Source: Chloroflexota bacterium (GTDB taxonomy: Bacteria > Chloroflexota > UBA11872 > VXOZ01). From it: 64,000 bases of DNA. The position numbers and the translations under genes were made by a program. Shown in pieces: positions 1 through 64,000 of this stretch (position 1 is its first letter; the number at the start of each line of letters is the position of its first letter). The notes below the pieces were generated by a model. It was not told where the DNA came from. It saw only the letters and a list, made by a program, of their open reading frames with translations, and did no database searches. The stretch is taken from assembly GCA_965220045.1 (NCBI GenBank), contig OZ244803.1, positions 2,711,901 to 2,775,900 of the forward strand. Direction: 5' to 3'.

Positions 1-157
1 GCGGAAGAGCGTGCACATGGCCGCATGTGAGCGGGTGACGTGAGAGGCGCATCACCCGCCACGTGGGAGCAATAACCATCTCTTGCACACACATCCCGTA
101 GTCGGGGCTCACCATCCGTCATCAGAATGTACCATCCGTCGTCTGGGCGCATTATCC

Positions 158-187
158 GTCATTCCCGCGAAAGCGGGAATCCATCTT
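158..187 (+). repeat. Family-A hairpin repeat (gtcattcccgcGAAAgcgggaatccatctt); left terminal inverted repeat of the GIY-YIG unit
   Basis: Perfect 8 bp stem attcccgc/gcgggaat with GAAA loop, read directly. It overlaps the stop codon of the GIY-YIG gene by 2 nt. The same 30-mer recurs about 20 times in the window. Confidence 0.9.
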
Positions 188-473
188 AAATGACTTCGTC
201 GTACACGTCCGCCCACTGTGGATTAGTCTTCTCGATCAACTCAATCTTCCACGCCCGGTTCCACTTCTTCAGCGCCTTCTCCCTCCTGATGGCGCTCTCC
301 ATAGTCTCATGTGCCTCGTACCAAACTAGCCTGTGGACACCGTATTCCTTTGTAAATCCCTCCACAAGGCCATTCTTGTGTTGCCAGACCCTCTGAGCGA
401 GGTTCGAGGTCACGCCGATGTAGAGGGTGCCTTTGGGGTTATTTGCAAGTATGTAGACACATGGTGTTTTCAT
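186..473 (-). CDS. GIY-YIG nuclease family protein (small UPF0213/YhbQ-like). The ORF track extends it to 521, but the likely start is the Met at 471-473 (MKTPCVYIL...)
   Basis: Motifs CVYIL...GTLYIGVTSNLAQRVWQHKNG...REKALKKW are the canonical GIY-YIG signature (GIY = VYI, YIG = YIG, conserved R and E). The frameshifted paralog at 1873-2159 is homologous only from this Met onward. Confidence 0.85.
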   Translation of the reverse strand: MKTPCVYILANNPKGTLYIGVTSNLAQRVWQHKNGLVEGFTKEYGVHRLVWYEAHETMESAIRREKALKKWNRAWKIELIEKTNPQWADVYDEVI

Positions 474-599
474 TACGGTGGTCTCTTCAAGTGTGCTTCC
501 GCTAGTTCTTAACGTTGACATGTGACAATGGGGTTGCCAGTACTTCGCTTATCGGCGAATCACTCCTTTTTGTTGAGGGCCAGCGCCCCACCCAGAGAC

Positions 600-629
600 A
601 AGATGGATTCCCGCTTTCGCGGGAATGAC
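600..629 (-). repeat. Family-A hairpin, inverted orientation; right terminal inverted repeat of the GIY-YIG unit
   Basis: aagatggattcccgctttcgcgggaatgac is the exact reverse complement of the 158-187 repeat. It lies 126 bp beyond the GIY-YIG start codon. Confidence 0.9.
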
Positions 630-865
630 AGACAAGACTAGCACTAGGCAGTATCGCAGGCATGTCCGCCTCATTCCATTTCCTACATGAGCGGCTGGTC
701 CACTTCAACTCTTCCTGGTATGCAAATCGTTCCGTCGACAGTTGCGCCATGCCGTTCATCCAAAGACAACCTTCGGGTGAACGGCCTAATAGCCTATTGC
801 TCGCTTGCCGGAACAGTGGCATTGCCTAGGCGTGACCCTACTGTACGCGGCGACAACTCTTATCC

Positions 866-895
866 GTCATTCCCGCGAAAGCGGGAATCCATCTT
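866..895 (+). repeat. Family-A hairpin (solo left end of a truncated GIY-YIG unit)
   Basis: Identical 30-mer preceded by the conserved flank tcttatccgtcattccc. Confidence 0.9.
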
Positions 896-985
896 AAATG
901 ACTTCGTCGTACACGTCCGCCCATTGTGGATTGGCCTTCTCGATCAACTCAATCTTCCACGACCGATTCCACTTTCCTTGTGCCT
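894..985 (-). pseudogene. 3' fragment of a GIY-YIG nuclease gene (about 30 C-terminal codons)
   Basis: About 90 bp near-identical to the 3' end of the gene at 186-473 (encodes ...HDRFHF...INSIFH...). Homology stops abruptly near 985. Confidence 0.7.
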
Positions 986-1226
986 CTACACCAACATTGG
1001 AACGTCCTGTTGGTCGGTTTAGCCGCCGACGGGTGATCTCTGTCGACCGGAGTACGTTCTCTATGGCCCTCCTCCGGGCCGATAGTGCGGCAATCCCATC
1101 TCTGGACTACTACGAAGGCTCCGCGAAGATGGCGGTCTCACCCCGCAAGCCATCCCGCGTTACAATTAAAACCAGGAATATAGCTTTCCTTGAGTCCATG
1201 ATGAGCCCAACGCGAGAGGAGGCACA

Positions 1227-1616
1227 GTGTCCAATAACGATTCAATTCCCGATGGCTACACGGCCGTTACCCCGTATCTTCTTGTCGAAGGCGCTGCCGG
1301 CTATCTTGACTTCTTGGCAGGTGCCTTTGGCGCCGTTGAGCGTCTGCGCGTCCCCATGCCCCAAGGCGGTATCGGTCATGCCGAGGTCGCGATCGATGGC
1401 GCTGTGCTGATGGTGGCCGATGCTTTCCCGCCGGACTTTCCTGCCACCACATCGCTGCTACACCTTTACGTTGGGGATGTGGACAGCATCCATGCCCAAG
1501 CGGTTGAAGCGGGCGCGACGTCACTGGCCGAACCTTCCGACGAGGAATATGGCGACCGCATGGCCCGCGTCCTCGACCCCTGCGGCAACCAGTGGATAAT
1601 CGCCACGGCGGGCTGA
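1227..1616 (+). CDS. VOC (glyoxalase/bleomycin resistance/PhnB-like) family protein
   Basis: TPYLLVEGAAGYLDFLAGAFGAVE...GGIGHAEVAIDGAVLMVAD... matches the PhnB-like VOC fold pattern. RBS-like GAGGAGG upstream. Confidence 0.75.
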   Translation: MSNNDSIPDGYTAVTPYLLVEGAAGYLDFLAGAFGAVERLRVPMPQGGIGHAEVAIDGAVLMVADAFPPDFPATTSLLHLYVGDVDSIHAQAVEAGATSLAEPSDEEYGDRMARVLDPCGNQWIIATAG

Positions 1617-1825
1617 GAGCAAGGGCCTTGACCGTCTGACCTCATCGAGTTTGGGCCGTGGTGCGGAACCTGCCCAAGAGCGCTTGCAGACCGTAGCTGC
1701 TTTCCTGCCATGCTTTGTGCCCTTCGCTCTCGCATTGAGGCGCGCCGGCTATCCCAGAAATCTACACCAATTCTCTCCCGAGAGAGTTGAGAATTCTATG
1801 CCGCGCCTCGCGCCGCCTCTTATCC

Positions 1826-1874
1826 GTCATTCCCGCGAAAGCTCGCCCCCGCTTGGGGGCGCGGAATCCATCTT
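1826..1874 (+). repeat. Family-A hairpin variant carrying a nested GC-rich palindrome (ctcgcccccgcttgggggcgcg) inserted in the loop
   Basis: gtcattcccgcgaaag-[ctcgcccccgcttgggggcg]-cggaatccatctt. The same kind of insert occurs at 39020-39068 and 41118-41166. Confidence 0.85.
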
Positions 1875-2159
1875 AGATGAATTCGTCGTACAAGTCCGCC
1901 CATTTTGGATTAGCCTTCTCGATCAACTCAATCTTCCACGCCCGGTTCCACTACTTGAATGCCTTCTCCCTGCAAGTAGCGCTTTACATAGTCTCATGCA
2001 ATTCATACCAGACTAACCTGTGAACACCGTACTGCTTCGTAAACCCCTCAACCTATCATTCTTATGCTGCCACACCCGCTGGACGAGGTTGGATATTACA
2101 CCGATGTAAAGGGTGCCATTGGGGTTATTCGCAAGTTTGTAGACGCAGGGCGATTTCAT
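1873..2159 (-). pseudogene. Frameshifted GIY-YIG nuclease paralog
   Basis: Reverse strand translates MKSPCVYKLANNPNGTLYIGVISNLVQRVWQHKND, then loses frame. The 3' end (...EFI*) and the downstream hairpin are conserved with the 186-473 copy. Confidence 0.75.
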
Positions 2160-2285
2160 GCGAGGGTAAAATTCTTACCAAACTGACAAAGAAAGACCCA
2201 TTTGCAGCATAGGCACCACGTTTTGAAGTCAAGTATTGTCTTAGCTTGCCAAGGAGTCACATTGGTCTTTACAGCAACCCAAGAG

Positions 2286-2315
2286 AAGATGGATTCCCGC
2301 TTTCGCGGGAATGAC
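2286..2315 (-). repeat. Family-A hairpin, inverted orientation (right terminal inverted repeat of the degenerate unit)
   Basis: aagatggattcccgctttcgcgggaatgac. It is again exactly 126 bp from the pseudogene start codon, as in the intact unit. Confidence 0.9.
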
Positions 2316-2550
2316 GGACATAAGAAGCTATCTGTAAAGCAGGGCAAGAATCCGCCCTGCCATTCGTAGCGCTAGGGCTCATCCACCGCTCTTTAGCTTG
2401 ATCAACCAAATAGCGCGCCCTTAAGAATCACCATGCCGCTCACCCAGAACTATATTCCGGGTGAACGGCACAGTACCAAGCTCTTATCAATGTTGGCGGC
2501 GGTCTAGCCTAACGTTCGTACGCTACTACCGCACCACACATTCAATCTTT

Positions 2551-3942
2551 CTAGAGTTGGTCCGCCCACTTATTGAGGACCTCTTGCACACGCTCGGCGT
2601 GCTCCTTGTTGGCCTCTTCGGGCGTGATCTCCTTGGCGTAGGCCCTGAACCAAATATCGATGTTGATGCCGATGATCTCATCGTTACCGGGGATAACCGG
2701 CACCCACTTGGCGAGCTCCAATTCTGCCAGGTACGCCTCAGCCTCAGGCACCTGCTCCAGGTAACCGCCGAATGAAGCTGATTGCAGCGCGGGAATGTAG
2801 TCACCGGCGCCAATTGACCAGCGCAGGTTGACGTCCCCACCCAGGAAGAACTCGATGAGGGAGAAGCCGCCATCGGCATTAGCAGCGCCCTGGGGCTGTG
2901 CCAGTGCCCAGCCACCCTGGTAGTTGGTTGCTATGCCATCCGGCGGCAGCGGCATGGGCGCCGACTTGAAGTTGATTGCCGATTCCCACGCCTTGCGATA
3001 CGTGGCGGCATACCAGTGACCGCCGATCATCTGCGAGACGCCACCGGTGGTGAAGGCATCGTTGCGGTCGGGCCGCTGCTGGCCCAGGAATTCATCGATC
3101 CGCACGTTGCCGCCGCACAGGTCGACCATGTTGATCATGAACTTGAGCGCGGTTACGCCCATGTCATTGTCAAAGTTGACCGTCTTGTTGTCGGGCGAGA
3201 GATATTCGCCGCCCTGCTGCCAGAAGTGGATGTACCACTGCAAGCCGACCGGCGGATTGCCTGGAGGGCCGGTGGAGTAGCCGAGCCGCTCGATCACGCC
3301 GTCTTGTCCCGCTTTGTGGAGCTTCAGCGTCGCCGATTCCAGCTCGTCCCAAGTGGCGGGCGGACTTTCCGGATCGATGCCCGCTTCTATGAAGTGGTCT
3401 ACGTTAAACATGTACGTGCGGGCGTCAGTATGCAGTCCAACACCGTAGATGTTGCCCTTCCACGTGCAGTCATCCCGCAGCTTGGGCCAGATGTCGTCCC
3501 AGCTAAACGCCGCCGTCGCCTTGATGTGTTCGTTCAGGTTCAAGAGGAACCCCGGTGCGGAAAGCTGGCCCGCCAAATAGCGGTCCATGTAGAAGACGTC
3601 CGGCGGAGCGCCGGCCGCTGCCGCGGTAATGAGCTTCTCTTTGCTGCCGCTGCCGATATGCGTCGGCGTGAGCGCCAGGTCGACGTCGGGATTCGCTTCC
3701 TGGAACTCGAGCAGAAGATCGTTGCCAATGTGGCCTTCCAACAAGAAGTCCTGGTACGTCCAGAACTTGACTTCGGAGGGGCCCATCATCTCTTCGGACT
3801 TCGCTTCGCCCATGTCATCATCGGCCGGAGCATCGTCCGCCGGGGCCATGGCGCCTCCCGTGGCGCAGGCGGCAAACAGGGCCGCGCCGCTAAACGCGCC
3901 CGCCGTGCCGATAAGCATTCTGCGTGTCAATCTTGCTTCCAT
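2551..3942 (-). CDS. ABC transporter substrate-binding lipoprotein, family 1 (carbohydrate)
   Basis: Lipobox ...LFAACATGG, then an Ala/Pro/Asp-rich linker, then a body typical of extracellular solute-binding protein family 1. About 60% identical to the SBP at 9817-11196. Confidence 0.85.
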   Translation of the reverse strand: MEARLTRRMLIGTAGAFSGAALFAACATGGAMAPADDAPADDDMGEAKSEEMMGPSEVKFWTYQDFLLEGHIGNDLLLEFQEANPDVDLALTPTHIGSGSKEKLITAAAAGAPPDVFYMDRYLAGQLSAPGFLLNLNEHIKATAAFSWDDIWPKLRDDCTWKGNIYGVGLHTDARTYMFNVDHFIEAGIDPESPPATWDELESATLKLHKAGQDGVIERLGYSTGPPGNPPVGLQWYIHFWQQGGEYLSPDNKTVNFDNDMGVTALKFMINMVDLCGGNVRIDEFLGQQRPDRNDAFTTGGVSQMIGGHWYAATYRKAWESAINFKSAPMPLPPDGIATNYQGGWALAQPQGAANADGGFSLIEFFLGGDVNLRWSIGAGDYIPALQSASFGGYLEQVPEAEAYLAELELAKWVPVIPGNDEIIGINIDIWFRAYAKEITPEEANKEHAERVQEVLNKWADQL

Positions 3943-4217
3943 CGGTCTCCTCCTTCGTACGGAACCGCACTAAGAATCCACGCATTGATATGCCAAACAG
4001 TTTACCACACACCCTCTGGTGCCATACCTGCGTTGGCGCAGGTAGTATAGCATGGGCTTTCGCCAATTGCCAAGACATCTTAGTGCGCACCACTCACAGC
4101 AAATGAAGAACCCAAATGTCACCCCGAACGGAGTGAGAGGTCTAGGATGCCCGTTAACAGAGAATGCGCTATCACGGCCCACGCGCCACAACCGCAGGGG
4201 CAAGCGTTCATACACCC

Positions 4218-4245
4218 GTAGGGGCACGATATATCGTGCCCCTAC
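4218..4245. repeat. Family-B 28 bp perfect palindrome gtaggggcacgatatatcgtgcccctac
   Basis: Perfect inverted repeat read directly. 4 copies in the window (4218, 9172, 18026, 39677), all intergenic. Confidence 0.9.
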
Positions 4246-4254
4246 GGGTGCGCA

Positions 4255-5769
4255 CTACAGCGGATCGGCAAACGTGCGCGTGTCCTTGTCCGGGCCGTCG
4301 TAGTCGTCCAGCCAGTTCATTTCGCCGGTCAGCGGCCAGTGGTAGGGCTCCGGCGGGCGCACGTGACGGGTCCACCGCACCATGAGCTCTAAATCGGCGG
4401 CCTTTTGCCGCAGGCGGTGGGCGATGCGATCGGGGTTCCAGTCCTTGTGCACCTCCGGCAGCAGTTGCTCCTGAATGTGCCGGTACTGCGGATCGGCGGC
4501 CAGGTCGGTGGTCTCCATGGGGTCATCGGCCAAATTGAAGAGTTGGGTCGGCTCACCCAGGTAGTAATTCAACTTCCAAGGGCCGCGCCGCACCATGCGC
4601 TGAAAACGGCCGTGGGGTGCGTATTCGGCCAGCGCCAGGTCTTTCCAGTGCGCATCTTCACCGCGCAGCGCCGGCAGCAGCGACTCGCCCCGCCCCTGCG
4701 GCAGCGGCTCCGCGCCCATTGCGTCCACCATGGTGGCGACCACGTCCACCGTGCTCGCCGCCTGCGCAAAGCGCGTGCCCGCCGGCAGCTTGCCGGGCCA
4801 GGAAAGTATGGCCGGTATGCGGATAGACCCCTCATAGAATGTCTGCTTGAACCAAAGGCCGTGCTCGCCCACTTGGTCGCCGTGGTCCGAGGTATAGATG
4901 ACCAAGGTTTTGTCGGCCAAACCGTTGGCCTCCAGGGCAGCGAGAATCTGCCCGATCATGGCGTCCATGCGGTCCACCAGCGCCCAGTAGGCCGTGCGGG
5001 AGCGCATGATTTCGTCCTCGGTTGCCTTGTCCAGACCGCACTGCTCCCGCCACCAGCCGATGTAGGGATGCGGGTCGCTGGGCGGTTCCGGGTGGGTGGG
5101 CGGCGGCACCTTGCCCCAGTAGCGGTCGTAGTCCGGTTTGCGCGCCACGTACGGCTGGTGCGGCAGCAAATAGCCCACCGTCAGGCAGAAGGGCTCTTTG
5201 AGCACGCCTGCCCGCCGCTGCCAGCCGAAGCGGTTGAGCGCGTCCACCGTTGCGGCGGTGGTATCCTCGTCAATCACCTCGTAGCCGCTCTGGCCGGCGC
5301 CGGAACGTTCCAGGGCCACGTGGTAAGGGCCAGCCGTGCCGCTGCCCAGCATGCCCAGGTCTATGCCGGTGCCGCCGGGATAATTGGGGGTGGCGTCGCC
5401 GCCAAGGCGTTCGGCAAAGCCGTGGTGTTGGTCCGCGCCCACGAAGTGCATGCGTCCAATGAGCTTCGGACGATAGCCGGCGGCGCCCAGGGCGTGGGCA
5501 AACGTGGGAATGCCGTGATCGAGGATGTGGCGGTTGTCCCAGGTCTCGATGTCGGTGGGGTACTGCCCCGTCATGTACGACATGCGTGCGGGCACGCAAA
5601 GCGGCGCGGTGCAGTAGAGGTTGTCCAGCACCACACCGCCTTCAGCAAGACGGTCCAGGTGCGGCGTCTGCACCACCGGATCGCCGTAGCAGCCGGTGAC
5701 CATGGGATTGTGTTGATCGGAAATGATGAAGAGCAGATTTGGACGTTGGGCGGTGGAATCTTTAGACAT
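4255..5769 (-). CDS. Sulfatase (arylsulfatase family). Start is probably the Met at 5767-5769 (MSKDSTAQRPNLLFIISDQHNP...)
   Basis: LLFIISDQHNP...GCYGD...TPHLDRLAEGGVVLDNLYCTAPLCVPARMSYMTGQYP contains the C-x-P-x-R-x4-TG formylglycine motif (C-V-P-A-R). The longer ORF to 5928 lacks sulfatase homology. Confidence 0.85.
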   Translation of the reverse strand: MSKDSTAQRPNLLFIISDQHNPMVTGCYGDPVVQTPHLDRLAEGGVVLDNLYCTAPLCVPARMSYMTGQYPTDIETWDNRHILDHGIPTFAHALGAAGYRPKLIGRMHFVGADQHHGFAERLGGDATPNYPGGTGIDLGMLGSGTAGPYHVALERSGAGQSGYEVIDEDTTAATVDALNRFGWQRRAGVLKEPFCLTVGYLLPHQPYVARKPDYDRYWGKVPPPTHPEPPSDPHPYIGWWREQCGLDKATEDEIMRSRTAYWALVDRMDAMIGQILAALEANGLADKTLVIYTSDHGDQVGEHGLWFKQTFYEGSIRIPAILSWPGKLPAGTRFAQAASTVDVVATMVDAMGAEPLPQGRGESLLPALRGEDAHWKDLALAEYAPHGRFQRMVRRGPWKLNYYLGEPTQLFNLADDPMETTDLAADPQYRHIQEQLLPEVHKDWNPDRIAHRLRQKAADLELMVRWTRHVRPPEPYHWPLTGEMNWLDDYDGPDKDTRTFADPL

Positions 5770-6057
5770 ACGCAAACTCCTTGACAAAACCGAAGTGAAT
5801 TGAGCGCGTGCGGCAAGACGCGCCAAAGTTGCCGCACGTCGCGTCCGCCGGAGCCGTTCTCTTGAGGTCGATTGTAGCATCGGCTCGAGCCGCGAGCCGC
5901 GCAAGCGCGGCGGACAGGCGAAGATCATTCGATAAACCGTTCGCCCATCCGCCGCGCTCTCGCCGACTTGCGGGTTTATGTGGACTCTTTGCCAAGGCGC
6001 CTGCGCGTCACGCTACGCGCAGTTTGTGATCGCCGCACACTTCCGGCACATGCGTTC

Positions 6058-7422
6058 CTAGCCGCCCAGGTTGCTGAGGAACGTATCCATGATGGTCTGA
6101 AGCTCTACCTCGGTATCCCGCAGCGTCTCCTCGATGGTCTTCTCGCCGCCAAGCGCGGTCGGCACCACCCTGAGCGTAGCCCCAAGCATCTGGGGCGCGC
6201 CGGGTGCGGGGATGACGAAACGCCGGTTCTCCATCATCTCCACCGCAATCTGCAAGAAAGGATCGTTCTGGTGGTACGCCTCTTGGCGGGAAACGTCCGG
6301 CCGGATCGGCAAGGTGTTGAATGTGTGTGACCAACGGACGTTCACGTCGCCGCTGCCGAAGTGCTCCAGGAACTTCCAGGCGTTCTCCGGCTGCTCGCTC
6401 TGGGTGGTCAGGATCCAGGTGTGGCACCCGCCGTAGGTCATGTGGCGGCCGTCCGGCGGCTTGGGCCAATGGGCCACGTGATATTGCACGTCCGGCACCG
6501 TCCGTTTCATGAGGCCGTGGAGGGTACTCGGCCAGTAGAGATTGGCCACGTGCCCGTCGTAGAAGAGCAAGTGCGGACGGGTATCCTTGCGGAAGTCTTC
6601 AAGCGCCTGCCAGCCGCCCTGCATTTCGTAGATCTTCATGAGCCAGCGCAGACCCTCGATGCCCTCCGGTGTATTGATAGTCACTTTGCTCCCATCATCG
6701 CTGAGCGTCTCGCCGCCCAACTGCCACATGGGCACCATCCAGATGCTGTTGATCTGCCAGAGGGGCGCGAACGCAACCAGCTCGGTCGTATCCCCGCTGA
6801 CGCGCGTGAGCTTGGGGATCACGGCCTCAAGCTCTTCCCAGCTTTCCGGTGGGTTCTCTACGTCCACGCCGTTCTCTAGATAGACGTTGTCATTCATGAA
6901 AACCGGCCGCACGTCCGGACCGAACGGCATGCCCTGGATTTGGCCCTGCCAGGTGAGATCGCGCTGCAGCGACGGCCAGATGTCCTCCTTGCGCACCACG
7001 TCCGACGCGGCCATGAAGGGATCGAGCGGTTGCCCGATTTCCAAGGCGGCGAGGGTCTGGGCCTGCCACGAGCCGGATTGTCCGATGTCCGGGCCGCTGC
7101 CGGCGGCCATGGCGGCCTGTAGCTTGGTGACGCGGTTGCCCTCGGGAATGGTCGGGTCAACCGTAAGCCCGGGGTTCTGCTCCTCGAACTCCGCCACGAC
7201 CTCGCCCCCCAGCCCTTCGCTGAGAGTCCAGAAGGGGACGGTGAAGATCGTGATCGTGTACGGCTCCGGCGCGGGCGCCTCCGTGGGAGCAGGCTCCGCC
7301 GCGGGCTTCTCTTCCATCGTCTCCGTGGGCACCACGGCGGTGCCGCACGCCGCCAGAAGGCCGACCGCTCCGGTCAGCACGGCGCCGCGTAAGACTGCTC
7401 TTCGACTGGTCTTGATGCTCAT
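6058..7422 (-). CDS. ABC transporter substrate-binding lipoprotein, family 1 (divergent paralog)
   Basis: Signal/lipobox MSIKTSRRAVLRGAVLTGAVGLLAACGT, then an Ala/Pro/Glu linker and an SBP-1 body. Confidence 0.8.
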   Translation of the reverse strand: MSIKTSRRAVLRGAVLTGAVGLLAACGTAVVPTETMEEKPAAEPAPTEAPAPEPYTITIFTVPFWTLSEGLGGEVVAEFEEQNPGLTVDPTIPEGNRVTKLQAAMAAGSGPDIGQSGSWQAQTLAALEIGQPLDPFMAASDVVRKEDIWPSLQRDLTWQGQIQGMPFGPDVRPVFMNDNVYLENGVDVENPPESWEELEAVIPKLTRVSGDTTELVAFAPLWQINSIWMVPMWQLGGETLSDDGSKVTINTPEGIEGLRWLMKIYEMQGGWQALEDFRKDTRPHLLFYDGHVANLYWPSTLHGLMKRTVPDVQYHVAHWPKPPDGRHMTYGGCHTWILTTQSEQPENAWKFLEHFGSGDVNVRWSHTFNTLPIRPDVSRQEAYHQNDPFLQIAVEMMENRRFVIPAPGAPQMLGATLRVVPTALGGEKTIEETLRDTEVELQTIMDTFLSNLGG

Positions 7423-7643
7423 GGTCGTCTCCTTAATGCTTGCTCAAAAGTGTCTCCAGCGAGGCGTTAGGAACACGCACTGGTTTGCACCGCTATGGAA
7501 TCCACACACCCTATGCATGGTGTCGCTAAGACGCGAGCGGCTGCTCTTACTCCTTTCTTCTCGTGTTTCCCACGATTCGCCGCACTGTGACCTCAAGACG
7601 CGTACACAGGCCGGTCTCTCCGGCCAAACACCGCGCCTGCGCG

Positions 7644-9071
7644 CTAGTCCTCCGTGATCCGCTGGACGTAGCGGCGCAATTCCAATTCCAAAGCGTCGCC
7701 CACGTCGGCGTGCTCAGCCAGCACGTTTTGCTGGTCGTAGGGATCATCGGGCCGGTGGTAGAGTTCGGGTTCTGTCCGTTCCAGCCCATTGAGGAAATAG
7801 AGGTAGCGCCACTCGTGGTTTTGGATTGACCAGCAGCCCTGGTAGTGGCCCGAATAGGCGTAATCGCGCACGCTCGCCGCCTCCCCGCGCAGCAACGGCA
7901 GCACGCTGACGCCGTGCATCGCTACGTCCTTGCGTCCCACCACCAAATCTTGCGGGAAAGTGCCGGCGGTTTGCGGCGCGATGTACGCCAACGGCAGCGG
8001 CGTGGCAATGTCCAGCGCGTCCAACACCGTCGGCATAAGGTCGGTGTGCTGCACCAGCGCCTCCACGCGCGGCGGCGGCTCCGGCATGGATGCCCGCATT
8101 TCCGCCGGCAGCTTGAGCACCCAGGGCACGCGCACGAGTTCCTCGTAGTTCCACGGACGCGCCTTGCGCACGATGCCGTGCTCGCCGAACGGCTCGCCGT
8201 GGTCGCTCGTCCACATGATCAGGGTATCGTCGTAGATGCCCAGATCACGAATGTGGTCGAGCAGAATGCCCACCCATTTGTCCACGTACGTTACTTTACC
8301 CGCGTAAAGTTCCATCGTGCGTTGGAGTTCCGCCGGCGTGATGTAGCCCTCTACCATTCCCGGCACCGGATCGATGAGCTCCTGGCCGCTGTAGCCGGGG
8401 GTCTTGTACATGGACCAGAAAGGTTCCGGCGGGTCCCACGGCTCGTGGGGGTCGAAGTAGTCCACCCACAGGAAGATCTTGTCGCGCACGCCTTTCTCCT
8501 TCACCGCGCGGTCCAGCCACTGCATGGCGACTTTCGTCACCTGCGGCGTGAAGAAGTCTTCCTCGACCTTGAAATGAGCGCGGTTGCGCAGGTACTGCAC
8601 GTAGTACTCTTCCCAGAGCGCGTCAGTGTCGTCGCCCCGCAGCCGGTGCCAGCGGCTGAGGTCTACCGGCACATCCTCCGTCACCCACGGGTCAGTTGAG
8701 TTGCCGCGCACGAATTCAACCGTGCTAAACCCGCGGCCGCAATTGAAGACCGGCTTGTGCAGGTGGAAGGTATCGGTGATGAGCGCCGAGGTATAGCCTT
8801 TGTCCCAGAGGACTTCCGCTAGCAGGTAGTCGTCCAGCTTAAAGGGCTGCCAGGGACGGAACGGAAAGTGCGTGCGGCCTGTCCAGAAGACCGTCCGCGC
8901 CGGCACCGTGGGCATGCTGTCGGCGTAGGCGTGCAAGAAAGCCGTGCCGTCGGCGGCGAGGCGCTCCAGGTTGGGCGTTGCCACCTTCGTGCCGTGGTAG
9001 TCGTAACAGAGCGGGTCCAGGCTGGTGTGGTCGGCGCGGAGACTATCGGTGCAGATGACGATGATATTCAT
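7644..9071 (-). CDS. Sulfatase-family (alkaline-phosphatase superfamily) protein with Thr at the formylglycine position
   Basis: IIVICTDSLRADH...TPNLERLAADGTAFLHAYADSMPTVPARTVFWTGR. It aligns to the FGly motif of the neighbouring sulfatase but reads T-V-P-A-R instead of C-V-P-A-R. Confidence 0.75.
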   Translation of the reverse strand: MNIIVICTDSLRADHTSLDPLCYDYHGTKVATPNLERLAADGTAFLHAYADSMPTVPARTVFWTGRTHFPFRPWQPFKLDDYLLAEVLWDKGYTSALITDTFHLHKPVFNCGRGFSTVEFVRGNSTDPWVTEDVPVDLSRWHRLRGDDTDALWEEYYVQYLRNRAHFKVEEDFFTPQVTKVAMQWLDRAVKEKGVRDKIFLWVDYFDPHEPWDPPEPFWSMYKTPGYSGQELIDPVPGMVEGYITPAELQRTMELYAGKVTYVDKWVGILLDHIRDLGIYDDTLIMWTSDHGEPFGEHGIVRKARPWNYEELVRVPWVLKLPAEMRASMPEPPPRVEALVQHTDLMPTVLDALDIATPLPLAYIAPQTAGTFPQDLVVGRKDVAMHGVSVLPLLRGEAASVRDYAYSGHYQGCWSIQNHEWRYLYFLNGLERTEPELYHRPDDPYDQQNVLAEHADVGDALELELRRYVQRITED

Positions 9072-9171
9072 GGAAGAGCACTATCCTTTACGTGGACCAA
9101 CTACCGTTCTTCGTCCCAGGGCCGCCCCACGGCAGCCTGCGCGACGTTTGCGTCAGCCTCTGTTTTCGAAG

Positions 9172-9199
9172 GTAGGGGCACGATATATCGTGCCCCTAC
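9172..9199. repeat. Family-B 28 bp palindrome
   Basis: gtaggggcacgatatatcgtgcccctac, identical to the 4218 copy. Confidence 0.9.
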
Positions 9200-9321
9200 G
9201 TCACGTGGGCAAATGTCCCTACGTCATGCAGTCAATTTCCCAATGTCATGGCTTAAAATAAATAGGCCTTGGCCCCGCTAGGAGACCCCCCTTGCAACTG
9301 CGGCTATAGGGGCAAGTCTTA

Positions 9322-9354
9322 CCCCCTCTCCTGGGGGAGAGGGCCGGGGTGAGG
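9322..9354. repeat. Family-E repeat, short form (ccctctcctgggggagagggccggggtgaggg)
   Basis: Corresponds to the two ends of the 80 bp family-E element joined together. Confidence 0.7.
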
Positions 9355-9444
9355 GCGTTCTGGTTTGCCTAGCCCCTCAAACTGAGGAACCTATGTGCAA
9401 TCGTTCCAAAACGCTCATAACTCGTCTGCTTTGCAGTGTTTTCA

Positions 9445-9522
9445 CCCTCACCCCCGTATCATCCGATACTGTGTATCGGCGTACGGGGCAGGCTCTAACC
9501 CTCTCCCTCGTGAGAGAGGGGA
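9445..9522 (+). repeat. Family-E repeat, long form (about 80 bp)
   Basis: ccctcacccccgtatcatccgatactgtgtatcggcgtacggggcaggctctaaccctctccctcgtgagagagggga. About 85% identical to 43645-43725. Confidence 0.8.
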
Positions 9523-9629
9523 CTACCTCGCTGCGGCGAGGGTTACGCAAAGGTCTCCGCAGGGAGTGATTCCCTCACCTCAACAACACTGCATTGACGG
9601 GCGCGCGTGTGCGCTATGCGGGAAACCGC

Positions 9630-9792
9630 GCAGGTTACAAACCTACGCTACCCCAGGTTACAGACCCTCGCTGCCGCAGGTTACAGACCTATGCTACCCC
9701 CAGGTTGCTCACCTTCGCCGCCGCAGGTTACAAACCTGCACTACCCCAGGTTACAGACCTTCGCTACCGCAGCATGCAAACCTTCGCTACCC
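9630..9792 (+). repeat. Tandem array of 7 abutting 23 bp units (caggttacaRacctNcgctaccc), derived from the family-C palindrome
   Basis: The units abut with no spacers, so this is not a CRISPR array. Unit consensus matches the solo family-C elements gcaggttgcaaacctgcgctaccgg. Confidence 0.85.
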
Positions 9793-9816
9793 ATCTATAC
9801 TAGCGTGCTGAAACCA

Positions 9817-11196
9817 CTACAGAGATTCAGCCCACTTATCCAGGACGGCCTGCACTTCCGCTTCTTTCTGCGCCATCGCCTCTTCCGGCGTCACCGCGCG
9901 CGTGGAAGCGTTTACCCACGCTCTTCTATCAATTCCGAGGATTTCATCGTTACCGGGAATCACCGGCACCCACTTGGCTACCTTAATTTCATCCATGACA
10001 GGTATGGCATGGGGCGAGGAGCTTAGAAACTCGTCGGATCGCGCGATGGATTCCAGCGCCGGAACGAGACCGAGCGCATCCGTCCACGCAAGCTGGCTCT
10101 CTTTGGTCATGAGATGCTCGATGAAGCGGAATGCCTGGTCTTGGTGCCCGCCGACTTGCGGCATAGCGATCGACCAGCCGCCTAGGTAGTTCGTCCGCAG
10201 CCCGCCCTCAGGAATCGGCAGACCGCCCACGCCCCAGGTCACAGACGCGCCCCAGTTTTGGTAGCGCCGCGTGGTGCTGGTACCGTTATGGACCATCATG
10301 GAGACACGGCCCACGGTAAAGTGATCGTTCTGTGCGGGATTCGCGTTGCCCAGCGCCGCGGTAATGCCCTCCAGACCGCCTTGCAAGTCCAGCAAGCCCA
10401 GCATGAACTTGAGTGCGTTGATACCGGCATCGTTGTTGAAGTTCGGCTTGCGGTTGTCGGGCGTCAGGTACTCGCCGCCGAGTTGCCAGAACCAGATGTA
10501 CCACTGCAAAAAGTGCGGCGGATTGCCGAACGTCGGTGTGAACCCAATGCGCTCCACCGCGTCGCCGCTGGTCTTGTAGAGCCGCGAGGCCGCGGACTCC
10601 AACTCGTCCCAGGTGCCCACCGGCTCCTCGGGGTCCAGGCCGATTTCGATGAAGTGCTCTTTATTCCAATGGAACGCACGGCCGTCGCAATGCAATGGCA
10701 CGGCGTAGACCTTGCCCTTCCACGTCACATCCTCGCGGAGCTTCGGCCAAAAGTCCTCCCACACGAAGGTGCTGGTTGCATTCACACGCGGAGTGAGGTC
10801 GGCCAGAAACCCCGCCGCGGAGAATTGACCGGCCAGGTAGCGGTCCATGTAGAAGACCTCAGGCGGCGATCCGGCCGCAGCCGCAGTGATGAATTTCTCC
10901 CTGGCGCGCAAGCCTACGGGGATGGGCTGGACTTCGACGTTGATGGCCGGGTTTTGTTCGCGAAACCGCTCTACAATGTTGGCGGCCGGGTGGTCCGGGG
11001 TAGCGAAGACGCTGGCGGCCCAAAAGCTGATAGTCACCGGCTCCGCTGGGGCCGGTGCGGACTCTTCTGCCGCAGGCGCATCGCCTTCAGTCGTGGGCGC
11101 GGCCGCGGGCACCGCTCCGCACGCGGCGAGCACGAGCCCTCCACTCATGACACCGGCGGTTGCGAACAATCTTCTGCGGGTAACGGTCGTCGCCAT
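9817..11196 (-). CDS. ABC transporter substrate-binding lipoprotein, family 1 (carbohydrate)
   Basis: MATTVTRRRLFATAGVMSGGLVLAACGA lipobox, Ala/Pro/Glu linker, clear paralog of 2551-3942. Confidence 0.85.
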   Translation of the reverse strand: MATTVTRRRLFATAGVMSGGLVLAACGAVPAAAPTTEGDAPAAEESAPAPAEPVTISFWAASVFATPDHPAANIVERFREQNPAINVEVQPIPVGLRAREKFITAAAAGSPPEVFYMDRYLAGQFSAAGFLADLTPRVNATSTFVWEDFWPKLREDVTWKGKVYAVPLHCDGRAFHWNKEHFIEIGLDPEEPVGTWDELESAASRLYKTSGDAVERIGFTPTFGNPPHFLQWYIWFWQLGGEYLTPDNRKPNFNNDAGINALKFMLGLLDLQGGLEGITAALGNANPAQNDHFTVGRVSMMVHNGTSTTRRYQNWGASVTWGVGGLPIPEGGLRTNYLGGWSIAMPQVGGHQDQAFRFIEHLMTKESQLAWTDALGLVPALESIARSDEFLSSSPHAIPVMDEIKVAKWVPVIPGNDEILGIDRRAWVNASTRAVTPEEAMAQKEAEVQAVLDKWAESL

Positions 11197-11496
11197 CGCT
11201 CTTCCTCCCGTCTTGAAAGTTTGACGGACTTAACCATATTGAAGATATTGCTATGGATTTAACCAATAGTCAATAGCTTTCAAGGGGATTCTACTGTGGG
11301 TATGGCGAATAGGGAGGTGATTGGCAAGGTTTGAGCGCGGCGGAGCGCTCTTGAATGCCCGCCTTGCTCCCGGTCCATGGGGCGCAGACCCGCTAACCCG
11401 CGCTCGGAGGCCGCAATGGCCGTGCCGCAGGAGGCGCCGGAGTCGATCAGATTCCTATAGGAAGACTGCCTGGAGTGCGAAACATTGGACCGTCGC

Positions 11497-12069
11497 TTAA
11501 AAGGGCATATTGAATGAGAAAAGCTCCCGCAGGACGGCCCAGATGCTGCTATAGATCGCGCCCACCCAGAAGATGCCGTTGAGCGTGGTGCCGACAACGA
11601 CGAGCGTATACGCGCGCTTGCCCGTAATGCCCATAAGCCAGATGAGCGGCACGCCGGCCATCGTGGGGCCGGAGAGGGTGTAGACCAGGAGGACGACCAG
11701 GTTGCGCCGTCTCTCCGTAGCCTCGACAAATCTGCGAATCTTCTCCAGGCGAGCCGTCTTGGCGCGAATCCAATCGGAGAGATCGAGTTCGAGCAGGAGC
11801 AAGTAGAGCAACGCGCCGTTCAGGACGATCATCACCAGGATGGTGGCGGTTGTGGCGACGAAGCCATTGTAGCGCAGGATGAGATAGTTCGAAAAGATCG
11901 TAACGATGATATCGATGGACGGCCACAGCACCAGCGTGACCAACCGCCGGAGATACTTCCTCACGGTGAGAGGATCGACCTCACGCGGGGAGACGCGGTT
12001 GACGAATTTCGTCACGCGCCTCTCGATTGTGCGGTTGTCCGGCTGGGGTTCGGTGGACGTTGCGGACAT
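11497..12069 (-). CDS. Hypothetical integral membrane protein (about 4 TM helices)
   Basis: Hydrophobic helices only. No recognisable family motif. Confidence 0.4.
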   Translation of the reverse strand: MSATSTEPQPDNRTIERRVTKFVNRVSPREVDPLTVRKYLRRLVTLVLWPSIDIIVTIFSNYLILRYNGFVATTATILVMIVLNGALLYLLLLELDLSDWIRAKTARLEKIRRFVEATERRRNLVVLLVYTLSGPTMAGVPLIWLMGITGKRAYTLVVVGTTLNGIFWVGAIYSSIWAVLRELFSFNMPF

Positions 12070-12147
12070 AGAATTCAGACCGTTAATTGCAAAGTGAGTA
12101 GTCTCGCAGGGCCGCGCATAAAACCGGTCTACCGCTCGCCGGCCTCG

Positions 12148-13473
12148 TCAGCGCCCGACAACCGTATCCATGCCGACCAGCGGCACGTTGGCAATAAGCG
12201 AGGCCTCGAGGCTGAGGGCCCGCAGGTCTTCAACTTCCAGGTCATGGACGTTTGCTTTGCCGCACGCACGCGCGAGCAATTGAATTTCCTGCGTCAACGT
12301 GGCAATGAAGTTCGCCAGGCGCAGCGCCGCTTCCTCAAATCCGGGGATCTCCGCCATTGCCCCCCGGGTCATGGCAGCGCGCTCTTCATCATCGGCGGCA
12401 GCGTCGTCAACGTGTTCGGGTGATCCATCTTGTTCGAATTGCGCCGTGACGTCCCGCGACCACGGTTCCAGCGAGACCAGCGCGGCGGTGCCGATGGAGA
12501 CGGCGTCTACGCCCAAGGCCAGCGCCTTGGCTACATCGGCACCGCTGCGGATGCCGCCGCAGAGGATCAAGCCGACCTCGTCTTCAAGACCCAACTCTTC
12601 CAACGCGCGCCGGGCCTGGCACACCGCCGCGATACCGGGAACACCCGTGTTCTGGTTCAGGACTGCCGGACCGGTGGAAGCGCCGGCTTCCATGCCCTCC
12701 ACCGTGATGATGTCCGCGCCGGCTTTGGCCGCCAATAGCACGTCGTCATAGACGTGCGCGGCGCTGATCTTGACAATGATGGGCACGCGCCAGTCTGTGG
12801 CCTCCCGCAGCTCTTCCACCTTCTTGGGGAGGTCGTCCGATCCGACCCAGTCCGGGTGCCGCGTCGGCGCGTGTGAGAGGCGGGAATACGCCGTTTCCGG
12901 CAGTGTCCCCGCGGACCGCGCTCCATCCCTGTCTAAACGAGACGGCATGCCGATACTTGGACTAAGGCCGCGCACGCTCACGAGCTCGATCACGTCGGCC
13001 TGGAGCATGTGACGCGGATTGAAGTCAACGCGGCTCGGCAGCACTTCGTAGGAAAGCATTCCGGCGAATTCTCGCTCCTCCGCCAGCATGCCGCCATACC
13101 CGGTGGTGTAGACAATGCCGGCGTGGGCCGAACCGTACGCGAGCGCCGCCCGCACCACCGGCGACAGCAGTTTGGCGCCCATGCCGGCGATCGTCACCGG
13201 CGTGCTGAGCACCAGCGGCTCCCCCGCAAACCGCGTCCCCAGGGTCGTGGCGGTCGTGCACTGCTCGTAGAAGGCTTCCAACGGCACGCGGCTGAGCGCG
13301 CACGGAATCAAAGTGAGATCATCGAACGTAGGAAACGCCCGCGACCGAACCGCCCGCGCTACGCGGCCGTTTCCCGCAGCGCTGGACTCTGCCTCCGGGG
13401 CCGCTACCTGAGCGGGATCGGATCCAGCATTCCTGTTCGCCTGCGACTCCATTTCCCGAGCTAGCCTTCCCAA
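12148..13473 (-). CDS. Glutamate synthase FMN-binding domain protein (GltB domain-2-like / MgsC-like)
   Basis: IIVKISAAH...AGADIITVEGMEAGASTGP...GVP...LILCGGIRSGADVAKALALGVDAV is the glutamate-synthase central-domain signature. Confidence 0.85.
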   Translation of the reverse strand: MGRLAREMESQANRNAGSDPAQVAAPEAESSAAGNGRVARAVRSRAFPTFDDLTLIPCALSRVPLEAFYEQCTTATTLGTRFAGEPLVLSTPVTIAGMGAKLLSPVVRAALAYGSAHAGIVYTTGYGGMLAEEREFAGMLSYEVLPSRVDFNPRHMLQADVIELVSVRGLSPSIGMPSRLDRDGARSAGTLPETAYSRLSHAPTRHPDWVGSDDLPKKVEELREATDWRVPIIVKISAAHVYDDVLLAAKAGADIITVEGMEAGASTGPAVLNQNTGVPGIAAVCQARRALEELGLEDEVGLILCGGIRSGADVAKALALGVDAVSIGTAALVSLEPWSRDVTAQFEQDGSPEHVDDAAADDEERAAMTRGAMAEIPGFEEAALRLANFIATLTQEIQLLARACGKANVHDLEVEDLRALSLEASLIANVPLVGMDTVVGR

Positions 13474-14189
13474 CGTGGACTGTCATCCGTGGCAGTTTTG
13501 CCTGCGCAACCGTCCGTACCGCCGCCTGCCGCGTTAGCCATGCCACCGGCTGCGGAGCTGGCCGTGAACTTGCGGAACGGCCGCGCGTGGGCGAGACCCG
13601 CCGTGGCGACGATCCCATCGACGCGCGCGCGCTCATCTTCCGTTAGCGCGGACTCCGCCACGCCCTCGCCGAGTTGCCCCACCGCACCGGCCACGTAGAT
13701 GCGGCCGCCGTACATACCGTGTCCCAGGCGCTGACTCGCGTTTCCGCAGACGATCAGGTCCCCGTCATGCATCATGAACCCGCTCATAAACCCGACGTTG
13801 CCCCCTATCACCACCATACCACCAACCATGCCGATGCCGGTGCGGGCGGCCGCATTGCCGTGCACGCAGACTATGCCGCCGTGCAGCGCGGCGCCCGTGG
13901 CATTGCCCGCATTGCCGCGCACGACGACACTGCCGCTTTGGAGGCCTTCGCCGGTACTCCACCCGGCGCTGCCGTGAATCTCCACCGTCGGACCGTCGCC
14001 CATTGCTCCGCAATAGTAGCCGACGCTCCCCTCGAATATGAGATGCACGGGTTGAAACAACGCCACGCCGAGACTGTGCCGCCCCCGGGGATCGTAGACG
14101 TGAATGTCGTGCTCCCCCTGCTCGATCGCGTGGCGGATGAGCTGGTTCACTTCTCGCGTGGAACGATCGACCGCTTCAATGAAGAACAT
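13461..14189 (-). CDS. GXGXG-motif protein (glutamate synthase C-terminal domain / FwdC / MgsB-like)
   Basis: Repeated G-rich beta-helix segments (VRGNAGNATGAALHGGIVCVHGNAAARTGIGMVGGMVVIGGNVG) typical of the GXGXG domain. Confidence 0.8.
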   Translation of the reverse strand: MFFIEAVDRSTREVNQLIRHAIEQGEHDIHVYDPRGRHSLGVALFQPVHLIFEGSVGYYCGAMGDGPTVEIHGSAGWSTGEGLQSGSVVVRGNAGNATGAALHGGIVCVHGNAAARTGIGMVGGMVVIGGNVGFMSGFMMHDGDLIVCGNASQRLGHGMYGGRIYVAGAVGQLGEGVAESALTEDERARVDGIVATAGLAHARPFRKFTASSAAGGMANAAGGGTDGCAGKTATDDSPRWEG

Positions 14190-14213
14190 GATGCCTATTC
14201 AGGATTTGGCGAT

Positions 14214-15155
14214 CTATTCAGGGGATTCTAAGGGCACGTGGGTCCGGGCGCGCCACACGTGCACTTCTTTGGCGTCAGGCTCCCACGTCGCCAATTCTTG
14301 CTCCAGCCCCTCGCAGATCGCGGCGGCTTCTGAGCTGACGACGACAAATTCATCGGTTTCGGCGATGACGAGCGGCCGCGCACCCATGAAGTCCTTGGCC
14401 GCGCCGAGTTCCTTGTCGGTTGCCGCGACAAAGGCATAGGTGCCATCGAGCACGTCAAGCGAGGCGCGCATCGCATCTTCCAGCGAGGCTCCCTGATCCA
14501 TCTCCATCGCCAGGAAGGCGCCAATCACCTCCGCGTCATTCGTGGTGAAGAAGCGCTGTCCCTTAGACTCGAACTTCCGGCGGAGCTTGTGGTAGTTGGT
14601 GACTTGCCCCGCATGCGCCACCGCCATGTCTGGCCGCGGCCGCGCCCAGAACGGCTGCGAATGGCTTACGTCGACGCGACTTTCCGTGGCCAGGCGCGCT
14701 TGGCCGATCATGTGGGTGCCCCGTATCGCAGAGAGATTGTATTCCGCTTCAAGATGCTCGATTGAGCCGACGTCCTTGACGATGCTGAGACGGCGGCCGA
14801 CACTGAAACACTCGACGTCACCGCCTTCGCTAACGCTCTCGATGATGCTTACTATCCCATGAATATCTTCGACCCTGTCGAGGACGAGTTGCAGGGCATG
14901 ACCCACCATGCGCGACTTCACGACTTTGGCCTTGCGGCCCACCCGCCGCACCACGCGCCCGCTCAGCGTGCGCACGTCGTCGCCTTCCATCTTCACCGCC
15001 ACCAAGAACTGGCCGTACGTCTCCGGCACGAAGAACGCCGCCCCGGTAGAATCCGGCGCGTATGGCGAGAGCGAACGCAGCATCTTCATGGCAATGTCAC
15101 CGATTGGCGCATAGCCGTCGCCGCCGCGGTCGAGGTAGCCGACGACTCCATACAT
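14214..15155 (-). CDS. Class-II glutamine-amidotransferase-like (Ntn) subunit (GltB domain-1 / MgsA-like). The N-terminus is MYG, not MCG
   Basis: Size and profile match GATase-2 (GVVGY..., ...AHAGQVTNY...). There is an in-frame TAG 7 codons upstream and no alternative start, so residue 2 is Tyr where the Cys nucleophile is expected. Confidence 0.7.
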   Translation of the reverse strand: MYGVVGYLDRGGDGYAPIGDIAMKMLRSLSPYAPDSTGAAFFVPETYGQFLVAVKMEGDDVRTLSGRVVRRVGRKAKVVKSRMVGHALQLVLDRVEDIHGIVSIIESVSEGGDVECFSVGRRLSIVKDVGSIEHLEAEYNLSAIRGTHMIGQARLATESRVDVSHSQPFWARPRPDMAVAHAGQVTNYHKLRRKFESKGQRFFTTNDAEVIGAFLAMEMDQGASLEDAMRASLDVLDGTYAFVAATDKELGAAKDFMGARPLVIAETDEFVVVSSEAAAICEGLEQELATWEPDAKEVHVWRARTHVPLESPE

Positions 15156-15295
15156 ATCTGCAACCTTTCTTCTTCTATCATACGCCTTAAAGGCCAGAGC
15201 GCACGCCTTTGTCGCTTCAGCTACGCCGCAGAATGGCTTGCAGCATCAGACCGATCGCATGCAGCGACCGGAGACGCAAACGCGGTTTTGCATGC

Positions 15296-15325
15296 TTGAC
15301 CCTCTTTTTGCGCCGCACCTATAAT
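15296..15325 (+). promoter_or_regulatory. Consensus sigma-70-type promoter (TTGACC, 18 nt spacer, TATAAT) about 80 nt upstream of the tRNA
   Basis: ttgacc ctctttttgcgccgcacc tataat, read directly. Confidence 0.5.
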
Positions 15326-15405
15326 TTAAGGGCACCCATCAGGGCGGCACTGAGGCCGGATGTGCGGTCCTCAAATCATGACTGCGGCCGTATGCTGCAG
15401 AATCC

Positions 15406-15480
15406 GCCGACGTAGCTCAATGGCAGAGCAGCGGTTTTGTAAACCGCAGGCTATGGGTTCGAATCCCTTCGTCGGCTCCA
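15406..15480 (+). tRNA. tRNA-Thr (anticodon UGU), CCA encoded
   Basis: Cloverleaf folds by hand: acceptor gccgacg/cgtcggc, D stem gctc/gagc, anticodon stem gcggt/accgc with loop ttTGTaa, T loop ttcgaat, 3' CCA. Confidence 0.8.
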
Positions 15481-15647
15481 ATTGCTGGTGGACTTGCCAG
15501 CTCCCTGGGCGGGTGGTCGGTTTCTGGGCACACCGGCTTGGTTCGTTTCTGTTTCGCAGTTGAGCGGAGAGAACGGATTTGCGCTTGCGTGCGGTGTTGA
15601 AAAGCTGCGCGGCGGGCGGCATAGTCTGCTGAAAGGGGAGGCGCACC

Positions 15648-17891
15648 GTGGCACGGGTTGATGCAAAGTGGGTATCGATCGAAGTCCAACCTGAATCCGG
15701 CGCCGAACCGGACCGGTGCGACGTTGCCTTCCACGGTGTTGACGGCGCCGTAGACCGGGGCTTAGCGCTCACTCTGCCCGCTGGCAGAGTAGGGACCTGG
15801 GAGCTTACCGTAACCGTCCGGGATGCCGTGCAGGTTGGCGGCGGCTTCCTGTTCCAGCGTCACGGCTTTCTGCTCGGGCACCGTGTGCAGGATTACAATC
15901 CGCGCGGGCGCGACTACGTTACGCTGGAGTCCCACACGGGGACGCCCTTGCGTCTGGTGGTGAATTCCCTCAACCAGTCCCACCGGCCGAGCTTTGCCCA
16001 GGTGCTCGTGACTGATGGCGCACTCGCGCCGGGCGACCGCTTTACGCTGCGGATCGGCGACCGGCGGCAAGGCGGCGCCGGCAGTGAGGTCTACGACTCC
16101 ACGACGCTAGGCCGTTTCGTCATGGCCGTTGACCGTACCGGCGCGGGATCCTACCGCACGCTGGCGTGCAGCCCGGCGAGCATCCGGATTACGGCTGAGC
16201 CCCAGCCGGACAAGCTGCGTGTCCTCGGCCCCTCCGTGGTCGCGCCCGATGAACCCTTTGCCCTTCACCTGGTGGCCTTCGACCGGCATCGCAATGTGTG
16301 CGACCGGTACCGGGGTACGGTGGCCTTCTCCGACGCCGGTTCGGCATACGCCGGGCTTCCGCCGGCAGTCACGTTCACCGCACGGGAACAGGGAATTCTC
16401 GTCATCGATGACGTGCGCCTAACGTCACCCGGCCTCTATCGTCTCTCTGCTATAGACGAAGAAAGCGGCTTGCAGGCGCTGAGCAATCCTGTCCTCTGCG
16501 AGACCGCGCCGGAGCGACGTCTCTTGTGGGGTGAATTGCATTGCCATAGCTGGGGCGACACGACGCTGGCGCTGATGAGCGAGCCGAACTTCAAGGTACA
16601 TCCCGCCCGGCGGCACGAGCAGGCGCGGCAGGTGGGTCGCCTGGACTTCTGTTCGCCGGGGCCGATGTCCGCGCCCGATGACGCAGTCCGGCCCGAGGTC
16701 TGGCAGGCGCACCAAGCGGCCTACCATGCCAATGACGAGCCGGGCACGTACGTACCATTCCTGGCCTATGAGGCGCATCCGGGCACCGGCGGTGACCGCA
16801 ACGTCGTCTTTCATGCACATGAAGCCACTCATCTGCCCATGAAAGCATCCATGGACGACGTGATGGCTACGTACGGCGACCGTGCTGACGTGTTGTTGGA
16901 AGCCCACATTGGCGGCGGCCCACCCAACTGGACCGCCTATCCCACCGAGGAAGCGCCGCTGCTGGAGGTCACGAGCGGGCACGGGGCGTTCGAGTGGGTG
17001 CTGCAGCGCGCGCTCCGCCACGGCTACCATCCGGCGGTGATTGGTTCGAGCGACGTGCACCTGCCGACGCTTGGCGCGCCCATGTCGGCTCACTGCTTCC
17101 GGGGTCGCTTCAACCATGAACTCAACATCCGCGATACGGCGTTTGGCAGCGGCCAGGTGGCCGGGGTCTACGCGGCAGCCTGCGAACGAGAAGCAATCTG
17201 GCAGGCGATCCGGGACCGGCGTACGTTTGCCACCACCGGCGCGCGCATCATCCTGGACGTGAGCGCGAATGGGGAACCGGCCGGCAGTTTTGTCACGTCG
17301 TCCGGAGACGTGGATCTGCGCATTGTCGCGCACGGCTGTGCGCCAATCGAGCGGATGGACGTGATTCGCGGCGACCGCTGCTTGATTTCCTGGTTTCCCG
17401 GTGAACTTGACTCGTCAATCGGCTACACCGACACGCAACCCCTGCGCGCAGGCGCCTATTATGTACGCCTCCGCCAGACGGATGGCGAATATGCCTGGAG
17501 CACGCCGGTCTGGGTTCACTGTGCCGACGGCAGTGCTGCGCCCGATCCGAACCAGCCGCTGTGGAACGCCCACGAGCCCGTTGACCTAACGCAATTGCGG
17601 CCGAATGGGGCGGAGCAATATGAGGCCGCGCTCCTGGAATACCTGGAAATAGAGGAAGACCCGGCGCTGTTCCGAGACCTGACTCCGGTGAAACTGCTCG
17701 ATGAAGCGCCCGGCCGCTCGGCCTTGTTCTACGCCTACTACGCCGACGACGGCTGGCCGGTGAGTATTCGCTGGTACTACGAGTTCGACCTGCCGCGCAT
17801 CCACCTGGACTGGGGCTGGCGCGATTTCGGCGCGCGCCCCACCCCCACGAACATCACCGAACCGGCGGAAGAGAAACCGCCTTTGGCCTGA
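15648..17891 (+). CDS. DUF3604 family protein (predicted metal-dependent hydrolase)
   Basis: LWGELHCHSWGD (HxH), ...LDFCSPG..., GSSDVH, REAIWQAIRDRRTFATTGARIILD and C-terminal ...YYVRLRQTDGEYAWSTPVWV match the DUF3604 pattern I recall. Paralog of 61704-63641. Confidence 0.65.
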   Translation: MARVDAKWVSIEVQPESGAEPDRCDVAFHGVDGAVDRGLALTLPAGRVGTWELTVTVRDAVQVGGGFLFQRHGFLLGHRVQDYNPRGRDYVTLESHTGTPLRLVVNSLNQSHRPSFAQVLVTDGALAPGDRFTLRIGDRRQGGAGSEVYDSTTLGRFVMAVDRTGAGSYRTLACSPASIRITAEPQPDKLRVLGPSVVAPDEPFALHLVAFDRHRNVCDRYRGTVAFSDAGSAYAGLPPAVTFTAREQGILVIDDVRLTSPGLYRLSAIDEESGLQALSNPVLCETAPERRLLWGELHCHSWGDTTLALMSEPNFKVHPARRHEQARQVGRLDFCSPGPMSAPDDAVRPEVWQAHQAAYHANDEPGTYVPFLAYEAHPGTGGDRNVVFHAHEATHLPMKASMDDVMATYGDRADVLLEAHIGGGPPNWTAYPTEEAPLLEVTSGHGAFEWVLQRALRHGYHPAVIGSSDVHLPTLGAPMSAHCFRGRFNHELNIRDTAFGSGQVAGVYAAACEREAIWQAIRDRRTFATTGARIILDVSANGEPAGSFVTSSGDVDLRIVAHGCAPIERMDVIRGDRCLISWFPGELDSSIGYTDTQPLRAGAYYVRLRQTDGEYAWSTPVWVHCADGSAAPDPNQPLWNAHEPVDLTQLRPNGAEQYEAALLEYLEIEEDPALFRDLTPVKLLDEAPGRSALFYAYYADDGWPVSIRWYYEFDLPRIHLDWGWRDFGARPTPTNITEPAEEKPPLA

Positions 17892-17950
17892 CAGGTCGTC
17901 GTTTCAGATAGTTCATCCGTCGTTGTTTAAGATTGTTCATCCAAAGGACT

Positions 17951-17980
17951 GTCATTCCCGCGCAAGCGGGAATCCATCTT
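17951..17980 (+). repeat. Family-A hairpin (GCAA loop variant)
   Basis: gtcattcccgcGCAAgcgggaatccatctt. Confidence 0.85.
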
Positions 17981-18025
17981 CCTCTTGAATCGCGGGGTGA
18001 AGGGGTCTCCATTTCCGCCGCAAGA

Positions 18026-18053
18026 GTAGGGGCACGACATGTCGTGCCCCTAC
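18026..18053. repeat. Family-B palindrome (loop variant acatgt)
   Basis: gtaggggcacgacatgtcgtgcccctac. Confidence 0.85.
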
Positions 18054-18188
18054 GTCAAGAACCCGGCCCGCACTCCCATGTCCAGGGTCAACGCACACTT
18101 TTATTCATGCGCGGGCGAGCATCTATACTTTAGTGAGACACACCTTTGTATTTACCAACCTTCCCGTAAATAGGAGGTATCAACCGCC

Positions 18189-19223
18189 ATGCGCCCGCTC
18201 GCCTTCGAATACGACCTCTCCCAACACATCGATGAAGCGGAGCCGACAATGCTCTTCACCGGCTCCACGCCTGAGGAGCTCCGCGACTGGCAGGAGCGCT
18301 TCCGCGCCAAAGTGCTGAGCCTGCTGGGCATCCTGCCGGAGCGCGCCGCCCTCGTGGTCGAGTACGAGGAGGAAGTTGACTGCGGCGCCTACATCCGCCA
18401 CAAGCTGCGCTACCAGACCGAGGCAGCAGTCTGGGTGCCGGCCTATCTCCTGGTACCCAAAGGCGTATCCGCCGCGCAGCCAACAGCCGCGATCCTCTGT
18501 TTGCACGGCCACGGGCGCTTCGGCAAAGACAGCGTGGTCGGCATCAAGGACACGCCGGAGCGTACCGACGAGGTGGAACGCCTGCAGTACGACTTCGGCC
18601 GCCGCTTTGCCGAGCAGGGCTACGTGGTGCTCGCGCCCGACCTGCGCGGCTTTGGCGAGCGCCAGCCGCACTACCCTGATCCCAAGCCCGACTACTGCTG
18701 CCGCAACTACATGGCCGCGACGCTGCTGGGCCGCACCGTGGTCGGCTATCAGCTCTGCGACCTGCACGCGGCGTTGGACGTGCTGCAGTCGCTACCCTAC
18801 GTAGATGCCGAGAAGCTCGCCGCGGCGGGTCTTTCCTACGGCGGGCGCATGACAATGCTGATCAGCGCCATGGACGACCGCATCAGGGCCTGCGTGCCTT
18901 CCGGCTGCCTGAACATGTACCAGGAGCGCTACCAGAACCTGCACCAGTGCGGATCGCAACTCATTCCCAGCCTGTTGCTCTACGGCGACACGCCCGAGAT
19001 CTTCTCGCTTATCGCGCCCCGCCAGATGACTATCGAGTGGGGCCTGCAGGATAAGCTCATCCCCCACGAGTGGGCCGAGCGCGGCCTCGCCCGCATCCGC
19101 AACGCCTACGCCGCCTCCGGGCAACCGGAGAATCTCGCCGTGCACCAGTTTGATAAAGGCCACGTCTTCGAAGGCACCGTGGGCGCGGAGATGCTGCACC
19201 AGTGGCGGCAGGGCGTACAATGA
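18189..19223 (+). CDS. Alpha/beta hydrolase (dienelactone hydrolase / acetyl-xylan-esterase-like)
   Basis: LCLHGHG..., nucleophile elbow GLSYGG, C-terminal His region. AGGAGG RBS 8 nt upstream. Confidence 0.7.
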   Translation: MRPLAFEYDLSQHIDEAEPTMLFTGSTPEELRDWQERFRAKVLSLLGILPERAALVVEYEEEVDCGAYIRHKLRYQTEAAVWVPAYLLVPKGVSAAQPTAAILCLHGHGRFGKDSVVGIKDTPERTDEVERLQYDFGRRFAEQGYVVLAPDLRGFGERQPHYPDPKPDYCCRNYMAATLLGRTVVGYQLCDLHAALDVLQSLPYVDAEKLAAAGLSYGGRMTMLISAMDDRIRACVPSGCLNMYQERYQNLHQCGSQLIPSLLLYGDTPEIFSLIAPRQMTIEWGLQDKLIPHEWAERGLARIRNAYAASGQPENLAVHQFDKGHVFEGTVGAEMLHQWRQGVQ

Positions 19224-19286
19224 AGAATGTGACCCATTCGCCAGAACCCGCGCGGAGACTGACCGCAGAGTAGGGGCAAACACGGC

Positions 19287-20717
19287 GTGAAGAGACTCGT
19301 CGCAATACTCGTGCTGGGCCTTGGCCTGGCGTTACTAACCGCCACCTCCATCGGCGCAAGCGTGGACTGCCAGTTCGTGCTGGGCTTCAAGACGCTGCGG
19401 GACCTCGTCGGCCACGAGACCGTGGGCGAATGCCTTGAGAACGAACATCACAGCGCCAACGGCGACAGTGTGCAGCGCACCACCGGTGGGCTTCTGGTCT
19501 GGCGCAAGCAGGACAACTGGACCGCATTCACGGACGGCTACCGCACCTGGATCAACGGCCCCAACGGACTGCAGCAGCGGCTGAACACCGAGCGCTTCCC
19601 GTGGGAGTACGACTACGCGCCGGGTGGCGGCGTCGCAACGCCAACGCCAACTCCCATCCCACCCCCAACGCCGACACCGATCCCATCGCCCTCGCCAACT
19701 CCTACCCAACGGATAGATCCCCGCCTCGGCCGGGCATTGCAGGCGCTTCAGGCAACGTCGCTCGGCCGGACAATCTACGCCTGGTTCACGGAAGCAGCGC
19801 CCAGCGTGACGTTTGGCACAGCGCCGAAAGGTTGGACGTCCCGCTACCATGACCCGCCGCGCAACGAGATCGTCGTCGATGCGGCTCTGCGCAACGAGAG
19901 TGCCGACGTGCTCGCCGCCCTCATCGCCTGGGAGACGGTGCTGGCGGTCAATAGCAAGCGCCGCGGCCCGCAAAGCGAGCGCTGGCGCTCCGGTGCAGAC
20001 TGTCTGAACGAGGTGGTTGACGCCGAAGGCGCTATGGCGCGCTGGTGGCTTTCGCGCTATGGCCAAGAGGGCTTGCGCGATCCGAATACGGCAACGGAGC
20101 GTTTGCTCAACTTCCATGCGCGGAGCTACCGCGACCAAACCCTGGAAACGTCGGTGCTGTCGTCTGCGGCGTACCGTGAGTGGTGCGCGCAATACGGCAC
20201 GCTGCCGCCTATTCCCGAGCCGGAACAATTCGTCGACCCTCAGCTGGAATCAGCGCTTCGGCTCATGCGTACCACGGAATTTGGCGAAAACCTCTACGCA
20301 GCCTACCTACGTTCCAATGTCCATTACCTTGGCTTTGAGGACTTGAGCCGCGTACACGTGAAGAACGTGCTGGGCCTCTATGACGTAAACCGCGGCCGAA
20401 TCTTGCTCGACGACTCTCTCCGCGACGCCAGTCAATACATGCGCGTGTCCGTGCTGGTGCATGAGCTGTACCACGCTCGGCCCGGTCAGGACTTTAGGGA
20501 CTTTACCACGGAGCAGTGCTTCGAAGAAGAAACGCTGGCGTTCAGCGCTCAGGCGAAGTGGTGGCACGAGAAGTTTGGCGCGCGCGGCAAGCGCAATCCG
20601 ACAGCAAACGAGCGGTGGATGAACTCTGTTCTGAGGCTATGGCTTGCGGGACGGATCGATGAGTGGGTAGAACAGAGCGAAGGCTACCAGGAAGTGTGCG
20701 CACAGCACGGCGATTAG
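19287..20717 (+). CDS. Secreted hypothetical protein with a Pro/Thr linker, an internally duplicated domain and one HExxH motif
   Basis: Signal peptide MKRLVAILVLGLGLALLTATSIGA, linker TPTPTPIPPPTPTPIPSPSPTPT, and VLVHELYHA in the second copy of the duplicated module. Confidence 0.5.
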   Translation: MKRLVAILVLGLGLALLTATSIGASVDCQFVLGFKTLRDLVGHETVGECLENEHHSANGDSVQRTTGGLLVWRKQDNWTAFTDGYRTWINGPNGLQQRLNTERFPWEYDYAPGGGVATPTPTPIPPPTPTPIPSPSPTPTQRIDPRLGRALQALQATSLGRTIYAWFTEAAPSVTFGTAPKGWTSRYHDPPRNEIVVDAALRNESADVLAALIAWETVLAVNSKRRGPQSERWRSGADCLNEVVDAEGAMARWWLSRYGQEGLRDPNTATERLLNFHARSYRDQTLETSVLSSAAYREWCAQYGTLPPIPEPEQFVDPQLESALRLMRTTEFGENLYAAYLRSNVHYLGFEDLSRVHVKNVLGLYDVNRGRILLDDSLRDASQYMRVSVLVHELYHARPGQDFRDFTTEQCFEEETLAFSAQAKWWHEKFGARGKRNPTANERWMNSVLRLWLAGRIDEWVEQSEGYQEVCAQHGD

Positions 20718-21054
20718 ACGCGCGGGCCCGTTACCCGTTAAGAGATGTCTGATCAAGCGTTGTGCTCGGTCAGCGCTGTACGGAGGGGTGAAAGAGTGTT
20801 GCCGAGCGCCTGGCTCTAATCCTCACCGACAACTCCTTTGCTAAATGTGCCGCGAGGGCTTGTAGCCGGCCATGCCCTGCGCTACCATCGAATATGGCGA
20901 ATCCCGCGCCGGACTCTCTGACCGGGTACCTGCGCTATCCGGCAATGGCGAGAGTAAAGGGGATGCGTGTCCTCGGGAATGCTTGTGGCCCTGCTTGCGG
21001 CCGCCGAGATGTCGGGACGTTTCTCATAGTTGAGAAGCCGGAGCGCGCAGGGCC

Positions 21055-22401
21055 GTGGCTTTTCTCCCAATGAGAAAGAGTTTCCACATGACACAGCAGA
21101 AGCACTTCAAGCAGCTCGTTCGCAGCCGCATGGCGAAAACCGGCGAAAGCTACACCACCGCCCGCCGCCACGTACTGGCAGCCCGCACAGAAAGCGATAC
21201 TACCTTGTCAGAATCTCCCCACTTTCCCGGCGCCCATCCAGAGACGACGGCACTGCGCACGGCGTTGGCCCACGCGGGCATCACGAATCCCGCGACCGGC
21301 GACTTCTTCACGGAGGCCATGGTGTTCGGCATCGCCGGGGGAATAGGCGCGGGCGTATTCCACTTCTACTACGCCGCCGAGGACTTTGCCAGCTTCTACG
21401 TGGCCGGACGGCACCGCTGGCACGAGAGCGACGCCTACGTGCACGACGCTAGTCTGCGCTTTGGGGTAACACCGACCGTCCTCGAATCCGGCGGCAAGAA
21501 GAAGGCCGCCACGCAATTGGCCGAGGCGGTCGAGGCAACGGGCTGCGCCATCGCCTGGGTGGAAATGGCGCTCTTGGCCTACCGGGGCATACCGAGTTTC
21601 TATGCCGGCGGCGGCTACCATGTCATTACGGTATATAACCTGACGGCTGACGAGGCGCTGATTGGCGACCTTACCGATAAACCGATCGCCATTCCCCTCA
21701 GCGACTTGGCGGAAGCCCGCGCGCGTATCAAGAAGCAGAAGAACCGCGTGCTGACAGTGAGCGGTTCCCAGCAGGACTTCGACCTGCGTGAGGCTGTACA
21801 GGCGGGCATCCAGGCGTGCCGCGACGGCCTGCAGAACCAGCGCATGAAGAACTTCACGCTGGAGGCCTTCAAGACCTGGGCCGGCCGCATTCACGGCAGC
21901 AGCGGCAAAGATAGCTGGGAGCAGGTCTTTCCCCCCGGGCACAGACTCCTACAAGGGCTGCGCTCGGTCTACGACTTTGTCGAGCACTACCACACCGGCG
22001 GCGGCTTGATGCGGCCGCTCTACGCCGCGTTCTTCAGCGAGGCCGCCGCAGCGCTGGAGGATGATTCCTTTCTGCCGCTCGCGGAGGCGTACGCCGATCT
22101 CGGCCGCTTGTGGAGCGAACTCGCCGACGCGGCGCTGCCGGACAGCGTGGCGCCCTTCCGCGAAGCCAAGGAACTGCTCGCCCGCCGGGAAGAGCTATTT
22201 CTCAGCCAAGGCGCTGCCGCCACGGAGGAAGTCAAGGGCATTTGGACCCAACTCACCGCCCTGGAGCAAGTCATGAGCCAGGACTTCCCGCTCTCCGACG
22301 CCGCAAGCGCCGACCTCCGGGCGGAACTTAAGGAGCGCATCTTGCAAATCTATGCCAAAGAGTGCGCCGCCCAAGAGGCGCTGGCGGCCTTACTGGGCTA
22401 G
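21055..22401 (+). CDS. Hypothetical protein, possibly BtrH-N/DUF4872-like
   Basis: Weak resemblance (ALRTAL..., FFTEAMVFGIAGGIGAGVFHFYY...). The start may be downstream (Met at 21088 or 21130). Confidence 0.35.
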   Translation: MAFLPMRKSFHMTQQKHFKQLVRSRMAKTGESYTTARRHVLAARTESDTTLSESPHFPGAHPETTALRTALAHAGITNPATGDFFTEAMVFGIAGGIGAGVFHFYYAAEDFASFYVAGRHRWHESDAYVHDASLRFGVTPTVLESGGKKKAATQLAEAVEATGCAIAWVEMALLAYRGIPSFYAGGGYHVITVYNLTADEALIGDLTDKPIAIPLSDLAEARARIKKQKNRVLTVSGSQQDFDLREAVQAGIQACRDGLQNQRMKNFTLEAFKTWAGRIHGSSGKDSWEQVFPPGHRLLQGLRSVYDFVEHYHTGGGLMRPLYAAFFSEAAAALEDDSFLPLAEAYADLGRLWSELADAALPDSVAPFREAKELLARREELFLSQGAAATEEVKGIWTQLTALEQVMSQDFPLSDAASADLRAELKERILQIYAKECAAQEALAALLG

Positions 22402-22911
22402 GTCGTTCAGCGGTACTGACAAGCGATTGGAAGTGCATGGGTAACCGCAGCGAGACATGCGGTGTGGTGCTTTCGTAGCGTTCACGCACTAAAATTGACA
22501 AGTGTGATGCTCTTGCTTGCGTTCTTCCACAACCGAAGTCGCAAAGTCTACCATTAGCCCATAAACCCAAACGCTACCAGCTTTGCCGCAACCAACTGGA
22601 TAGTTTTGGTGAACGTCTACACCAATCCCGGCATAGTTTCCCGCCAGGGATAGCTGCCTAAGCGGTGCCCTGTGTCCGTCCTCTTCTACCTGGTCGAGCC
22701 CTTGACCATGTTGCTTTTCCCAAACTTGACGAAGGTTGCGGAGGGTGTACACTAGGGACTCAAATCGTGTAACTGCAGCGGCTTCTTGCAATGGGGGTTT
22801 TCCCGCGCGCCAGAACGGGTGGAGCGACCTTAAGAAAAGTGTTTGCATGCGTGCGGTTCAGTTCAGTGAGAAGGGCTGCAATAGGGATAGTCACGCAAGG
22901 GAGGTAACACG

Positions 22912-24894
22912 GTGTTTCGATCATTGTGGATGAGAGCGGCCGTTTTCCTGGTCGCTATCTTTGTAGGCTTGGCGCTTGCCGCCTGCGCGCAGGAGCCGCC
23001 GGCTGCCGAGCCGGAAGCGGCGGTGGCAGAGGAAGCGGTGGAAGCGCCGGAGGAGATGGCCCCGCAGGTCTACCGCATGGGCATCTTCGAAGAGCCCATT
23101 TCGCGCAATTACTGGAACTACTACGGCGGCCCCGGCGGCTCCGTGTGGACGCAGTACGTCCTGGGCGGCTGGACCGGCACGCTGTATGGCTACTCGGACC
23201 AGACGTTCGAGTGGGTTCCCGGCCTGGCGGCTGACTTCCCAACGGACCTGACGAAGGAGACCGTCGACGGCACGGAATACTGGACCACCGAGGTGCCCAT
23301 TAGAGCGGGCATCATGTGGAGTGACGGCGAGGAGTTGACGGCAGACGACGTCATCTTCACGGCGCAAACCGTGCTCGACTTGGGTATTAGCGGCAACTTT
23401 GGCGCCGTCGTGGACCCCGCCTTCCTCGATCGCATCGAAGCCATCGACAGTCACCGCATTAAAATCTTCTTCAAGTCGACCGACGCTGAGGGCAACCCGC
23501 AGACACCCGGCCTGAGCGTGTGGCAATTCGGCCTCGCCTTCATGCCGATTCTGCCGGAGCATTACTGGGCTCCCGTGGTTGAAGAGGCCAAGAAAGCCGG
23601 CGAGCCGGAAGCGCAGATCGAGGCGCTCATGGCGCACGTGCCGGACAACGATCCCACGCTGGGCGGCTTCACGTTCGGCAAGTGGGAGCCGGGCGCTTTC
23701 TTCGAGAACTCCCGAGCCGACAACTACTACGCCACCGGCTCCGTCATCACGCGGTACGCCAGCGGCGTCTTGCAGGAAGTGAATGAGCGCCTGGGCTACA
23801 CGGCCACGTACTTCGGCGAGGCCGGCGGTGACAAGGAGCTGGAGTATACGGTCGGACCCCACGTGGAGTCCACCCTCTTCAGCATCTACGGCAACCAGGA
23901 TGCCGCCATTCTGGCCCTGACCAACGGCGACATTGACTACGTCTTCAACCCCCTGGGGCTGGAGAAAGGCTTCCGCGAGCGCATCCAGGCTTCGGGCGAC
24001 CTGGAAATCGTCACCAACCTGGATAACGGCATGTTCTACCTGGGTTTCAACGTGCGCAAGGAGCCCATGAGCATCCGCGAGTTCCGGCAAGCCGTGGCGA
24101 TCATGATCGATAAAGAATTCGTCACGCAGACCGTGCTGCAGGGCGCGGCCATCCCCGCTTATTCCATGGTGCCTTCCGGCAACGCGGCGTGGTTCAACGC
24201 CAATACGCCCAGCCTCGGCCAAGGCCTGGATAGAGCCGAGCGGCTGCAGCAGGCCGTCGAACTGCTGAAGAGCGCCGGCTTCACCTATGAGGAAGAGCCG
24301 GAGATGAGCGAAGACGGCAACTTCGTCGCCAAGGCGGGCAAAGGCCTGAAAATGCCCGACGGCTCGGAAGTGCCGGCTTTGACAATCATCGCTCCCAGCG
24401 CGGGCTATGACCCGTTGCGGGCCACGTTCGCCATCTGGATCGAGCGCTGGTTGACCGACATCGGCATTCCGGTGCGCGCCAACCTGACCGGCTTCAACGT
24501 CATCGTGGGCGTGCTGTTCAGCGAGACCGTGCAAGAAGATCTGGATATGTGGATCCTGGGCTGGAGCCTGAGCCTCTTCCCAGACTACTTGGAGACCTTC
24601 TTCAACGGCCGCCACGCGCCGGAGAATGAAGGCGGTTACAACTGGGGCGGTTACGCCAACGAGGATTACGACTCAATCTCGTTCGGTCTGCTCTCCGAGA
24701 CCACCATCGAGGGCGCGCGTGATAAGGTCTTCCAGTTGCAGGAATTTCTTGCCGAAGACCTGCCCTACGTGACGCTGTTCACCATTCCCAAGCTGGACTC
24801 GTACCGGCCTGGCAGTATCCAGTTCCCCTACACGGAGGTCCTGGGTGGCATTGAGGGCGTGAACGGCATGCAGCAATCAGTCGTCATCAAGTAG
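22912..24894 (+). CDS. ABC transporter substrate-binding lipoprotein, family 5 (peptide/oligosaccharide, DppA/OppA-like)
   Basis: Lipobox LALAACAQE, Ala/Glu/Pro linker, family-5 size and motifs. First gene of a 5-gene transporter operon. Confidence 0.85.
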   Translation: MFRSLWMRAAVFLVAIFVGLALAACAQEPPAAEPEAAVAEEAVEAPEEMAPQVYRMGIFEEPISRNYWNYYGGPGGSVWTQYVLGGWTGTLYGYSDQTFEWVPGLAADFPTDLTKETVDGTEYWTTEVPIRAGIMWSDGEELTADDVIFTAQTVLDLGISGNFGAVVDPAFLDRIEAIDSHRIKIFFKSTDAEGNPQTPGLSVWQFGLAFMPILPEHYWAPVVEEAKKAGEPEAQIEALMAHVPDNDPTLGGFTFGKWEPGAFFENSRADNYYATGSVITRYASGVLQEVNERLGYTATYFGEAGGDKELEYTVGPHVESTLFSIYGNQDAAILALTNGDIDYVFNPLGLEKGFRERIQASGDLEIVTNLDNGMFYLGFNVRKEPMSIREFRQAVAIMIDKEFVTQTVLQGAAIPAYSMVPSGNAAWFNANTPSLGQGLDRAERLQQAVELLKSAGFTYEEEPEMSEDGNFVAKAGKGLKMPDGSEVPALTIIAPSAGYDPLRATFAIWIERWLTDIGIPVRANLTGFNVIVGVLFSETVQEDLDMWILGWSLSLFPDYLETFFNGRHAPENEGGYNWGGYANEDYDSISFGLLSETTIEGARDKVFQLQEFLAEDLPYVTLFTIPKLDSYRPGSIQFPYTEVLGGIEGVNGMQQSVVIK

Positions 24895-25283
24895 CAACGC
24901 GCAAACCTGCGAACTTGAACGAGGCGGCGCCGGGCGTTGTAGACGCCCGGCGCCGTCCTTGCTTTAACTCCATCTTTAACGCCGGATTCGCACTGCGTCT
25001 TGTACAACGTCTTACATAAGCGCCAATGAGACGTGCGTATTTTCGCCACGCGCAGGAGTGCGACGCTGGCAATGGGACGCCGTTTGGTGTAGGCGAGACG
25101 CGGCATGAGTCCCCACGGTGATATTGATACCAAGCCAAATCCAGCGGTTTACCTCTTTTTCATGGATAGGCGAAAGTGACTTGGGTTCCTCATACTCTCA
25201 ATCCCTTTAGATAGTTTGACGCCAGTCCCGCGAGTGTGAATAATAAGGCGCAATAGTCAATCACAAAGGGGTGGTGCCCGCGA

Positions 25284-26432
25284 ATGGCTTCCTATCTGCT
25301 CAGTAGGTCCATTCAAATCCTGCTGACGCTATTCGCCTTCATCTGCATTGTCTTTTTCATCGTCAACGCGCAGCCGGGCGATATCAGCAACGTGTACGCG
25401 ATGAATCCCGAGCTGCCGCCGGATGCCCGGGAGAGACTGCAAAACCAGTTCGGCCTCAACGAGCCGCTGTGGAAGCAGTTTCTCGTCTATGTCAGGAACG
25501 TCTTTACCGGCAGCTTCGGCGTTTCCTTCAGCCACTATCCCCGCAGCGTCGCCGATGTTATTCTCGAGCGCCTGCCGCGCACTGTTGCGCTCTTCTTTAC
25601 CGCAACGGTCTTTTCCTTCTATCTTGGCTTCATGTTGGGCAAGATCATTGCCTGGAAACGCGGCGGCTGGACCGAGTATGCCACCACCATTGGCGGCGTG
25701 ACGCTGTACACGGTCTTCACGCCCTGGTTCGCGCTCATGATGATCTGGCTCTTCGCCTTCAAGGCAGGGTGGTTCCCCATCGGCAAGTTCCTCGATCCCG
25801 TGCTGTGGCGGGAAGCCCCGATTGAGGCGAATACGCTGTTCGGCCGTATGATGCTCACGGCGCTGGCGCTTTCCATTGTCGTATTCGTGGTCTTTGTCAT
25901 TACGACGCGGCTCCGTATCGGGGGAGCGCGGCTCATCCAACTCGGCAGCATCGTGGTGAGCGTGGGCGTGATGCTCGGAGCCTGGCGGCTGACTGGCCAC
26001 GGTCAGTATGCCTGGGATATCGTCAAGCACATGGTCTTGCCGGTGCTCACGCTGACCCTCATCAGCTTTGCCGGCACCATGCTGCTCACGCGCAACAGCA
26101 TGTTGGAGACGATGCGCGAGGACTTCGTGCTGGCGGCCCGTGCCAAGGGCCTGCCGGAAAAAGCCGTGCGCGATAAACACGTGGCGCGGAACGCTTTGCT
26201 GCCGGTGGTGACCAGCCTCGTCTTCAGCTTGGCATTTGCCGTGGACGGCGGCGTCATCATCGAGTCGGTCTTCTCGTGGCCCGGCATGGGGCAAACGCTG
26301 GTGTCGGCGGCGGTAGCGGAAGACCTGCCCCTGGCGGTCGGTGCGTTCGTCTTTGTCGGCATTTTCGTCCTGCTCGCCCACCTGGCGGTGGACGTGATTT
26401 ATGTCTTCTTGGATCCAAGGATTAGGTACTAG
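25284..26432 (+). CDS. ABC transporter permease (DppB/OppB-like)
   Basis: Multiple TM segments, binding-protein-dependent-transport signature region, position in the operon. Confidence 0.85.
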   Translation: MASYLLSRSIQILLTLFAFICIVFFIVNAQPGDISNVYAMNPELPPDARERLQNQFGLNEPLWKQFLVYVRNVFTGSFGVSFSHYPRSVADVILERLPRTVALFFTATVFSFYLGFMLGKIIAWKRGGWTEYATTIGGVTLYTVFTPWFALMMIWLFAFKAGWFPIGKFLDPVLWREAPIEANTLFGRMMLTALALSIVVFVVFVITTRLRIGGARLIQLGSIVVSVGVMLGAWRLTGHGQYAWDIVKHMVLPVLTLTLISFAGTMLLTRNSMLETMREDFVLAARAKGLPEKAVRDKHVARNALLPVVTSLVFSLAFAVDGGVIIESVFSWPGMGQTLVSAAVAEDLPLAVGAFVFVGIFVLLAHLAVDVIYVFLDPRIRY

Positions 26433-27382
26433 TGGCTGTAGACGTTGCTCCCCAAAGCGCAGCGCCCTCGATCCGGAAGGTGCGGCTCACGCTGGCCATG
26501 CGGAGCCTGCGCGAGAACTGGTCGCTCTTTCTCGGCACGCGCATCGGCGTGATCGGCCTCGTGATCATCATCTTCTATCTGGTGCTCGCCCTGGCTCATC
26601 CGATCCTGATGAACACCGTGTGGGAGGAGCGAGTCTACGATCCCGTGGTCGGCTACGCGTTTGATGAGACCCGCCAACCCGCGCCGCCCAGTTGGAAGCA
26701 TCTGCTCGGCACCGATCCCCTGGGCCGGGATGTCCTCAGCCAGCTCATGCACAGCGCGCGGACCGAATTCCTGCTGGGGCTGCTTGCCGCCGTCGTCACC
26801 GTCACCATCGGCACGACCGTCGGGGCGATTGCCGCGTACTACGGCGGGATCATTGACACGATATTGATGCGATTCGCCGACCTCATGGTCATGATGCCGG
26901 GAATCAGCATCCTCATCGTCTTGAGCGCACTCATCGGGGTAGAACACTTTGAGTTGGCACTCATCATCGGCATTCTTTCCGGCTTTGGCGGCGCGAGCAT
27001 TCTGCTGAAGTCCCAGGCGCTGTCCGTGGTAGTCAAGCCGTATATCGAGGCCGCGCGCGCCGCCGGCGGCGGGCCGCTGCACATCATATTCATCCACATA
27101 GTCCCCAACCTCCTGCCGCTCTCGTTCCTCTACATGATGTTCACGGTCACCGGCGCCATCTTTTCGGAAGCGATCCTGAGCTTCCTGGGTCTCCTGGACG
27201 TGCGCATGAGCTGGGGCCTGATGATCCACACCACCGAAGCGGCTGGCTATTTGCTGCAGGTCGGTGAATACTGGTGGCTCATATTCCCGGCCAGTCTATC
27301 CATCACGCTGCTGTGCACGTCGTTCTACCTCGTGGGACGCGCCATGGATGAGATCGTCAACCCGAGGTTGCGGCGCCTATGA
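26432..27382 (+). CDS. ABC transporter permease (DppC/OppC-like)
   Basis: TM profile, N-terminal extension typical of OppC, overlapping start/stop with neighbours. Confidence 0.85.
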   Translation: MAVDVAPQSAAPSIRKVRLTLAMRSLRENWSLFLGTRIGVIGLVIIIFYLVLALAHPILMNTVWEERVYDPVVGYAFDETRQPAPPSWKHLLGTDPLGRDVLSQLMHSARTEFLLGLLAAVVTVTIGTTVGAIAAYYGGIIDTILMRFADLMVMMPGISILIVLSALIGVEHFELALIIGILSGFGGASILLKSQALSVVVKPYIEAARAAGGGPLHIIFIHIVPNLLPLSFLYMMFTVTGAIFSEAILSFLGLLDVRMSWGLMIHTTEAAGYLLQVGEYWWLIFPASLSITLLCTSFYLVGRAMDEIVNPRLRRL

Positions 27383-28344
27383 GCGGTTTCCCACTGCTAG
27401 CCGTCGAAGACCTCACGATGCATTACCACACGCGCGCAGGTGAGGTGTGCGCGGTTGACGGCGTTTCGCTCTCGTTGGAAAGAGGGCAATCGCTGGGACT
27501 GGTGGGTGAATCCGGCTGCGGTAAGTCGTCACTCGCCCTGGCGCTCTTAAGGCTCCAGCCGGAGAATGCCCAGATATTGCGGGGCAAGGTGCTGCTGGAC
27601 GGCGTAGACCTGGTGTCGCTCTCCGATGAAGAGATGCGCAAGTACCGCTGGAACCGCATTGCCATGGTCTTCCAGTCCGCCATGAACGCCCTGGATCCGG
27701 TGTACCGGGTCGGCGACCAGATCATCGAGGCTTTGGAACAACACAGCAATGCGGCCCGCCCAGACATGGTGGAACGCGTGGGCGAGCTCTACAAGCTTGT
27801 GAACCTCTCCCCCAACTTCATCCAGCGCTATCCCCACGAATACAGCGGCGGCATGAAACAGCGCGCCATCATCGCCATGGCGCTGGCGTGTGAACCGGAC
27901 CTCATCATTGCGGACGAGCCGACCACGGCCCTCGATGTGATCGTACAGGACCACATTCTGCGTGAATTCGGGAACATCCGTAAAGAGCTAAACATGAGCA
28001 TGCTCTACATTTCCCACGATATGGCCGTCATTGCCGAGGTGAGCGACGTCGTCGCCGTGATGTATGCGGGCAAGATAGTGGAATACGGCACGGCTGAGGA
28101 AGTGTTCAATAAGCCCATCCATCCCTATACGCGGGCATTGATGTCGGCGTTCCCCAGCGTAACGGGCGAGAAACACGAACTAGCAACGCTGGGCGGCGAG
28201 CCGCCGAACCCGCTGGACTTGCCAAGCGGTTGCCACTTCCATCCGCGCTGCCCGTTCGCGACTGACGTGTGCGCCGAGCAGGAGCCGCCCACGGTCCGCC
28301 GCGGCGAGCATTGGGCCGACTGCTGGAATCCACCGGAGGACTGA
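27379..28344 (+). CDS. ABC transporter ATP-binding protein (DppD/OppD-like)
   Basis: Walker A GESGCGKS, signature YPHEYSGGMKQR, Walker B LIIADEPTTALD, C-terminal oligopeptide-transporter extension. Confidence 0.9.
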   Translation: MSGFPLLAVEDLTMHYHTRAGEVCAVDGVSLSLERGQSLGLVGESGCGKSSLALALLRLQPENAQILRGKVLLDGVDLVSLSDEEMRKYRWNRIAMVFQSAMNALDPVYRVGDQIIEALEQHSNAARPDMVERVGELYKLVNLSPNFIQRYPHEYSGGMKQRAIIAMALACEPDLIIADEPTTALDVIVQDHILREFGNIRKELNMSMLYISHDMAVIAEVSDVVAVMYAGKIVEYGTAEEVFNKPIHPYTRALMSAFPSVTGEKHELATLGGEPPNPLDLPSGCHFHPRCPFATDVCAEQEPPTVRRGEHWADCWNPPED

Positions 28345-28348
28345 GGCA

Positions 28349-29371
28349 ATGGCGGCAGCCCCACAACCGACCGCCTCCAACGCGGACCGTCCCTTGCTCC
28401 AAGTCGAGGGCCTGCGCAAGCACTTTCCCGCCGGCTCCTCACGTTTCAGGCGCAACGAGCGCTTCATTCACGCGGTAGACGACGTCAACTTCACGCTGGG
28501 GAGAGGTGAAAGCCTGGGGCTGGTCGGCGAATCGGGGTGCGGCAAGACCACCACCGGCAAGATGCTGGTGCGCCTGATAGACCCCAGCGACGGTCATGTG
28601 ATCTTTGACGACGGTGCCGGCGAACCAACGGACATCGCGACGCTGCGCGGCAAGCCGCTGAAGGAATTCAGAAAACACGCGCAGATGATCTTCCAAGACC
28701 CTTACGAATCGATGAACCCCCGGCGCACGATTTTCGATACCGTCGCCGAACCCTTGCAAGTGCAGGACATCGGCACTCTGGTGGATCGCCTCGACCGCGT
28801 AATGGAGATGCTCGCGCTCGTCGGTCTCACGCCGCCGCGCACGTTTCTCTTCCGCTACCCGCATGAACTTTCCGGCGGCCAGCGCCAGCGGGTCGCTATC
28901 GCAAGGGCCCTCATCGTCGAACCGTCGTTCGTCGTGGCCGATGAGCCAACCTCGATGCTCGACGTCTCGGTGCGGACCGGCGTGATGCGTCTCATGGCAG
29001 ACCTGGCGACCGGACTGGGTATTGGGTATCTCTACATCACCCACGATCTGGCGGTGGCGCGGTACATGTGCAGCCGCATTGCGGTGATGTACCTCGGCAA
29101 GATCGTCGAAATCGGCGACACGGAGGAGATCCTGCGCAGCCCGCAACATCCCTACACCCAGGCGTTGCTCTCGGCAGTACCGGTGCCTGATCCCACGATG
29201 GCGCGTGAACCGGTGAAGATCAAGGGCGGCGTCACCACGCTCATCAACCCCCCGGCCCAATGCCGCTTCTACCCGCGCTGCCCTATCGCCGACGACTACT
29301 GCGAAACCAACGACCACCCACCCCTGGAACACAAAGGCCAGGAGCAGGAAGTCGCCTGCTATAAGGCATAG
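28349..29371 (+). CDS. ABC transporter ATP-binding protein (DppF/OppF-like)
   Basis: [33 protein letters not shown]. Confidence 0.9.
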
Positions 29372-29740
29372 CTTGCCGTTCCTGTACGTTTAAACTCCGC
29401 TAATTCACATCGTGTGGTTTGCTGCATGCAGTCTCCGAAGGTACTACAAAGGCCCAGTTAGTTCCTCTATTCCGAGGCAAGCTGCACGTACACCTAGCCG
29501 TAATCGGCGCCGACAAACTCATCGCCCCAAGTCACTGTAGGTGAACTCACCGATTCTCCTGGTGCCAAACAGTACCCTAGCACGCCCGCGGTAAGTGCTT
29601 TGAGGGCGTGGGCATGTCCAACTCGAGAGCCACCGTTGACCGCGACATAGCAGATAGTCAGTGAAGAGGCCATACGACGTTCGCATCCGGCCAATCCGGA
29701 AAACCTACGACTTCATTCACTTCTTAGCGGCTGAGCAGTT

Positions 29741-31978
29741 TCAGTTTGCTTTGAGTCTTCGATGCGAAAGCAAGAGAGCGTGCGCAATGCCATTAGACCG
29801 TCTAAAGGTCGGGGGATTCTCTACAGTGGTGACATAGATGACGCCTTGGCTAACAGTCGGCGAAAAGAACGCATTGCCCCCTGCCTCATAGTGCCAATAG
29901 GCTTTGCCGGTCAAGGCATCGAGCGCGTGGAGGGTACCGATTTGCGATACGGCGTACAATACACCCTCAACGACCCTCGGCGTAACCAAATTGAACAAAT
30001 GAGGTTCCGAATAGCCACCAATCTGAGACCGCCACAATTCTGCGCCGTTGGCAGCGTTCAGAGCAAACACGTCGCCAAATGAGGAAGTAAGGTAAACGAC
30101 ATCTTCATAGACAACCGGGGTCGTAAGAACCTTAGGGAACTCCGGATCCGACTTGAGACCGCTAGCAAGTTTCCCCTTTCTTGAAGGAAGGGTCGACTCT
30201 AGGTCGATTCGGATGTTCCAAATCCTTTTACCGGTCGCTGCCTCCAGTGCATACACATCCCCAAACCATCCTGTCACATAGAGCACGCCATCACTGACCA
30301 CGGGAGAGAACCCATCCGTGTTGGACACCTGCTGCTGCCACCGGATCTGTCCTGTTGTGGAATCTATCGCAAGCAAGTCCCCAAGGTAGGTAATTACGTA
30401 GACCAAATCACCTCCAACCGCAGGTGGTGTAAAGTACCCTCGACCCTTCATGTCAAAGTTCCATAGCACTTCCCCACTTCTACTATCCATTGCGACGAGA
30501 CGGCCATCGAAGACATCCGAACCAACGGAACTTACGTAAACGACCTCGTGGTCCAGTGCCACGAAGGTTTCCGGCCCTCTCGTTCTTAGCTTCCATAGCA
30601 GTTTCCCTGCCGTGGCGTCCAATGCATAGACGTGGCCGTCCATCGAACTGGCGAAGACCACACCGCCATCACTCGTCTGTGGAGCCATCGTAGGATGCCC
30701 GTCCATCTTGAAGCGCCAATGTGGTGTTCCATTCGCAGCATCTATTGCGTATAGGTAACCATTGGGTAAGGCAAAGTGAACTATGTTCTGCCATTCCGCC
30801 ACAGTGGACGGGATATCGGAACCAGTAGCATAGCGCCAAATGACATCTCCGGTGCCGGCATCGAGCGCATAGACATGGCCGTCGTCCGCACCCACATAGG
30901 CCACACCGTCAACTACCTCTGGGGAGGAGTGGATTTTGTAGCCGATCTGGAAGCGCCAAAGGAGTTTACCGTCAGCAGCATCCAGTGCGTTGATAGAGCC
31001 ACTCCTCCCACCGACAAAGAACACACCATCACTCACTGCCAAAGAGATCGATTCTCTTTGACTCACCTGGGTACGCCAAAGAAGCTCGCCGGTCTCGGCT
31101 GCGAGTGCATACGCGTGGCCCCGATATGAGCTGGCAAGTACCACACCTTCATGAAATAAAGGTATCGCAGGCACAAGATCCTTGGCTGTAAAGTCCCAGA
31201 GTTCCTTTCCGGTTGTAGCATCGAGCGCTGAAAGCCCATAGTGGCGCTGGCTGACATAGACCACTCTGCCGACTACCAGTGGAGAAGGAACCCACGCCTG
31301 CCAATAGACTTTCGTAACCGCTCTGCCCCACTTGAATTCTCCGGTTTCAGCGTCCAAGGCGTAAATGAAACCGTCATTAGGAATTACATAAACGGCACCA
31401 TCCGCCACTGATGGCGAGCCGAGAACCTCTGCCGCGGTCTTGTAGCGCCAGCGCAGGTCACCGGTCGCGGCATCAAGCGCATACAAGTGCCTGTCGCTTG
31501 ATCCAACATAGACTACGCCGTTAACCACCGTTGGCGAAGAGTATACGTCACCCTCCGTGAGAAAACGCCAAAGCAGTTCCCCTGTCGAAGCATTGAGTGC
31601 GTACACGTGGTCATCGAGCGAACCAATGTACACGGTGCCATCAACAACCGCGGGGGAAGAAGATACGTCGTCTCCTGTCCTGAATCGCCACAGTAATTTC
31701 CCGGTAGCAGCTTGCAGCGCGTACACGTAGCCATCGTATGAGCCAAAGTAGACAACGCCATGAGCAACTTTCGGTGCGGATCGCACTGCACCACCAAACT
31801 CGTAACGCCACAGCAGACTTCCAGGTTCGTCAACCAATTTGGGGAATTGAGCCGACTCCGAAGGGGTAGAAGCACATGCAACAAGAGCGCATGCTGCAAG
31901 GGCAAGTGCTAGGCATCTCAAGATACCCACTACGGCTCTGCCCTTATTGCCCAATCTAATCAGTTCATACTGCATCAT
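29741..31978 (-). CDS. PQQ-like beta-propeller repeat lipoprotein (BamB/YVTN-like)
   Basis: About 16 repeats of the motif DG.VY.GS.DGHVYALDA.TG..LW.F. Lipobox LVACAST. Confidence 0.8.
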   Translation of the reverse strand: MMQYELIRLGNKGRAVVGILRCLALALAACALVACASTPSESAQFPKLVDEPGSLLWRYEFGGAVRSAPKVAHGVVYFGSYDGYVYALQAATGKLLWRFRTGDDVSSSPAVVDGTVYIGSLDDHVYALNASTGELLWRFLTEGDVYSSPTVVNGVVYVGSSDRHLYALDAATGDLRWRYKTAAEVLGSPSVADGAVYVIPNDGFIYALDAETGEFKWGRAVTKVYWQAWVPSPLVVGRVVYVSQRHYGLSALDATTGKELWDFTAKDLVPAIPLFHEGVVLASSYRGHAYALAAETGELLWRTQVSQRESISLAVSDGVFFVGGRSGSINALDAADGKLLWRFQIGYKIHSSPEVVDGVAYVGADDGHVYALDAGTGDVIWRYATGSDIPSTVAEWQNIVHFALPNGYLYAIDAANGTPHWRFKMDGHPTMAPQTSDGGVVFASSMDGHVYALDATAGKLLWKLRTRGPETFVALDHEVVYVSSVGSDVFDGRLVAMDSRSGEVLWNFDMKGRGYFTPPAVGGDLVYVITYLGDLLAIDSTTGQIRWQQQVSNTDGFSPVVSDGVLYVTGWFGDVYALEAATGKRIWNIRIDLESTLPSRKGKLASGLKSDPEFPKVLTTPVVYEDVVYLTSSFGDVFALNAANGAELWRSQIGGYSEPHLFNLVTPRVVEGVLYAVSQIGTLHALDALTGKAYWHYEAGGNAFFSPTVSQGVIYVTTVENPPTFRRSNGIAHALLLSHRRLKAN

Positions 31979-32081
31979 TCGACCTTAGGGAAGTTCGGTA
32001 GACGCCCTCAACGCACTTCAATCTAGCAAACCCGACCGAGTGCAGCCGTACAAGTGCGTTTGGCAACGACCAACTATTCCG

Positions 32082-33251
32082 TCAAATATCAATCACCGCG
32101 CCGGTGTCGTCGCGGAGATTCTTGAAGTAGTAGAAGCTGCGGGGCGGGTTGGCGGCGATGACGTCTTCGTCCAGGTCGACGCCGAGGCCCGGTCGTTCGG
32201 GCACGTGGAGGTAGCCGTCCTTGATCTGCCACGGCTCCTTGAGCACCCGGTCGCGGTAGGGCTGGCTGGAGACGTATTCCAGCAGGTGGAAGTTGGGGAC
32301 GCTCATACCGATGTGGGCCGCGGCGGCCGTGGAGACCGGCCCCATGGGGTTGTGCGGCGCCACGAGCACGTGGTGCACCTCGGCGAGCGCGGCGATCTTC
32401 TTGACCTCGGTAATGCCGCCCGCGTGGCAGAGGTCCGGCTGGATCACGTCCACGTACTGGCCTGCCAGCAGCGGCGCAAACTGCCACTTGGTGAAGTAGC
32501 GCTCGCCGGTGGCCAGGTCGATGCCGAGCTCGCGGGCGGTCTCGCGTACGGGCCGAAACGCCTCGATGTTGTCCGGCGGCACCGGCTCCTCGAAGAATGT
32601 GATGCGGCTATCTTTGACGGCGTGCAATTGGCGCACGGCCTGGGCCGGACGGCTCTTGCCGTGGTTGTCGATCATGATGTCCACGTCGCGCCCGACAGCC
32701 TGGCGCAGGATGGCGATGCGCTCGCCCAGGAGCGCCGCGGCCTGGTGGTCGCCCATGGGTTCATCCGTGGCCCACGCGCCGGTCTTGAGGGCGGTGAAGC
32801 CGGCGCCCACGAGCTGCGCCGCCTCCCGCGCGATGCGGTCGGCTTCATAGATGCCAACGTGGGTATACAGCCGGATGCGGTCGCGGGCGGGCCCGCCGAG
32901 CAGGTGGTACACCGGCGCGCCGTAATGCTTGCCCTTGATGTCCCACAGGGCTTGGTCTATACCGGCAATAGCGGTGTTGATGACCACCCCGCCCTTCCAG
33001 AAGCCGTCCTTGTAGAGCGATTGCCAGAGCCGCTCGGTCTCCAGCGGGTCCTTGCCGATGAGCGACTCGCCAAGCTGCCCGATGCAGGTGCGCACCGTGG
33101 CGTCCTTGCCCTCCAGGGTGGCCTCGCCCCAGCCGCAAAGCTCCGGCTCGTCGGTGGAGATCTTCACGAAGACCCAGTTGCGCGGCTCTCCCCACATGAT
33201 GAAGGTGTCTACTGCGGTGATACGCATGGGCCTCTCTCCTCCTCTGAGCAT
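32082..33251 (-). CDS. Enolase-superfamily dehydratase (D-galactonate dehydratase DgoD / mandelate racemase family)
   Basis: MRITAVDTFIM...VFVKISTDEPELCGWGEATLEGKDATV...AIAGIDQALWDIKGKHYGAPVYHLLGG closely parallels the DgoD N-terminal region as I recall it. Confidence 0.8.
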   Translation of the reverse strand: MLRGGERPMRITAVDTFIMWGEPRNWVFVKISTDEPELCGWGEATLEGKDATVRTCIGQLGESLIGKDPLETERLWQSLYKDGFWKGGVVINTAIAGIDQALWDIKGKHYGAPVYHLLGGPARDRIRLYTHVGIYEADRIAREAAQLVGAGFTALKTGAWATDEPMGDHQAAALLGERIAILRQAVGRDVDIMIDNHGKSRPAQAVRQLHAVKDSRITFFEEPVPPDNIEAFRPVRETARELGIDLATGERYFTKWQFAPLLAGQYVDVIQPDLCHAGGITEVKKIAALAEVHHVLVAPHNPMGPVSTAAAAHIGMSVPNFHLLEYVSSQPYRDRVLKEPWQIKDGYLHVPERPGLGVDLDEDVIAANPPRSFYYFKNLRDDTGAVIDI

Positions 33252-33314
33252 TGGGATTTGTTGAACTGTTAGCTAAATTGTTAAATGAACCAAATGCCAA
33301 GGTGCAGACAATCC

Positions 33315-33344
33315 GTCATTCCCGTGCAAACGGGAATCCATCTT
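33315..33344 (+). repeat. Family-A hairpin (stem/loop variant cccgtGCAAacggg)
   Basis: gtcattcccgtgcaaacgggaatccatctt. Compensatory change on both stem sides keeps pairing. Confidence 0.85.
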
Positions 33345-33639
33345 CTCCGGATACAGGCTGGATCCCTCGGTTTCCCAACCGCGCGTTCGCTGGAATGACT
33401 GCCACGACGTTAGCCGACATCTTCATTCCCTTGTGCGGCCTGGGCAAGGCCAAGGTGATTTCTGTTTTCGCGGAAATCTATCTTCACGCCTTGCCAATGG
33501 ACGCCGCGGCGGGTGGTCTTGCGCAGTCATGACTTTGGTACTCCGGTTTCAACCGCTCTCTTTGTCGCGCCTTGGAGCAAAGCGACAGAAAAGTGCCTAC
33601 ACACGCTTTAGATTCCGCGAATCCTGTTCGACGCCACGC

Positions 33640-34160
33640 TCGGAATTGTAGATGTTGACTAATTCGTTGACAGAATCTCCTGTCCACTAGAAAGCGCTGG
33701 GAGTCCATGTCATTCCGAGCGCAGCGAGGAATCTAGGGTCCGAGTTGCTCGGAGTTGGATTGGCTATAGACTCTAGATTCCTCACTTCGCTACGCTCCGT
33801 TCGGAATGACATCCTATTGGGTCTTAATTGCAGGCAAAACCACCGATTGTCACCAATTCAGTTGACGAATTACCTGACATTTACAATTCCGAGCGCAGCG
33901 TCGAACAAGGTTCGCGGAATCTAGTGCCATGCTCTAGGCAGTCATTAGCCCCAGCACACGAGATTCCTCACTCCGCTGCGCTCCGTTCGGAATGACATAC
34001 CATTAGGTCTTACTCGCAGGCAGAACCACCGCTTGTTGTCACCAATTCTGTCAACGAATTACCTGACATCTACAGGAATGACATGTGTTGTGGACGTATG
34101 CAAGCGAGACCCACCGCTCATTTTCCCATTTCTGTCAACGAAACTCTCAATACTTACAGG
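33640..34160. mobile_element. Cluster of solo IS481-family terminal-repeat ends and family-F hairpins (MITE-like derivatives)
   Basis: At least four copies of the IS end motif ctgtcaacgaattacctgacatttaca / tgtagatgttgactaattcgttgacag, each abutting a hairpin half (gtcattccgagcgcagcgaggaatc). A roughly 110 bp segment is repeated at 33770-33875 and 33965-34075. Confidence 0.7.
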
Positions 34161-34238
34161 ATCGAATGAATACAATGGCAATGCGTAAGAAGGTCAATTC
34201 CCTGAGCGAGAGTCAAATCATCGACGAGAATCCTACTC

Positions 34239-35264
34239 TCACTTTGCCGGTATGCTTACCCACTCGCCGCTCACCGCCGCAGCTTTGGCGTGCAGCGTCA
34301 CTTCCATCGTGCGCAGGACTTCCTCGGCGCTGGCGTACGGTTCGCGGTCGTTGACCAGAGCGTCCAGGAAGTCGCTGGTTGGCGTGTGCTGCAGCGGCGG
34401 AACTTCCAGATCGAAGGGTGCCTTGTCGTCCAGCACCACCCGCACGCCGCCTTGCTTGTTCGGGCCGGAGGCCTCCAGGGTACCCGCCGTCGCAATCTCC
34501 GCCGTGCCGCGCGTGCCGGTAATGTAGAGCCGGTAGTCGCCGTGGTAGGGCGCGGCCTCGGGCGTGAGCCAGTCGGCGACGACGATGCCCTTCATGCCGC
34601 CGTCAAAGTCCATGAGCGCGTGGGCGTGGTCGTAGAGTTGCGGCAGATCGGGAAAGCGCGTGTTGCCCTGCAGGGCCGCCACGCGCACCGGCTCCTGACC
34701 CGAGAACCAGCGCAGCGAATCAAAGTAGTGCACGCCCAAGTCCACCAGCACGCCGCCGTTCTGCGCCGCGTCCAGCTCCCAGGGATTGCGGGTTTCGGGG
34801 CGCAGCCGGTGCGGGCCAAAGCCGTACATGTGCACGATTTCGCCAAAGTCACCCGCATCCACCCGCGCTTTCAAGGCCCGGTGGGCAGCGGAGAATCGCT
34901 GGCTGAGCATCATCGAAAGCCGCGCCTTGCCCTTGCCGTGGGCCGCCCGCACCTGCTTGAGTTGCTCCATCTCGGTGAGCAGCGGCTTGTCGGCGATGGC
35001 GTGGATGCCCAGATCGAGACAGGCGGTCAACGCCCGGTATTTTGTTGAATTCGTCGTAACCACGCCCACCACCTGGGGTTGCTCTCGCTCGAGGAGCTGG
35101 CCGAAATCCGCATATACCGGCACGCTGTGCTCGGCTTCCACCTTTTCCCGTACCATCGGGTCGTCTTCCGCAATGCCGACGAGCGTGAGCGCCTCGTTTT
35201 CATTAACGGCCCGGATGAATTCGCTGACGTGTCCGTGCCGCATGCCAATGACTGCTGCGCGCAT
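34239..35264 (-). CDS. Gfo/Idh/MocA family oxidoreductase
   Basis: N-terminal dinucleotide-binding region with the EKP motif (IADKPLL) and the C-terminal alpha/beta domain pattern (...GGVLVDLGVHYFDSLRWFSG...). Confidence 0.75.
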   Translation of the reverse strand: MRAAVIGMRHGHVSEFIRAVNENEALTLVGIAEDDPMVREKVEAEHSVPVYADFGQLLEREQPQVVGVVTTNSTKYRALTACLDLGIHAIADKPLLTEMEQLKQVRAAHGKGKARLSMMLSQRFSAAHRALKARVDAGDFGEIVHMYGFGPHRLRPETRNPWELDAAQNGGVLVDLGVHYFDSLRWFSGQEPVRVAALQGNTRFPDLPQLYDHAHALMDFDGGMKGIVVADWLTPEAAPYHGDYRLYITGTRGTAEIATAGTLEASGPNKQGGVRVVLDDKAPFDLEVPPLQHTPTSDFLDALVNDREPYASAEEVLRTMEVTLHAKAAAVSGEWVSIPAK

Positions 35265-35339
35265 AGTGCAATTCTCTCCTTTGGTTCAATGGTGTCCGTT
35301 GCACAATTCAGTGATTTGTTGTGGACGAAGTCCTAACGA

Positions 35340-35700
35340 TTCTCTTGCCCCAAGAGGCGGGGGACAAGCCCCAGCGCCACAAGGATTGCATCCGACTGCA
35401 CTAGTTGAGAGTCTAAGCATGCGTACCTTGTTCCGGTAGCACAGGTTTGAAACCTGTGCCTGCAATCGAACGTTTCCGCTACCCTGAAACCCGTCCGACA
35501 GACGCCCTACACGGCATCCGCCTTTGCCTCAAGAGGCGGGGGACAAGCCCCCGCGCTACAAGGAGTGCGCCTAATCGGAGGTCTCTCGAGGCCAGGCGCC
35601 ACACCTTCGTCTCCGGTAGCACAGGTTTGCAACCTGTGCCCGACACCATGCGATGCCGTTTTGCGAATCGCCCGGCCTGTAGACATCCGACGCGGCCAAC
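35340..35700 (+). repeat. Roughly 180 bp tandem duplication built from a family-D motif (caagaggcgggggacaagcccc.gcgc.acaagga) followed by a family-C palindrome (ccggtagcacaggtttgMaacctgtgcc)
   Basis: Units at about 35351-35470 and 35529-35650, read directly. Family D recurs at 41228-41261. Confidence 0.8.
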
Positions 35701-35795
35701 CCCTCATCTCATGCTTGGAGTTGCTTCGCTACGTGCACCAAGCATGGCTGAGTCGGCCCAGTCTGCGCACTCTTAATGTACACCCAGCACCTATT

Positions 35796-36977
35796 CTACT
35801 GCCCCGCATCTTCCTTTGCAGGATGCATGCCTGCGAGCACCTGTTCCGGCCCCAGCTTTTCCATGCACTCCACCGTACCGTAGCGGCAGGAGGCAGGTTG
35901 GCCGGTCTCCGGGCGGTAGCAGGGACTGCAGAATATGGGATGCCGCCGCACGGCGTACGGTTGGCCGAACGGGCCATACCGCGTCCAATTGGTCGGCCCG
36001 TACAAGCCGACAACGCGCGTGCCCAGCGCCACGGCGAGATGCAACGGCCCGCTATCGCTGCCGACCATAAGGGTGCATTGCGCCAGCACCGCGGCAAGCT
36101 GCCCCAGGGTCGTCTTGCCGGTGAGCACGAGCGGCGGCGTGTCGCATGACTCTGCAATTGCTGCCGCCACCTCAACCTCATCCGGACCTCCCACCAGGAC
36201 GGCGCGATAGCCCGCTTGGTGGAGTCGGTTGATCAAGTTGACCCAATGACGCTGCGGCCAGACCTTCGCATAGCCGTTACGCGCGCCGTGACCGCAGGCT
36301 ACCCACTGGGCATCCTCATCTGCTGACAGCACGTCATTCGCCCACGCACGATCACCTGCATTCACCCAGGCTTCCATTTGGTCCGGTGTGGCAAGAACGC
36401 CGGCCGCCTGCGCCACGGCCAGAGAACAGTGCACTTCGTGACGGTCCTGGGGCAGGCGGCTGCCAACCGCCAGCAGGTTGAAGCTGCCGCGCGGCGCTTC
36501 GTCCGCAAAACCCGCCCGCTGCGCGGCTCCGGTCAGCAGGCTCACGGTTGCTGCCGGTACTCCGTACAGACTAAAGCAGAGATCGTAGCGGCGGTCGCGC
36601 AAGCCACGGACGACCCGCCACGCCTGCCGCCACTGACCGACCGAGAGAACTCCCGGAAGATGGGTAAGCGCGTGCGCATCCAAGGTAAAGACGCGGTCAA
36701 CATAGGGACAGTCGGCCAGCAGTGGGGCCGTGCTCGGCGTCACCAGCACATCCAGTTGTGCACGCGGAAACCGCTGCCGCGCATTGCGAATTGCCGGGAC
36801 GGAAAAGAGCAGATCACCGATGAGATCGAGCCGGATGATGAGAATGCGTTCGGTGTTTTCGGGCTGGTACTCCTGCCGGCCGTACCGGAACCGGGCAATA
36901 GCGGCCAGCAAGCCGCAGAACAGCCACAACACGGCACCGGCGGTACGGCGAGCGATGTGCTTGAGCCGCGCGCTCAT
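35796..36977 (-). CDS. Glycosyltransferase family 9 (heptosyltransferase-like). Start is probably the Met at 36975-36977 (MSARLKHIARR...), overlapping the upstream stop as ATGA
   Basis: ILIIRLDLIGDLLFSVPAIRNARQRFP...LDVLVTPSTAPLLADCPYVDRV is the GT9 N-terminal signature. The ORF track extends to 37058. Confidence 0.8.
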   Translation of the reverse strand: MSARLKHIARRTAGAVLWLFCGLLAAIARFRYGRQEYQPENTERILIIRLDLIGDLLFSVPAIRNARQRFPRAQLDVLVTPSTAPLLADCPYVDRVFTLDAHALTHLPGVLSVGQWRQAWRVVRGLRDRRYDLCFSLYGVPAATVSLLTGAAQRAGFADEAPRGSFNLLAVGSRLPQDRHEVHCSLAVAQAAGVLATPDQMEAWVNAGDRAWANDVLSADEDAQWVACGHGARNGYAKVWPQRHWVNLINRLHQAGYRAVLVGGPDEVEVAAAIAESCDTPPLVLTGKTTLGQLAAVLAQCTLMVGSDSGPLHLAVALGTRVVGLYGPTNWTRYGPFGQPYAVRRHPIFCSPCYRPETGQPASCRYGTVECMEKLGPEQVLAGMHPAKEDAGQ

Positions 36978-38194
36978 GGGGTGACGCTCTCGACGGTCTG
37001 CGACAGCAACTCTTGCGCCACTGCCGTCACCGCTGCCGGTTCTATGAACTGCATGCACGGGTGGTGCGGCAGTGCATTAGCAGGCAAGGAGAGGTGCCCG
37101 CAGTGACGGCAGGGGATAGACGACACCACCGTGCGATGCCGCTCCGCGGGTCCCCAGGGCCCAAACCGTACGGGATCGCTGGCGCCATACAGCGTTACGC
37201 TGGGCGTGCCCACGGCAACCGCGAGGTGCAACGGGCCGGAATCGGGCCCCATCACCAGGGCGCAACGCGCATAGAGCGCCGCCAGCACGCCGATTGAAGT
37301 TTCTCCTGCCATGAAGGTGCGGTCTTGGGGCAGGCCGGCGACGACCTTCCGCGCCAGTGCTTGTTCTGTTGGCCCCGACGTGACGAGGTAGTACGTGCGA
37401 TCATCTGCCGCCAGGTCGTTGCCAACGGCGTGCCAGCCCGCCGGCGACCAATTCTTGATAGGCGCGCCGGAACCGGGGTGAATGGCAATGAGTCTCGCGT
37501 GATCAGGCATGGCGACTGTGCGCAGAATGGTATTTGCCGACCCCTCATCTTCTCGCGTGAAGCCGACGTGCAGGTGCGTAGGGACGTCTTCTACCTCTGC
37601 GCCGATGACGGCTGCGGCCTGGACCAAGCGCAGGTTAGACGCAGCTTGATGTTCGCCGTCCTGTACCGGCTGCGCGTGCGTGAGAAACGGCGCACACTCC
37701 GGCGAATCGAACCCCCAGACGTACGGGATACCGGCAAACGCGGCGAGCGCCGCGCCCCACCAGAAGTCGGTCCGCAGGTTGAGAGCAAGCTGGTATTCTT
37801 CAGCCTGCAAGCGCGCGGCTTCGCGCCGCAACTGCATATACGCCCGCACGCCCTGCTGCGGTTGGCTGCGATCATAGCCCGGAAAGCGGCAGGTCTGGAT
37901 ACGGTCAATGTGCGGATTGTGCGCCAGCACCGCTTCCGACCACGGACCCACCAGGGCCGTTATCTCGCTCTCGGGAAACGCCCGGCGCAGCAGGCGTAGC
38001 GCCGGCGTGATAAGCAGCACGTCGCCAATGTGATCGGGCCGAATGACCAGAATGCGGTCCAAGTGAGAAGCCGGAAAGCGATACGGACGCAAGAACCCCA
38101 GCGCCCGCAAGATCCCGCGCCGCAACCAGCGCTTAGCTACCGGCTCACGGGGCAGAAGCGTGCTGGGCAGCGGTTCCGGGTAAGGCGTATCCAC
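36974..38194 (-). CDS. Glycosyltransferase family 9 (heptosyltransferase-like), paralog
   Basis: ILVIRPDHIGDVLLITPALRLLRRAFPESEITALVGPWSEAVLAHNPHIDRI. C-terminal GT-B Rossmann region. Confidence 0.8.
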   Translation of the reverse strand: MDTPYPEPLPSTLLPREPVAKRWLRRGILRALGFLRPYRFPASHLDRILVIRPDHIGDVLLITPALRLLRRAFPESEITALVGPWSEAVLAHNPHIDRIQTCRFPGYDRSQPQQGVRAYMQLRREAARLQAEEYQLALNLRTDFWWGAALAAFAGIPYVWGFDSPECAPFLTHAQPVQDGEHQAASNLRLVQAAAVIGAEVEDVPTHLHVGFTREDEGSANTILRTVAMPDHARLIAIHPGSGAPIKNWSPAGWHAVGNDLAADDRTYYLVTSGPTEQALARKVVAGLPQDRTFMAGETSIGVLAALYARCALVMGPDSGPLHLAVAVGTPSVTLYGASDPVRFGPWGPAERHRTVVSSIPCRHCGHLSLPANALPHHPCMQFIEPAAVTAVAQELLSQTVESVTP

Positions 38195-38199
38195 CGCAT

Positions 38200-38793
38200 C
38201 TATTCCAGTGATCCCTTGCTGCTGGGCACGGTTTGTTGGCGGCGGGGGTCGGTCTGGACGGCCTGGGACAGTGCGCGGGCGAGGGCTTTGAAGACGGCCT
38301 CGGCCTTGTGGTGGTCGTTTGCTCCGGCCAGCAGGCGCGCGTGGAGCGTGACTCCCCCCTGCATGGCGAACGAATCCAGGAAGTGGCCGATCATCTCAGT
38401 CTGCAAGGTACCGAGCTTGTACCCGGTGAACGGCACGTCTACCACGGCGGCGCCGCGGCCGCTCAGGTCCACGGAAACCAGCGCCAGGGCTTCATCCATC
38501 GGCACGATGGCCCAGCCCATGCGGGCGATGCCGGCTTTGTCGCCCAAGGCGGCATCCAACGCGCGGCCCAGGCAAATCGCCACATCTTCCACGGTGTGAT
38601 GCGAATCGACTTCCAGGTCGCCGGTGGCCTGCACGTCCAGATCGAAGAGCCCATGCGTGCATAGCTGATTCAGCATGTGGTCGAGCATGCCGATGCCGGT
38701 ATTCACATCCGCCGCGCCGTTGCCGTCGAGATTGATCGTCACGGTGACGTTGGTTTCTTGCGTTTGCCGTGCGTGTTGTCCCGTGCGTGTCAT
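38200..38793 (-). CDS. hisB: Imidazoleglycerol-phosphate dehydratase
   Basis: VTINLDGNG...IGMLDHMLNQL..HG.FDL.V...GDLEVDSHHTVEDVAI.LG.AL...LGDK.GI.R...A.VPMDEAL....VDLSGR is the canonical IGPD motif set. Confidence 0.9.
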   Translation of the reverse strand: MTRTGQHARQTQETNVTVTINLDGNGAADVNTGIGMLDHMLNQLCTHGLFDLDVQATGDLEVDSHHTVEDVAICLGRALDAALGDKAGIARMGWAIVPMDEALALVSVDLSGRGAAVVDVPFTGYKLGTLQTEMIGHFLDSFAMQGGVTLHARLLAGANDHHKAEAVFKALARALSQAVQTDPRRQQTVPSSKGSLE

Positions 38794-38868
38794 TGCAGTA
38801 CTTTCTTCGGAAGGTTTTCCGTGCAGATGCCGAAGAGTCGTTCGGTCTTGAACATGGCGGTATGCGGT

Positions 38869-38897
38869 GTCATTCCGAGTGTAGCGAGGAATCTAGA
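38869..38897 (+). repeat. Family-F hairpin (gtcattccgagtgtagcgaggaatctag), a stem variant of family A
   Basis: Same flanks gtcattcc...ggaatc with a different internal stem. Confidence 0.75.
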
Positions 38898-39019
38898 GTG
38901 TTCGTTTGCAACTCTAGGCTCATTAAGCAACTAGAATTGCCGGCATAGGGATCGATCCAAGACCTCACAACGTATGCGACCACTAATCTCAGTCTATTGG
39001 GCGCGGCCGGTCTGCTGAG

Positions 39020-39068
39020 AAGATGGATTCCCCGCCCCCGCGCGGGGGCGAGCTTTCGCGGGAATGAC
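39020..39068 (-). repeat. Family-A hairpin with nested GC-rich palindrome insert
   Basis: Reverse complement reads gtcattcccgcgaaagctcgcccccgcgcgggggcggggaatccatctt. Confidence 0.85.
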
Positions 39069-39088
39069 GGATTCTACTCCCTGCTCAC

Positions 39089-39556
39089 TTAGCCCAAATC
39101 AAACTGAAACACCAGGTCATCCCGCTCTCTAAAGTCGTACCCATCGGTATACTCGCGCACTTTATCGCCCTGGATGTTGATGTAATCAATGGGTTCGGAC
39201 ACGGCGAAAGGCGCAACGTGCCAGGTGCCGACGTGCATCTGGATCGCCTTATCGCCCGGAAAGTGAAAGAGCGCTGTCGTTGCGGGATCAAAAGACTCCG
39301 GCGTCTCGCTGGGAGGTCCCACGAAGAAGAGGCCGTCCTTGCCGCCCAGCGGCACGAAGACTTGTGTCTCCTCCATGTGGCGGTTGAGGAAGTGCGGCTG
39401 TTCGGCGCTGAGATCGCGCACCGGCGCATGCGTGATGCGGGCGGTGAGTACACCGTCCGTGCAGACGATCTCGCGGCGGTCCAAATTCAAAATTCTGCCG
39501 AACGGCGCAAAGCTCTCATCCGTGAGCGGTTGGGGTTTGAGGGTAATCACGCGCAT
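39089..39556 (-). CDS. Ureidoglycolate lyase/hydrolase (AllA) family cupin protein. Start taken at the Met at 39554-39556 (MRVITLKPQPLT...)
   Basis: MRVITLKPQPLTDESFAPFGRIL... and overall 155 aa size resemble AllA. The upstream part of the track ORF is Cys-rich junk overlapping repeat B. Confidence 0.5.
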   Translation of the reverse strand: MRVITLKPQPLTDESFAPFGRILNLDRREIVCTDGVLTARITHAPVRDLSAEQPHFLNRHMEETQVFVPLGGKDGLFFVGPPSETPESFDPATTALFHFPGDKAIQMHVGTWHVAPFAVSEPIDYINIQGDKVREYTDGYDFRERDDLVFQFDLG

Positions 39557-39676
39557 GGGATGCCTCGTTTCTCTTGCCTGGCGGTTGTCTTGACCTTTAC
39601 CTATGATACGTACTCTGCAGGGACAGCCACAAGTTGCCGCGCCTTGAAGGAGGAAAATCGTACTAACGCACTCCAC

Positions 39677-39704
39677 GTAGGGGCACAATATATCGTGCCC
39701 CTAC
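39677..39704. repeat. Family-B palindrome (1 mismatch)
   Basis: gtaggggcacaatatatcgtgcccctac. Confidence 0.85.
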
Positions 39705-39716
39705 CACATTGGAGGT

Positions 39717-41048
39717 CTATTGTTGTTGGGCACGTCTGCGCGCCGCCCGGGCATGGGCGAAAAAGCCTTCCGCCTCAGCCAGCACGGCGGCGGGTTCGGC
39801 GATGGCGGCGGCCGTATTGGGGTCGAGCGCAACGACGCTGGTGCTCTTATAGAATTCTTGCACGGTAATGGGAGACGAGAAGCGCGCCGTGCCTCCCACC
39901 GGCATGACGTGGCTGGGTCCGGCGATGTAGTCGCCCAGCACTTCCGGCGACGCGCTGCCGACGAAGATGCCCCCGGCATTGCGGACTCTCCCCACCCACT
40001 GCCACGGGTCACGAGTGAGCAGACAGAGATGCTCCGGCGCGTACTCCCCGGCCAGGTCTACTGCCGTTTCCAAATCGTCCACCACCACGATGCCGCCGTT
40101 GTGCAACAGCGAATAGGCGGCCTCCTCCTGACGCGGCAACGCTGCCAGTTGCACCGCTAGTTCCTTCTCCACATGTCTGGCAAGTTCCTTGGAATCCGTT
40201 ATCAAGAGGGGCGTGGCCAGAAAGTCATGCTCGGCCTGGGCGAGCAGGTCGGCGGCCGCTTCTGCCGGATCGGCGTGGGCGTCGGCCACAATGAGGGTTT
40301 CGGTAGGACCGGGCAGTTGGTCGATGCCCACCTGTCCATAGACCCGCTGCTTCGCCAAAATCACAAAGATATTGCCCGGGCCGAGGATCTTGTCCACCCT
40401 TGGCACTTGCGCGGTGCCGAAGGCGAGTGCGCCGACGGCCTGCGCGCCGCTGATCTTGAAAACCCGATGCACGCCTGCCACGGCCGCGGCGGCCAGTTTG
40501 AGCGGATGCACACTGCCGTCAGCGCGGCACGGGGTCGCAAGGATGATCTCTTCCACGCCCGCCACACGTGCCGGCACGACTGACATGAGCACCGACGAAG
40601 GATAGACCCGCTCAGTGCCGGGCGAGTAGATGCCGACCCGCTGGAGCGGACGCACCATCTCGCCAAGACCAGATTCAAAATCCATCCAGGAGTTGCGCCG
40701 TTGGCGCTCGTGGTACGCGGCGATGCGGGTATCGGCGAGACGCAGCACGTCCAGCAGAGTGTCGTCAACTTCACGCACGGCGGCCTTGATTTCCGCGTCG
40801 GAAACTTCCAATGGCTCGGGCACGACGCCGTCGAAGTGCGCGATGTACCGACCAAGAGCCGCGTCCCCTTCGGCCTGCACGTCCGCCAGGATGCGGTCCA
40901 CGACCTCACCGGGGTTCAGCGCGGCGCCAAAGACCTCCTGAATGCGCGCCGCCACCGGCGCGGGGATCTCTTCGCTGCCCAACGGCGTGCGCCTGAGCAC
41001 AGTCCGGCGTGCCTCTGCGAGGTCGGTGATGATACGGGTAACGGGCAT
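39717..41048 (-). CDS. hisD: Histidinol dehydrogenase
   Basis: ...KILGPGNIFV.LAK..V.G.VGID..PGPTE.L..AD..ADP...AADLL.QAEHD... and the SPEHL-type region ...APEHLCLL... are HisD signatures. Confidence 0.9.
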   Translation of the reverse strand: MPVTRIITDLAEARRTVLRRTPLGSEEIPAPVAARIQEVFGAALNPGEVVDRILADVQAEGDAALGRYIAHFDGVVPEPLEVSDAEIKAAVREVDDTLLDVLRLADTRIAAYHERQRRNSWMDFESGLGEMVRPLQRVGIYSPGTERVYPSSVLMSVVPARVAGVEEIILATPCRADGSVHPLKLAAAAVAGVHRVFKISGAQAVGALAFGTAQVPRVDKILGPGNIFVILAKQRVYGQVGIDQLPGPTETLIVADAHADPAEAAADLLAQAEHDFLATPLLITDSKELARHVEKELAVQLAALPRQEEAAYSLLHNGGIVVVDDLETAVDLAGEYAPEHLCLLTRDPWQWVGRVRNAGGIFVGSASPEVLGDYIAGPSHVMPVGGTARFSSPITVQEFYKSTSVVALDPNTAAAIAEPAAVLAEAEGFFAHARAARRRAQQQ

Positions 41049-41117
41049 GCGGGGTGCCTTGCCTAAAGGTGTGTTTGCTATTGGGTTTCAGAAACGGAGG
41101 TTAAACCCTCGTGATCC

Positions 41118-41166
41118 GTCATTCCCGCGCACGCTCGCCCCCGCAGGGGGGCGCGGAATCCATCTT
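41118..41166 (+). repeat. Family-A hairpin with nested GC-rich palindrome insert
   Basis: gtcattcccgcgcacgctcgcccccgcaggggggcgcggaatccatctt. Confidence 0.85.
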
Positions 41167-41227
41167 CTCTGTCTAGTGGGTCTTGAACGCAGCCAATGGA
41201 CAAGCCTTTACGTTTCGACGTGTCTGG

Positions 41228-41261
41228 CCAAGAGCGGGGGACAAGCCCCCGCGCTCCGAGG
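41228..41261 (+). repeat. Family-D repeat
   Basis: caagagcgggggacaagcccccgcgctccgagga matches the copies at 35351 and 35529. Confidence 0.75.
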
Positions 41262-41317
41262 AGTCATTCAGGGCAAACCGCGCGCGCGATTTGCAAGAGT
41301 CTATCTGCGCAAGGCCG

Positions 41318-42097
41318 CTAGACCACGTACTCCGCAATGCGTTCCAAATAACGGCGCGCGCTGCCGGCCTCCGGCGGCACGGCTGACAGCATCTCCCGCA
41401 CGGCGCCCTCGCCGTCGAAGGGCACAAAGCGGAATTCCACGTCCCAGTCGCCGCCGGTGTGCGTCAAGACCGCATAACACGCGCGGGCGTCATGCTTGCG
41501 CTCGTAGGTGTGGCCCACCGCACCGGGGTTGACCACCAATATTCCATTATAGCGGCGTTCCACCCGCCGGTGGCTGTGAGCGCACAGGACGAGGCGGGCT
41601 GACACGTCCTGGAGCTTGGCGTGGAGTTCGTCGTCGGACGTGCTCGGCTGGTCGGGGCCGGGCGGCACGGCGTCGGGCGCGGGATAGATCGACTTGGTGA
41701 GACTACCGGGGGAGCCATGACAGAGGATTGTATCCGCATCCTCGATCAGGGAAAGAGACCGCTCGGAGGGTAGCTCGCGAAACCGCGCCACGCGCTCCAC
41801 GCCGATCTGCGCGACGGCCTGTCGCTTGAGATAGCGCACACCCTCGCCGGTGTCGTATTGCGAGATCTCGACGCACTCGTCGCCAAGCAGCCTCTGCAAG
41901 CCCCGTTCCATGTTCCCGGCAACGCCCGCGTGGGGAAGGTCATCCAACGCGTCCAACACGGCGCGATTGTACGGAAACTTCACAATGCTATCCCCCAACA
42001 CCACGACCATGTCGGGCAGTTGCAGATGGAGATCGGCTAGGACAGCCTCAAGGGCATGGATGTTGCCGTGAATATCGGCGAGGACGGCAAGGCGCAT
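41318..42097 (-). CDS. Metallophosphoesterase (calcineurin-like, YfcE/MJ0936-type)
   Basis: MRLAVLADIHGNIHALEAVL...MVVVLGD......GN.E......HSH motif order of the metallophosphoesterase fold. Confidence 0.8.
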   Translation of the reverse strand: MRLAVLADIHGNIHALEAVLADLHLQLPDMVVVLGDSIVKFPYNRAVLDALDDLPHAGVAGNMERGLQRLLGDECVEISQYDTGEGVRYLKRQAVAQIGVERVARFRELPSERSLSLIEDADTILCHGSPGSLTKSIYPAPDAVPPGPDQPSTSDDELHAKLQDVSARLVLCAHSHRRVERRYNGILVVNPGAVGHTYERKHDARACYAVLTHTGGDWDVEFRFVPFDGEGAVREMLSAVPPEAGSARRYLERIAEYVV

Positions 42098-42375
42098 GGC
42101 TAGCGTTCGAGTAGGTTAATGGCAATGAAAAGGTCGCGCATAGACTGCCCTTCCAGTGTACCGCACGAGGTTCTAGCGTTGCGAGTGGCCACGAAGCAGA
42201 ATTGGCGATGTGTGTATCGGCAAGCGACATCCATTCATCTGCCTCGATGTAATCTCTCATTCTCTAGCGCGAATTTGAGGCAAATTCTTCGGTCGGTGGC
42301 AGCTTTCATTTCCTTGAATGAGTGTTGGTGCCGTGCTAGAGTGGCAGCACTGTATGCAACTGCTGCGCCGGTTGG

Positions 42376-42402
42376 GCGCAGGTTGCAAACCTGCGCTACC
42401 GG
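42376..42402. repeat. Family-C palindrome gcgcaggttgcaaacctgcgctaccgg
   Basis: Near-perfect palindrome. Copies at 35443, 35623, 43556, 61266 and the array at 9630. Confidence 0.8.
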
Positions 42403-42473
42403 AGAGCAATGCATGCGCGTCTAGTTGGCTAGCCGCTCCGGCCTGCCGCGTGCGCAGAGGAGAATCCACGTAC

Positions 42474-43523
42474 ATGAATGTCGAGCAAGCTGCGTCTACC
42501 AGTTCCTCCTTGGCCATAGAGACTGAGGACGGTGGCCTTGCCCGGCGCGCGGTGCGGTTCTTGCGGGCGCGGATTGGGCTGGTTTCCAATAACCGCGACC
42601 TCATTGCTAACCCGGAGTTTTTCGAGAGCCGCGCGGTGATCCAGTCACTGGTGACCAATGTGCTGGCGGTGCCGGAGATTCCCTATGCAGAGCCGTTGGA
42701 CGCGCGCATGTTCGTATTGGACCTACCCGATGCGGCACCGTCAGTGCAGGTAGGTGATGACGAGGTTCTTGCCGTAGCGGACTTTACCTCTCTGGAGGCG
42801 GCGTGCTCGGACCGGCGCTGCTCGCTCTTTGGCAATCTGGGGCTGTTCTTCCGCTTTGCGCTGGCGGTGCTGGAGCGCCGCCACGGCATCTTCAGCTTCC
42901 ATGCCTCCGCCCTGTACCTGCCTGAGCAGAACGAACTGATGCTCGTAGTTGGCGGGGCGGGCGCGGGCAAGACGGTCTTCTTGCTGGAGGGACTGCGGCG
43001 CGGCTACCAAGTCTTCAGCACGGAAATGACGCACTTGGAGTTTCGCGGCAGCGACGTGGTCTTTCACAAGGGCTCGCTGGTGGACAACATTCGCCTGGGC
43101 AGCTTTGTCTATGACTTTCCTGACGCGGCGGAGCGGCTGGGGCTAGATCTGCCTGACGTCGCCAACGTCTGGGGGCATAAGCTGGCCGTAGACCTGGCGG
43201 CGGTTGCGCCGGAGGCGGACGAACTCATCAACCCGCGCCTCTCGCTGCTCTTCCCCAAAATCGAATCAGGTCGCGAGACTGCCGTCGTCTCCGACGTGCA
43301 GCCGGGTCCCAAAATGGTCAAGCTGCTGTTCGACAACGCTTCGGAGAAGATTGGCGGTACGGGCTTGCTGTACGACCGTATCCCGTTACCCGGCACCGAT
43401 GCGCCGGACATCGCGGCCAAACGTCTCGAGGGCATGAACCGCTTGGTACACGAGCATACTGACTTGGTCGTCCGTGCCAAGGACATCCTGGCCGGTACGC
43501 ACAATTGCATGGAAGGGCTTTAG
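42474..43523 (+). CDS. HprK-related P-loop kinase (HPr kinase C-terminal-domain-like). Start taken at the Met at 42474 with GAGGAGAA RBS
   Basis: FHASALYLPEQNELMLVVGGAGAGKTVFLLEGLRRGYQVFSTEMTHL parallels the HprK C-domain (LHGS.V..NG.GVLI.G.SGSGKSE.AL.L..RG). The track ORF from 42318 runs across a family-C repeat. Confidence 0.6.
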   Translation: MNVEQAASTSSSLAIETEDGGLARRAVRFLRARIGLVSNNRDLIANPEFFESRAVIQSLVTNVLAVPEIPYAEPLDARMFVLDLPDAAPSVQVGDDEVLAVADFTSLEAACSDRRCSLFGNLGLFFRFALAVLERRHGIFSFHASALYLPEQNELMLVVGGAGAGKTVFLLEGLRRGYQVFSTEMTHLEFRGSDVVFHKGSLVDNIRLGSFVYDFPDAAERLGLDLPDVANVWGHKLAVDLAAVAPEADELINPRLSLLFPKIESGRETAVVSDVQPGPKMVKLLFDNASEKIGGTGLLYDRIPLPGTDAPDIAAKRLEGMNRLVHEHTDLVVRAKDILAGTHNCMEGL

Positions 43524-43555
43524 GTAGGGAGGAGAGATTAGCAGTTTTGGCAAGT

Positions 43556-43583
43556 GGCGCAAGTTTGAAACCTGCGCCACCGG
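43556..43583. repeat. Family-C palindrome
   Basis: ggcgcaagtttgaaacctgcgccaccgg. Confidence 0.8.
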
Positions 43584-43644
43584 GGACGCAAGGCGCGGTG
43601 ACTCTAGGATGGCGACTAGTGCGCGCCATTTGGTTTCCCCCTGA

Positions 43645-43725
43645 CCCTCGCCCTCACCCCCGAATCAGTCGATACTTCGTATCGGGTACGGGGCAGGCTC
43701 TAGCCCTCTCCCCCAGGAGAGGGAA
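43645..43725 (+). repeat. Family-E repeat, long form
   Basis: ccctcgccctcacccccgaatcagtcgatacttcgtatcgggtacggggcaggctctagccctctcccccaggagagggaa. Confidence 0.8.
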
Positions 43726-43800
43726 CTGTTCGCCTCTTTTTTGGTGTGAGATGATCGAATCGATAAGTGCCTAGCTTTGGAAATGAGGAGTAAACAAACG

Positions 43801-44604
43801 ATGCCACAGGCTTGGGAAGGAATTGTCGATCCGCCGGTGCAGGCGCGTGTTACCCAGAAGCCGCGCGCTACCGGCTATACGATGGTGCTCGATAAGGGGT
43901 TGGGCATGCACGCCACCGCCGATCTGATGCAGATGGCGGCGCACGTCATTGATTCGCTCAAGCTCACGTTCGGTACCTCGGCGTTCTATGAGGAAGACGT
44001 GCTGCGGCAGAAGATCGCGCTTGTCCAGGACGCCGGCGTAGACATCTACCCCGGCGGCACGTTTCTGGAAGCGGCCGTAGCGCAGGGCAAGACGGCCGAG
44101 TACATTTCGCGTGCCCGGGAACTAGGGTTCAATACCATCGAGGTCTCCGACGGCACCATCGAGATGGACGCCGCCACGCGCAGCGACATTGTCAAACGCG
44201 CCAAGGACACCGGTTTCAAAGTGCTCACCGAGGTGGGGAAGAAAGACCCCAAGGACGCAATCGAGACGACCATCATGCACGAGCAGATTGCCGCCGATCT
44301 CGCGCAGGGAGCTAACAAAGTGATCGTGGAAGCGCGGGAGTCCGGCCACGGCGTTGGCATTTTCGATAGCAGCGGTGACGTGCAGACCGAGATGGTGGAG
44401 GAGATCCTGGGCGGCATCAACAACGTGGAAGACCTCATTTGGGAAGCGCCCATCAAGAATCAGCAGCAGTGGCTTATACTCGAATTCGGCCCCAACGTCA
44501 ACCTGGGCAATATTCCGCCGGAGGACATACTCGCGCTGGAGGCGCTGCGTTGCGGTATGCGGGGCGATACGCTGAAGCGCGCCCTGGCCGGCACGTGGCC
44601 GTAG
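43801..44604 (+). CDS. (2R)-phospho-3-sulfolactate synthase (ComA) family protein. Start taken at the ATG at 43801 (GAGGAG RBS about 10 nt upstream); the track ORF begins at TTG 43777
   Basis: KPRATGYTMVLDKGLG....DLM..A...ID.LKLTFGTSAFY.E..L..KI.L.Q.AGVD.YPGGT.LE.A..QG....Y......LGF..IEVSDGTI... follows the ComA family pattern. Confidence 0.75.
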   Translation: MPQAWEGIVDPPVQARVTQKPRATGYTMVLDKGLGMHATADLMQMAAHVIDSLKLTFGTSAFYEEDVLRQKIALVQDAGVDIYPGGTFLEAAVAQGKTAEYISRARELGFNTIEVSDGTIEMDAATRSDIVKRAKDTGFKVLTEVGKKDPKDAIETTIMHEQIAADLAQGANKVIVEARESGHGVGIFDSSGDVQTEMVEEILGGINNVEDLIWEAPIKNQQQWLILEFGPNVNLGNIPPEDILALEALRCGMRGDTLKRALAGTWP

Positions 44605-44821
44605 AGTTCACTGCCCCAAGAGCGGCGCAGCCGGACTGTAGATGGTCGGAGAAACCGGCTTTCAGTCAGCCGGAGTGGCTGGTAGGGAGAACTCTACAGC
44701 AACGCTGCACTCGCTGTGTGTCGCTGCAACCGCGTAGGAACGATTTGAATCTGATGCCGTGGGGAAGAGTCGCTGGCGTTCTATTCCTAATCGAAAGCGC
44801 GGGCCGTCCCGCAGGCCCGGC

Positions 44822-46054
44822 TTAGGCCTCGTGCCACAGGGGCGCAATCCTCGCCCTATACTCCTCTTCGATCAGGGCCGCATATTCGGGCCAGACACCC
44901 ATCAGCGCATCGAGCCGGTCATTGTTCATGTCTTCGTGGGGCGTGATGGCGTCGTAGAGTCCGGTGACGATGCGGTTTGCTGCCGGACTGAGAACACCCT
45001 CCAGATTCTTCAAGACTGATCTAGCGTCCGCGCCGCCGTCATCCACCAAAGCCTTGAAGAATTGCGTGCTCAGAGCCTCTATCTCTTCGCCGAGATGCAT
45101 GCGCAGCCACTCGCCGTCGAAGAGATCCGGGCGGGCGTGCCGGAAGAAGACGGCAATGCCGAAGCGCCCGCGTATGCCCGCCAGCGCCTGCAACGCATAG
45201 CGTAGTCGTTGCTGTCGTGCCGCCTGAACGGAGTCTTGCTCGGGCAATTGTTGACAGAACGCCGTCACCAGGTCTCGCAATTCGTAGACGATCTGTAAGA
45301 GCTCGTCAGCAATGGCGGCGCACTCTTCGTCCGACATCTCCACGCGGTAGTCCGCCGCGACGATGGCGTTCAGCCTATCCAGTAGCTCCCGGTTGTCTAC
45401 CACTTCAGGCAATACCTTGAGCGCCGCCGGTTTGGTAGGCACCCACGCGTTGCGCAGCAGGCCGCACGCCAGCTTGGCCGCCGGCAGGAACCAGTGGGAC
45501 AGCGCGCCGTACACGGGATAATACGGCAGGTACTCGGGCAGCAGGTTGATGGGCGGATCGAACTGCTCCGCGCGCGGGACCAGATAGATGTTGAACTTGC
45601 CGCAGGCCTCGTGCTGCTGGGCTTGGGTGAATGGCGGCTCCTGCGCCGCCAGCACGTCATCGAGCGCATTCGCCGCGCCGCCGATGCGGTGCCAGTCGCG
45701 CACTTCGCCCATGAGTGGTAGAAGCTGCCGCGCCTCACGCGGAGAACAGATGAATCCTGGCGGGTGCTCCAAAATGCGGGCGTAGTGCGGCGCCTCTTCC
45801 AGCAATTCCACATACGACTCGCCGCCCGCGCGGCTGATTGCCAGCCAGGTCTCGGCGTCGGGGGCGTCCGCCACTGAGCGCAAGTCGTGATCGCTGAAAC
45901 CGGGCGTCAGCGTGCCCAGGTGATGCTTGCAGTAGACAGCGGTATCAAGACCGGGCACGTGCTCGGCAATATAGCGACCAAGCTCGGTGCCAATATAGCG
46001 GTAATCGTCGAGTGTGAGTGTCATGTCATGAATCGTTGTCTGTAGAATCGTCAT
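44822..46054 (-). CDS. Hypothetical protein. Possible minimal nucleotidyltransferase-like N-terminal motif (G-x10-S-D-H-D-L)
   Basis: Only LGTLTPGFSDHDL resembles a Pol-beta-type NTase motif. The rest is helical with no family match I can make by eye. Confidence 0.3.
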   Translation of the reverse strand: MTILQTTIHDMTLTLDDYRYIGTELGRYIAEHVPGLDTAVYCKHHLGTLTPGFSDHDLRSVADAPDAETWLAISRAGGESYVELLEEAPHYARILEHPPGFICSPREARQLLPLMGEVRDWHRIGGAANALDDVLAAQEPPFTQAQQHEACGKFNIYLVPRAEQFDPPINLLPEYLPYYPVYGALSHWFLPAAKLACGLLRNAWVPTKPAALKVLPEVVDNRELLDRLNAIVAADYRVEMSDEECAAIADELLQIVYELRDLVTAFCQQLPEQDSVQAARQQRLRYALQALAGIRGRFGIAVFFRHARPDLFDGEWLRMHLGEEIEALSTQFFKALVDDGGADARSVLKNLEGVLSPAANRIVTGLYDAITPHEDMNNDRLDALMGVWPEYAALIEEEYRARIAPLWHEA

Positions 46055-46078
46055 TCCCGCGAAAGCGGGAATCCATCT
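46050..46078 (+). repeat. Family-A hairpin
   Basis: gtcattcccgcgaaagcgggaatccatct. A stem-variant copy (gactccggctttcgccggagtgac) follows at 46150-46173. Confidence 0.85.
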
Positions 46079-46265
46079 CCGTTGATTTTCTGGCCTTCGG
46101 CCCCGACTGGTCTATGGGGTAGGAGTACTTTGTTTGAGTCCCCACCCTAGACTCCGGCTTTCGCCGGAGTGACGGATTGTTAGGGACAACTCAACCTCTC
46201 GGCCCCATCATCAGTCTGACCAATAGCGAGAGTCACCTGTTGTCGCTTCTTGCACACGCCGGAGG

Positions 46266-47303
46266 TCAAGACACCGCCGCTGCCGGAGTCTGCGTAAACG
46301 TATACGCCTCAAATTCATTCTCACAGGGATAGCCGTAGCTCACGAGGAGGCTGCGCTCCCGCGCAATCATGATGTAGCCCATGATGCTCTGCGCCAACGC
46401 ATCATGCCGGCAGATATTGGCGGGTTCCGTGTGGGTACGCGCAATCCGCATAAGCTGCTCCAGCGAGTGGGGCTGCTCCGCCGTCAGACGCTCGAGCACC
46501 GTGAAGCGGTCACGGCTGTTCTGCGCGGCCGGGCCGCCGTCGTTCTTAAGCACGGCCTGCATGTCGTCGGTCAAGTAGTGGTTTGTATTCCAAATGGTGT
46601 GGCTATCCATGCGCCGCACGGCCATACGCGTCGGCGAGCGCTCCACCACGATAGCCGCGCCGCTGGGATCCGTAAACATCATGTTGGTGCCGTGGTTCAT
46701 GATGGGCGTGCGCGCCACCAAGTCGGCCACGGCATCAACGGAATCGGCGAACTGCAAGAGGTAACGCAGCACCGTATTGGTGGGAATGCCGTCCCAATCG
46801 CTGTCGTTGTTCGGAATACTGCTCCCGCCGTAGGTGAGACCCGCCTCGTTCACACCCGCATTCAGCCAGGTGGTGCCGACGTAGGTCACTCCGACATAGG
46901 CGTGCCCGCGGTCGGGGCGCAACTCCTGCAGGACGTGAAACTGCTTCATGTCCGCATCCACATCGTTGGACTTGAAATGAATAGTGCCCTGGGGCGTATC
47001 CGCCAAGGCGACATTCGTGCATTCTACGCGCGAGCGGCTGATCTCCTGGCAGGCGTTGTAGGCAAAGAGATCGTCAAAGTTTACGTTGGCCGCTTCCGCG
47101 ATGGCGTGAAGTTCCTCCAGCGACTCGGGGAACACTCTGTCCAGGTTGCGCTCGACCTGCCGCAGCACGCGTCTCCCGTGGGCATCATCCCAGCCCCGGT
47201 CCAGCGCAAACCGCTTCACCGCCGCGGGAATTATGTCCGCAAACGCCGCGCCATGCTGGAGTCCCATCTCGCGGGGCGTGCCTGACTGAACCACTTGTCG
47301 CAT
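46266..47303 (-). CDS. Peptidase C45 / acyl-CoA:6-aminopenicillanic-acid acyltransferase-like Ntn hydrolase. Start taken at the Met at 47301-47303 (GAGGAGG RBS)
   Basis: MRQVVQSGTPREMGLQHGAAF..., ...GVNEAGLTYGG... (Ntn-hydrolase GxNExGL motif), about 345 aa. Confidence 0.55.
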   Translation of the reverse strand: MRQVVQSGTPREMGLQHGAAFADIIPAAVKRFALDRGWDDAHGRRVLRQVERNLDRVFPESLEELHAIAEAANVNFDDLFAYNACQEISRSRVECTNVALADTPQGTIHFKSNDVDADMKQFHVLQELRPDRGHAYVGVTYVGTTWLNAGVNEAGLTYGGSSIPNNDSDWDGIPTNTVLRYLLQFADSVDAVADLVARTPIMNHGTNMMFTDPSGAAIVVERSPTRMAVRRMDSHTIWNTNHYLTDDMQAVLKNDGGPAAQNSRDRFTVLERLTAEQPHSLEQLMRIARTHTEPANICRHDALAQSIMGYIMIARERSLLVSYGYPCENEFEAYTFTQTPAAAVS

Positions 47304-47415
47304 GGAAAATGCCTCCTCAATGCAACTGTACTCTTTCGATATGTGCCGCCGTTTCTTGACCGCTTCAGAGTGCTGCAGCCCGCAGCAACTCACCATCAAC
47401 TAATGGCCGAGAGGG

Positions 47416-48300
47416 CTAATTGCGTATCCCTTCCACCGCCGCGTACACGCTCCCGATAGTGCCCCCAACAACCTCGTAGCCCTCTTCATCGGCAATGATG
47501 TTGATTTCATCCACGATGGCATCGAACGCCTGCCGCTTTTCGCTGGTTGCGTCTTCGTAGAAGTGCGTATTGTGGGTGAAGGGCATGATGATTCTGGGGG
47601 CGTCGTCTGGGTATTCCGCCATGTCCGCCCAGGCTTGGCGAATGGTCTGCCGGTGGGAAGCGCCGTCGCCGCCCTCGATGCGGAGTTCCATGGGGAGATG
47701 GGGAGCGCGGCGGCGCACCTGGTCGCAGGTTAGCGGAATTTCGTAGAAGTCAAGATCGCCGGCAAAGAGGCGGTTCGCCTTATGGGCGTAGTGGGCGAAG
47801 GGCACGGCGCCCTGCCACACCGCCTTGGCCAGATCATACTGGCGGCCCGGCGACGAAACGCTGCCGTGGGTGAAGCCCGTGGCGACCAACGCGGGATAGG
47901 TGTTGTCGTTTGCCGAAAAGTTGCCGCCCCTGAAAGTGGTCGGCCTCTTGCCGATAGCGTCGGCCCACTGGTCGGCGACGGAGTCGAACATGTCCACCTG
48001 CTCTTCGAACGTGAATCCGCCGAGATAGTCGGCATAGCCGAGGCGGGTATCCTGCGGATGGATGTGCAGGCCGAGCTCAAAGCCGCGCTTCTCAAGATCC
48101 CAATACAGGGAGGGCTGGGCCGCCGCCGTCTGCGCCACGATGAAAAGTGTCGCACTGAGACCGTTCTCTTCCAGCGCATCCGCGAAACTCGTAACCGACC
48201 GTTCGCTGATGCTCCATTCATCCGGCCCGCCGTGAATGGAATCGTCCATGAGCTGTTCGCAGTCCTGCGTAAAGATGACGTAGAGCGGTTTACCTGCCAT
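47416..48300 (-). CDS. Polysaccharide-deacetylase-like (CE4/PuuE-like) protein
   Basis: YVIFTQDCEQ (TxDxE-type motif 1), ...LHIHP... His motifs, about 290 aa. Weak call. Confidence 0.45.
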   Translation of the reverse strand: MAGKPLYVIFTQDCEQLMDDSIHGGPDEWSISERSVTSFADALEENGLSATLFIVAQTAAAQPSLYWDLEKRGFELGLHIHPQDTRLGYADYLGGFTFEEQVDMFDSVADQWADAIGKRPTTFRGGNFSANDNTYPALVATGFTHGSVSSPGRQYDLAKAVWQGAVPFAHYAHKANRLFAGDLDFYEIPLTCDQVRRRAPHLPMELRIEGGDGASHRQTIRQAWADMAEYPDDAPRIIMPFTHNTHFYEDATSEKRQAFDAIVDEINIIADEEGYEVVGGTIGSVYAAVEGIRN

Positions 48301-48456
48301 GAATCTCGATCCTTTACATCTTCAGGAGATCATCTCTCGTTTAGATACTCATGTGGAGCATTTCGCCAAGAGTCGTTTCCCATTTACGTTCACAAGCTTA
48401 CCGAACGTCTAGTCAGTCCAATTGAAACGAAGCAAAACACAAAAGGGTTGAGTTTC

Positions 48457-48523
48457 GTCATTCCGGCGAAAGCCGGAATCCATCTTCGCAGCAAACCTGG
48501 ACTCCGGCTTTCGCCGGAGTGAC
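48457..48523. repeat. Two back-to-back hairpins: family-A stem variant (gtcattccggcgaaagccggaatccatctt) and inverted stem variant (ggactccggctttcgccggagtgac)
   Basis: The stem changes cccgcg to ccggcg and gcggga to gccgga are compensatory. Flanks are conserved. Confidence 0.85.
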
Positions 48524-48639
48524 AAGCCTGGCCGCCTGTTTCATCCCCACCATTCCACGCCGGCGGGGCACAAGGCCCAGCGCTACATCCCAAGAGCCAA
48601 ACCCCCAAGAGCTACACTATCAAGAGCTGTGCTCCGGTT

Positions 48640-48678
48640 CCCTCTCCCTGGGGGAGAGGGTTAGGGTGAGGGGGAACC
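48640..48678. repeat. Family-E repeat, short form
   Basis: ccctctccctgggggagagggttagggtgagggggaacc. Confidence 0.7.
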
Positions 48679-48740
48679 TCCTTCACTCTCAAATCCTTGT
48701 GTCCCCGCCCTACCGCATTGGCGTATCCATTGACAACTAG

Positions 48741-49853
48741 CTAACAGCACTTCTCCTCCTGCGCCATGCGGTCCACGTCCACCATCACGTCGGTCAGCAA
48801 ATCCACGTCCACCTCGTACCACAAACCGAAGGTGCTTGTGCCGCCCGGCCCCAAGATTTCCTCCGCGATTTCGCGTACCACGCCACGGTCCGCGTTTTGC
48901 ACGCCGAAGTCAGCAAATGTCGAGGGCAGGTTGACCGACTGGTTGAAGCGGATCAGCTTGCGTACCTCGGCTTCGCCCTGCTGCATGAGCGCAACTGAAA
49001 TGAGTATGCCGAACGCCACTTGCTCGCCGTGCACGCCTTCGTTCGTAGCATGCTTCGAGAATCCGGGGTGCAGGCCGTGCTCGCCGCCCACCACGCCACA
49101 GGCCGGTCCGGCCACGCCGCCGCCGTAGACAATCGCTTCGACCACCTTGTCCACCGCTTCCGTGGCCACGCCGCGCTCGCAGGCCTCGTAGGCCGATGCG
49201 CCGTAGCCGAGGATCGTGTCATACGTCCATTCCGCGATGGCGATAGCCGCGCCGGTGGGAAAGACATTGTCGAAGCCGAGCATACGTTCGGTGCCGCTGT
49301 TCTGCCGGAGTTCGCGCGCGATGCGGCCGCCCGTCCACGTGGGCAGCGCATCGGCCATTCCGGCCGCCAGCCAGCGCCCGCCGCCCTGGGCAATGATGCG
49401 CGTGTCGGCAATCACCGTATGCGGGCCGACGTACCACACGTTGCGGTCGGCGTCGCCCTCGATGCTGGCACTGAAGGTCGCCGTCGCGTTGGTCGATGCC
49501 ACCGTCGGCAAGCTGATGAGCCAGGCGCCCATTTCGTGCGCGATGGCCTTGGCGGCATCCACCACGCGCCCGCCACCCGCGCCGATGACCACGTCCGCGC
49601 CATACTCTTTGCCCATTGCCACGAGGGCATCCACTTCCGGGCGCTTCTTGTCGACATGGCTACCGTGCTCGACGTGGTACGGAATGCCGTGCTCGTCGAG
49701 CGCGCCGGTGACGGTATCCTGGATGGCCGCCACGGCCCGTCCGCCGCCGACGATAAACGCTTTGCTGCCCAACGCCGCGGCATGCGCGCCAACGTCGCCA
49801 ACAACTCCCGGCCCCACCACAAAGCGCAGCGGGTGAACGATTGCTTTCTTCAT
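48741..49853 (-). CDS. Glycerol dehydrogenase family protein (iron-containing ADH / DHQS-like superfamily)
   Basis: GAGGGRVVDAAKAIAH..G..LISLPTVASTNATATFSASIEGD......VIADTRIIA....LAAGMADALPTW and ...HPGFS....EGVHGEQVAFGILISVAL align motif-for-motif with E. coli GldA as I recall it. Confidence 0.8.
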   Translation of the reverse strand: MKKAIVHPLRFVVGPGVVGDVGAHAAALGSKAFIVGGGRAVAAIQDTVTGALDEHGIPYHVEHGSHVDKKRPEVDALVAMGKEYGADVVIGAGGGRVVDAAKAIAHEMGAWLISLPTVASTNATATFSASIEGDADRNVWYVGPHTVIADTRIIAQGGGRWLAAGMADALPTWTGGRIARELRQNSGTERMLGFDNVFPTGAAIAIAEWTYDTILGYGASAYEACERGVATEAVDKVVEAIVYGGGVAGPACGVVGGEHGLHPGFSKHATNEGVHGEQVAFGILISVALMQQGEAEVRKLIRFNQSVNLPSTFADFGVQNADRGVVREIAEEILGPGGTSTFGLWYEVDVDLLTDVMVDVDRMAQEEKCC

Positions 49854-50426
49854 AGCTGATTATTCCCTTAGCAAATGTAGAATTGATTCGTTTCAATCAC
49901 TGCGGCAGAGCCCGTTCATCCTCGCAAATTGCCGCTAATGCCCGTCATCCGACTCCCAAGCCCGTCTATTCATCTCCGATTCACTGAGGGAGGCAAACGC
50001 TGCAGCGCTCGCAATCTCATCTTCGTACTCGTCCCAGTCGCAATCCTCTCCGACTTCATCGGAGATTTCGGCGCGTTTGGCGCAGAGATTGCCTTCTTGT
50101 TCTGCAGTCATGAGCTTCCTGTCCCAGATTCGATTGCTATGACGAGTCGATCTTGCTGCACATCTGTCGCGTTGGATGGCAACGACCAAAGCCATCGGGC
50201 GATATCGGAATACCACTGTGATTGTGTACTCGTGCCGCCGTAGGCGCTGATTCCCTTGGACCTTGTTTGCCGATCACGTCTCCAGATACTTGAACGCAGC
50301 ACTCCTTTGACAGTATCCACGCAGACTTGCCTTGAATGCTGCCACATCCAGCTTCAGTGGCTGAGCTCGTGCGGCTACGGCCCGCAAGCGAACGTCCCAT
50401 GACCTGCGCGTAGTGCGCTCGTGCGC

Positions 50427-51644
50427 CTAGCCCACCGCCACCGGCAGGCGCATGTCGGATGCCACGGTGTTCATGCTCTCCTTGATGGCCGCCGCCACGT
50501 AGCGCAGGTCCTCGTCGGTCATGAGCGGATGGATGGCCGGGCAGAAAAGCCGCCGGCCGGCATCCGTGGAAACCGGCACGTCGTCCGGACTGTGCCCCAT
50601 GCGCACCATGTAACCGACGTAGTCCGGCAAGGAGGCGTTCATGATCCACGTGCCGACGCCGTGATGGCCGATAAGGCGGTCCGCAAACTTGTCGCGCGGG
50701 TCGCCGGCCCAATCCTGTTCGAACATGAGCGTATAGCCGTACCACACGTGGTGGTAGCCCTCCGGCTCGATGGGGAAGATCAGGCCGGGAATGTCCTCGA
50801 TCAATTCCACAAAGTCGGCCACGCGCTGCCGCCGCGCCTCATTCATTTCGTCGAGCCGTGTGACTTGGATCGAACCCGCCACCGCCTGCAATTTCGTCAT
50901 GCGGAAGTTGGTGCCCCAGCCGTCCAGCGCGCTGCCAAACGAGCGCATGCTGTTCACGAACGTGGCGTAGTCGTCATCATCTGTTGTTACCATGCCGCCT
51001 TCGCCCAGCGTCGTCATGTTCTTGCTGGTCTGGAAGCTGAAGATGTTCATGGCGCCCTTCTTGCCGACCTTGGTGCCCTTGTAGCCGGCGCCGACGGCGC
51101 GGGCCGCGTCGCAAAGCACCGGAGGCGGGCCGTGCACGGGATGCGGATGCCGCTGGGCGACGTCTTCCAAGGCGTCCACGTCGGCGGAGAGGCCGTTGTT
51201 GTGGACTGCCAGGATCGCGCGGGTATTCGGCGTCATGCAGCGCTCGACGTCGTTGGGGTCGATGTTGAACGTCGCCGGATCGATCTCCGCCAGCACTACC
51301 TTAGCGCCGACACCCATCACGCAATGCGACGTCGCCTTAAACGTGATGCCCGGCACGATGACCTCATCGTCGGGACCGAGTTGCAGGGCATGGATCGCAG
51401 CGTCCAAGCCGGTACCGCACGAATTCACCGCAAGCGCGTGCTTCACGTCGCAGTATTCCGCGAACTCTTGCTCGAACTGGGCAATTTCCGGCCCGTGAAA
51501 GCCGATGCGCCAGTCCATGCTCTCCTGCAAGCTGGCGTTAATCGCGTCTACCTCTGCTTGCGTGTACCACCCGCCAAGGATCGGAAACGGAAACTGCCGC
51601 TTGCCATGCTCCAGCAGGTTTCTCTCTTCACTTGTCAATTCCAT
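50427..51644 (-). CDS. DegT/DnrJ/EryC1/StrS family PLP-dependent aminotransferase
   Basis: Family profile including ...AVNSCGTGLDAAIHAL....DDEVIVPGITFKAT..... and the catalytic Lys region ...FSFQTSKNMTTLGEGGMV... Confidence 0.85.
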   Translation of the reverse strand: MELTSEERNLLEHGKRQFPFPILGGWYTQAEVDAINASLQESMDWRIGFHGPEIAQFEQEFAEYCDVKHALAVNSCGTGLDAAIHALQLGPDDEVIVPGITFKATSHCVMGVGAKVVLAEIDPATFNIDPNDVERCMTPNTRAILAVHNNGLSADVDALEDVAQRHPHPVHGPPPVLCDAARAVGAGYKGTKVGKKGAMNIFSFQTSKNMTTLGEGGMVTTDDDDYATFVNSMRSFGSALDGWGTNFRMTKLQAVAGSIQVTRLDEMNEARRQRVADFVELIEDIPGLIFPIEPEGYHHVWYGYTLMFEQDWAGDPRDKFADRLIGHHGVGTWIMNASLPDYVGYMVRMGHSPDDVPVSTDAGRRLFCPAIHPLMTDEDLRYVAAAIKESMNTVASDMRLPVAVG

Positions 51645-51719
51645 CGAAAACTCCTCACTTCACTGCAACTCTTAGCCAGAATTATTGCCACTCAATAGGA
51701 TTCTGTCTCGACGAGTCTA

Positions 51720-53474
51720 TCACGATTGCACGACAACCTGCCGCGCTTCGGCTCCGTTGCTGCTGATAGGCACCGGCACCAGGGCATAGGTGTAGCCGTA
51801 AGCATCTTGCAGCGACACGTCCACGGCTTCACCATCCACCGTGGCGTGCGGAGTCTCACCGTTCTGCTGCGGCACCATGAGTGTAAAGCTGCCGCTGGGA
51901 GAGCTGCCGGTGACCGTGCAGGAAAAGCTGCCGTCATTCCACGCGCTTTGCGAAACCTGCGCCCGGTCGCGCGCGCGCACAAAGTCCGCCCACTCAAACG
52001 CGCTCAAGATGGGCAATCCAAGCTCGTTTGCATAGTCCCAGCACTGGTTCTGATAGGCACTGCTGTACGTATAGAAAGAAACCGGGTGAGAGAGCATTGT
52101 CAGCGGACTGAAATAGCGTTCCTTCTTATCTATCATCCCCTGGCGCGTCGCCTTCGCTTCACCCACGGGGTTCGATGAGAGCTGGGCTTTCACGGAGGCG
52201 TCGTCGTAGGCTTGGGTGAGTTGCTGGAAGACTTCGATGATTTCACCGTCGGTATCCACGAACTTGCCGGGATGCCCGGAGCCGTTCGTGTACTGCAGCC
52301 ACTGGTGGCGGATGCTCAACAGGTTCGTATCCAGCACCACGCCCACGTCTTCATAGACGCGCGCAAGGTCCACGTAGCCTTTCCAGCCGAGGCAGTGATT
52401 GCGGTTGGCAATGACCGTTTCGCCGCCGTAGTGCTCCCGGAAATAGCCGGTATCGCGACGCACGATCTCTTCCATCACGGCGTCTTGTTCTTCATTGACG
52501 TACTGCGGATCGAAGGCGTTGTGATGAATGCCGAATGAGTGGCCGCGAGCGCGCCAGCCCTCTACCCGCTCCGGCGTCGCAATGGTGTACTTGGAAGGCC
52601 CAAGCATGAGGTAGATGGTGATGTGGCCGTTGTGGGCCTCCACAGAATTCATCAGCGCTTCGAAGGCTTCCAGCGGCGAGTAGTCGTCGTCGGAATCCAG
52701 CACCACCGTGCTCTTAGTCTCCGGCGTGTCGTAGTACCACAGGCGCGGCTGTGGATGCTTGGCGATGGCATTAATGGCGTTGCCAAGCAGCATGGCGTGG
52801 ATGTCCGCCTGCGGCAGGTGCATGCGGCGCGGGTCGATGTGGCCGGCAAACGCATCGTTGGGGCGGTAGGGATTACCGAAGCCAAGGGTGCGCCAGCCGT
52901 GATGGACCGGATTGCCTTGGCGTATCAGCGCCACGGCCTGGGCGAGATCGTAGCCAAAGACTACTGCCTGTCCTTTGCCGAGCGGCACGTGCAGGACGGC
53001 GGGATAGGACGTTTCGACCTCGGCATCCAGGTAGACCCGCGCGACTTCGCGGGTGCCTTCCGGCAGTTGCAGCGGTTCGTAGTTGTCGACGGGCAGATGC
53101 GTCTGAACGGACTCATGCGGCACGCCCGCGCTGATGGCATTATCCGGCAACGGACGCACATAGGCCGGAAAGGCCACGGTATCCGTAGGCGCCAGACCCA
53201 ATGCCTCCGTCAGCAGCCGCGAGGGCCGCAGCGCGATGAGGCGTCCGCCCCCCTTCACATAGGCTGCCAGCCGGTCCACGTAGGCACGGCGCGGCAGACA
53301 GGGCGTGACGATCACGGCATCATACGCTTCGAGCCGCGCCAGCGAATCCTGGCCGATGGGCTGCACGTCAAAGTCCGCAAAACCCTCCGCCTTCAGCACT
53401 GCAGCGGTATACGGCCCATAAGTATTCGCGCGGTTACCCGGCTGGGTGAGAATGAGCATGCCCACGGTGGACAA
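51720..53474 (-). CDS. Hypothetical 584 aa protein (possible deacetylase/glycoside-hydrolase-like central domain)
   Basis: No confident motif. Central VVLDSDDDYSPLEAFEALMNSVEAHNGHITIYLM region vaguely CE4-like. Confidence 0.35.
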   Translation of the reverse strand: MSTVGMLILTQPGNRANTYGPYTAAVLKAEGFADFDVQPIGQDSLARLEAYDAVIVTPCLPRRAYVDRLAAYVKGGGRLIALRPSRLLTEALGLAPTDTVAFPAYVRPLPDNAISAGVPHESVQTHLPVDNYEPLQLPEGTREVARVYLDAEVETSYPAVLHVPLGKGQAVVFGYDLAQAVALIRQGNPVHHGWRTLGFGNPYRPNDAFAGHIDPRRMHLPQADIHAMLLGNAINAIAKHPQPRLWYYDTPETKSTVVLDSDDDYSPLEAFEALMNSVEAHNGHITIYLMLGPSKYTIATPERVEGWRARGHSFGIHHNAFDPQYVNEEQDAVMEEIVRRDTGYFREHYGGETVIANRNHCLGWKGYVDLARVYEDVGVVLDTNLLSIRHQWLQYTNGSGHPGKFVDTDGEIIEVFQQLTQAYDDASVKAQLSSNPVGEAKATRQGMIDKKERYFSPLTMLSHPVSFYTYSSAYQNQCWDYANELGLPILSAFEWADFVRARDRAQVSQSAWNDGSFSCTVTGSSPSGSFTLMVPQQNGETPHATVDGEAVDVSLQDAYGYTYALVPVPISSNGAEARQVVVQS

Positions 53475-53768
53475 CCTCCTGAATATGGATAGAGTCTTTG
53501 GCTTACTTTACGTGAGGAGTATACCAGTTTCTCGGCTATGGGCTTGATGCGATGGAACCCACTGTTTCTGGATTGCCGACCCGCTTGCGGCGTGCGCTTC
53601 AATCGCAGGTTGGCAAACGTGATTTGCCCAATACCGCATAGCCTTTGTCTGACGTTTCTTTGCCATCAGGATGCTTCGCGGACGACGTAGTGAAGAGTTT
53701 ACACGGCCTGCTGTAGCTAGTACTCTGAACGCTACGGCAGTGGGAGCGTCAAAGAGGATGCACGTTGC

Positions 53769-55298
53769 ATGTTGACTGCGTGGGTACTCATCGTCTTCCT
53801 GGCGTACTTTGCGGCGCTCATCGGCATCGCGGTGCTTCGCACCCGCCAGATGCAGGAGATGTCGGACTACGTACTCGCCGGCCGCAAGGTCGGCAGCTTC
53901 ACCTCGGCCTTGAGTTCCAGTTCGTCATCCACCAGCGGGTGGACCATGCTCGTCTTCCCGGCGCTGGCATTCATGAACGGCGCCGTGGAATTCTGGACGG
54001 TATTCAGCATCGTCCTGGGTTTCTGGTTGACGTGGACCATTTATGCAAAGCGGTTGCGCCGGTACACCATCGCGACGGAGAACTCCCTTACCTTTCCCGA
54101 GTTTTTCGAGAATCGCTTTGAGGACAAGAGCGGCGTGCTGCGCACGCTTTCCGCCGCGATAGCCCTCTTCTTCATCATCTTCTACATTAGCTCCGGCTTG
54201 ATCGCCGGATCCAAGCTGCTGAATACGGTATTCGGCCTCGAAGGCATTGTGGGTGTCCTGGTGACGCTCGTGGCCGTCGCATCGTATACCTTCATCGGCG
54301 GTTTTCTCGCCGTTTCCCGCACGGACGTCTTCCAGGCCATTATCATGCTGGCCGGCTTCATCATCCTGCCAATCACGCTGCTATTCCTCACCGCCGAGCC
54401 CTTTCAGGGCCTGGAGGGTACGGCCGCCGGCTTCTGGAACCCTTTCACCGACGCATCCGGCAAGGGCGTCACCCTCACCTTCATGCTCTCGACAGCCGGC
54501 TGGGGGTTGGGGGCCTTCGGCTCGTTGCGCGTCTTGCAGCGCTTCATGGCCGTGGATAGCGAACAGCGCATACGGCCCAGCCGCGACATCGGCACACTGT
54601 GGGCAACGCTCATATTCTTGTTTGGTCTCTTGCTGGGGCTCGTGGCTCTGCCGGCCCTTGGCGAGGTTGGGAGGCTCGATGAGGTCACCGCCGATCCGGA
54701 GCGCCTCTACCTCGTCGCCGCGACCGTCTTCTTCCCGCCCATCGTAGCGGGGGTCCTGCTGTCGGCGGTGATCGCCGCCGTAATGAGCACGGCGGACTCC
54801 CAGTTGCTCTTGGCTTCAGCGATCGCCACCGACGACCTGCCGCTTGTCCGAAGGTATGCCTACGCCAAACGGTACGTTTATGTGCTCGGCGCGTTTGCGC
54901 GCGTGTGGCTGGGCCGCTTTCTGCTGGTCGTGGTCGGCGTAATCGCGGCATTGCTTTCCATCTTCAACCCCGATTCCGTGTTCAATCTGGTCTCATACGC
55001 GTGGGGCGGCATGGGCGCGGCCTTCGGACCCCTACTCTTGCTCGCGCTCTACTGGCGCCGCTTCAACTATTGGGGAGCACTCACGTCCCTGCTCACCGGC
55101 ACGGTGGTTGCCTCGATTTGGGGCTACTTTTCCGGCGGCCCCGGCGGCATCATGGACATCCAGCCGGCCACACCGGGCTTCATCATCACCATCCCCGTTG
55201 CCGTGCTTGTCACGTTGCTTACGGCCAAGCCATCCGCAAAGGCGACGGAAGTGTTCGATGACGTCGCTACCGGCTGGTCCGCTGCGCGCGAGAGCTGA
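53769..55298 (+). CDS. Sodium:solute symporter family transporter (PutP/SSF-like)
   Basis: 13 predicted TM helices, N-terminal ...YVLAGRKVG...SALSSSSSSTSGWTMLVFPALAFMNG... characteristic of SSF. Confidence 0.85.
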   Translation: MLTAWVLIVFLAYFAALIGIAVLRTRQMQEMSDYVLAGRKVGSFTSALSSSSSSTSGWTMLVFPALAFMNGAVEFWTVFSIVLGFWLTWTIYAKRLRRYTIATENSLTFPEFFENRFEDKSGVLRTLSAAIALFFIIFYISSGLIAGSKLLNTVFGLEGIVGVLVTLVAVASYTFIGGFLAVSRTDVFQAIIMLAGFIILPITLLFLTAEPFQGLEGTAAGFWNPFTDASGKGVTLTFMLSTAGWGLGAFGSLRVLQRFMAVDSEQRIRPSRDIGTLWATLIFLFGLLLGLVALPALGEVGRLDEVTADPERLYLVAATVFFPPIVAGVLLSAVIAAVMSTADSQLLLASAIATDDLPLVRRYAYAKRYVYVLGAFARVWLGRFLLVVVGVIAALLSIFNPDSVFNLVSYAWGGMGAAFGPLLLLALYWRRFNYWGALTSLLTGTVVASIWGYFSGGPGGIMDIQPATPGFIITIPVAVLVTLLTAKPSAKATEVFDDVATGWSAARES

Positions 55299-55359
55299 CG
55301 CGCAGCGGGGCTGAGGAAGAAATCGGGCAAGAGACCCTAGGTAGTGTTGACATTTCGCC

Positions 55360-55389
55360 GTCATTCCCGCGCAAGCGGGAATCCATCTT
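55360..55389 (+). repeat. Family-A hairpin (GCAA loop)
   Basis: gtcattcccgcgcaagcgggaatccatctt. Confidence 0.85.
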
Positions 55390-55539
55390 CACGCTGCGCA
55401 GATTGTCCTGCTGCGAGGGGGAGCGAGTGACCGTGCGCGCAAGGATTGTCTTTGTCACAGGCCTTTTCTCCCACGCTGCGGAGCAAAACAACCGTGAATC
55501 CCGCACAAACACTTGAGATTCCTCGCTTTCGCTCGGAAT

Positions 55540-56599
55540 TGTAAGTGTCAGGTAATTCGTTGACAGATCTGGTAGAACATTGATGAGTGTCAATCACCAG
55601 ATCTGGAGGCAACTGATGCGGGATAATAGTAGTGACAAGACCATTGAACGGAACCTCATGCAGAAGTGGCGTTTCCTCATCGCCGAGTACGAACGGGTCA
55701 AGGCCAAGCAGCATCCCCAGTTCCGCTTCCTGCAGGACTTCTATGCGTTCCATGGTACCAGTCGCCAGACCTTCGCCAAGTACTACAACCGTTTCTGTCA
55801 GACGCGCAGCGATGACGCCCTGCTGCCGCGCAAGCGCGGTCCCAAGTGGAAGAGCCGCCGCACCTTGCCCTACATCGAGCAGAAGGTGCTGGAGCAGCGC
55901 CGCAAGGGTATCAACCGCTATGAGATCTGTGCCATACTCAAACCGGTACTCAAAGCGCACACACCCTCACCCTCCACCATCTACGCCATTAGCAAGCGCC
56001 ATGGGCTCAACCGCCTGAAACCGGCCATGAAACAAGCCAAGCGCACCATCATCAAGACCCGCGCGGGCGAACTGGGGCATCTGGACTGCCATTACCTCAG
56101 CCGCGACCTGCTCCTGGACAGCTCCCAGCGCTACTACCTGGTCTCCGTGCTCGATGCCTGCACCCGTCTGGCCTGGGCTGAAGTGGTGCCTGACCTCAAG
56201 AGCCTCAGCGTCATGTTCGCCGCGCTCAAGAGCATCAACCTGCTCAACGTTGAGTACGGCATCCAGTTCGAAGCCATCCTCACCGATAACGGTCCTGAGG
56301 TGGCGGCACGCACGAAACCGGCGCAGCATCCCTTCGAGCGCATGCTGCTGGAGCTCGGCATCAAACACCGCTACACCCGGCCCTACCGACCCCAGACCAA
56401 CGGCAAGATCGAACGCTTCTGGCGGACCCTGAACGACGACCTGATCGAAGGCACGACGTTCGAGAACCTGACGGAGTTCCAAAACGAACTGATGCAATAC
56501 CTCCTGTACTACAACACGGAAAGACCACACCAAGGCCTGAAGGGGAATACGCCTCTTCAAGCTCTGCAAAATCTGTCAACGAATTAGTCAACATTTACA
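55540..56599 (+). mobile_element. IS481-family insertion sequence, complete. 29 bp imperfect terminal inverted repeats and a 5 bp target duplication GGAAT, inserted into a family-F hairpin
   Basis: Left IR tgtaagtgtcaggtaattcgttgacagat, right IR (reverse complement) tgtaaatgttgactaattcgttgacagat. Flanks ...cggaat|IS|ggaatgac reconstitute the hairpin gtcattccgagcgaaagcgaggaatc. Confidence 0.85.
55580..56587 (+). CDS. IS481-family DDE transposase (rve integrase core)
   Basis: N-terminal HTH region, then ...HLDCHYL...YYLVSVLDACTRLAWAEVV......TDNGPE... and RPYRPQTNGKIERFWRTLNDDL...YYNTERPHQGL, characteristic of IS481/rve. Confidence 0.85.
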   Translation: MMSVNHQIWRQLMRDNSSDKTIERNLMQKWRFLIAEYERVKAKQHPQFRFLQDFYAFHGTSRQTFAKYYNRFCQTRSDDALLPRKRGPKWKSRRTLPYIEQKVLEQRRKGINRYEICAILKPVLKAHTPSPSTIYAISKRHGLNRLKPAMKQAKRTIIKTRAGELGHLDCHYLSRDLLLDSSQRYYLVSVLDACTRLAWAEVVPDLKSLSVMFAALKSINLLNVEYGIQFEAILTDNGPEVAARTKPAQHPFERMLLELGIKHRYTRPYRPQTNGKIERFWRTLNDDLIEGTTFENLTEFQNELMQYLLYYNTERPHQGLKGNTPLQALQNLSTN

Positions 56600-56727
56600 G
56601 GAATGACATCAAATGTCAACAGAGCCTAGACACTGCTCAACAGCCGGCATCCCTTTGGAGTGAACAACACCCGCCGTGTGGCGGGTGTTTGCGGTTCTCC
56701 GCTTTCGATGGCCCGGCGCCTACTTGC

Positions 56728-57795
56728 TCAGTGCCTCAGTGACCTGATGATTGGCCCTGCCGCTAGCAACTCGGCAAGATGTCCCGCCCGGTCCACACGC
56801 CCGAAGTAGTTACAGGGAATCACTTCAAACGGTCCCAAGCGGCGCATTACTTCATCGAGCAGCAGGTTTTGGCCGATGTTGTCGGTGGCGTAGTGGGGCA
56901 GGCGCACCAGAGCGATTCCGTGCTCCTGGCAAGCGGCCACGCTTGCCGCCCCCGCCGAAACTTGAACCACAGTATTCACTCCCGCCTGCGCCAGCAGAGG
57001 AAAAGCGGTCGGTGGGTAGGCATAGCCGCCGGCGAACTTGGCATGAATGCGGCCGACGGGCTGCGCCGCGTCGCCCACCATTATGCGGGGTACCGCGCCG
57101 ATTTGCGCGGCTTCTTGCATTTCAGGAATCGTTAGCATGAGCTCAACCACGTCGCCTACCGTCCGCGGCCGCTCCCGGGCAAAGAGTGCATTCAGGTATT
57201 GGCGGTGCGCCAAATCTACCGGCGTGTGGATGCAGGCCAATGGATACCCGAGCAGCTTAGCCGTATCGGGCCCAATGCGGTGCACATCCTCATGCTCGCG
57301 CAGACGCTGGGCCATAAAGTCGAAAATGCACGCGCGGGCCTCATCTGCCGGCACCCCTTCCCACACGAGATAGTCCGCGTTTATCTCCATGAAGTCCGCG
57401 ACGAGCGAGGCGGAGATGCCGACGCTGTTGGTGTGATGTGAGATAAAGGCATCAATCTTTGTACCTTTGGCAGCAAGCTGCGCGCCAAGCAGCAACTCTT
57501 GCACGTGCAGGTTGATGCCGACCAACGCGGTGCGGATGGGCGTATTGTCCGGCCCGTTGGATATCCGCACGTCACCGTAAGGATTGCGAAAGCGTTCCTT
57601 GTCGTAAATCTCCTGCTGCCAGGCGGGCAACGCGGCATACTCGTCGCTCCGCTGCTGCAACTGGCGCTCTATGGTCGCCTGGCCGCGCGGGTCCAACTCC
57701 CGGCCAATTGCGATGGAGGTCTCATACATTTCGCGCAAAGTCACGACACTATTCCTATGCTTCCGTACATGCGCTGCGATACTTCCAGTCGTCAC
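56728..57795 (-). CDS. NIF3/DUF34-like dinuclear-metal-center protein (tentative), paralog 1
   Basis: ...VGINLHVQELLLGAQLAAKGTKIDAFISHHTNS... and C-terminal ...LPHYATDNIGQNLL... mirror the YbgI-type HH and GHxATE motifs. Confidence 0.45.
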   Translation of the reverse strand: MTTGSIAAHVRKHRNSVVTLREMYETSIAIGRELDPRGQATIERQLQQRSDEYAALPAWQQEIYDKERFRNPYGDVRISNGPDNTPIRTALVGINLHVQELLLGAQLAAKGTKIDAFISHHTNSVGISASLVADFMEINADYLVWEGVPADEARACIFDFMAQRLREHEDVHRIGPDTAKLLGYPLACIHTPVDLAHRQYLNALFARERPRTVGDVVELMLTIPEMQEAAQIGAVPRIMVGDAAQPVGRIHAKFAGGYAYPPTAFPLLAQAGVNTVVQVSAGAASVAACQEHGIALVRLPHYATDNIGQNLLLDEVMRRLGPFEVIPCNYFGRVDRAGHLAELLAAGPIIRSLRH

Positions 57796-58000
57796 TCCCG
57801 CGAAAGCGGGAGTCTATCTGCGAAGATTAAGATGGATTCCCGCTTTCGCGGGAATGACGGGTTGTTGCGTTCTTCACTGCGGCAAACACCGCCACGCCAA
57901 AAGCGGACTTGCTAGTATGGATTCCCGCTTTCGCGGGATTGACGGGTTGCTGCGTTCTTCACCATGGCAAACACTGTCACGCCAAGAGCGGACAAGCTAG
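57791..58000. repeat. Repeat cluster: three hairpins (family A and a stem variant gtcactcccgcgaaagcgggagtc) plus a roughly 85 bp tandem duplication
   Basis: gacgggttgYtgcgttcttcacNNNggcaaacacYgYcacgccaaRagcggacWWgctag occurs twice (57856-57915, 57941-58000), each preceded by an inverted hairpin. Confidence 0.85.
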
Positions 58001-58962
58001 TTACGCTTGATGCGCTCGAAGTAGTTGCACGGAATGACGTTCAGGGGGCCGAGGCGCTGCTCCACCTTATCGAGCAGTAGATTCAGACCGACGTTGTCGC
58101 ACGCATTGTGAGGCATGCGCACCCACCCCATGCCGAGCTCCTCCGCCTTGCGCTGGTGTGCGGTCGAGCAGCCAATCGTAACGAAGGTGCCGACACCGGC
58201 ATCCTTGAGCAAGGGGATCACCTCCACCGGGAAGAGCCAGCCACCACCGTCCTGGTGGAAAATCCGGCCCGCAGGCTGGTCGGCATCACCCGCCATGATG
58301 CGCGGGATCGCGCCGATGCGCGCCGCACCCTGAAACTCCGGCAAGGCCAGCAGCGCCTCCACCACGTCCCCGACGGTCTTGGCATTCGCAGCTTTGATGG
58401 CACCCCGCACGCCCTGGCCGTGGTGAAAGTCGGCCGGCGTATGTATGCACGCCAGCGGCAGTCCCAACAGCTTCGCCGTGTCTTTGCCGATACGGTTGAA
58501 GTCTTCGGCATTGAGCCAGCGATCGGTCATCATGTTTTCGATGTGCGGTACGGCGTCTGCACGTGAGACCCCTGCACCTTCGAGCAGATCCACGAGATAC
58601 GGCACCGAATCATACACCAGCGTGTCGGCCGGTACGCCAATGCTGTTCGTATGGTGAGAAATGACGGCGTCCACCCGCGTGCCGCTGCTGCGCAGGTGAT
58701 CGGCCAGCAGCAGCTCTTGCGTCCAGATGTTGATCCCCAACATGACCGAATCGAGCTCGGTGTCTGCGGGGCCATTCACAATGCGCACGTCGCCGTAGGG
58801 ATTCTTGAAGCGCTCCTGGTCGTAGTAGGGCTGGCGCCATGCCGGCAGCGCGGCGAACTCCTGTCGGCGCTGCTCAAGTTGGCGGTCGAGCGCCTCACGC
58901 CCTCGTGGGTCAACCTCGCGGCCGATTTCAATGGCAGTTTCGTACAGTTCGCGCAGGGTCAT
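57997..58962 (-). CDS. NIF3/DUF34-like dinuclear-metal-center protein (tentative), paralog 2
   Basis: About 50% identical to 56728-57795 (MTLRELYETAIEIGREVDPRG..., AVISHHTNSIG, MPHNACDNVGLNLL). Confidence 0.45.
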   Translation of the reverse strand: MTLRELYETAIEIGREVDPRGREALDRQLEQRRQEFAALPAWRQPYYDQERFKNPYGDVRIVNGPADTELDSVMLGINIWTQELLLADHLRSSGTRVDAVISHHTNSIGVPADTLVYDSVPYLVDLLEGAGVSRADAVPHIENMMTDRWLNAEDFNRIGKDTAKLLGLPLACIHTPADFHHGQGVRGAIKAANAKTVGDVVEALLALPEFQGAARIGAIPRIMAGDADQPAGRIFHQDGGGWLFPVEVIPLLKDAGVGTFVTIGCSTAHQRKAEELGMGWVRMPHNACDNVGLNLLLDKVEQRLGPLNVIPCNYFERIKRN

Positions 58963-59226
58963 CTGCGTGCTCCCACTCCACCGTGCGGTCGCTGCGCCGC
59001 CTCCTTATTCGTCTCGCCGCAGCAGCGCAGACACGCGGCGAGAGGTACACTCCTACCGTCGCTCCAGGGAGAAGAGGCTGATTCGGTTCAAGTGCAGGTC
59101 TTTGGAGTGCAGTCCTCGAATTTCTGCAAGGTGGACTTCTCGGTTGTGCGTCAATTCAGCGCGTCCAACCCAAGCTGCGCAATCGCAGCTATCGGCTCCT
59201 GAAATACGCGCTCACACCGTTGTGTC

Positions 59227-60489
59227 CTACTTCGCGTAGTGGGTGAACACCTTGCGGATGGCGCGCGCCATGTCGTGGATCATTTCCTCGGTGCACTTCT
59301 CGTTGACGTGCCGCACGAGCATGCGCTTCAGGATGCCTTCGGCCTCCGGGCACATGCCGGTGTAATAGCGCACGTCGCGGCCGCTGGCGGGATCCAGGAG
59401 CGGAAACGCCGATTCGCCAAAGAAGCGACGGTTCTTGAGCACGTCATATTCATAGATGGGCGTGCGCGTGTAGCCGGCGCCAAAGCCGACGCCCTCATGG
59501 GCAAAGGCCTGCGACAAGTCGTCCAAGCCGACACTCAGTTCTTCCAGCTTCGCAATGGGGCACCAATTCCAGAAGACGTGGGTGCTTTCCGGTGTCGGCG
59601 CGCGCGGCGGGATGATGCCGGGCACGTCTTCGACCAGGTCGCTCAGCATGTTGCCCCACTTCGTGCGCAGGCCCGTAATGGTCGGCAGCTTGCGCAATTG
59701 CGCCAGGCCGACGGCCCCTTGCAGTTCCGTCATGCGGTAGTTGGGCGCAAGGAAGGGCGGCTGATTTTCGCGCCCGCTGCGGCCGCGGCCCTTGTTGTGC
59801 GCCAGCATGATGCGCTCACCCAGGTAGTCGTTGTTCGTCACCGTCATGCCGCCGTCGCCGGTGGTCATGTGCTTGCTCTGCTGGAAGGAGTAGCAGCCGA
59901 TGTCGCCGATGGTGCCGGCGTAACGGCCGTTATACGCCGCCATGTGCGCCTGAGAGCAGTCCTCGATCACCAGCAGGTTATGCTTGCGGGCCAACTCCAC
60001 GATGGGGTCCATGACCGCCGCGTTGCCCTGCAAGTGCACCACCATAATGGCAACGGTGCGCTCGGTAATGCAGGGCTCGATGGTCTCAGCGGTGATGATG
60101 CCGGAGATCGGATCCACGTCGGCAAAGACCGGCACAGCGAGCTGGTAGAGTATGGCGATGATGCTGCCAATGTCCGTGATTGGCGCGACGATGATCTCGT
60201 CACCCGGGTTGGGGCCCACCGCCAGTACGCCCACGTGCAGCGCTGAGGTGCCGGAAGTGCTGGTGACGGCATGCTTGACGCCAAACGTCTTCTTCCACTC
60301 GTCCTCGAACTGCGTAACCTTGGGGCCGCCGAGGACGTTCAGGTTGCCGGACCGGATCACTTCCGTCAGTTCGGCGATCTCTTCATCGCCGAACATGCGA
60401 CCGCTGATGTCGCTGTTGGTGGGAAACTTGTAGTCGACGGTCCTGGGGCCGCCTTCTATGGCAAGTTGCTCTTGCTCCACGGTCTGCAT
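59227..60489 (-). CDS. DegT/DnrJ/EryC1/StrS family PLP-dependent aminotransferase (second copy). Start taken at the Met at 60487-60489 (GAGGAG RBS)
   Basis: ...FGVKHAVTSTSGTSALHVGVLAVGPNPGDEIIVAPITDIGS... and ...YSFQQSKHMTTGDGGMTVT... (PLP-Lys). Confidence 0.85.
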   Translation of the reverse strand: MQTVEQEQLAIEGGPRTVDYKFPTNSDISGRMFGDEEIAELTEVIRSGNLNVLGGPKVTQFEDEWKKTFGVKHAVTSTSGTSALHVGVLAVGPNPGDEIIVAPITDIGSIIAILYQLAVPVFADVDPISGIITAETIEPCITERTVAIMVVHLQGNAAVMDPIVELARKHNLLVIEDCSQAHMAAYNGRYAGTIGDIGCYSFQQSKHMTTGDGGMTVTNNDYLGERIMLAHNKGRGRSGRENQPPFLAPNYRMTELQGAVGLAQLRKLPTITGLRTKWGNMLSDLVEDVPGIIPPRAPTPESTHVFWNWCPIAKLEELSVGLDDLSQAFAHEGVGFGAGYTRTPIYEYDVLKNRRFFGESAFPLLDPASGRDVRYYTGMCPEAEGILKRMLVRHVNEKCTEEMIHDMARAIRKVFTHYAK

Positions 60490-60763
60490 GGGCAGTCTCT
60501 CCTCACTTTGCTGCGGGATTGATCGGGTAATGACAAGCGCATGGTTGCTCTCATTGTGGACAAACGGCAAAGGGAGCGCAAGTGATCGCGAGCCATGTTG
60601 TCATGCCGCATGTGGACGCATGTCTGTGCCAAGGAGGTTGGCGGCTCTGAAAAGAACTGCGATACGCAGTTGCTTGGCTTGGAGTAAGGAGAATGCGCGG
60701 CAAGAAGCAATCTTGTCCGCCCGGCATGCGCCATTAAATGAGCACAGCACGCTGCGATCCGTC

Positions 60764-61183
60764 TCAGGAGAACGATACGCACGCGTTGCGCACCACGCGC
60801 AGCACGGTTTCTTGGTTGAACCGCGTCTCGTACTCCTGCGAGATCTCGTCGGTGAGACGCATTCCTTCCTCGCCCGGCGAGGTTAGGATGATGAGCACCT
60901 TGGAGCGCTCGCGTTGCACGACGCCGTCAGAGCCCCGCCACTGGCCGGCCCCGTCAACGACGGTCAGGCCGTCTGGGAATCGCGGTGTCACCGTATCGGC
61001 TAGAAACTCCGCCCAAGCTTCATCGCTCACCACCTCCGTGCCGCCGCTGCTGCGGCCAAAGTAAAGCTGGTATTCGGCAAAGGCGTCGGTGCCCTCCGGA
61101 CACGTGGACACGGCATAGCCACCGCAACTTGCGAGTGCGAAGATGGCGATAGCGGTGAAGAGTAGGGCAGCCAGTGAGCGCAC
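60764..61183 (-). CDS. Small lipoprotein (DUF3574-like). Probable GTG start at 61181-61183 with GGAGGA RBS
   Basis: VRSLAALLFTAIAIFALASCGG lipobox, then ...EYQLYFGRS...VSDEAWAEF...FPDGLTVVDGAGQWRG... Confidence 0.45.
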   Translation of the reverse strand: MRSLAALLFTAIAIFALASCGGYAVSTCPEGTDAFAEYQLYFGRSSGGTEVVSDEAWAEFLADTVTPRFPDGLTVVDGAGQWRGSDGVVQRERSKVLIILTSPGEEGMRLTDEISQEYETRFNQETVLRVVRNACVSFS

Positions 61184-61265
61184 AAAGATTCCTCCAATCG
61201 GGCAAAGAACTCTTATAAACTTATGTCGGCATGCTAGTGGCCAAACTACTCTGGATTGATGGATA

Positions 61266-61292
61266 GCGCAGGTTTGTAACCTGCGCCGCCGG
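61266..61292. repeat. Family-C palindrome
   Basis: gcgcaggtttgtaacctgcgccgccgg. Confidence 0.8.
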
Positions 61293-61703
61293 TGACACTC
61301 ACCCATGACAAAAGTCTCGTTGGACTTCTAGCGACCGGTGGATTGCCAGCTATTCTCCAGGCCGCGGCCCTGCAACCAAGTGCGCCGCGGCGCCAGGCTC
61401 AGTCCGGTTCACGCGAAGTCTCGCCGAAGTCGCGCACTGTGTCTCGCGCTGCGCATCCATGCTATCTGCGGATGCACGGCGTCAACTGCGGACAGTATAC
61501 TGCAGGCAGGAACATCCGGCAGCAGCCAGCGGCGGCAGGTGTGAGGGAGGAGTTTCTCCTTTAGCCCACACCGCGGAGAGCAGGACTTTGGCTCAAACCC
61601 TTGTTATCACGCGGCAGCGAGTTGAGGTCTCTAAAATTTCACGACCGCCGCGGCAAGGTCCAAATTCTGGATGTAGTCAACATATTGAGGAGCAGGTACG
61701 CCC

Positions 61704-63641
61704 ATGTCAACGCAACTCAGCGGACATCCAGACGGCCCGCAGCCGCGCGTCTTTGACGACTCCAGCGAATGGATGCGGGGTATCACCCGGACGTGGCAGT
61801 TCCTGCCGCCGGTCGACATGCGGGCTGCCATCACACCGGACGAGGTCGAGGCGGCCAGCGGACATACGTTTGTCATCACACTGACGGCGGGGCCGGGTCT
61901 GGTCCTGCCCGCAGGCGCCCATATCACCGTGGAAATCCCGGATTGCTGGGACTGCCATTTGGGCAACTGCTACCGCCGGGGTGTAAATACGCTCGTTAGC
62001 CGCGACCAAAACCGCGCGGGCTATGGCGCGTTTGCTGACGTGACGTGTACGAACGCCGGCGTGCAACTCGCCCTTGCCGTCTCCTATGGACGCCATCTCG
62101 ATCTGCTCGATGTGGTGGTGCAAGCCGGCACACTGCAGGCGGGAGACGAAGTGCAGATCACTATGGGCGCGCCTGACGGCAATCTGCTGCAGGCACAGAA
62201 GTTCGCCCAGACCGCCGTATTCAGCATCGGCGTCGACGCGGACGGCAGCGGAGAGTACCGGCAAATTGCCAACTTCCCCACCGTGAAGGTGGTGGGCGCG
62301 GGCGAGGCCGACCGGTTTCGCGTCTTTGCGCCCGCCGTGGTACAGCCGGGTGAGTCTTTCGACGTGCGCGTGCTGCCGGTGGATATCTATAGCTTCAATC
62401 CCGCGACGAACTATGCCGGCGAGGCACAGGTGTTCGCGCCGGAGGGCGTGGCGACAGCCGAACGCATCGCATTAGACACTGCGGCGCAGCCCTTGGGACA
62501 GACCCTTGCCGTCACCGCCAAGACGAGCGGCGTACACACGCTCAGCGTTTTCGATCCCATAGCGGGCATTTCCGGCAAGAGCAATCCCACCGGTGTCGGC
62601 TTCCTGTCGGACCGCGGCGTCTATTTCGGCGAGATGCACAGCCAGATGTGGCACAGCATGGGCACGGGCACCACGGAGGAGTTCTTTGGTTGGGGCCGCG
62701 ATGTCGCCGGACTCGACTTCTGTGCGCCTGCGAATCACTACAACTGGCGCTTCGAGGTGACTGACGACATCTGGCAGGATCTCGTCGCCGACTGCAACCG
62801 CTGCAACGACCCCGGCAGATTCGTCACGCTCGTTAGCTTCGAGTGGGGCGGCATTGGCGGCAGCGGACACAAGAACATCTACTACCGGGGTGTTAGCGGC
62901 CCGTTCCACTATTGGTACCAAGGCCAACACCGCGACCCGGATGCGCTCTGGCAAGACATGGCCGGCCGGGGACTGGAGGCGCTCACCGTGCCCCACCATC
63001 CCAAGTCCATGGGCGGCGCCGACTGGCGCTTCCGCAACGACCGCTATCAACGGCTGGTCGAAATCTGTTCCATGTGGGACATTGCGGAAGAGTCCGGGCC
63101 GCTCAGCGTACAGGCCGCCTTGGCGATGGGACACCGCCTCGGCTTTGTGGGCGGCACGGACAGTCACTACGGTCTGGCCAACCAAGGCAGCTTTCACGTG
63201 AACGACGGCAACGGGCTCGCCTGCGTGGTGGCGCCGGAACTGACGCGCGAGGCCATCTGGCAGGCACTCTACGACCGCCGCTGCTACGCCACCACCGGCG
63301 ACCGCATTCTGCTGGACTTCACCCTTGACGACAGGCTCATGGGCAGCGATCTATCCGCCGACCTGAGTGCGGTTGGGCCGCGCCGCTTGCGCATGCGCGC
63401 GGCAGGCACGGCGACAATCACGAGGGTGGAGGTCATCCGCAACAATGAGGTGGTCTTCAGCGCCGACCCGCAAACCGACGTGTGGGAAGACGAGTGGACC
63501 GACACCGCCGACCTATCCGCAGTTGCCTTTGCGCCCACGTTCCCCAATGACCGCCCGTTCGTCTACTACTACCTGCGCCTTTACCAAACCAACCGCCAGC
63601 GCGCGTGGAGCAGCCCGATCTGGTTTACGCAGGCGGACTGA
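61704..63641 (+). CDS. DUF3604 family protein, divergent paralog (HxH motif degraded to H-S-Q)
   Basis: YFGEMHSQMWHS, LDFCAP, GGTDSH, REAIWQALYDRRCYATTGDRILLD, C-terminal YYYLRLYQTNRQRAWSSPIWF. Confidence 0.65.
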   Translation: MSTQLSGHPDGPQPRVFDDSSEWMRGITRTWQFLPPVDMRAAITPDEVEAASGHTFVITLTAGPGLVLPAGAHITVEIPDCWDCHLGNCYRRGVNTLVSRDQNRAGYGAFADVTCTNAGVQLALAVSYGRHLDLLDVVVQAGTLQAGDEVQITMGAPDGNLLQAQKFAQTAVFSIGVDADGSGEYRQIANFPTVKVVGAGEADRFRVFAPAVVQPGESFDVRVLPVDIYSFNPATNYAGEAQVFAPEGVATAERIALDTAAQPLGQTLAVTAKTSGVHTLSVFDPIAGISGKSNPTGVGFLSDRGVYFGEMHSQMWHSMGTGTTEEFFGWGRDVAGLDFCAPANHYNWRFEVTDDIWQDLVADCNRCNDPGRFVTLVSFEWGGIGGSGHKNIYYRGVSGPFHYWYQGQHRDPDALWQDMAGRGLEALTVPHHPKSMGGADWRFRNDRYQRLVEICSMWDIAEESGPLSVQAALAMGHRLGFVGGTDSHYGLANQGSFHVNDGNGLACVVAPELTREAIWQALYDRRCYATTGDRILLDFTLDDRLMGSDLSADLSAVGPRRLRMRAAGTATITRVEVIRNNEVVFSADPQTDVWEDEWTDTADLSAVAFAPTFPNDRPFVYYYLRLYQTNRQRAWSSPIWFTQAD

Positions 63642-63924
63642 GGCATCGAACAGCCCAGCGGTCTTCTACTCGGGCGGGCGTTGCAGGGCATCTTCAACGC
63701 GCCGCAGAGAAGCTTGGGTCGCGTGCAATTCATCCAGTAGTTGATCCCTCGTCGCGGGGGATCCCAGCGTGCGCTGGGGTTCTCGCTTCACTTCGTCCAT
63801 GGTGCTTACCACAACGGCTATAGACAGATTTGCCCCGATGGACGTTACGGCAATTGTATGTGTTGAGTAATTCGTTGACAGAATCTCCCGTCCACTTGAC
63901 CGTGCTGAAAGGTCACGTCATTCC

Positions 63925-64000
63925 TGTAAGTGTCAGGTAATTCGTTGACAGATCTGGTAGAACATTGATGAGTGTCAATCATCAGATCTGGAGGCAACTG
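63925..64000 (+). mobile_element. Second copy of the IS481-family element, truncated by the window edge. Again inserted directly after gtcattcc of a hairpin
   Basis: tgtaagtgtcaggtaattcgttgacagatctggtagaacattgatgagtgtcaatcaTcagatctggaggcaactg is identical (1 mismatch) to 55540-55615. A solo IS end lies just upstream at 63856-63890. Confidence 0.85.

Follow-up and report, generated by a model that had tools for sequence, protein, structure and literature searches.

A Chloroflexota GIY-YIG nuclease gene between inverted hairpins is a probable instance of the Ssn/SRM system

The small GIY-YIG nuclease gene described here, together with the inverted hairpins that bracket it, very probably (about 0.85) represents a Chloroflexota instance of the Ssn/SRM system. 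The gene is found near the left end of the window, the 64-kb stretch of Chloroflexota DNA analysed as a whole. Its 95-aa product would be a site-specific, single-strand-specific DNA endonuclease and the 30-nt hairpins its cognate SRM/NTS. An earlier note on this DNA took the pairing of GIY-YIG gene and hairpin to be undescribed; Chenal et al. (2025, Nat Commun 16:2388, PMC11893778) had reported the family, the hairpin, their association and the biochemistry in Neisseria and many other bacteria. Since homologues of the gene are strongly hairpin-flanked, the association itself survives and only the novelty falls. The observation is real but, being an independent rediscovery of a system published in 2025, not new.

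The cluster groups an intact, a frameshifted and a truncated gene unit, as the earlier note had read them, with the following features.

157-187, plus strand: SRM/NTS hairpin downstream of intact ssn; exact 30-mer matching the SRM pattern, CGTC end away from the gene
186-473, minus strand: intact ssn gene; 95-aa single-domain GIY-YIG protein, assigned to the Ssn family by homology
474-599, minus strand: 126-bp spacer from the upstream hairpin to the start codon of intact ssn
600-630, minus strand: SRM hairpin upstream of intact ssn; exact 30-mer, SRM pattern, CGTC/TGTC end away from the gene
865-895, plus strand: SRM hairpin of truncated unit 3; exact 30-mer, SRM pattern
897-986, minus strand: ssn 3' fragment of unit 3; codons 66-95, 83% by tblastn
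1825-1874, plus strand: composite SRM downstream of the ssn pseudogene; the 3' half of its stem contains a second, nested hairpin
1876-2159, minus strand: ssn pseudogene of unit 2 (unit spanning 1826-2315); frameshift after codon ~36
2160-2285, minus strand: 126-bp spacer of the pseudogene unit; sequence unrelated to 474-599
2286-2316, minus strand: SRM hairpin upstream of the ssn pseudogene; exact 30-mer, SRM pattern

Exact copies of the 30-mer GTCATTCCCGCGAAAGCGGGAATCCATCTT lie at 158-187(+), 600-629(-), 866-895(+) and 2286-2315(-). The first two copies enclose the intact 95-codon gene in inverted orientation, and the downstream one overlaps its TAA stop codon (186-188) by 2 nt. In unit 2 the loss of one nucleotide has made the gene a pseudogene, whose tblastn match falls into two pieces, codons 1-40 and codons 37-95; its orthologue in locus L082 also gives a split match and that in L003 is intact. 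The left hairpin of this unit is interrupted at 1843-1862 by a nested 20-nt hairpin, TCGCCCCCGCTTGGGGGCGC, and the resulting composite recurs at 39024-39068 and 41118-41162 of the window and in L003, L004, L006 and L082.

The product of the intact gene matches Pfam GIY-YIG PF01541 (E=2e-17, residues 5-77), which confirms the family proposed in the earlier note, and carries no second domain. Thousands of homologues measure 93-99 aa. The Ssn family was defined as single-domain GIY-YIG proteins of ~94 aa corresponding to CDD cd10448 (GIY-YIG_unchar_3), with an rpsblast score >100 as criterion, and its member SsnA is NMV_0044/NMB0047 (PMC11893778). PLSDB, which lists two N. gonorrhoeae chromosomes among its plasmids, supplied a 94-aa ORF; we infer that this is the SsnA orthologue from its length and from the presence of Y6, Y17 and E64 at the published positions. 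BLASTP aligns it with the window protein at 62% identity over 92 aa with E=4e-43, a value reached through the gonococcal orthologue, to be compared with the E<1e-10 that Chenal et al. used for homology to N. meningitidis SsnA. In this gap-free alignment Y7, Y18 and E65 of the window protein pair with Y6, Y17 and E64, the catalytic residues mutated in SsnA (PMC11893778). The assignment of the window protein to cd10448/Ssn rests on this homology to the Neisseria protein. A PDB search yielded no Ssn structure, only a weak match to UPF0213 (1ZG2, E=3e-4, 24 bits) and a spurious one to WD40, and a phage collection contained only distant GIY-YIG genes (33-35% identity). Comparison with relatives gives a dN/dS of 0.05-0.10, indicating that intact ssn copies are functional and under strong purifying selection.

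Ssn enzymes bind the NTS/SRM hairpin CGTCATTCCCGCGMAVGCGGGAATCYRG exclusively as ssDNA and make their nick a few nt to its 5' side; SsnA cleaves a single strand orientation of the motif, leaving a hydrolytic, strand-specific nick without strand transfer (PMC11893778). Direct binding was shown for four homologues, with specificity varying among Ssn/SRM pairs; the characterised enzymes leave dsDNA uncut and cut motif-bearing DNA regardless of the presence of an ssn gene (PMC11893778). By homology, the window protein would bind its hairpin as ssDNA alone, and only the CGTCATTCCC...GGGAATCC strand, and would hydrolyse the DNA backbone on the 5' side of the CGTC tag, a few nt away; CCGTCATTCCCGCGAAAGCGGGAATCCATCTT as ssDNA is the predicted target. 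With the CGTC ends outward, nicks are predicted just outside both ends of the gene unit, on opposite strands, while the solo copies and head-to-head doublets described below are further putative sites of binding and nicking. The sole demonstrated role of Ssn is in N. meningitidis, where it cuts incoming SRM-bearing ssDNA, lowers chromosomal recombination and restricts transformation; SRM-rich genomes are enriched in symbionts (PMC11893778). The role in transformation may not transfer to the organism studied here, which probably belongs to a symbiont-type lineage, related contigs coming from MAGs labelled SB0662_bin_44 and 'Candidatus Poriferihabitaceae'.

The window hairpin has an 8-bp stem, a 4-nt loop, a CCA tail and a CGTC (or TGTC) tag, and is identical to the Neisseria NTS at 27 of 28 positions. 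The published SRM pattern, HGTCWYN(0-2)YYVSBRHN(0-5)WNVSBRGN(0-2)RNCYNB, has matches on both sides of intact ssn, at 157-184(+) and 603-630(-). As ssDNA the 30-nt hairpin has a folding energy of -9.1 kcal/mol (z=-3.7), and stem changes among hairpins are compensatory (CCGGC/GCCGG, CCCGT/ACGGG, ACTCCC/GGGAGT).

Eleven copies of the 30-mer with at most 3 mismatches are found in the window against none in 100 shuffles, 7 of them outside the cluster; the SRM pattern has 13 matches against 0.62 expected from shuffles, 9 of them outside. Inclusion of composites and of variant sub-families of the GTCATTCC...GGAATC frame brings the census to 21 hairpins, with 16 outside the cluster. The many intergenic copies announced by the earlier note are thus present, its figure of about 20 solo hairpins being generous. 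All copies outside the cluster lie between long ORFs, and five pairs are head-to-head doublets.

17950-17980, plus strand: solo SRM with a GCAA loop, ~60 bp past a convergent or unidirectional ORF end
33314-33399: head-to-head SRM pair; 33314-33344(+) with the compensatory CCCGT/ACGGG stem and 33359-33399(-), a composite variant
33709-33810: head-to-head pair of the variant sub-family GTCATTCCGAGCGCAGCGAGGAATCTA, from the 21-hairpin census
38869-39068: variant SRM 38869-38895(+) and composite SRM 39024-39068(-), CGTC ends outward
41118-41162, plus strand: solo SRM of the composite sub-family
46049-46174: head-to-head SRM pair 46049-46079(+) and 46147-46174(-), the second a ACTCCGGC/GCCGGAGT variant
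48456-48524: head-to-head SRM doublet with a 7-nt spacer, able to form one long hairpin (-27.8 kcal/mol, z=-7.5)
55359-55389, plus strand: solo SRM with at most 3 mismatches to the 30-mer, SRM pattern
57790-57943: head-to-head doublet 57790-57820(+)/57829-57859(-) and a third copy, 57914-57943(-), within an 85-bp tandem duplication

The window thus holds several hairpin sub-families (ATTCCCGC, ACTCCGGC, ATTCCGAGCG and composites) for one intact ssn, and not every one need be an Ssn substrate; the variant GTCATTCCGAGCGCAGCGAGGAATCTA folds weakly as ssDNA. A separate family of GTAG-tagged palindromes, not adjoining the ssn gene, is also present.

A census of homologues was carried out on 80 genome loci of Chloroflexota, Binatia, Pseudomonadota, Planctomycetota, Nitrospirota, Bacteroidota and Actinomycetota, counting hairpins with at least 7 of 8 stem pairs. 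A hairpin stands within 200 bp of 74 of the 85 homologues (87%) and on both sides of 39 (46%), reproducing the published proportions of 71% with at least one SRM and 42% flanked on both sides (PMC11893778). Hairpins are enriched 20-fold near the gene: across 1.3 Mb of flanking sequence covering many phyla, their density is 2.49/kb close to it and 0.125/kb elsewhere. The hairpins could in principle be ordinary REP-type terminators or mRNA stabilisers among which a GIY-YIG gene lies by chance, and their intergenic location, often just 3' of ORFs, is typical of REPs. Such a coincidence is however extremely improbable, and effectively refuted by the enrichment beside the gene and by the published Ssn-hairpin data, direct binding included. 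The junction of stop codon and hairpin, TAAGATGGATTCCC, is moreover found again in unrelated genomes, no T-run follows the stem 3', and a terminator scan was negative at the hairpin sites. Rfam gave no RNA family there.

The succession SBP-ssn-acetyltransferase-GH38 is conserved in at least 9 Chloroflexota genomes, with 1-4 ssn units each, and dS between ssn copies amounts to 0.5-1.7. Homology between units runs ~70 bp beyond the downstream hairpin, and neither target-site duplications nor direct repeats flank the units; together these observations favour local duplication over transposition. The cluster, with its intact, frameshifted and truncated copies, would then be an old, syntenic, locally duplicating array rather than the product of fresh transpositions. 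Between the acetyltransferase and GH38 genes, a solo hairpin has kept its position in 5 of the related genomes that align there. The solo-hairpin content of relatives differs at orthologous intergenic sites. In the relatives, genes are 80-90% identical and the DNA between them does not align, which makes insertion boundaries unreadable, and no clean pair of filled and empty hairpin sites was recovered among them. The sole close pair, L081 and L082, differs by a whole gene unit and not by solo copies. A sister strain at 93.6% identity carries one extra intact ssn unit. Homology between L081 and L082 ends abruptly 5 bp into the upstream hairpin and again precisely at the ATG. Nucleotide conservation is higher in the 3' third of ssn, about 0.86 against 0.77; this segment also encodes the most conserved peptide, REKALKKWNRAWKIELIEK, so a gene-conversion signal beside the hairpin is ambiguous.

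The sharp breaks between L081 and L082 resemble a cassette exchange, as would be expected if ssn were a free-standing selfish gene of homing type using hairpin doublets as landing pads, with break-induced gene conversion between hairpins. Many GIY-YIG genes do encode homing endonucleases, and the window offers gene-less head-to-head doublets of the right polarity with arms 7-100 bp apart. We consider this reading very unlikely. The window protein lacks the additional C-terminal DNA-binding domain of homing enzymes; NCBIfam contains no specific model, and its best match there, the group I intron endonuclease model TIGR01453, scores 21.4 bits for a cut-off of 56.05. The characterised Ssn enzymes spare dsDNA and cut motif DNA with or without the gene, the opposite of homing logic, and arms of 30 nt are very short for recombinational repair.

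The Ssn/SRM explanation does not account for the spacing upstream of the gene. Both 126-bp spacers of the window are, as the earlier note stated, unrelated: past the first ~12 nt their gapless identity is 0.21, against a mean of 0.27 after shuffling. A length of 124-127 bp is common to 10 units in 6 contigs, again with unrelated sequences, and the spacers have no conserved columns past the first ~10 nt. No sigma-70-like promoter was detected in 474-599, and 7 spacers folded as RNA gave no significant or common fold (z -1.4 to +1.2).

A fixed length could be a ruler-like constraint of propagation, the sequence being unrelated in at least 7 lineages, if SRM-ssn-SRM were an autonomous mobile element whose enzyme spreads hairpins and doublets as an analogue of RAYT and REPINs. 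A hydrolytic ssDNA nickase would then take RAYT's role in a present or recent self-propagating element: nicks just outside the hairpins would give host replication and repair a starting point for copying or gene conversion, generating gene-less doublets and solo hairpins. Perfect inverted ends of 30 nt give the unit an IS-like architecture, and the five doublets share the polarity of the gene-flanking pair, as gene-less derivatives would. Intact, frameshifted and truncated copies stand side by side, the sister strain has its extra unit, and the composite sub-family, in several copies and genomes, indicates that variants propagate. Protein identity across phyla (66-79%) overlaps that within Chloroflexota (67-85%), pointing to horizontal spread, and solo hairpins vary in presence at orthologous sites. 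Di Nocera et al. (2013) could assign no transposase to CGTC REPs, and Chenal et al. (2025, PMC11893778) noted NTS-ssnA-NTS as IS-like, drew the parallel to IS200/IS605-REP-BIME and REP/RAYT, and raised an IS-like origin.

Several observations weigh against such an element. GIY-YIG enzymes hydrolyse DNA without a covalent intermediate and are not known to have strand-transfer activity. Cutting of a single orientation, as by SsnA, means that an inverted pair is nicked once per strand and not excised from one strand. Target-site duplications are lacking, the sequence just outside the hairpins itself lying within the inverted repeat, and the ~70 bp of homology beyond the hairpin fits unequal crossing-over and not end-defined transposition. 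Synteny across genomes with dS above 1 and the hairpin kept in 5 genomes speak for slow turnover, and the relatives, too diverged, offered no clean filled and empty site. Overall the evidence leans mildly against Ssn as a REP-mobilising enzyme, and we regard self-propagation as doubtful. If it did occur, Ssn would be the long-sought mobilising enzyme, the 'missing transposase', of CGTC-type REPs.

Under the Ssn/SRM assignment, the main use of these results is annotation: genes labelled 'GIY-YIG nuclease family protein' and the hairpins strewn through these Chloroflexota genomes would be Ssn/SRM pairs. They add that Ssn/SRM is abundant in Chloroflexota, the 64 kb containing 21 hairpins, and is organised in syntenic tandem arrays that differ between relatives in their number of units; intact copies are kept by strong purifying selection. 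The question touched is whether Ssn spreads CGTC-type REPs or is a domesticated enzyme that acts on them; given their composite hairpins and their spacers of fixed length but variable sequence, these arrays could serve as a comparative data set for it.

The closest known system is that of the Ssn nucleases and their NTS/SRM hairpins, which shares with the window the protein size, the single GIY-YIG domain, the Tyr/Tyr/Glu residues, the NTS positions, the two-sided flanking and the many intergenic copies. The Chloroflexota locus differs in its host phylum, which is absent from the main text of Chenal et al. 2025 (PMC11893778), in its motif tail (CCATCTT instead of CYRG), and in flanking motifs that are CGTC-outward whereas those of gonococcal ssnA are CGTC-inward. 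Its upstream motif is set at a fixed 124-127 bp from the gene instead of being adjacent, and the tandem array of 1-4 units with pseudogenes and the composite hairpins, in which a second hairpin is nested, are also unlike the published system.

The window hairpins belong to the CGTC-1 class of repetitive extragenic palindromes, which includes Neisseria dRS3/NIME: CGTC tag, 8-bp stem, 4-nt loop, CCA tail, intergenic location and a majority of head-to-head dimers are common to both. CGTC REPs were described from five phyla, Chloroflexota not among them, without a dedicated transposase (Di Nocera, De Gregorio, Rocco 2013, BMC Genomics 14:522); their GIY-YIG partner was recognised only in 2025, after that survey. 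The resemblance to REP/RAYT systems and REPINs (Nunvar 2010; Bertels and Rainey 2011; Ton-Hoang 2012) perceived in the earlier note is legitimate: a small gene stands between inverted structured hairpins that also exist as solo copies and as abundant inverted doublets, the latter foldable into one long hairpin. Both enzymes recognise hairpins in ssDNA, for the window protein by homology. RAYT, however, is an HUH Y1 transposase acting on GTAG-tagged REPs, whereas a hydrolytic GIY-YIG nuclease is associated here with a CGTC tag, and a profile search of the window protein gave no match to the Y1_Tnp domain of IS200-like transposases. The IS200/IS605 transposase TnpA likewise recognises subterminal hairpins on ssDNA with strand specificity, but it cuts both ends on one strand and rejoins them via a covalent 5'-phosphotyrosine, whereas Ssn makes one nick per motif and has no ligation chemistry. 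The GIY-YIG homing endonucleases (I-TevI, I-BmoI, Seg), YhbQ/UPF0213 and Slx1 share the catalytic fold and engage in selfish or structure-specific DNA transactions; the homing enzymes differ by their ~250 aa, their separate DNA-binding domain and their cleavage of dsDNA.

The window carries one intact GIY-YIG gene of the Ssn family (ssn) and two degraded relatives of it, accompanied by the same hairpin repeat, the Ssn-related motif (SRM). Features of the three SRM-ssn units are the following:

158-187, plus strand: mismatch-free copy of the 30-mer GTCATTCCCGCGAAAGCGGGAATCCATCTT
186-473, minus strand: intact ssn gene
600-629, minus strand: mismatch-free copy of the 30-mer
866-895, plus strand: mismatch-free copy of the 30-mer, unit 3
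897-986: codons 66-95 of ssn, unit 3
1826-2315: unit 2, with an ssn pseudogene
1843-1862: 20-nt insertion in the left hairpin of unit 2, itself the hairpin TCGCCCCCGCTTGGGGGCGC
2286-2315, minus strand: mismatch-free copy of the 30-mer, unit 2

The intact ORF, found between the first two 30-mer copies, codes for a 95-aa protein matching Pfam family GIY-YIG (PF01541, E=2e-17, residues 5-77) and is under strong purifying selection (dN/dS 0.05-0.10 against eight relatives). In unit 2 the protein match is broken by a 1-nt deletion into two parts, codons 1-40 and codons 37-95, and unit 3 retains only its hairpin and the 3' codons. The layout reported in the earlier note is thus confirmed: a gene bracketed by inverted hairpins, the left one sharing 2 nt with the stop codon, together with a frameshifted and a truncated unit.

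The pairing of a GIY-YIG gene with such hairpins, believed at first to be undescribed, was published by Chenal et al. (2025, Nat Commun 16:2388, PMC11893778) with the Ssn family and its motifs, called NTS in Neisseria and SRM elsewhere. These authors extended the dRS3 repeat to an oriented 28-nt NTS, CGTCATTCCCGCGMAVGCGGGAATCYRG, and tied ssnA (NMV_0044/NMB0047; 94 aa, single-domain GIY-YIG, CDD cd10448) to NTS-like motifs across bacteria. At least one SRM is near 71% of ssnA homologues, 42% are flanked on both sides, and the gene is present in 81% of those genomes whose SRM count exceeds 200. SsnA binds NTS as ssDNA only and on one strand only, cuts a few nt upstream of it, is inactive on dsDNA and RNA, and loses cleavage in mutants Y6A, Y17A and E64A. 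It lowers transformation of N. meningitidis by NTS-bearing DNA about 5-fold (PMC11893778).

The window protein shares 62% identity over 92 gap-free residues (E=4e-43) with a 94-aa ORF of two N. gonorrhoeae chromosomes in PLSDB, in which Y6, Y17 and E64 occupy the positions given by Chenal et al.; residues Y7, Y18 and E65 of the window protein align with them. The hairpin equals NTS at 27 of 28 positions. Judged by sequence, the locus is a Chloroflexota member of the known Ssn/SRM system. Both 2.17-Mb gonococcal chromosomes (NZ_CP119140.1 and NZ_CP119142.1) are filed as plasmids in PLSDB.

The family is very large and very conserved: 7,999 of 8,000 scored candidate homologues are significant, and the best 120 of the 8,000 have 76-92% identity and nearly all 95-96 aa. 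A scan limited to one genome per species found 294 loci, of which the best 80 were used. These belong to Chloroflexota/Dehalococcoidia MAGs, Binatia, Beta- and Gammaproteobacteria, Planctomycetota, Nitrospirota, Bacteroidota and Actinomycetota, and include the isolates Alicycliphilus denitrificans, Nitrosomonas oligotropha and Pseudoxanthomonas sp.; their identities span 66-85% with no clear gap between phyla. Typically GGATTCCCGCTTTCGCGGGAATGAC or a compensated variant lies within 0-26 bp on the 3' side of the gene, and an inverse copy 7-14 bp or 111-138 bp upstream. Among the 85 genes of these 80 loci, 74 (87%) lie no more than 200 bp from a hairpin and 39 (46%) have one at either end. The density of hairpins reaches 2.49/kb close to the gene versus 0.125/kb in the other 1.27 Mb, a 20-fold difference, and on both sides the CGTC end preferentially points outward (45 of 59 upstream and 61 of 85 downstream copies). 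Paralogues are thus preferentially flanked, the point on which the earlier note had made its proposal depend, and the gene-hairpin association is genuine.

Eleven copies of the 30-mer occur in the window at up to 3 mismatches, versus none in 100 dinucleotide-preserving shuffles. The SRM search string of Chenal et al. gives 13 matches versus 0.62 expected, both gene-flanking copies included. Window hairpins sit without exception between long ORFs. Solo copies do exist, as had been claimed, but their number, put at about 20, is loose: outside the ssn cluster there are 7 at up to 3 mismatches, 9 by the published SRM pattern, and 16 (21 in the whole window) when sub-families with the frame GTCATTCC...GGAATC(C/T)A are counted.

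The hairpin motif is CCGTCATTCCCGCGAAAGCGGGAATCCATCTT, and stems show compensatory changes (CCGGC/GCCGG, CCCGT/ACGGG, ACTCCC/GGGAGT). As single-stranded DNA the motif folds at -9.1 kcal/mol (z=-3.7). Five head-to-head pairs form doublets with GTCA ends outward, the polarity of the gene-flanking pair, and a doublet can fold as one long hairpin (-27.8 kcal/mol, z=-7.5). Window sub-families include ACTCCGGC, ATTCCGAGCG and composites in which a second GC-rich hairpin, CGCCCCC-N4-GGGGGCG, is nested at one and the same point within the 3' half of the stem. This composite is found at window 1825-1874, 39024-39068 and 41118-41162, and in other genome loci (L003 5787-5831, L004 9826-9870, L006 10291-10335, L082 6240-6284). 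Since several genomes have it, beside ssn genes as well as in solo form, the composite itself propagates. A different insert is present at window 33359-33399, and in L004, L006 and L008 a composite of 50 nt contains the insert GCCTGCCCCG...CGGGGC.

A further family of 45-80-nt repeats (TGTAAGTGTCAGGTAATTCGTTGACAGATCTGG...), in both orientations, opens with the first SRM half, CGTCATTCC (window 33609-33923, 34036-34085, 55530-55615, 56561-56621, 63852-64000); these repeats may be MITE-like elements with an SRM half-site as their basis. At window 9629-9815 a 23-24-nt unit (CGCAGGTTACAAACCTACGCTACC), each copy with a small palindrome, is repeated in tandem about 8 times, and related single hairpins GCACAGGTTTGAAACCTGTGC lie at 35432, 35612, 43550 and 61259. 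The sole Rfam match in the window is a tRNA gene (15406-15477).

The two 126-bp spacers between hairpin and start codon (window 474-599 and 2160-2285), described as unrelated in sequence, are indeed both exactly 126 bp and, beyond the first dozen bases, as dissimilar as shuffled DNA. In the Chloroflexota sub-family of motifs ending in CCATCTT, 10 units on 6 contigs have the motif 124-127 bp away from the start codon, with equivalents in L001, L003, L021, L052 and L082; proteobacterial relatives have their upstream motif only 7-14 bp before the ATG. The 124-127-bp spacers fall into about seven sequence families with mutual similarity no higher than shuffled DNA, and neither a shared fold nor a promoter-like site was found among them. 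At dS above 1, spacers that share an origin and evolve neutrally would no longer resemble each other, and indels should then also have blurred their length. A spacing constraint between upstream motif and start codon therefore seems likely.

A cognate-type motif both flanks ssn and lies dispersed in intergenic DNA. By homology, the window protein would bind the CGTC strand of the extruded or unwound hairpin and nick a few nt 5' of it. The outward-facing SRMs would then put the predicted nick sites on opposite strands, immediately beyond the unit; the corresponding region, (C)TTATCC/TTGTCT, is conserved between units. This polarity is not universal, because the two NTS motifs nearest to gonococcal ssnA face inward, with CGTC ends toward the gene. 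The sole demonstrated Ssn role is restriction of incoming ssDNA (Chenal et al., PMC11893778).

The IS-like architecture of SRM-ssn-SRM, gene-less doublets with the polarity of the flanking pair, decayed ssn copies and distribution of the family across phyla could be those of a mobile unit. Hairpin variants also propagate: the nested-GC composite has three copies in the window and is present in four other loci. Copy number is polymorphic as well, the 3.37-Mb source contig of the window (L081) differing by one whole intact unit from L082, a contig of the same sample 93.6% identical over 7.5 kb. We nevertheless regard mobility of the unit as unlikely. Homology of the tandem units continues about 70 bp past the downstream hairpin (L082 7840-8020 versus L081 9500-9680, 91.7%), as expected from unequal crossing-over and not from end-defined transposition. 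A long hairpin GCCGTTCACCCGG...CCGGGTGAACGGC (up to 20 pairs) recurs about 100 bp outside the hairpins of several units (window 2431-2473 and about 752-790; L001 about 8951-8990 and 9690-9730; L004 about 9598-9640), so what is repeated in the tandem array extends beyond the unit from hairpin to hairpin. At least nine Chloroflexota genomes keep the context SBP, ssn units (1 to 4), acetyltransferase, GH38, and synonymous divergence between copies is 0.5-1.7, which makes these copies old residents and not fresh insertions.

Direct repeats flanking the units were not found, and a hydrolytic GIY-YIG nickase making one nick per motif and strand offers no obvious path for excision and integration. 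Solo-hairpin content differs among relatives at orthologous intergenic sites, where the DNA is too diverged for insertion boundaries to be read. Between acetyltransferase and GH38 a solo SRM (L081 11103-11128, just beyond the window) is at the same place in five of the related genomes that could be aligned at this point; its orthologous sites are in L082, L002, L006 and L008. These genomes are 80-90% identical, the stem variant differs and two have a nested insert; separate locus maps show the SRM absent in L001. The interest of the locus rests on the mobilisation question and on the regularity of the spacer.

The likeness to REP systems drawn in the earlier note is apt as an analogy, but the characterised activity is that of an ssDNA nickase and not of a transposase. 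The locus lacks the defining features of RAYT/REPIN, since no HUH Y1 transposase is encoded by the enclosed gene and GTAG tags are absent from the flanking repeats. A separate family of GTAG-tagged palindromes, GTAGGGGCACGATATATCGTGCCCCTAC, coexists with the CGTC-type hairpins (window 4218-4249, 9172-9203, 18026-18057, 39677-39708); this class is usually linked to RAYT transposases. Those of homing endonucleases are lacking as well: the protein has no second domain and scores 21.4 bits against TIGR01453, versus a cut-off of 56. Chenal et al. (PMC11893778) drew the parallel of Ssn to IS200/IS605, REPs and BIMEs and proposed domestication; our literature search found no later paper on Ssn mobility. 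By its C/T-GTC tag, 8-bp stem, 4-nt loop, CCA tail and head-to-head dimers, the window hairpin belongs with the CGTC-1 repeats, which include Neisseria dRS3/NIME and "seem lacking a dedicated transposase" (Di Nocera et al. 2013, PMC3733652).

Follow-up and report, generated by a model that had tools for sequence, protein, structure and literature searches.

A 64-kb stretch of an uncultured Chloroflexota genome (64,000 nucleotides, hereafter the window) raises the question of what the similar hairpins scattered between its genes are, and what might recognize them. The scattered hairpins noted in a sequence-only reading are real, and the system behind them is already known. The window holds 14 core hairpins, three GTCACTCC/GGAGTC variants and about six hairpins of a second class, family F. 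Each core copy is laid out as GTCATTCC, stem, loop, stem and then GGAATCCATCTT, with CATCTT as a conserved 3′ extension. GTCATTCC occurs 23 times in the window versus 1.9 expected, and GGAATCCATCTT, with up to two mismatches, 18 times versus 3.3 expected. Read from GTCATTCC to GGAATCCATCTT, core copies begin at 158, 866, 1826, 17951, 33315, 41118, 46050, 48457 and 55360 on the plus strand and at 629, 2315, 39068, 57858 and, in degenerate form (GTCAATCC), 57943 on the minus strand; the variants begin at 46173 and 48523 (minus) and 57791 (plus). These counts are far above chance, and all of the tabulated hairpin units (20 of 20) are intergenic, several of them (17951, 39068, 55360) lying 20–60 nt past the stop codon of a gene. 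Orientation with respect to neighboring genes is mixed, and the genes on either side of a copy are in most cases co-directional, where convergent genes had been proposed. The palindrome at 4218, previously grouped with these copies, belongs to a separate GTAG-type family (GTAGGGGCACGATATATCGTGCCCCTAC) that has four copies in the window and is unrelated to the core hairpins.

The published pattern for SRM repeats matched 13 sites in the window versus 0.53 in shuffled sequences; six sites matched the NTS motif of Neisseria when one mismatch was allowed, as in the original paper. Judged by these matches, the window hairpins are of a known kind, the NTS/SRM repeat class, whose members are bound and cut as single-stranded DNA by SsnA, a small GIY-YIG nuclease (Chenal et al. 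2025, Nat Commun 16:2388, PMC11893778). The published layout is NTS-ssn-NTS, and the enzymes tested came from Neisseria and Wolbachia (PMC11893778). It is very probable that the window hairpins are SRM repeats, a class that includes the Neisseria NTS/dRS3, and that they serve as single-stranded DNA targets of an Ssn nuclease; the repeat identity is observed directly, and we infer binding and cleavage of single-stranded DNA from the published homologue.

An intact ssn-type gene is located in the window at 186–473 on the minus strand (189–473 by tblastn), encoding a 95-amino-acid single-domain GIY-YIG protein (MKTPCVYIL...DEVI; Pfam GIY-YIG E = 3.4e-17). The product is similar to N. meningitidis SsnA in size (94 amino acids for SsnA), GIY-YIG domain, residue positions (Y7, Y18 and E65 correspond to Y6, Y17 and E64 of the paper) and layout as published. 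Among 20 homologues Y18, R28, H32 and E65 were invariant and Y7 was at least 90% conserved. The gene is flanked on its 3′ side by a core hairpin at 158–187 (plus strand), with its tail toward the gene and its end overlapping the ssn stop codon, which matches the SRM pattern and, at one mismatch, the NTS motif, and which folds as DNA at -9.1 kcal/mol (z = -3.7). An inverted core hairpin at 600–629 (minus; SRM-pattern search), 78 nt upstream of the longest ssn ORF and 126 nt from an M17 start, closes the NTS-ssn-NTS cassette. Close by, a core hairpin at 866–895 (plus) adjoins an ssn 3′ fragment at 897–986 (minus), found by tblastn, that retains the last 30 codons at 83% identity to the intact copy. 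An ssn pseudogene at 1876–2159 (minus; tblastn, 75–81% identity to the intact copy), with two in-frame stops and a frameshift, is flanked on its 3′ side by a core hairpin at 1826–1874 (plus) that carries a 20-nt GC palindrome (TCGCCCCCGCTTGGGGGCGC) after GAAAGC, and upstream by an inverted core hairpin at 2286–2315 (minus; SRM-pattern search). A hairpin stands at the stop codon of all three, and the inverted upstream hairpin is present for both the intact gene and the pseudogene. The same cassette architecture recurs in L080, a Chloroflexota genome syntenic with the window, and also in L064 (Dyella) and L109 (Rhodanobacter). Most hairpin copies are solitary, since an ssn gene lies within the fetched stretch at only 3 of 114 NTS loci and 2 of 120 F loci, and the association of hairpin with ssn rests on the cassettes together with the published census.

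Solitary core copies in the window include those at 17951–17980 (plus; loop GCAA; the gene at 15648–17891 ends 59 nt before it), 33315–33344 (plus) and 55360–55389 (plus; loop GCAA), all from the SRM-pattern search. Others form tail-to-tail pairs: the core copy at 46050–46079 (plus; same search) with the variant GTCACTCCGGCGAAAGCCGGAGTC at 46147–46173 (minus; motif search), and, at 57791–57858, a GTCACTCC variant (57791–57817, plus) with a core copy (57829–57858, minus). The degenerate copy at 57914–57943 (minus) lies within an 85-bp tandem duplication. In the pair at 48457–48523 a core copy (48457–48486, plus) and a GTCACTCC variant (48497–48523, minus) both have the stem CCGGC/GCCGG; the pair has the geometry of an ssn cassette minus the gene, and as one strand it folds at -27.8 kcal/mol (z = -7.0).

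Such pairs bear on the possibility that the NTS-ssn-NTS cassette is itself mobile, with solitary hairpins and gene-less pairs as its non-autonomous derivatives, comparable to REP/RAYT and MITEs, and with a nuclease that serves the spread of the cassette and not a host function. The layout is IS-like, with inverted hairpins at both ends; three cassette copies, two of them decayed, lie within 2.3 kb; the gene-less pairs share the same geometry; L117, the closest relative, lacks the 48457/48523 pair; the exact 30-mer is present at more than 114 places in many phyla; and the same analogy was raised by the authors of the Ssn paper (PMC11893778). However, individual hairpins stand at the same orthologous sites even among genomes with HisD proteins only 83–93% identical, and no target-site duplications were seen. 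The cassette array, beside a solute-binding-protein gene, is common to the window and L080, and its paralogues are about 77–80% identical, which indicates that the cassettes are old, not recently mobile. We also know of no GIY-YIG enzyme that transposes DNA. We regard a selfish origin as possible but rather doubtful; it overlaps the explanation by Ssn targets, and the two are not mutually exclusive.

The stem differences within the window are compensatory, as had been claimed: CCGGC/GCCGG at 48457, ACTCC/GGAGT at 57791 and, with loop GCAA, CCCGT/ACGGG at 33315, where the right arm is ACGGG and not the CACGGG first given. For a larger set, membership was decided by Hamming distance from the consensus, a criterion blind to pairing; the set comprised 289 copies (the window and 114 loci from many phyla), with 114 distinct sequences, 112 of them aligned. 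In the 112 aligned copies 97.1% of stem cells were paired, and changes on both sides were found in 53 cells versus 6.3 ± 2.3 in shuffles (0 of 500) and 3–12 for slid partners. For DNA palindromes, the copying of already compensated variants and gene conversion among copies can inflate such a signal. A comparison with five related genomes found the hairpins to be the only conserved blocks at orthologous intergenic sites, the spacers being otherwise unalignable; one orthologous copy differed compensatorily (CCGGC/GCCGG), and a G.T intermediate was present in another. Both lines of evidence uphold the proposal that selection acts on the hairpin structure.

The description of the loops as GNRA tetraloops applies to the window, where they are GAAA or GCAA, with the exception of GCAC at 41118, which is shared by the orthologues in L117 and L118. 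It does not extend beyond: outside the window, 43 of the 289 loops are not GNRA (among them GAAC in 26 copies, GAAG in 7 and GAAT in 2). The apex is GCGNNAGC, a DNA mini-hairpin motif, in 228 of the 289, and GCGNNAGC and GCGNAGC, as mini-hairpin motifs of DNA, account for the loops equally well. The flanks 5′ GTC and 3′ C, which are not palindromic, are nearly invariant; among the 112 distinct copies T2 was invariant and G1, C3 and C24 were at least 90% conserved, in agreement with mutagenesis of SsnA, where binding depended critically on the C that follows the palindrome, and cleavage on the three bases upstream (PMC11893778).

Two carriers had been offered for this structure, an RNA terminator or stabilizer and single-stranded DNA recognized by an enzyme; the NTS/SRM match, the hairpin-flanked ssn gene and the near-invariant GTC/C favor the latter. 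As 3′-UTR stabilizers, processing sites or terminators of upstream genes, the hairpins would be comparable to enterobacterial REP elements, which are known to stabilize mRNA, and their intergenic position, the nearby stop codons, the stable stem and the window loops would suit such a role. A terminator search, however, found no T-run after the stems, and a terminator-like score was obtained for none of the copies in 38500–58400. The hairpins occur in both orientations relative to the 3′ end of the preceding gene, so that half of the copies would show a UUUC loop in RNA, and the comparison with Rfam suggested earlier returned no match to the hairpins. The non-GNRA loops outside the window also count against RNA, and the conserved flanks fit what SsnA requires for recognizing DNA; in vitro, SsnA failed to bind an RNA of identical sequence (PMC11893778). 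A role in RNA is in our judgment very unlikely as the main explanation, with a secondary effect on transcripts possible.

Three core copies carry a nested GC palindrome of 19–20 nt. These palindromes had been placed inside the loop; in fact they follow GAAAGC, two bases inside the 3′ arm. Besides the copy at 1826, the hairpin at 39020–39068 (minus) carries an exact 19-nt insertion, TCGCCCCCGCGCGGGGGCG, and four relatives are plain at the orthologous site in the alignment; that at 41118–41166 (plus; loop GCAC) carries a 20-nt insertion, and the orthologous site is plain in L117–L119. The nested palindromes are lineage-specific insertions. Because SsnA activity was abolished when the palindrome was changed with the fold retained (PMC11893778), the insert-bearing copies and stem variants of the window may not be substrates of the encoded enzyme.

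The longer hairpin version with tandem G.A mismatches, family F, was also recovered. It follows the pattern GTCATTCC-GA-GC(GNA)GC-GA-GGAATC, with copies at 33709 and 38869 (plus), 33810 and 33996 (minus), 33886 (plus, with a nested insert) and one split by an IS. The published SRM pattern, run on the window, did not match family F, and with standard DNA parameters the fold is weak (-2.7 kcal/mol, z = +0.8). A short F hairpin (33709–33736, plus) and a long one (33773–33810, minus) form a pair at 33709–33810, of a type also found in L019 and L058; another long F hairpin lies at 33962–33996 (minus; motif search). The copy at 33886–33925 (plus), with a nested palindrome (TCGAAC..GTTCG), directly adjoins a solo IS end; in L118 the orthologous hisB site has an analogue of it. 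The F hairpin upstream of hisB (38869–38896, plus) is at the same site in five of five related genomes compared. Elsewhere, genes of a second Ssn clade are flanked by family F: F-ssn-F cassettes occur in L169, L241 and L242, F-like hairpins with covarying arms flank further homologues, and at least 10 further Ssn homologues end in ...DSSLRSE, the translation of reverse-complemented F. The two clades are 43% identical to each other.

One F hairpin, at 55508–56607 (minus), is split into parts at 55508–55539 and 56600–56607 by an IS481-family element at 55540–56599 (transposase NF033577, E = 1.3e-59) with a 5-bp target duplication, GGAAT, and a second IS copy and several solo IS ends adjoin the same ATTCC arm. 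These insertions would fit hairpins that act as attachment or target sites for other elements, as dRS3 does for the Neisseria filamentous prophage. Yet within the window only family F was struck (0 of 14 core copies), and such a role leaves the covariation, the ssn linkage and the orthologous-site conservation unexplained. We consider it very unlikely; insertion is most simply a by-product of a conserved multi-copy sequence on offer.

Under the preferred explanation, that of Ssn targets, one strand of each copy would fold in single-stranded DNA as an 8-bp stem capped by the very stable GCGNNAGC mini-hairpin. By homology to N. meningitidis SsnA, the nuclease encoded at 189–473 would recognize both fold and sequence, especially the oriented flanks (5′ GTC, 3′ C), and would then cut the single strand a few bases 5′ of the hairpin. 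The ssn gene lies between two inverted hairpins with tails toward it (NTS-ssn-NTS), and solitary hairpins and gene-less tail-to-tail pairs would be scattered copies of that target. A second specificity class within the superfamily is predicted for family F, which shares the GTCA...C frame of the core copies, has a GCGNAGC apex and conserves the tandem G.A mismatches; it would be served by the second Ssn clade, encoded outside the window. Candidate cellular roles are restriction of incoming or exposed single-stranded DNA, or upkeep of a selfish cassette.

Among known systems, the NTS/SRM repeats share the oriented hairpin with 5′ GTC and 3′ C, the many intergenic copies and the gene for a single-domain GIY-YIG protein of about 95 amino acids between inverted copies; between the core CGTCATTCCCGCGAAAGCGGGAATCCAT and the NTS motif CGTCATTCCCGCGMAVGCGGGAATCYRG, only the last base is different. 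The differences are the uncultured Chloroflexota host, the CATCTT extension, the nested palindromes in three copies and the second hairpin class, F, unmatched by the SRM pattern. The Neisseria dRS3/NIMEs (ATTCCC-N8-GGGAAT) are likewise intergenic, multi-copy and open to mobile elements, and the core copies with a CCCGC stem contain the dRS3 palindrome; dRS3, however, was defined in Neisseria and is nowadays regarded as the NTS core, the window is without RS mosaic elements, and the inserting element here is an IS481-family IS in family F, not a prophage with a Piv-type recombinase. REP/BIME elements with RAYT (IS200/IS605-family Y1) are also short, multi-copy intergenic palindromes, with single-stranded hairpin recognition, pairs of inverted units and an associated gene between inverted copies, whereas the enzyme here is a GIY-YIG nuclease and not a Y1 HUH transposase, and the hairpins are without a 5′ GTAG. 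Finally, the stable DNA mini-hairpins GCGNNAGC and GCGNAGC (reviewed in PMC13037366) recur in the core apex (GCGAAAGC or GCGCAAGC) and in the family F apex, GCG(C/G/A/T)AGC; work on those motifs, either synthetic or short natural ones, concerned their stability, whereas the motif here caps a longer stem that is predicted to be recognized by a protein.

Against an expectation of 1.9, the octamer GTCATTCC was found 23 times in the window; for GGAATCCATCTT, with a tolerance of two mismatches, there were 18 matches where 3.3 were expected. The hairpin family proposed in the sequence-only reading is therefore real and far above chance. Each match to either sequence was inspected in its context, and the matches were sorted into three groups. 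The core group, with the form GTCATTCC-stem-loop-stem-GGAATCCATCTT, has 14 copies in the window, at 158 (+), 629 (-), 866 (+), 1826 (+), 2315 (-), 17951 (+), 33315 (+), 39068 (-), 41118 (+), 46050 (+), 48457 (+), 55360 (+) and 57858 (-), with a degenerate copy at 57943 (-). Nine of these lie on the forward strand and five on the reverse, a sample too small to interpret. In three further units (46173 (-), 48523 (-) and 57791 (+)) the outer pair is altered on both sides, giving GTCACTCC...GGAGTC. The third group, family F, has about six copies in the window with the form GTCATTCC-GA-GC-loop-GC-GA-GGAATC. The core hairpin has an 8-bp stem and a predicted energy of -9.1 kcal/mol when folded as DNA (z = -3.7). 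The stem variants listed previously were real and compensatory in the window copies; the right arm at 33315 had been misread, and is ACGGG. All 20 tabulated units are intergenic, and most sit between co-directional genes; the sequence-only reading had placed them at gene 3' ends or between convergent genes. Long strand-asymmetric hairpins formed by tail-to-tail pairs were ruled out, since one G.T and one A.C on each strand make such a pair symmetric.

Several other repeats accompany these groups. The palindrome at 4218, formerly counted as a member, belongs instead to a four-copy family, GTAGGGGCAC...GTGCCCCTAC. This REP-like palindrome, GTAGGGGCACGATATATCGTGCCCCTAC, is unrelated to the GTCATTCC family and is found at 4218-4245, 9172-9199, 18026-18053 and 39677-39704, the copies being perfect except for one substitution at 39677; it is also present in the related genomes L118 and L119. 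At 57832-58001 an 85-bp tandem duplication (88% identity) copies a core hairpin plus its flank. At 33250-34250, where two genes are about 1 kb apart, the spacer holds a pile-up of repeats: a single core hairpin together with a decayed one, four units of family F, the right-half remnant GGAAATCTATCTT at 33473 and three remnants of insertion sequence (IS) ends that adjoin F arms.

The exact 30-mer was scanned in one genome per species and matched at least 114 stretches. Among the matches listed were Chloroflexota, Rhodanobacteraceae (Dyella, Rudaea and Rhodanobacter), Nitrospirales, Pirellulales, Bacteroidota, Ignavibacteria, Zixibacteria, Atribacteria, Acidobacteriota, a CPR genome and others. 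All 30-mers within seven mismatches of the consensus were then collected from the window and these loci irrespective of pairing, a rule that gave zero matches in shuffled controls. At least 289 copies, 125 of them the query itself, and at least 114 distinct sequences were gathered from the window and the listed loci, and 112 were aligned. In these 112 sequences 97.1% of the cells of the eight-pair stem were paired, and four different Watson-Crick types occurred at one stem pair. Selection on structure, as originally suggested, is borne out by double-sided changes in 53 cells against 6.3 +/- 2.3 in shuffles (0 of 500 shuffles) and 3-12 with slid partners, where copies are not to be equated with independent events. 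In the flanks of the 112 distinct copies T2 is invariant and G1, C3 and C24 are each at least 90% conserved. Within the window every loop except that of 41118 (GCAC) has the GNRA character ascribed to the hairpins; the wider family also has loops of other types.

Chenal et al. 2025 (PMC11893778) was found by searching the literature for the sequence of the repeat; a search pairing GIY-YIG with "repetitive extragenic palindromic" found nothing. That work described NTS, CGTCATTCCCGCGMAVGCGGGAATCYRG, a 28-nt extension of the Neisseria dRS3 repeat, within a broader class, the Ssn-related motif (SRM), and the 94-aa single-domain GIY-YIG protein SsnA, which binds the hairpin only as ssDNA and on one strand, cleaves a short distance (a few nucleotides) upstream of it, and is inactive on dsDNA and RNA (PMC11893778). 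Three bases before the palindrome are critical for cleavage and a C after it for binding; in N. meningitidis SsnA reduced transformation by NTS-bearing DNA, and the ssnA gene is frequently bracketed by the repeat (PMC11893778). The conserved G1, T2, C3 and C24 of the 112 aligned copies are the counterparts of these critical bases. The degenerate SRM pattern of Chenal et al. 2025, HGTCWYN(0-2)YYVSBRHN(0-5)WNVSBRGN(0-2)RNCYNB, matched 13 sites in the window against 0.53 in shuffles, and the NTS motif, with up to one mismatch as in that study, matched six. Within the window the SRM pattern matched neither family F nor three core copies that carry inserts.

The open reading frame at 189-473 (-), by the first hairpin, encodes 95 aa with a single GIY-YIG domain (Pfam E = 3.4e-17). 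Two more copies of this ssn-type gene were found by tblastn; the one at 1876-2159 is a pseudogene, and the one at 897-986 is a 3' fragment. A hairpin touches the stop codon of all three, and an inverted hairpin lies upstream of the intact gene and of the pseudogene, so that inverted hairpins bracket the former at 158 and 629 and the latter at 1826 and 2315. The same repeat-gene-repeat arrangement was seen in syntenic Chloroflexota (L080), Dyella (L064) and Rhodanobacter (L109). In an alignment of 20 homologues spanning both clades treated here, Y18 and E65 were invariant, as were R28 and H32, and Y7 was at least 90% conserved. Allowing for a one-residue numbering offset, Y7, Y18 and E65 would correspond to the SsnA catalytic residues Y6, Y17 and E64 (PMC11893778). 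The closest solved relative in a PDB sequence search was a distant one, UPF0213 protein BH0048 (E = 3e-4), a WD40 repeat match in the same search being spurious, and NCBIfam held no specific model for the family of the window protein. Judged by sequence, the window system is a member of the NTS/SRM-Ssn kind described in 2025, and by homology to the published SsnA its protein would bind ssDNA and cleave upstream.

In many homologues the called reading frame runs on into the downstream inverted hairpin and gains a hairpin-encoded C-terminal tail, a handy marker for the hairpin class flanking a gene. The tail GFPLSRE, the translated reverse complement of NTS, ends three NTS-clade homologues (P0063, P0082 and P0116). 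A pattern unlike the dispersed one of the window was seen in Desulfobacterales bacterium HSG2 (L021:1600-3298), where at least 12 NTS hairpins in one orientation recur at intervals of 45-110 nt and share the conserved leader CTTGCT.

The sequence-only reading had offered two carriers for the structure, RNA and ssDNA recognised by an enzyme. An intrinsic (Rho-independent) terminator was not supported, as no T-run follows the GC-rich stem on either strand of the window copies, where the tails read CCATCTT and, on the opposite strand, GACGGAT; no hairpin copy was among the terminator-like sites in 38500-58400. A curated RNA family was likewise not supported: at the gathering score Rfam 15 matched none of the hairpins, its sole match in the window being a tRNA-Thr. 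The orientation of the hairpins with respect to neighbouring genes is mixed. The core apex is GCGAAAGC or GCGCAAGC, with GCGNNAGC fitting 228 of the 289 copies in the window and the loci listed, and the family F apex is GCGNAGC; both motifs are treated as extraordinarily stable DNA mini-hairpins in a review (PMC13037366). Taken together, the negative RNA results, the mini-hairpin apices and the indifference of SsnA to RNA favour ssDNA recognised by an enzyme over an RNA element.

A literature search for the family F sequence found no paper containing it. A metagenome scan with the F 28-mer gave 120 loci, two of which (L169 and L125) carry an ssn homologue whose identity to the window protein is no more than 42-43%. 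The L169 gene lies between inverted F hairpins: the first is 9 nt ahead of its start codon, and the reading frame terminates within the second. The related hairpin of L125 has the arms ATTGC/GCAAT. Among homologues of the L169 protein, those in L241 and L242 repeat the F-gene-F layout; F-like hairpins whose ATACT/AGTAT arms covary flank an Anaerolineales set, and another set has F-like hairpins close by. At least ten further homologues end in ...DSSLRSE, the translated reverse complement of F. Proteins of the F clade with this tail include P0241-P0245, P0287, P0320, P0328, P0351 and P0358. An arm-agnostic pattern, GTC-N5-GA-N2-loop-N2-GA-N5-C, matched 497 sites in the 1.66 Mb searched, 279 of them fully paired, and the outer arms covaried among the matches (ATTCC/GGAAT at 197, ACTCT/AGAGT at 33, ATCCT/AGGAT at 21, and others). 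The tandem G.A mismatches are conserved in the F form GTCA-arm-GA-GCGNAGC-GA-arm'-C. No F-clade gene was found in the window. On the evidence of the cassettes, the hairpin-encoded tails and the covarying arms, the most fitting interpretation of F is that of a second class of specificity within one superfamily, served by an Ssn clade of its own, and this supports the single superfamily first suggested. If true, a family under development as ssDNA tools would gain a new specificity of cleavage.

An IS481-family element at 55540-56599 lies within an F hairpin, with a 5-bp GGAAT duplication, inverted repeats beginning TGTAAGTG and a transposase at 55580-56587 (NF033577, E = 1.3e-59). Removal of the element restores GTCATTCCGAGCGAAAGCGAGGAATCTC. 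A second copy runs from 63925 to the window end, and solo IS ends at 33647-33676, 33853-33885 and 34042-34074 adjoin the same ATTCC arm at 33647, 33885 and 34074. These insertions suggest that the element may target F hairpins. Elsewhere in the window, a 745-aa reading frame at 29741-31978 (-), whose codon-position G+C pattern failed a simple gene filter and which lies in a stretch of lower G+C (about 57%), may have been acquired horizontally.

The three insert-bearing core copies (1826, 39068 and 41118) have the form GTCATTCCCGCG-loop-GC + TCGCCCCCGC-NN-GGGGGCG(C) + G(G)GAATCC. The GC-rich palindrome, of 19-20 nt, had been placed in the loop; its fixed position is two bases into the 3' arm. 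It was not found on its own anywhere in the window. Orthologous positions in relatives were compared for 39068 and 41118, and both are plain hairpins there. The 39068 copy differs from its plain counterparts by an insertion of exactly 19 nt; the 41118 copy keeps the local GCAC loop, and the relatives read GTCATTCCCGCGCACGCGGGAATCCA. The same composite occurs in another Chloroflexota MAG (L027) and a metagenome contig (L178), and different palindromes occupy the analogous place in F-type hairpins at 33886 in the window and in L118, L145, L179, L232 and L243. Folded as DNA, 39068 is predicted to form two small hairpins closed by an ATTCCC/GGGAAT stem; the predicted energies of the three copies are not unusual (z = -1.0 to -1.8). 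By sequence comparison, the palindromes appear to be lineage-specific additions to already existing hairpin copies. The single fixed position, the plain orthologues and the retained loop may point to a site-specific process acting on the hairpin itself, either a minimal palindromic insertion element or the footprint of templated repair. The nested inserts agree with the tolerance in vitro of extensions at the loop position (PMC11893778), and natural nested-stem hairpins would mean that such extensions exist in genomes too.

The window HisD shares 83-93% identity with the HisD proteins encoded on a set of Chloroflexota MAG chromosomes of 3.3-3.6 Mb; with the Thermomicrobiales and Dehalococcoidia proteins the identity is about 60%. 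The hisD neighbourhoods of four relatives were compared with the window, and the repeat map showed three repeats whose sites are shared by most or all of these five genomes: a hairpin between the metallophosphoesterase gene and hisD, a hairpin between the ureidoglycolate-lyase gene and hisB, and an F hairpin upstream of hisB. Alignment of the spacer between lyase gene and hisB (mean column identity 51%) left the two hairpins as the only conserved blocks, with one orthologous copy carrying a compensatory CCGGC/GCCGG stem and another a G.T intermediate. Hairpins kept while their spacer decays argue for maintenance, through selection or homogenisation, which bears on whether the repeats are domesticated or selfish. 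The spacer at 48457 and its L117 orthologue were too diverged to align for an empty site or target duplication. These two spacers share a further repeat, CCCCTCACCCTAACCCTCTCCCCCAGGGAGAGGGAACCGGAG, at 48610-48700 (minus-strand reading) and L117:1370-1430, at differing positions.

It was directly observed that the repeat has the sequence of NTS/SRM, that its stem covaries, that copies are conserved at orthologous sites, that an Ssn-type gene is linked to the repeat, and that there is a second class of hairpin with a clade of its own. A Chloroflexota genome thereby joins the hosts of the Ssn/SRM system, and the repeat-nuclease linkage was reproduced independently, starting from raw sequence. Present understanding is not overturned by these findings; the parts that merit attention are family F, the palindromes nested in hairpins and the targeting by the IS element. 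What may be new relative to published work is the F class with its own clade, along with a site-specific process adding 19-20-nt palindromes to NTS hairpins; to this tentative reading as a whole we give somewhat less than even weight.

Among known systems, REP/RAYT was the first candidate and was rejected: it combines an IS200/IS605-type Y1 transposase with a 5' GTAG, whereas the window hairpins bracket GIY-YIG genes and have GTCA as their 5' motif. The Neisseria dRS3 form ATTCCC-N8-GGGAAT is matched by the window copies with a CCCGC or CCCGT stem, read directly at 158, 629, 866, 2315, 17951, 33315, 46050, 55360 and 57858, but dRS3 is defined for Neisseria and the window is from Chloroflexota. 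The window core copy differs from NTS (Chenal et al. 2025) solely in its last base. As in the SRM system, the window repeat is a hairpin palindrome with oriented, conserved non-palindromic flanks, and it adjoins a small single-domain GIY-YIG gene in a repeat-gene-repeat arrangement.

Follow-up and report, generated by a model that had tools for sequence, protein, structure and literature searches.

Alternating genes for orphan sugar-binding lipoproteins and cytoplasmic sulfatase-fold hydrolases in a Chloroflexota genome

Introduction

What can three sugar-binding lipoproteins do when their genes alternate with those of two sulfatase-like enzymes and no transporter gene accompanies them? The question arises from a Chloroflexota contig of 3.37 Mb (genome ~3.4 Mb), from which a window of 64 kb, that is, the whole stretch of DNA analysed, was studied together with related genomes and contigs. 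The initial annotation described five minus-strand genes alternating between substrate-binding proteins (SBPs) and sulfatase-like proteins, and both the gene order and the Pfam assignments agree with it.

Results

Gene order and genomic setting

The array consists of five consecutive minus-strand open reading frames, given here in the direction of reading:

9817-11196, minus strand: SBP3, 459 aa, family-1 (CUT1, cluster D) sugar-binding lipoprotein with Tat signal and lipobox
7644-9071, minus strand: SULF2, 475 aa, cytoplasmic sulfatase-fold hydrolase with T55-V-P-A-R59 at the nucleophile position
6058-7422, minus strand: SBP2, 454 aa, family-1 sugar-binding lipoprotein with Tat signal and lipobox, distant paralogue of SBP1 and SBP3
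4255-5769, minus strand: SULF1, 504 aa, predicted cytoplasmic formylglycine-type sulfatase of the choline-sulfatase-like branch
2551-3942, minus strand: SBP1, 463 aa, family-1 sugar-binding lipoprotein with Tat signal and lipobox

The SULF1 frame is open to 5928 (ORF 4255-5928); the start at 5769 is preferred because gene callers give 504 aa and a ribosome-binding site (AAGGAG) precedes this ATG. Numbered from the left, ORFs 2 and 4 match the Pfam Sulfatase family PF00884 (E 5.6e-46 and 7e-33, respectively), and ORFs 1, 3 and 5 match SBP_bac_1 or SBP_bac_8. The SBP and sulfatase families have five members among ~55 genes, all of them consecutive and alternating, and a post hoc estimate puts the probability of such alternation from random gene order at about 1e-6.

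Spacers of 160-750 nt, poorly conserved in sequence, lie between the genes, and a comparison of the five upstream regions found no 10-mer common to at least four of them. These long, poorly conserved spacers and the lack of a common 10-mer thus give no sign that the genes are co-transcribed or share an operator, and the three SBP genes are apparently transcribed separately. Cytoplasmic GH38 glycosidase genes lie ~3 kb downstream of the array, and the 7.4 kb past the left window edge contain genes for a glyoxalase, a GIY-YIG protein, an acetyltransferase, two GH38 proteins and a DUF418 protein. The window showed no gene for an FGE or anSME maturase that could act on SULF1.

Sugar-binding lipoproteins

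The N-termini of SBP1 (MEARLTRRMLIGTAGAFSGAALFAAC), SBP2 (MSIKTSRRAVLRGAVLTGAVGLLAAC) and SBP3 (MATTVTRRRLFATAGVMSGGLVLAAC) all show a twin-arginine motif followed by a lipobox (..TRRMLIG..LFAAC, ..SRRAVLRG..LLAAC and ..TRRRLFA..VLAAC, respectively). With their carbohydrate-type bodies, these features bear out the earlier assignment of all three to the family-1 sugar lipoproteins. The Pfam matches are SBP_bac_1 for SBP1 (1.2e-26), SBP_bac_8 for SBP2 (2e-22), and both SBP_bac_8 (1.2e-29) and SBP_bac_1 (1.2e-27) for SBP3. Two of the SBPs had been put at about 60% identity; the closest pair, SBP1 and SBP3, was measured at 45% over 464 aa, and SBP2 shares 26-27% identity with either.

The best PDB matches of the SBPs by sequence or fold are binders of di- and oligosaccharides or the sulfoquinovose binder SmoF. 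SmoF, which binds sulfoquinovosyl glycerol, matches the sequences of SBP1 and SBP3 and, in the case of SBP3, the fold as well. The AlphaFold model of SBP3 (pLDDT 85.8) is most similar to oligosaccharide-binding SBPs, with target-normalised TM scores of 0.81-0.88. SBP2 matches sugar SBPs in the PDB and, more weakly, UgpB, which is also its sole NCBIfam match (E 9e-11).

Two different sulfatase-fold enzymes

SULF1 is predicted from its sequence to be a genuine CxPxR sulfatase, with choline sulfatase as its nearest relative. Its motif reads LCVPAR, C58-V-P-x-R62 is invariant in A3, and the best PDB match is the choline sulfatase of S. meliloti (6FNY, E 2.4e-70, aligned residues 6-429). Homologues with 55-61% identity form a very large branch in Poribacteria, Chloroflexota and Planctomycetota. 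Like BetC (SulfAtlas S1_12; PDB 6FNY), SULF1 is cytoplasmic and has the C-x-P-x-R motif, but it scores 335.8 bits against the choline-sulfatase model TIGR03417, below the cut-off of 433, and has no betA, betB or betI neighbours.

The SULF2 sequence begins MNIIVICTDSLRADH. TxPxR is present in nearly all (~117) of its 120 nearest homologues, as it is in all 35 distant relatives with a readable motif; T55, D9, H209, D290, H291 and K303 show no variation in A1. The PDB folds that best match the SULF2 model (pLDDT 87) are those of S1 sulfatases and of phosphonate monoester hydrolases (~20% identity, TM ~0.67, Foldseek E ~1e-25). SULF2 shares with these enzymes the fold and the metal- and ester-binding residues D9, H209, D290, H291 and K303, but differs in its invariant Thr in place of Cys or Ser and in having only ~20% identity to any solved structure. 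Within the alkaline phosphatase superfamily, a threonine nucleophile typically marks the members that transfer phosphoryl groups, such as NPP, LtaS and EptA. Given the invariant threonine at the nucleophile position, SULF2 is classed by motif as a member of a large TxPxR branch and not as a formylglycine sulfatase. According to the SulfAtlas authors, threonine cannot give formylglycine and such PF00884 members are not to be named sulfatases; SULF2-type sequences are left out of the sulfatases in that database (PMC5066984).

Neither enzyme has a signal peptide, each starting straight at its catalytic domain, and both would thus act only after import, which makes small ligands more likely than large sulfated oligosaccharides. 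The earlier suggestion of a system for binding and desulfating sulfated oligosaccharides fits the carbohydrate-type SBPs and the invariant CVPxR of SULF1, but "desulfating" overstates the case in view of the TxPxR motif of SULF2.

Elsewhere, a CUT1-like SBP gene occurs within 10 kb of six of 80 SULF1-family metagenome loci and six of 80 SULF2-family genome loci. SBPs account for 2/92 immediate same-strand neighbours of SULF2 homologues, the remainder being heterogeneous (AP_endonuc_2, MR_MLE, GFO_IDH_MocA, HAD). Complete permease-permease-SBP operons contain SULF2 homologues in L028 (Thermotogae) and L066, and in L058 the homologue lies near one. The SBPs that adjoin SULF homologues elsewhere showed no specific relation to SBP1-3.

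Missing transporter genes

Pfam finds no BPD_transp_1 or ABC_tran gene within the 9-kb array, as the initial annotation had stated, and no CUT1 permease or ATPase gene is present in the ~71 kb that run from 7.4 kb beyond the left window edge to the right edge. That annotation had named permease and ATPase genes immediately outside, on the same strand, as an observation that would count against it; none was found in the 7.4 kb read beyond the left edge, and its reading is therefore not refuted on this ground. The sole ABC transporter in the window (ORFs of at least 180 aa) is an Opp/Dpp-type operon (22912-29371, plus strand), which includes a family-5 SBP of its own and is unrelated to the array. 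CUT1 permease and ATPase genes are likewise absent from the flanks of the array in four related genomes (L002, L004, L008 and L091), so the membrane components are, as proposed, not encoded at the array.

Distant SBP homologues (28-38% identity) lie in SBP-permease-permease loci in five of five cases (L006, L090, L173, L174 and L175), none of which has an ATPase gene, indicating that unlinked components are already normal in this transporter family. The orphan state of the array SBPs is derived, their distant homologues being found in these ordinary permease loci. The GH38 protein adjoining one distant SBP homologue is 24% identical to that near the array, a family-level link only.

Conservation in related genomes

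The five-gene order is kept in at least five related Chloroflexota genomes or contigs. Upstream of the array in L002, LeuRS and AhpC-like genes replace a glutamate-synthase-like trio, and the array is intact. The five genes show dN/dS of 0.06-0.15 at dS 0.33-0.81 (SBP1, 0.07-0.11; SULF1, 0.06-0.09; SBP2, 0.09-0.11; SULF2, 0.06-0.10; SBP3 against its orthologues, 0.12-0.15), and the array is under purifying selection. Among the relatives, local tandem duplications around the array comprise two or three GH38 genes and, in one relative, a second SBP1 copy with 81% identity. In related contigs, singleton Tat-lipobox SBP genes adjoin genes of unrelated cytoplasmic enzymes (for example, Amidohydro_2 in L008 and L171). 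Outside this clade the association between SBPs and enzymes is not conserved.

Intergenic elements

The spacers and the flank of the array contain the following elements:

2431-2473, minus strand: terminator-like 20-bp hairpin, ~80 nt past the SBP1 stop codon
4044-4073, minus strand: promoter-like site TTGGCA-18 nt-TATACT (with TG), ~100 nt upstream of SBP1
4213-4250, no strand: perfect 38-nt hairpin enclosing the 29-nt palindrome, beginning 4 nt past the SULF1 stop codon
9172-9200, no strand: perfect 29-nt palindrome GTAGGGGCACGATATATCGTGCCCCTACG, a REP-like dispersed element
9445-9507, no strand: dispersed intergenic repeat copy, 89% identical over 63 nt to 43651-43712 and probably the family E of the initial annotation
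9629-9815, no strand: tandem array of seven 23-nt units, directly after the SBP3 stop codon

The promoter-like stretch with its leader is the only well-conserved intergenic DNA in three genomes. The palindromes at 4218 and 9172 and the seven-unit tandem array are present as first reported, the seven units spanning 9631-9792. The 29-nt palindrome has four copies in the window (4218, 9172, 18026 and 39677), those at 4218 and 9172 being identical, and is present or absent depending on the related genome. The 23-nt unit (gene-strand consensus GTAGCGAAGGTYTGTAACCTG, with a short palindrome inside) has 6, 3, 1 and 1 copies at the same site in relatives and occurs singly at 35436, 35616, 42379 and 61263 in the window. 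The description of the gaps as filled with repeats applies to two of the four internal gaps; those at 5770-6057 and 7423-7643 contain none. These repeats are dispersed genome-wide families, which are not specific to the array and vary among strains with the same gene order.

Discussion

We somewhat favour the view that the array is a conserved, lineage-specific cluster whose orphan SBPs feed a translocator encoded elsewhere, with cytoplasmic de-esterification of the imported sugars. SBP1-3 would each capture, on the outer face of the membrane, a small esterified (sulfated, possibly phosphorylated) sugar or glycoside. Since the SBPs are exported and the enzymes cytoplasmic, a transporter between the two sides of the membrane is logically required, and genes for a CUT1 permease pair and ATPase at another genomic site may provide the complex to which the SBPs dock. 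After import, SULF1 (formylglycine) and SULF2 (threonine nucleophile) would strip the ester groups; further processing of the products might fall to the cytoplasmic GH38 glycosidases. What is inferred here is that the translocator is shared, which class of ligand is bound and that each SBP is linked to its neighbouring enzyme.

In CUT1 (TC 3.A.1.1) sugar importers of monoderm bacteria, the ATPase is unlinked and shared (MsiK/MsmK type). The array SBPs have the same family and fold, but here the permease pair is missing as well. The SmoF/sulfoquinovose importer for a sulfonated sugar and UgpB/UgpQ for glycerophosphodiesters resemble the array in combining a CUT1 SBP for an anionic esterified or sulfonated small carbohydrate with cytoplasmic processing; they are, however, encoded together with their own permeases, and the likeness is at the family level (20-22% identity). 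Orphan SBP genes that lack an adjoining permease or ATPase and lie beside genes of the ligand pathway, with several SBPs presumed to use one translocator, are described in PMC8938411 and PMC3173086. The array shares with these both the absence of adjacent permease and ATPase genes and the position beside genes of a ligand-using pathway, but differs in that three CUT1-type sugar SBPs alternate strictly with cytoplasmic sulfatase-fold esterases and that an entire clade carries the orphan state as a fixed trait.

The initial annotation attributed the array to repeated, repeat-mediated duplication of a single SBP-plus-sulfatase module, which we consider highly improbable. SBP1 and SBP3 are indeed paralogues, identical palindromes lie in two gaps, and the tandem SBP1 copy in one relative indicates that duplication happens here; this sole recent duplication seen, however, involved an SBP alone. 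SULF1 and SULF2 are only 26% identical, which does not support recent module duplication, and differ in the nucleophile residue. The two fall into separate large families, and each has relatives in other phyla (55-67% identical) that are far closer to it than the two are to each other. SBP2 is also distant from the other SBPs, and the repeats occur far from the array and vary in genomes that share the gene order. A non-transport role of the SBPs, such as surface signalling receptors, or a block of decaying ABC operons that have lost their permeases, would explain the lack of nearby permeases, and SBP scaffolds have been co-opted for sensing (PMC8938411; PMC11113362). We nevertheless regard either as improbable, as no gene for a sensor kinase, chemoreceptor or regulator adjoins the array, the outgroup homologues nearest to these proteins are ordinary SBPs of transporters, and intact reading frames with low dN/dS indicate that the genes are not pseudogenes.

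It is unlikely, though less so, that the five genes are mere neighbours with unrelated substrates in a variable region, rich in repeats, that gathers accessory genes, their order shared through close kinship in a genome rich in singleton SBP and sulfatase-fold genes. The restriction of the association to this clade, the repeat-laden spacers with separate promoter- and terminator-like sites, the lack of a common upstream motif, the other singleton SBPs beside unrelated enzymes and the plasticity marked by tandem duplications are in line with such a reading. Against it, strict alternation of all five family members in ~71 kb would be very unlikely among unrelated genes, the block is kept whole where the genes upstream of it differ, and SULF2 homologues occur inside CUT1 operons in other phyla. 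A rather better candidate, although still doubtful, retains the architecture with small sulfate or phosphate esters as ligands (choline-O-sulfate, glycerophosphodiesters or sulfoquinovosyl glycerol, not host or algal sulfated oligosaccharides) for sulfur, phosphorus or osmolyte scavenging. The closeness of SULF1 to choline sulfatase, a small alkyl sulfate enzyme (6FNY; TIGR03417, 336 bits), the phosphoryl-transfer type of nucleophile in SULF2, the UgpB match of SBP2 and the SmoF matches of SBP1 and SBP3 point this way, as do the cytoplasmic enzymes, whose substrates must fit an ABC importer. On the other hand, SULF1 falls under the BetC equivalog cut-off with no bet genes nearby, the best SBP folds are binders of di- to penta-saccharides, and GH38 genes near the array and sugar-catabolic loci around distant SBP homologues speak for sugars.

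Under the favoured reading, in which orphan SBPs supply imported sugar esters to cytoplasmic hydrolases, a shared translocator would serve the lipoproteins of this lineage. Rather than a new kind of system, the array is a variant, specific to this lineage, of the known "orphan binding protein" arrangement.

Organization of the gene array

Five consecutive minus-strand genes, recognized already in the initial annotation, occupy positions 2551-11196. They encode three sugar-binding lipoproteins (SBP1-3) separated by two sulfatase-type enzymes (SULF1 and SULF2).

Genes of the array
9817-11196, minus strand: SBP3, Pfam SBP_bac_1/SBP_bac_8
7644-9071, minus strand: SULF2, Pfam Sulfatase (PF00884)
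6058-7422, minus strand: SBP2, Pfam SBP_bac_1/SBP_bac_8
4255-5928 (longest ORF; start placed at 5769), minus strand: SULF1, Pfam Sulfatase (PF00884)
2551-3942, minus strand: SBP1, Pfam SBP_bac_1/SBP_bac_8

The longest ORF of SULF1 carries 53 extra residues compared with its homologues. Because the gene callers of the source contig give a protein of 504 aa and the sequence AAGGAG is located ahead of the ATG at 5769, the start was set at this position. In NCBI the array proteins are named "ABC transporter substrate-binding protein" and "sulfatase" from Chloroflexota bacterium, and the source organism belongs to a Chloroflexota MAG lineage with the GTDB representative OZ242272.1. SBP1 and SBP3 share 45% sequence identity, less than the 60% estimated at first, and SBP2 is 26-27% identical to each of them. 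SULF1 and SULF2 share 26% identity.

Directly upstream of the array is a split glutamate-synthase-like trio (GATase_7, GXGXG and Glu_synthase/FMN; 12148-15155, minus strand), whose layout we take to resemble that of the N-methylglutamate synthase mgsABC. Beyond the trio, a tRNA gene is found on the other strand (15406-15477, plus). Elsewhere, the window encodes two large DUF3604 proteins (15648-17891 and 61704-63641, both plus), one of which has a weak match to CehA/McbA metallohydrolases, as well as a (2R)-phospho-3-sulfolactate synthase of sulfur-organic metabolism (ComA, 43777-44604, plus; E 2.9e-93) not adjacent to the array. An insertion sequence with an integrase-core (rve) transposase gene is located far from it (55580-56587, plus).

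Substrate-binding proteins

The three SBPs score 66-104 bits with the SBP_bac_1/SBP_bac_8 profiles (curated cut-offs 26-27), which places them in the family-1 (CUT1, cluster D) binding proteins. Inspection of the sequences by eye revealed in all three an RR motif followed by an L-x-A-A-C lipobox, in line with their earlier description as family-1 sugar lipoproteins. Because of the twin-arginine motif and the lipobox cysteine, SBP1-3 are predicted to be exported and lipid-anchored.

Every match of SBP1-3 in sequence searches of the PDB was a CUT1 carbohydrate binder; UgpB and the sulfoquinovosyl-glycerol binder SmoF were matched more weakly. The AlphaFold model of SBP3 (pLDDT 85.8) superimposed on PDB structures with target-normalised TM scores up to 0.88, and its top 40 matches were oligosaccharide- or sulfoquinovose-binding proteins or maltose-binding protein. 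The nearest folds were those of binders of sophoro-oligosaccharides, mannobiose/mannotriose, cyclic maltosyl-maltose and sucrose/maltotriose, and SmoF was also matched. Thus, SBP1-3 are predicted to be sugar-type binding proteins with the two-lobed sugar-SBP fold, based on the model for SBP3 and on sequence alone for SBP1 and SBP2. Four homologues of SBP3 (P0027, P0031, P0037 and P0039; 744-803 aa) combine SBP_bac_1/8 and BPD_transp_1 domains in one polypeptide, and these SBP-permease fusions represent the opposite extreme to the orphan SBPs of the array.

Sulfatase-type enzymes

SULF1 contains the motif L-C-V-P-A-R, which matches the (C/S)-x-(P/A)-x-R signature of S1 formylglycine-dependent sulfatases, and its residues C58, P60 and R62 are invariant across 29 family members (alignment A3). 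Its closest solved structure is the choline sulfatase from S. meliloti (6FNY, E 2.4e-70), but with the choline-sulfatase BetC equivalog TIGR03417 it scored 335.8 bits, below the cut-off of 433.45. No betaine-synthesis genes (betA, betB) or choline-sulfate transporter were found beside SULF1, its neighbours being CUT1 SBPs, and no GMC oxidoreductase or betaine-aldehyde dehydrogenase is encoded near it in the window or the left flank. The SULF1 branch is very large (over 2500 matches), with members from Poribacteria, Chloroflexota and Planctomycetota sharing 55-61% identity. No formylglycine maturase (FGE or anSME) is among the ORFs annotated in the 64-kb window.

SULF2 has T-V-P-A-R at the corresponding site, which does not conform to the sulfatase signature. 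The Thr residue is found in about 117 of the 120 closest homologues, is invariant in an alignment of 27 sequences (A1), and also occurs in all 35 distant relatives with a readable motif, down to 33% identity, including proteins from Bathyarchaeia, Thermoprotei, Hadarchaeota and Thermococci. The residues that bind the metal and the ester are conserved in the same alignment (A1). The AlphaFold model of SULF2 (pLDDT 87) matched the folds of S1 sulfatases and phosphonate monoester hydrolases (TM about 0.67, about 20% identity). According to the SulfAtlas authors, Thr cannot give formylglycine, and such PF00884 members should not be regarded as sulfatases unless there is evidence (PMC5066984). From the Thr motif, the distant fold matches and this statement, SULF2 is best described as a putative ester hydrolase with a sulfatase fold. 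Of the sulfatase and the sulfatase-like enzyme initially proposed, SULF1 (CxPxR) is thus retained as a sulfatase, whereas SULF2 (TxPxR) lacks a formylglycine motif.

SULF1 begins with MSKDSTAQRPNLLFIISDQHN, whereas SULF2 starts straight at the catalytic core (MNIIVICTDSLRADH). Because neither has a signal peptide, both enzymes are predicted to be cytoplasmic.

The SULF2 family (window 7644-9071 and homologous loci L008-L087) has over 1500 matches and was present in at least 597 stretches of GTDB species genomes. The family is distributed over many bacterial phyla and a number of archaeal classes, and its proteins, cytoplasmic and of sulfatase fold, share an invariant T-x-P-x-R motif at the formylglycine site. 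No characterised Thr-type sulfatase-fold enzyme or SULF2-family member was found in the PDB or in the literature searched.

Absence of membrane components

A Pfam scan of every window ORF of at least 180 aa identified a single set of permease and ATPase genes, an Opp/Dpp-type operon on the other strand (22912-29371). This transporter was rejected as a partner of the SBPs, as it belongs to a different ABC family and has its own family-5 SBP. No MalF/MalG-type permease pair is present beside the SBPs from -7.4 kb to +53 kb, or beside the array in four related genomes. On the 3.37-Mb source contig, the region left of the window encodes a GIY-YIG protein, an acetyltransferase, two GH38 enzymes and a DUF418 protein; permease genes beyond this edge, which would have made the array an ordinary operon, were not found. 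The reported lack of CUT1 permease and ATPase genes therefore extends across 71 kb. A 190-aa hydrophobic protein encoded after the glutamate-synthase-like trio (11497-12069, minus strand) was also dismissed as a membrane component, having no Pfam match, being too small for an ABC permease and being absent upstream of the array in the related genome L002.

SBP1-3 are thus orphan SBPs, whose genes are intact and under selection and have no cognate membrane components nearby. All five examined loci of distant SBP homologues (28-38% identity) have the order regulator-SBP-permease-permease, so the orphan state of the clade represented in the window is derived. None of these five loci has an ATPase gene, which indicates that it is already common for this SBP family to rely on unlinked components.

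A related genome (L008, 17095-19773) and two freshwater metagenome contigs that are nearly identical (L171, 12867-16048, and L170, 4375-7556) carry singleton family-1 SBPs with a Tat-lipobox signal, which adjoin an Amidohydro_2 gene and have no permease in their vicinity. Two ORFs of 300-320 aa that follow the L171 SBP were considered as overlooked permeases, but Pfam identified them as DUF1775 and CopC. These cases hint that the pairing of an orphan SBP with an enzyme may be more widespread.

Conservation and genomic context

The five-gene order is kept in related genomes or contigs (L002/L003, L004, L008 and L091) and is fragmentary in L089. In L002 the array is intact although the upstream neighbours are different genes, and L004 has an additional tandem copy of SBP1 (81% identical). 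All five genes showed dN/dS values of 0.06-0.15 at dS of 0.33-0.81, indicating that no array gene is decaying. L089, a 9.9-kb linear contig from the same sample, has truncated SBPs and a sulfatase split in two (163 + 354 aa), reflecting either a degraded strain variant or poor assembly quality.

The searches for gene context used an SBP profile made from the sequences of this analysis and jackhmmer seeded with the two permeases from L006, the distant locus with an SBP of 38% identity. CUT1-like SBPs were found within 10 kb at 6/80 genome loci of the SULF2 family (permeases at four), and SBPs at six of the 80 metagenome loci of the SULF1 family (permeases at one). The immediate same-strand neighbours of SULF2 homologues were heterogeneous sugar-catabolic genes, with SBPs in 2/92 cases. 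These low frequencies show that the SBP-sulfatase linkage is not general. The SBPs beside SULF1 and SULF2 homologues elsewhere were not accepted as orthologues of SBP1-3, with at most 25% identity or short matches only. Two loci (L028 from Thermotogae and L066) have a SULF2 homologue inside a complete permease-permease-SBP operon, linking the Thr-type enzyme, at least in some lineages, with substrates that enter through CUT1 importers.

Downstream of the array, 3 kb from SBP1 and on the same strand, an acetyltransferase gene is followed by two tandem genes of the GH38 alpha-mannosidase family (source contig L001, 14698-20346, left of the window), which are 85% identical and encode no signal peptides; L091 has three such genes (14210-21392). 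They share about 24% identity with the GH38 protein by the SBP of L006, a link at the family level only, and were not considered its orthologues.

Intergenic regions and repeats

The intergenic gaps were initially described as filled with repeats, which holds for two of the four internal gaps; the other two have none. The 29-nt palindromes are present at 4218 and 9172 but are not specific to the array, as they recur at 18026 and 39677. Similarly, the tandem array of seven 23-nt units is located at 9631-9792, but four further sites of the window carry single units, and the number of units varies across genomes (7, 6, 3, 1, 1). The intergenic element at 9445-9507 recurs at 43651. These repeats are dispersed REP-like intergenic elements and not array features.

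The intergenic DNA is poorly conserved except for a promoter-like TTGGCA-18-TATACT sequence and leader upstream of SBP1. An Rfam scan of positions 1-16000 (E ≤ 1) returned only the tRNA at 15406-15477 and sub-threshold noise, with no riboswitch or known RNA in the gaps. No 10-mer (up to one mismatch, either strand) was shared by at least four of the five 200-nt upstream regions as a potential operator. The sequence GGGTGTGTGG, noticed by eye ahead of SBP1 and SBP2, was discarded as an operator, since it is not conserved in the orthologous regions.

A 33-nt repeat, TCCGTCATTCCCGCGAAAGCGGGAATCCATCTT, brackets each of three copies of a small GIY-YIG nuclease gene (150-2320), one intact (186-521, minus strand) and two degraded. 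It is scattered through the whole window (also 17951, 33312, 39052, 46049, 48456, 55358 and 57790-57945) and at 57832-58001 forms a tandem of two 85-nt units.

Proposed function of the array

Orphan SBPs that use the membrane components of another system are established (Thomas 2010), including MppA with OppBCDF and the carnitine/betaine-binding proteins CaiX and BetX, and the simplest reading is that the array follows this model. Because the SBPs are predicted to be outside the cell and the enzymes inside, a connecting transporter would be required if they are functionally linked. On balance, the most likely mechanism combines three ligand-specific orphan SBPs and cytoplasmic SULF1 and SULF2 with a CUT1 translocator encoded elsewhere. 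Each SBP would feed its own ligand, a small esterified sugar or glycoside, to this permease pair and ATPase. After import, SULF1 and SULF2 would de-esterify it, and the cytoplasmic GH38 enzymes may then hydrolyse the products. In this scheme the shared translocator, the class of ligand and the pairing of SBPs with enzymes are inferred, while the gene identities, topology signals, lack of permeases across 71 kb, conservation, selection and derived orphan state have been shown.

Within the same architecture, and overlapping with this mechanism, the ligands may be small sulfate or phosphate esters instead of oligosaccharides, as suggested by the kinship of SULF1 with choline sulfatase, the Thr nucleophile of SULF2 and the UgpB and SmoF matches of the SBPs. 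We regard this as possible but rather doubtful. It is unlikely that the genes are mere neighbours in a plastic, repeat-rich region. The association has no wider conservation and there is no common upstream motif, but all five family members are strictly clustered and alternating, and the block remains intact across a changed neighbourhood. That the SBPs have non-transport roles or are decaying remnants is quite improbable, given the selection on the genes and the absence of sensor genes. Least credible is the repeat-mediated duplication of an SBP-sulfatase module suggested in the initial annotation, which is contradicted by the low identities between SULF1 and SULF2 and between SBP2 and the other two SBPs, as well as by the dispersed distribution of the repeats.

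A broader, speculative reading that we consider improbable joins the mechanism of shared import with a new enzyme class. SBP genes would be uncoupled from permease genes in a hub-and-spoke CUT1 system, in which one translocator serves many modules, each SBP being encoded beside the enzyme processing its ligand (SBP-esterase in the array, SBP-amidohydrolase in L008 and L171). SULF2 would represent an ancient class of cytoplasmic Thr-nucleophile enzymes with a sulfatase fold, acting on sugar sulfate or phosphate esters without formylglycine maturation. This class would be large, and its members come from many bacterial phyla, Bathyarchaeia, Thermoprotei and other Archaea.

The widespread, highly conserved and cytoplasmic family of Thr-type "sulfatases" is the most interesting by-product of this analysis. 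Public databases annotate SULF2 and over 1500 related proteins as "sulfatase" or "arylsulfatase A-like", though these proteins are unable to form formylglycine, and since they carry this label, the "sulfatase" counts in symbiont genomes are inflated.

Orphan SBPs and shared ABC components are already established, as is the abundance of sulfatases in host-associated Chloroflexota and Poribacteria. The strict interleaving of SBPs and enzymes without permeases is a lineage-specific variant of the orphan-SBP arrangement and does not overturn the current understanding. If the proposed mechanism is correct, the substrate range of one sugar importer would be widened by added SBPs, each encoded beside a de-esterifying enzyme. 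Judging from the Poribacteria relatives and the sample names, these bacteria probably live in the microbiomes of sponges or other marine hosts, where the array would offer a compact means of exploiting host or algal sugars that are sulfated or phosphorylated.
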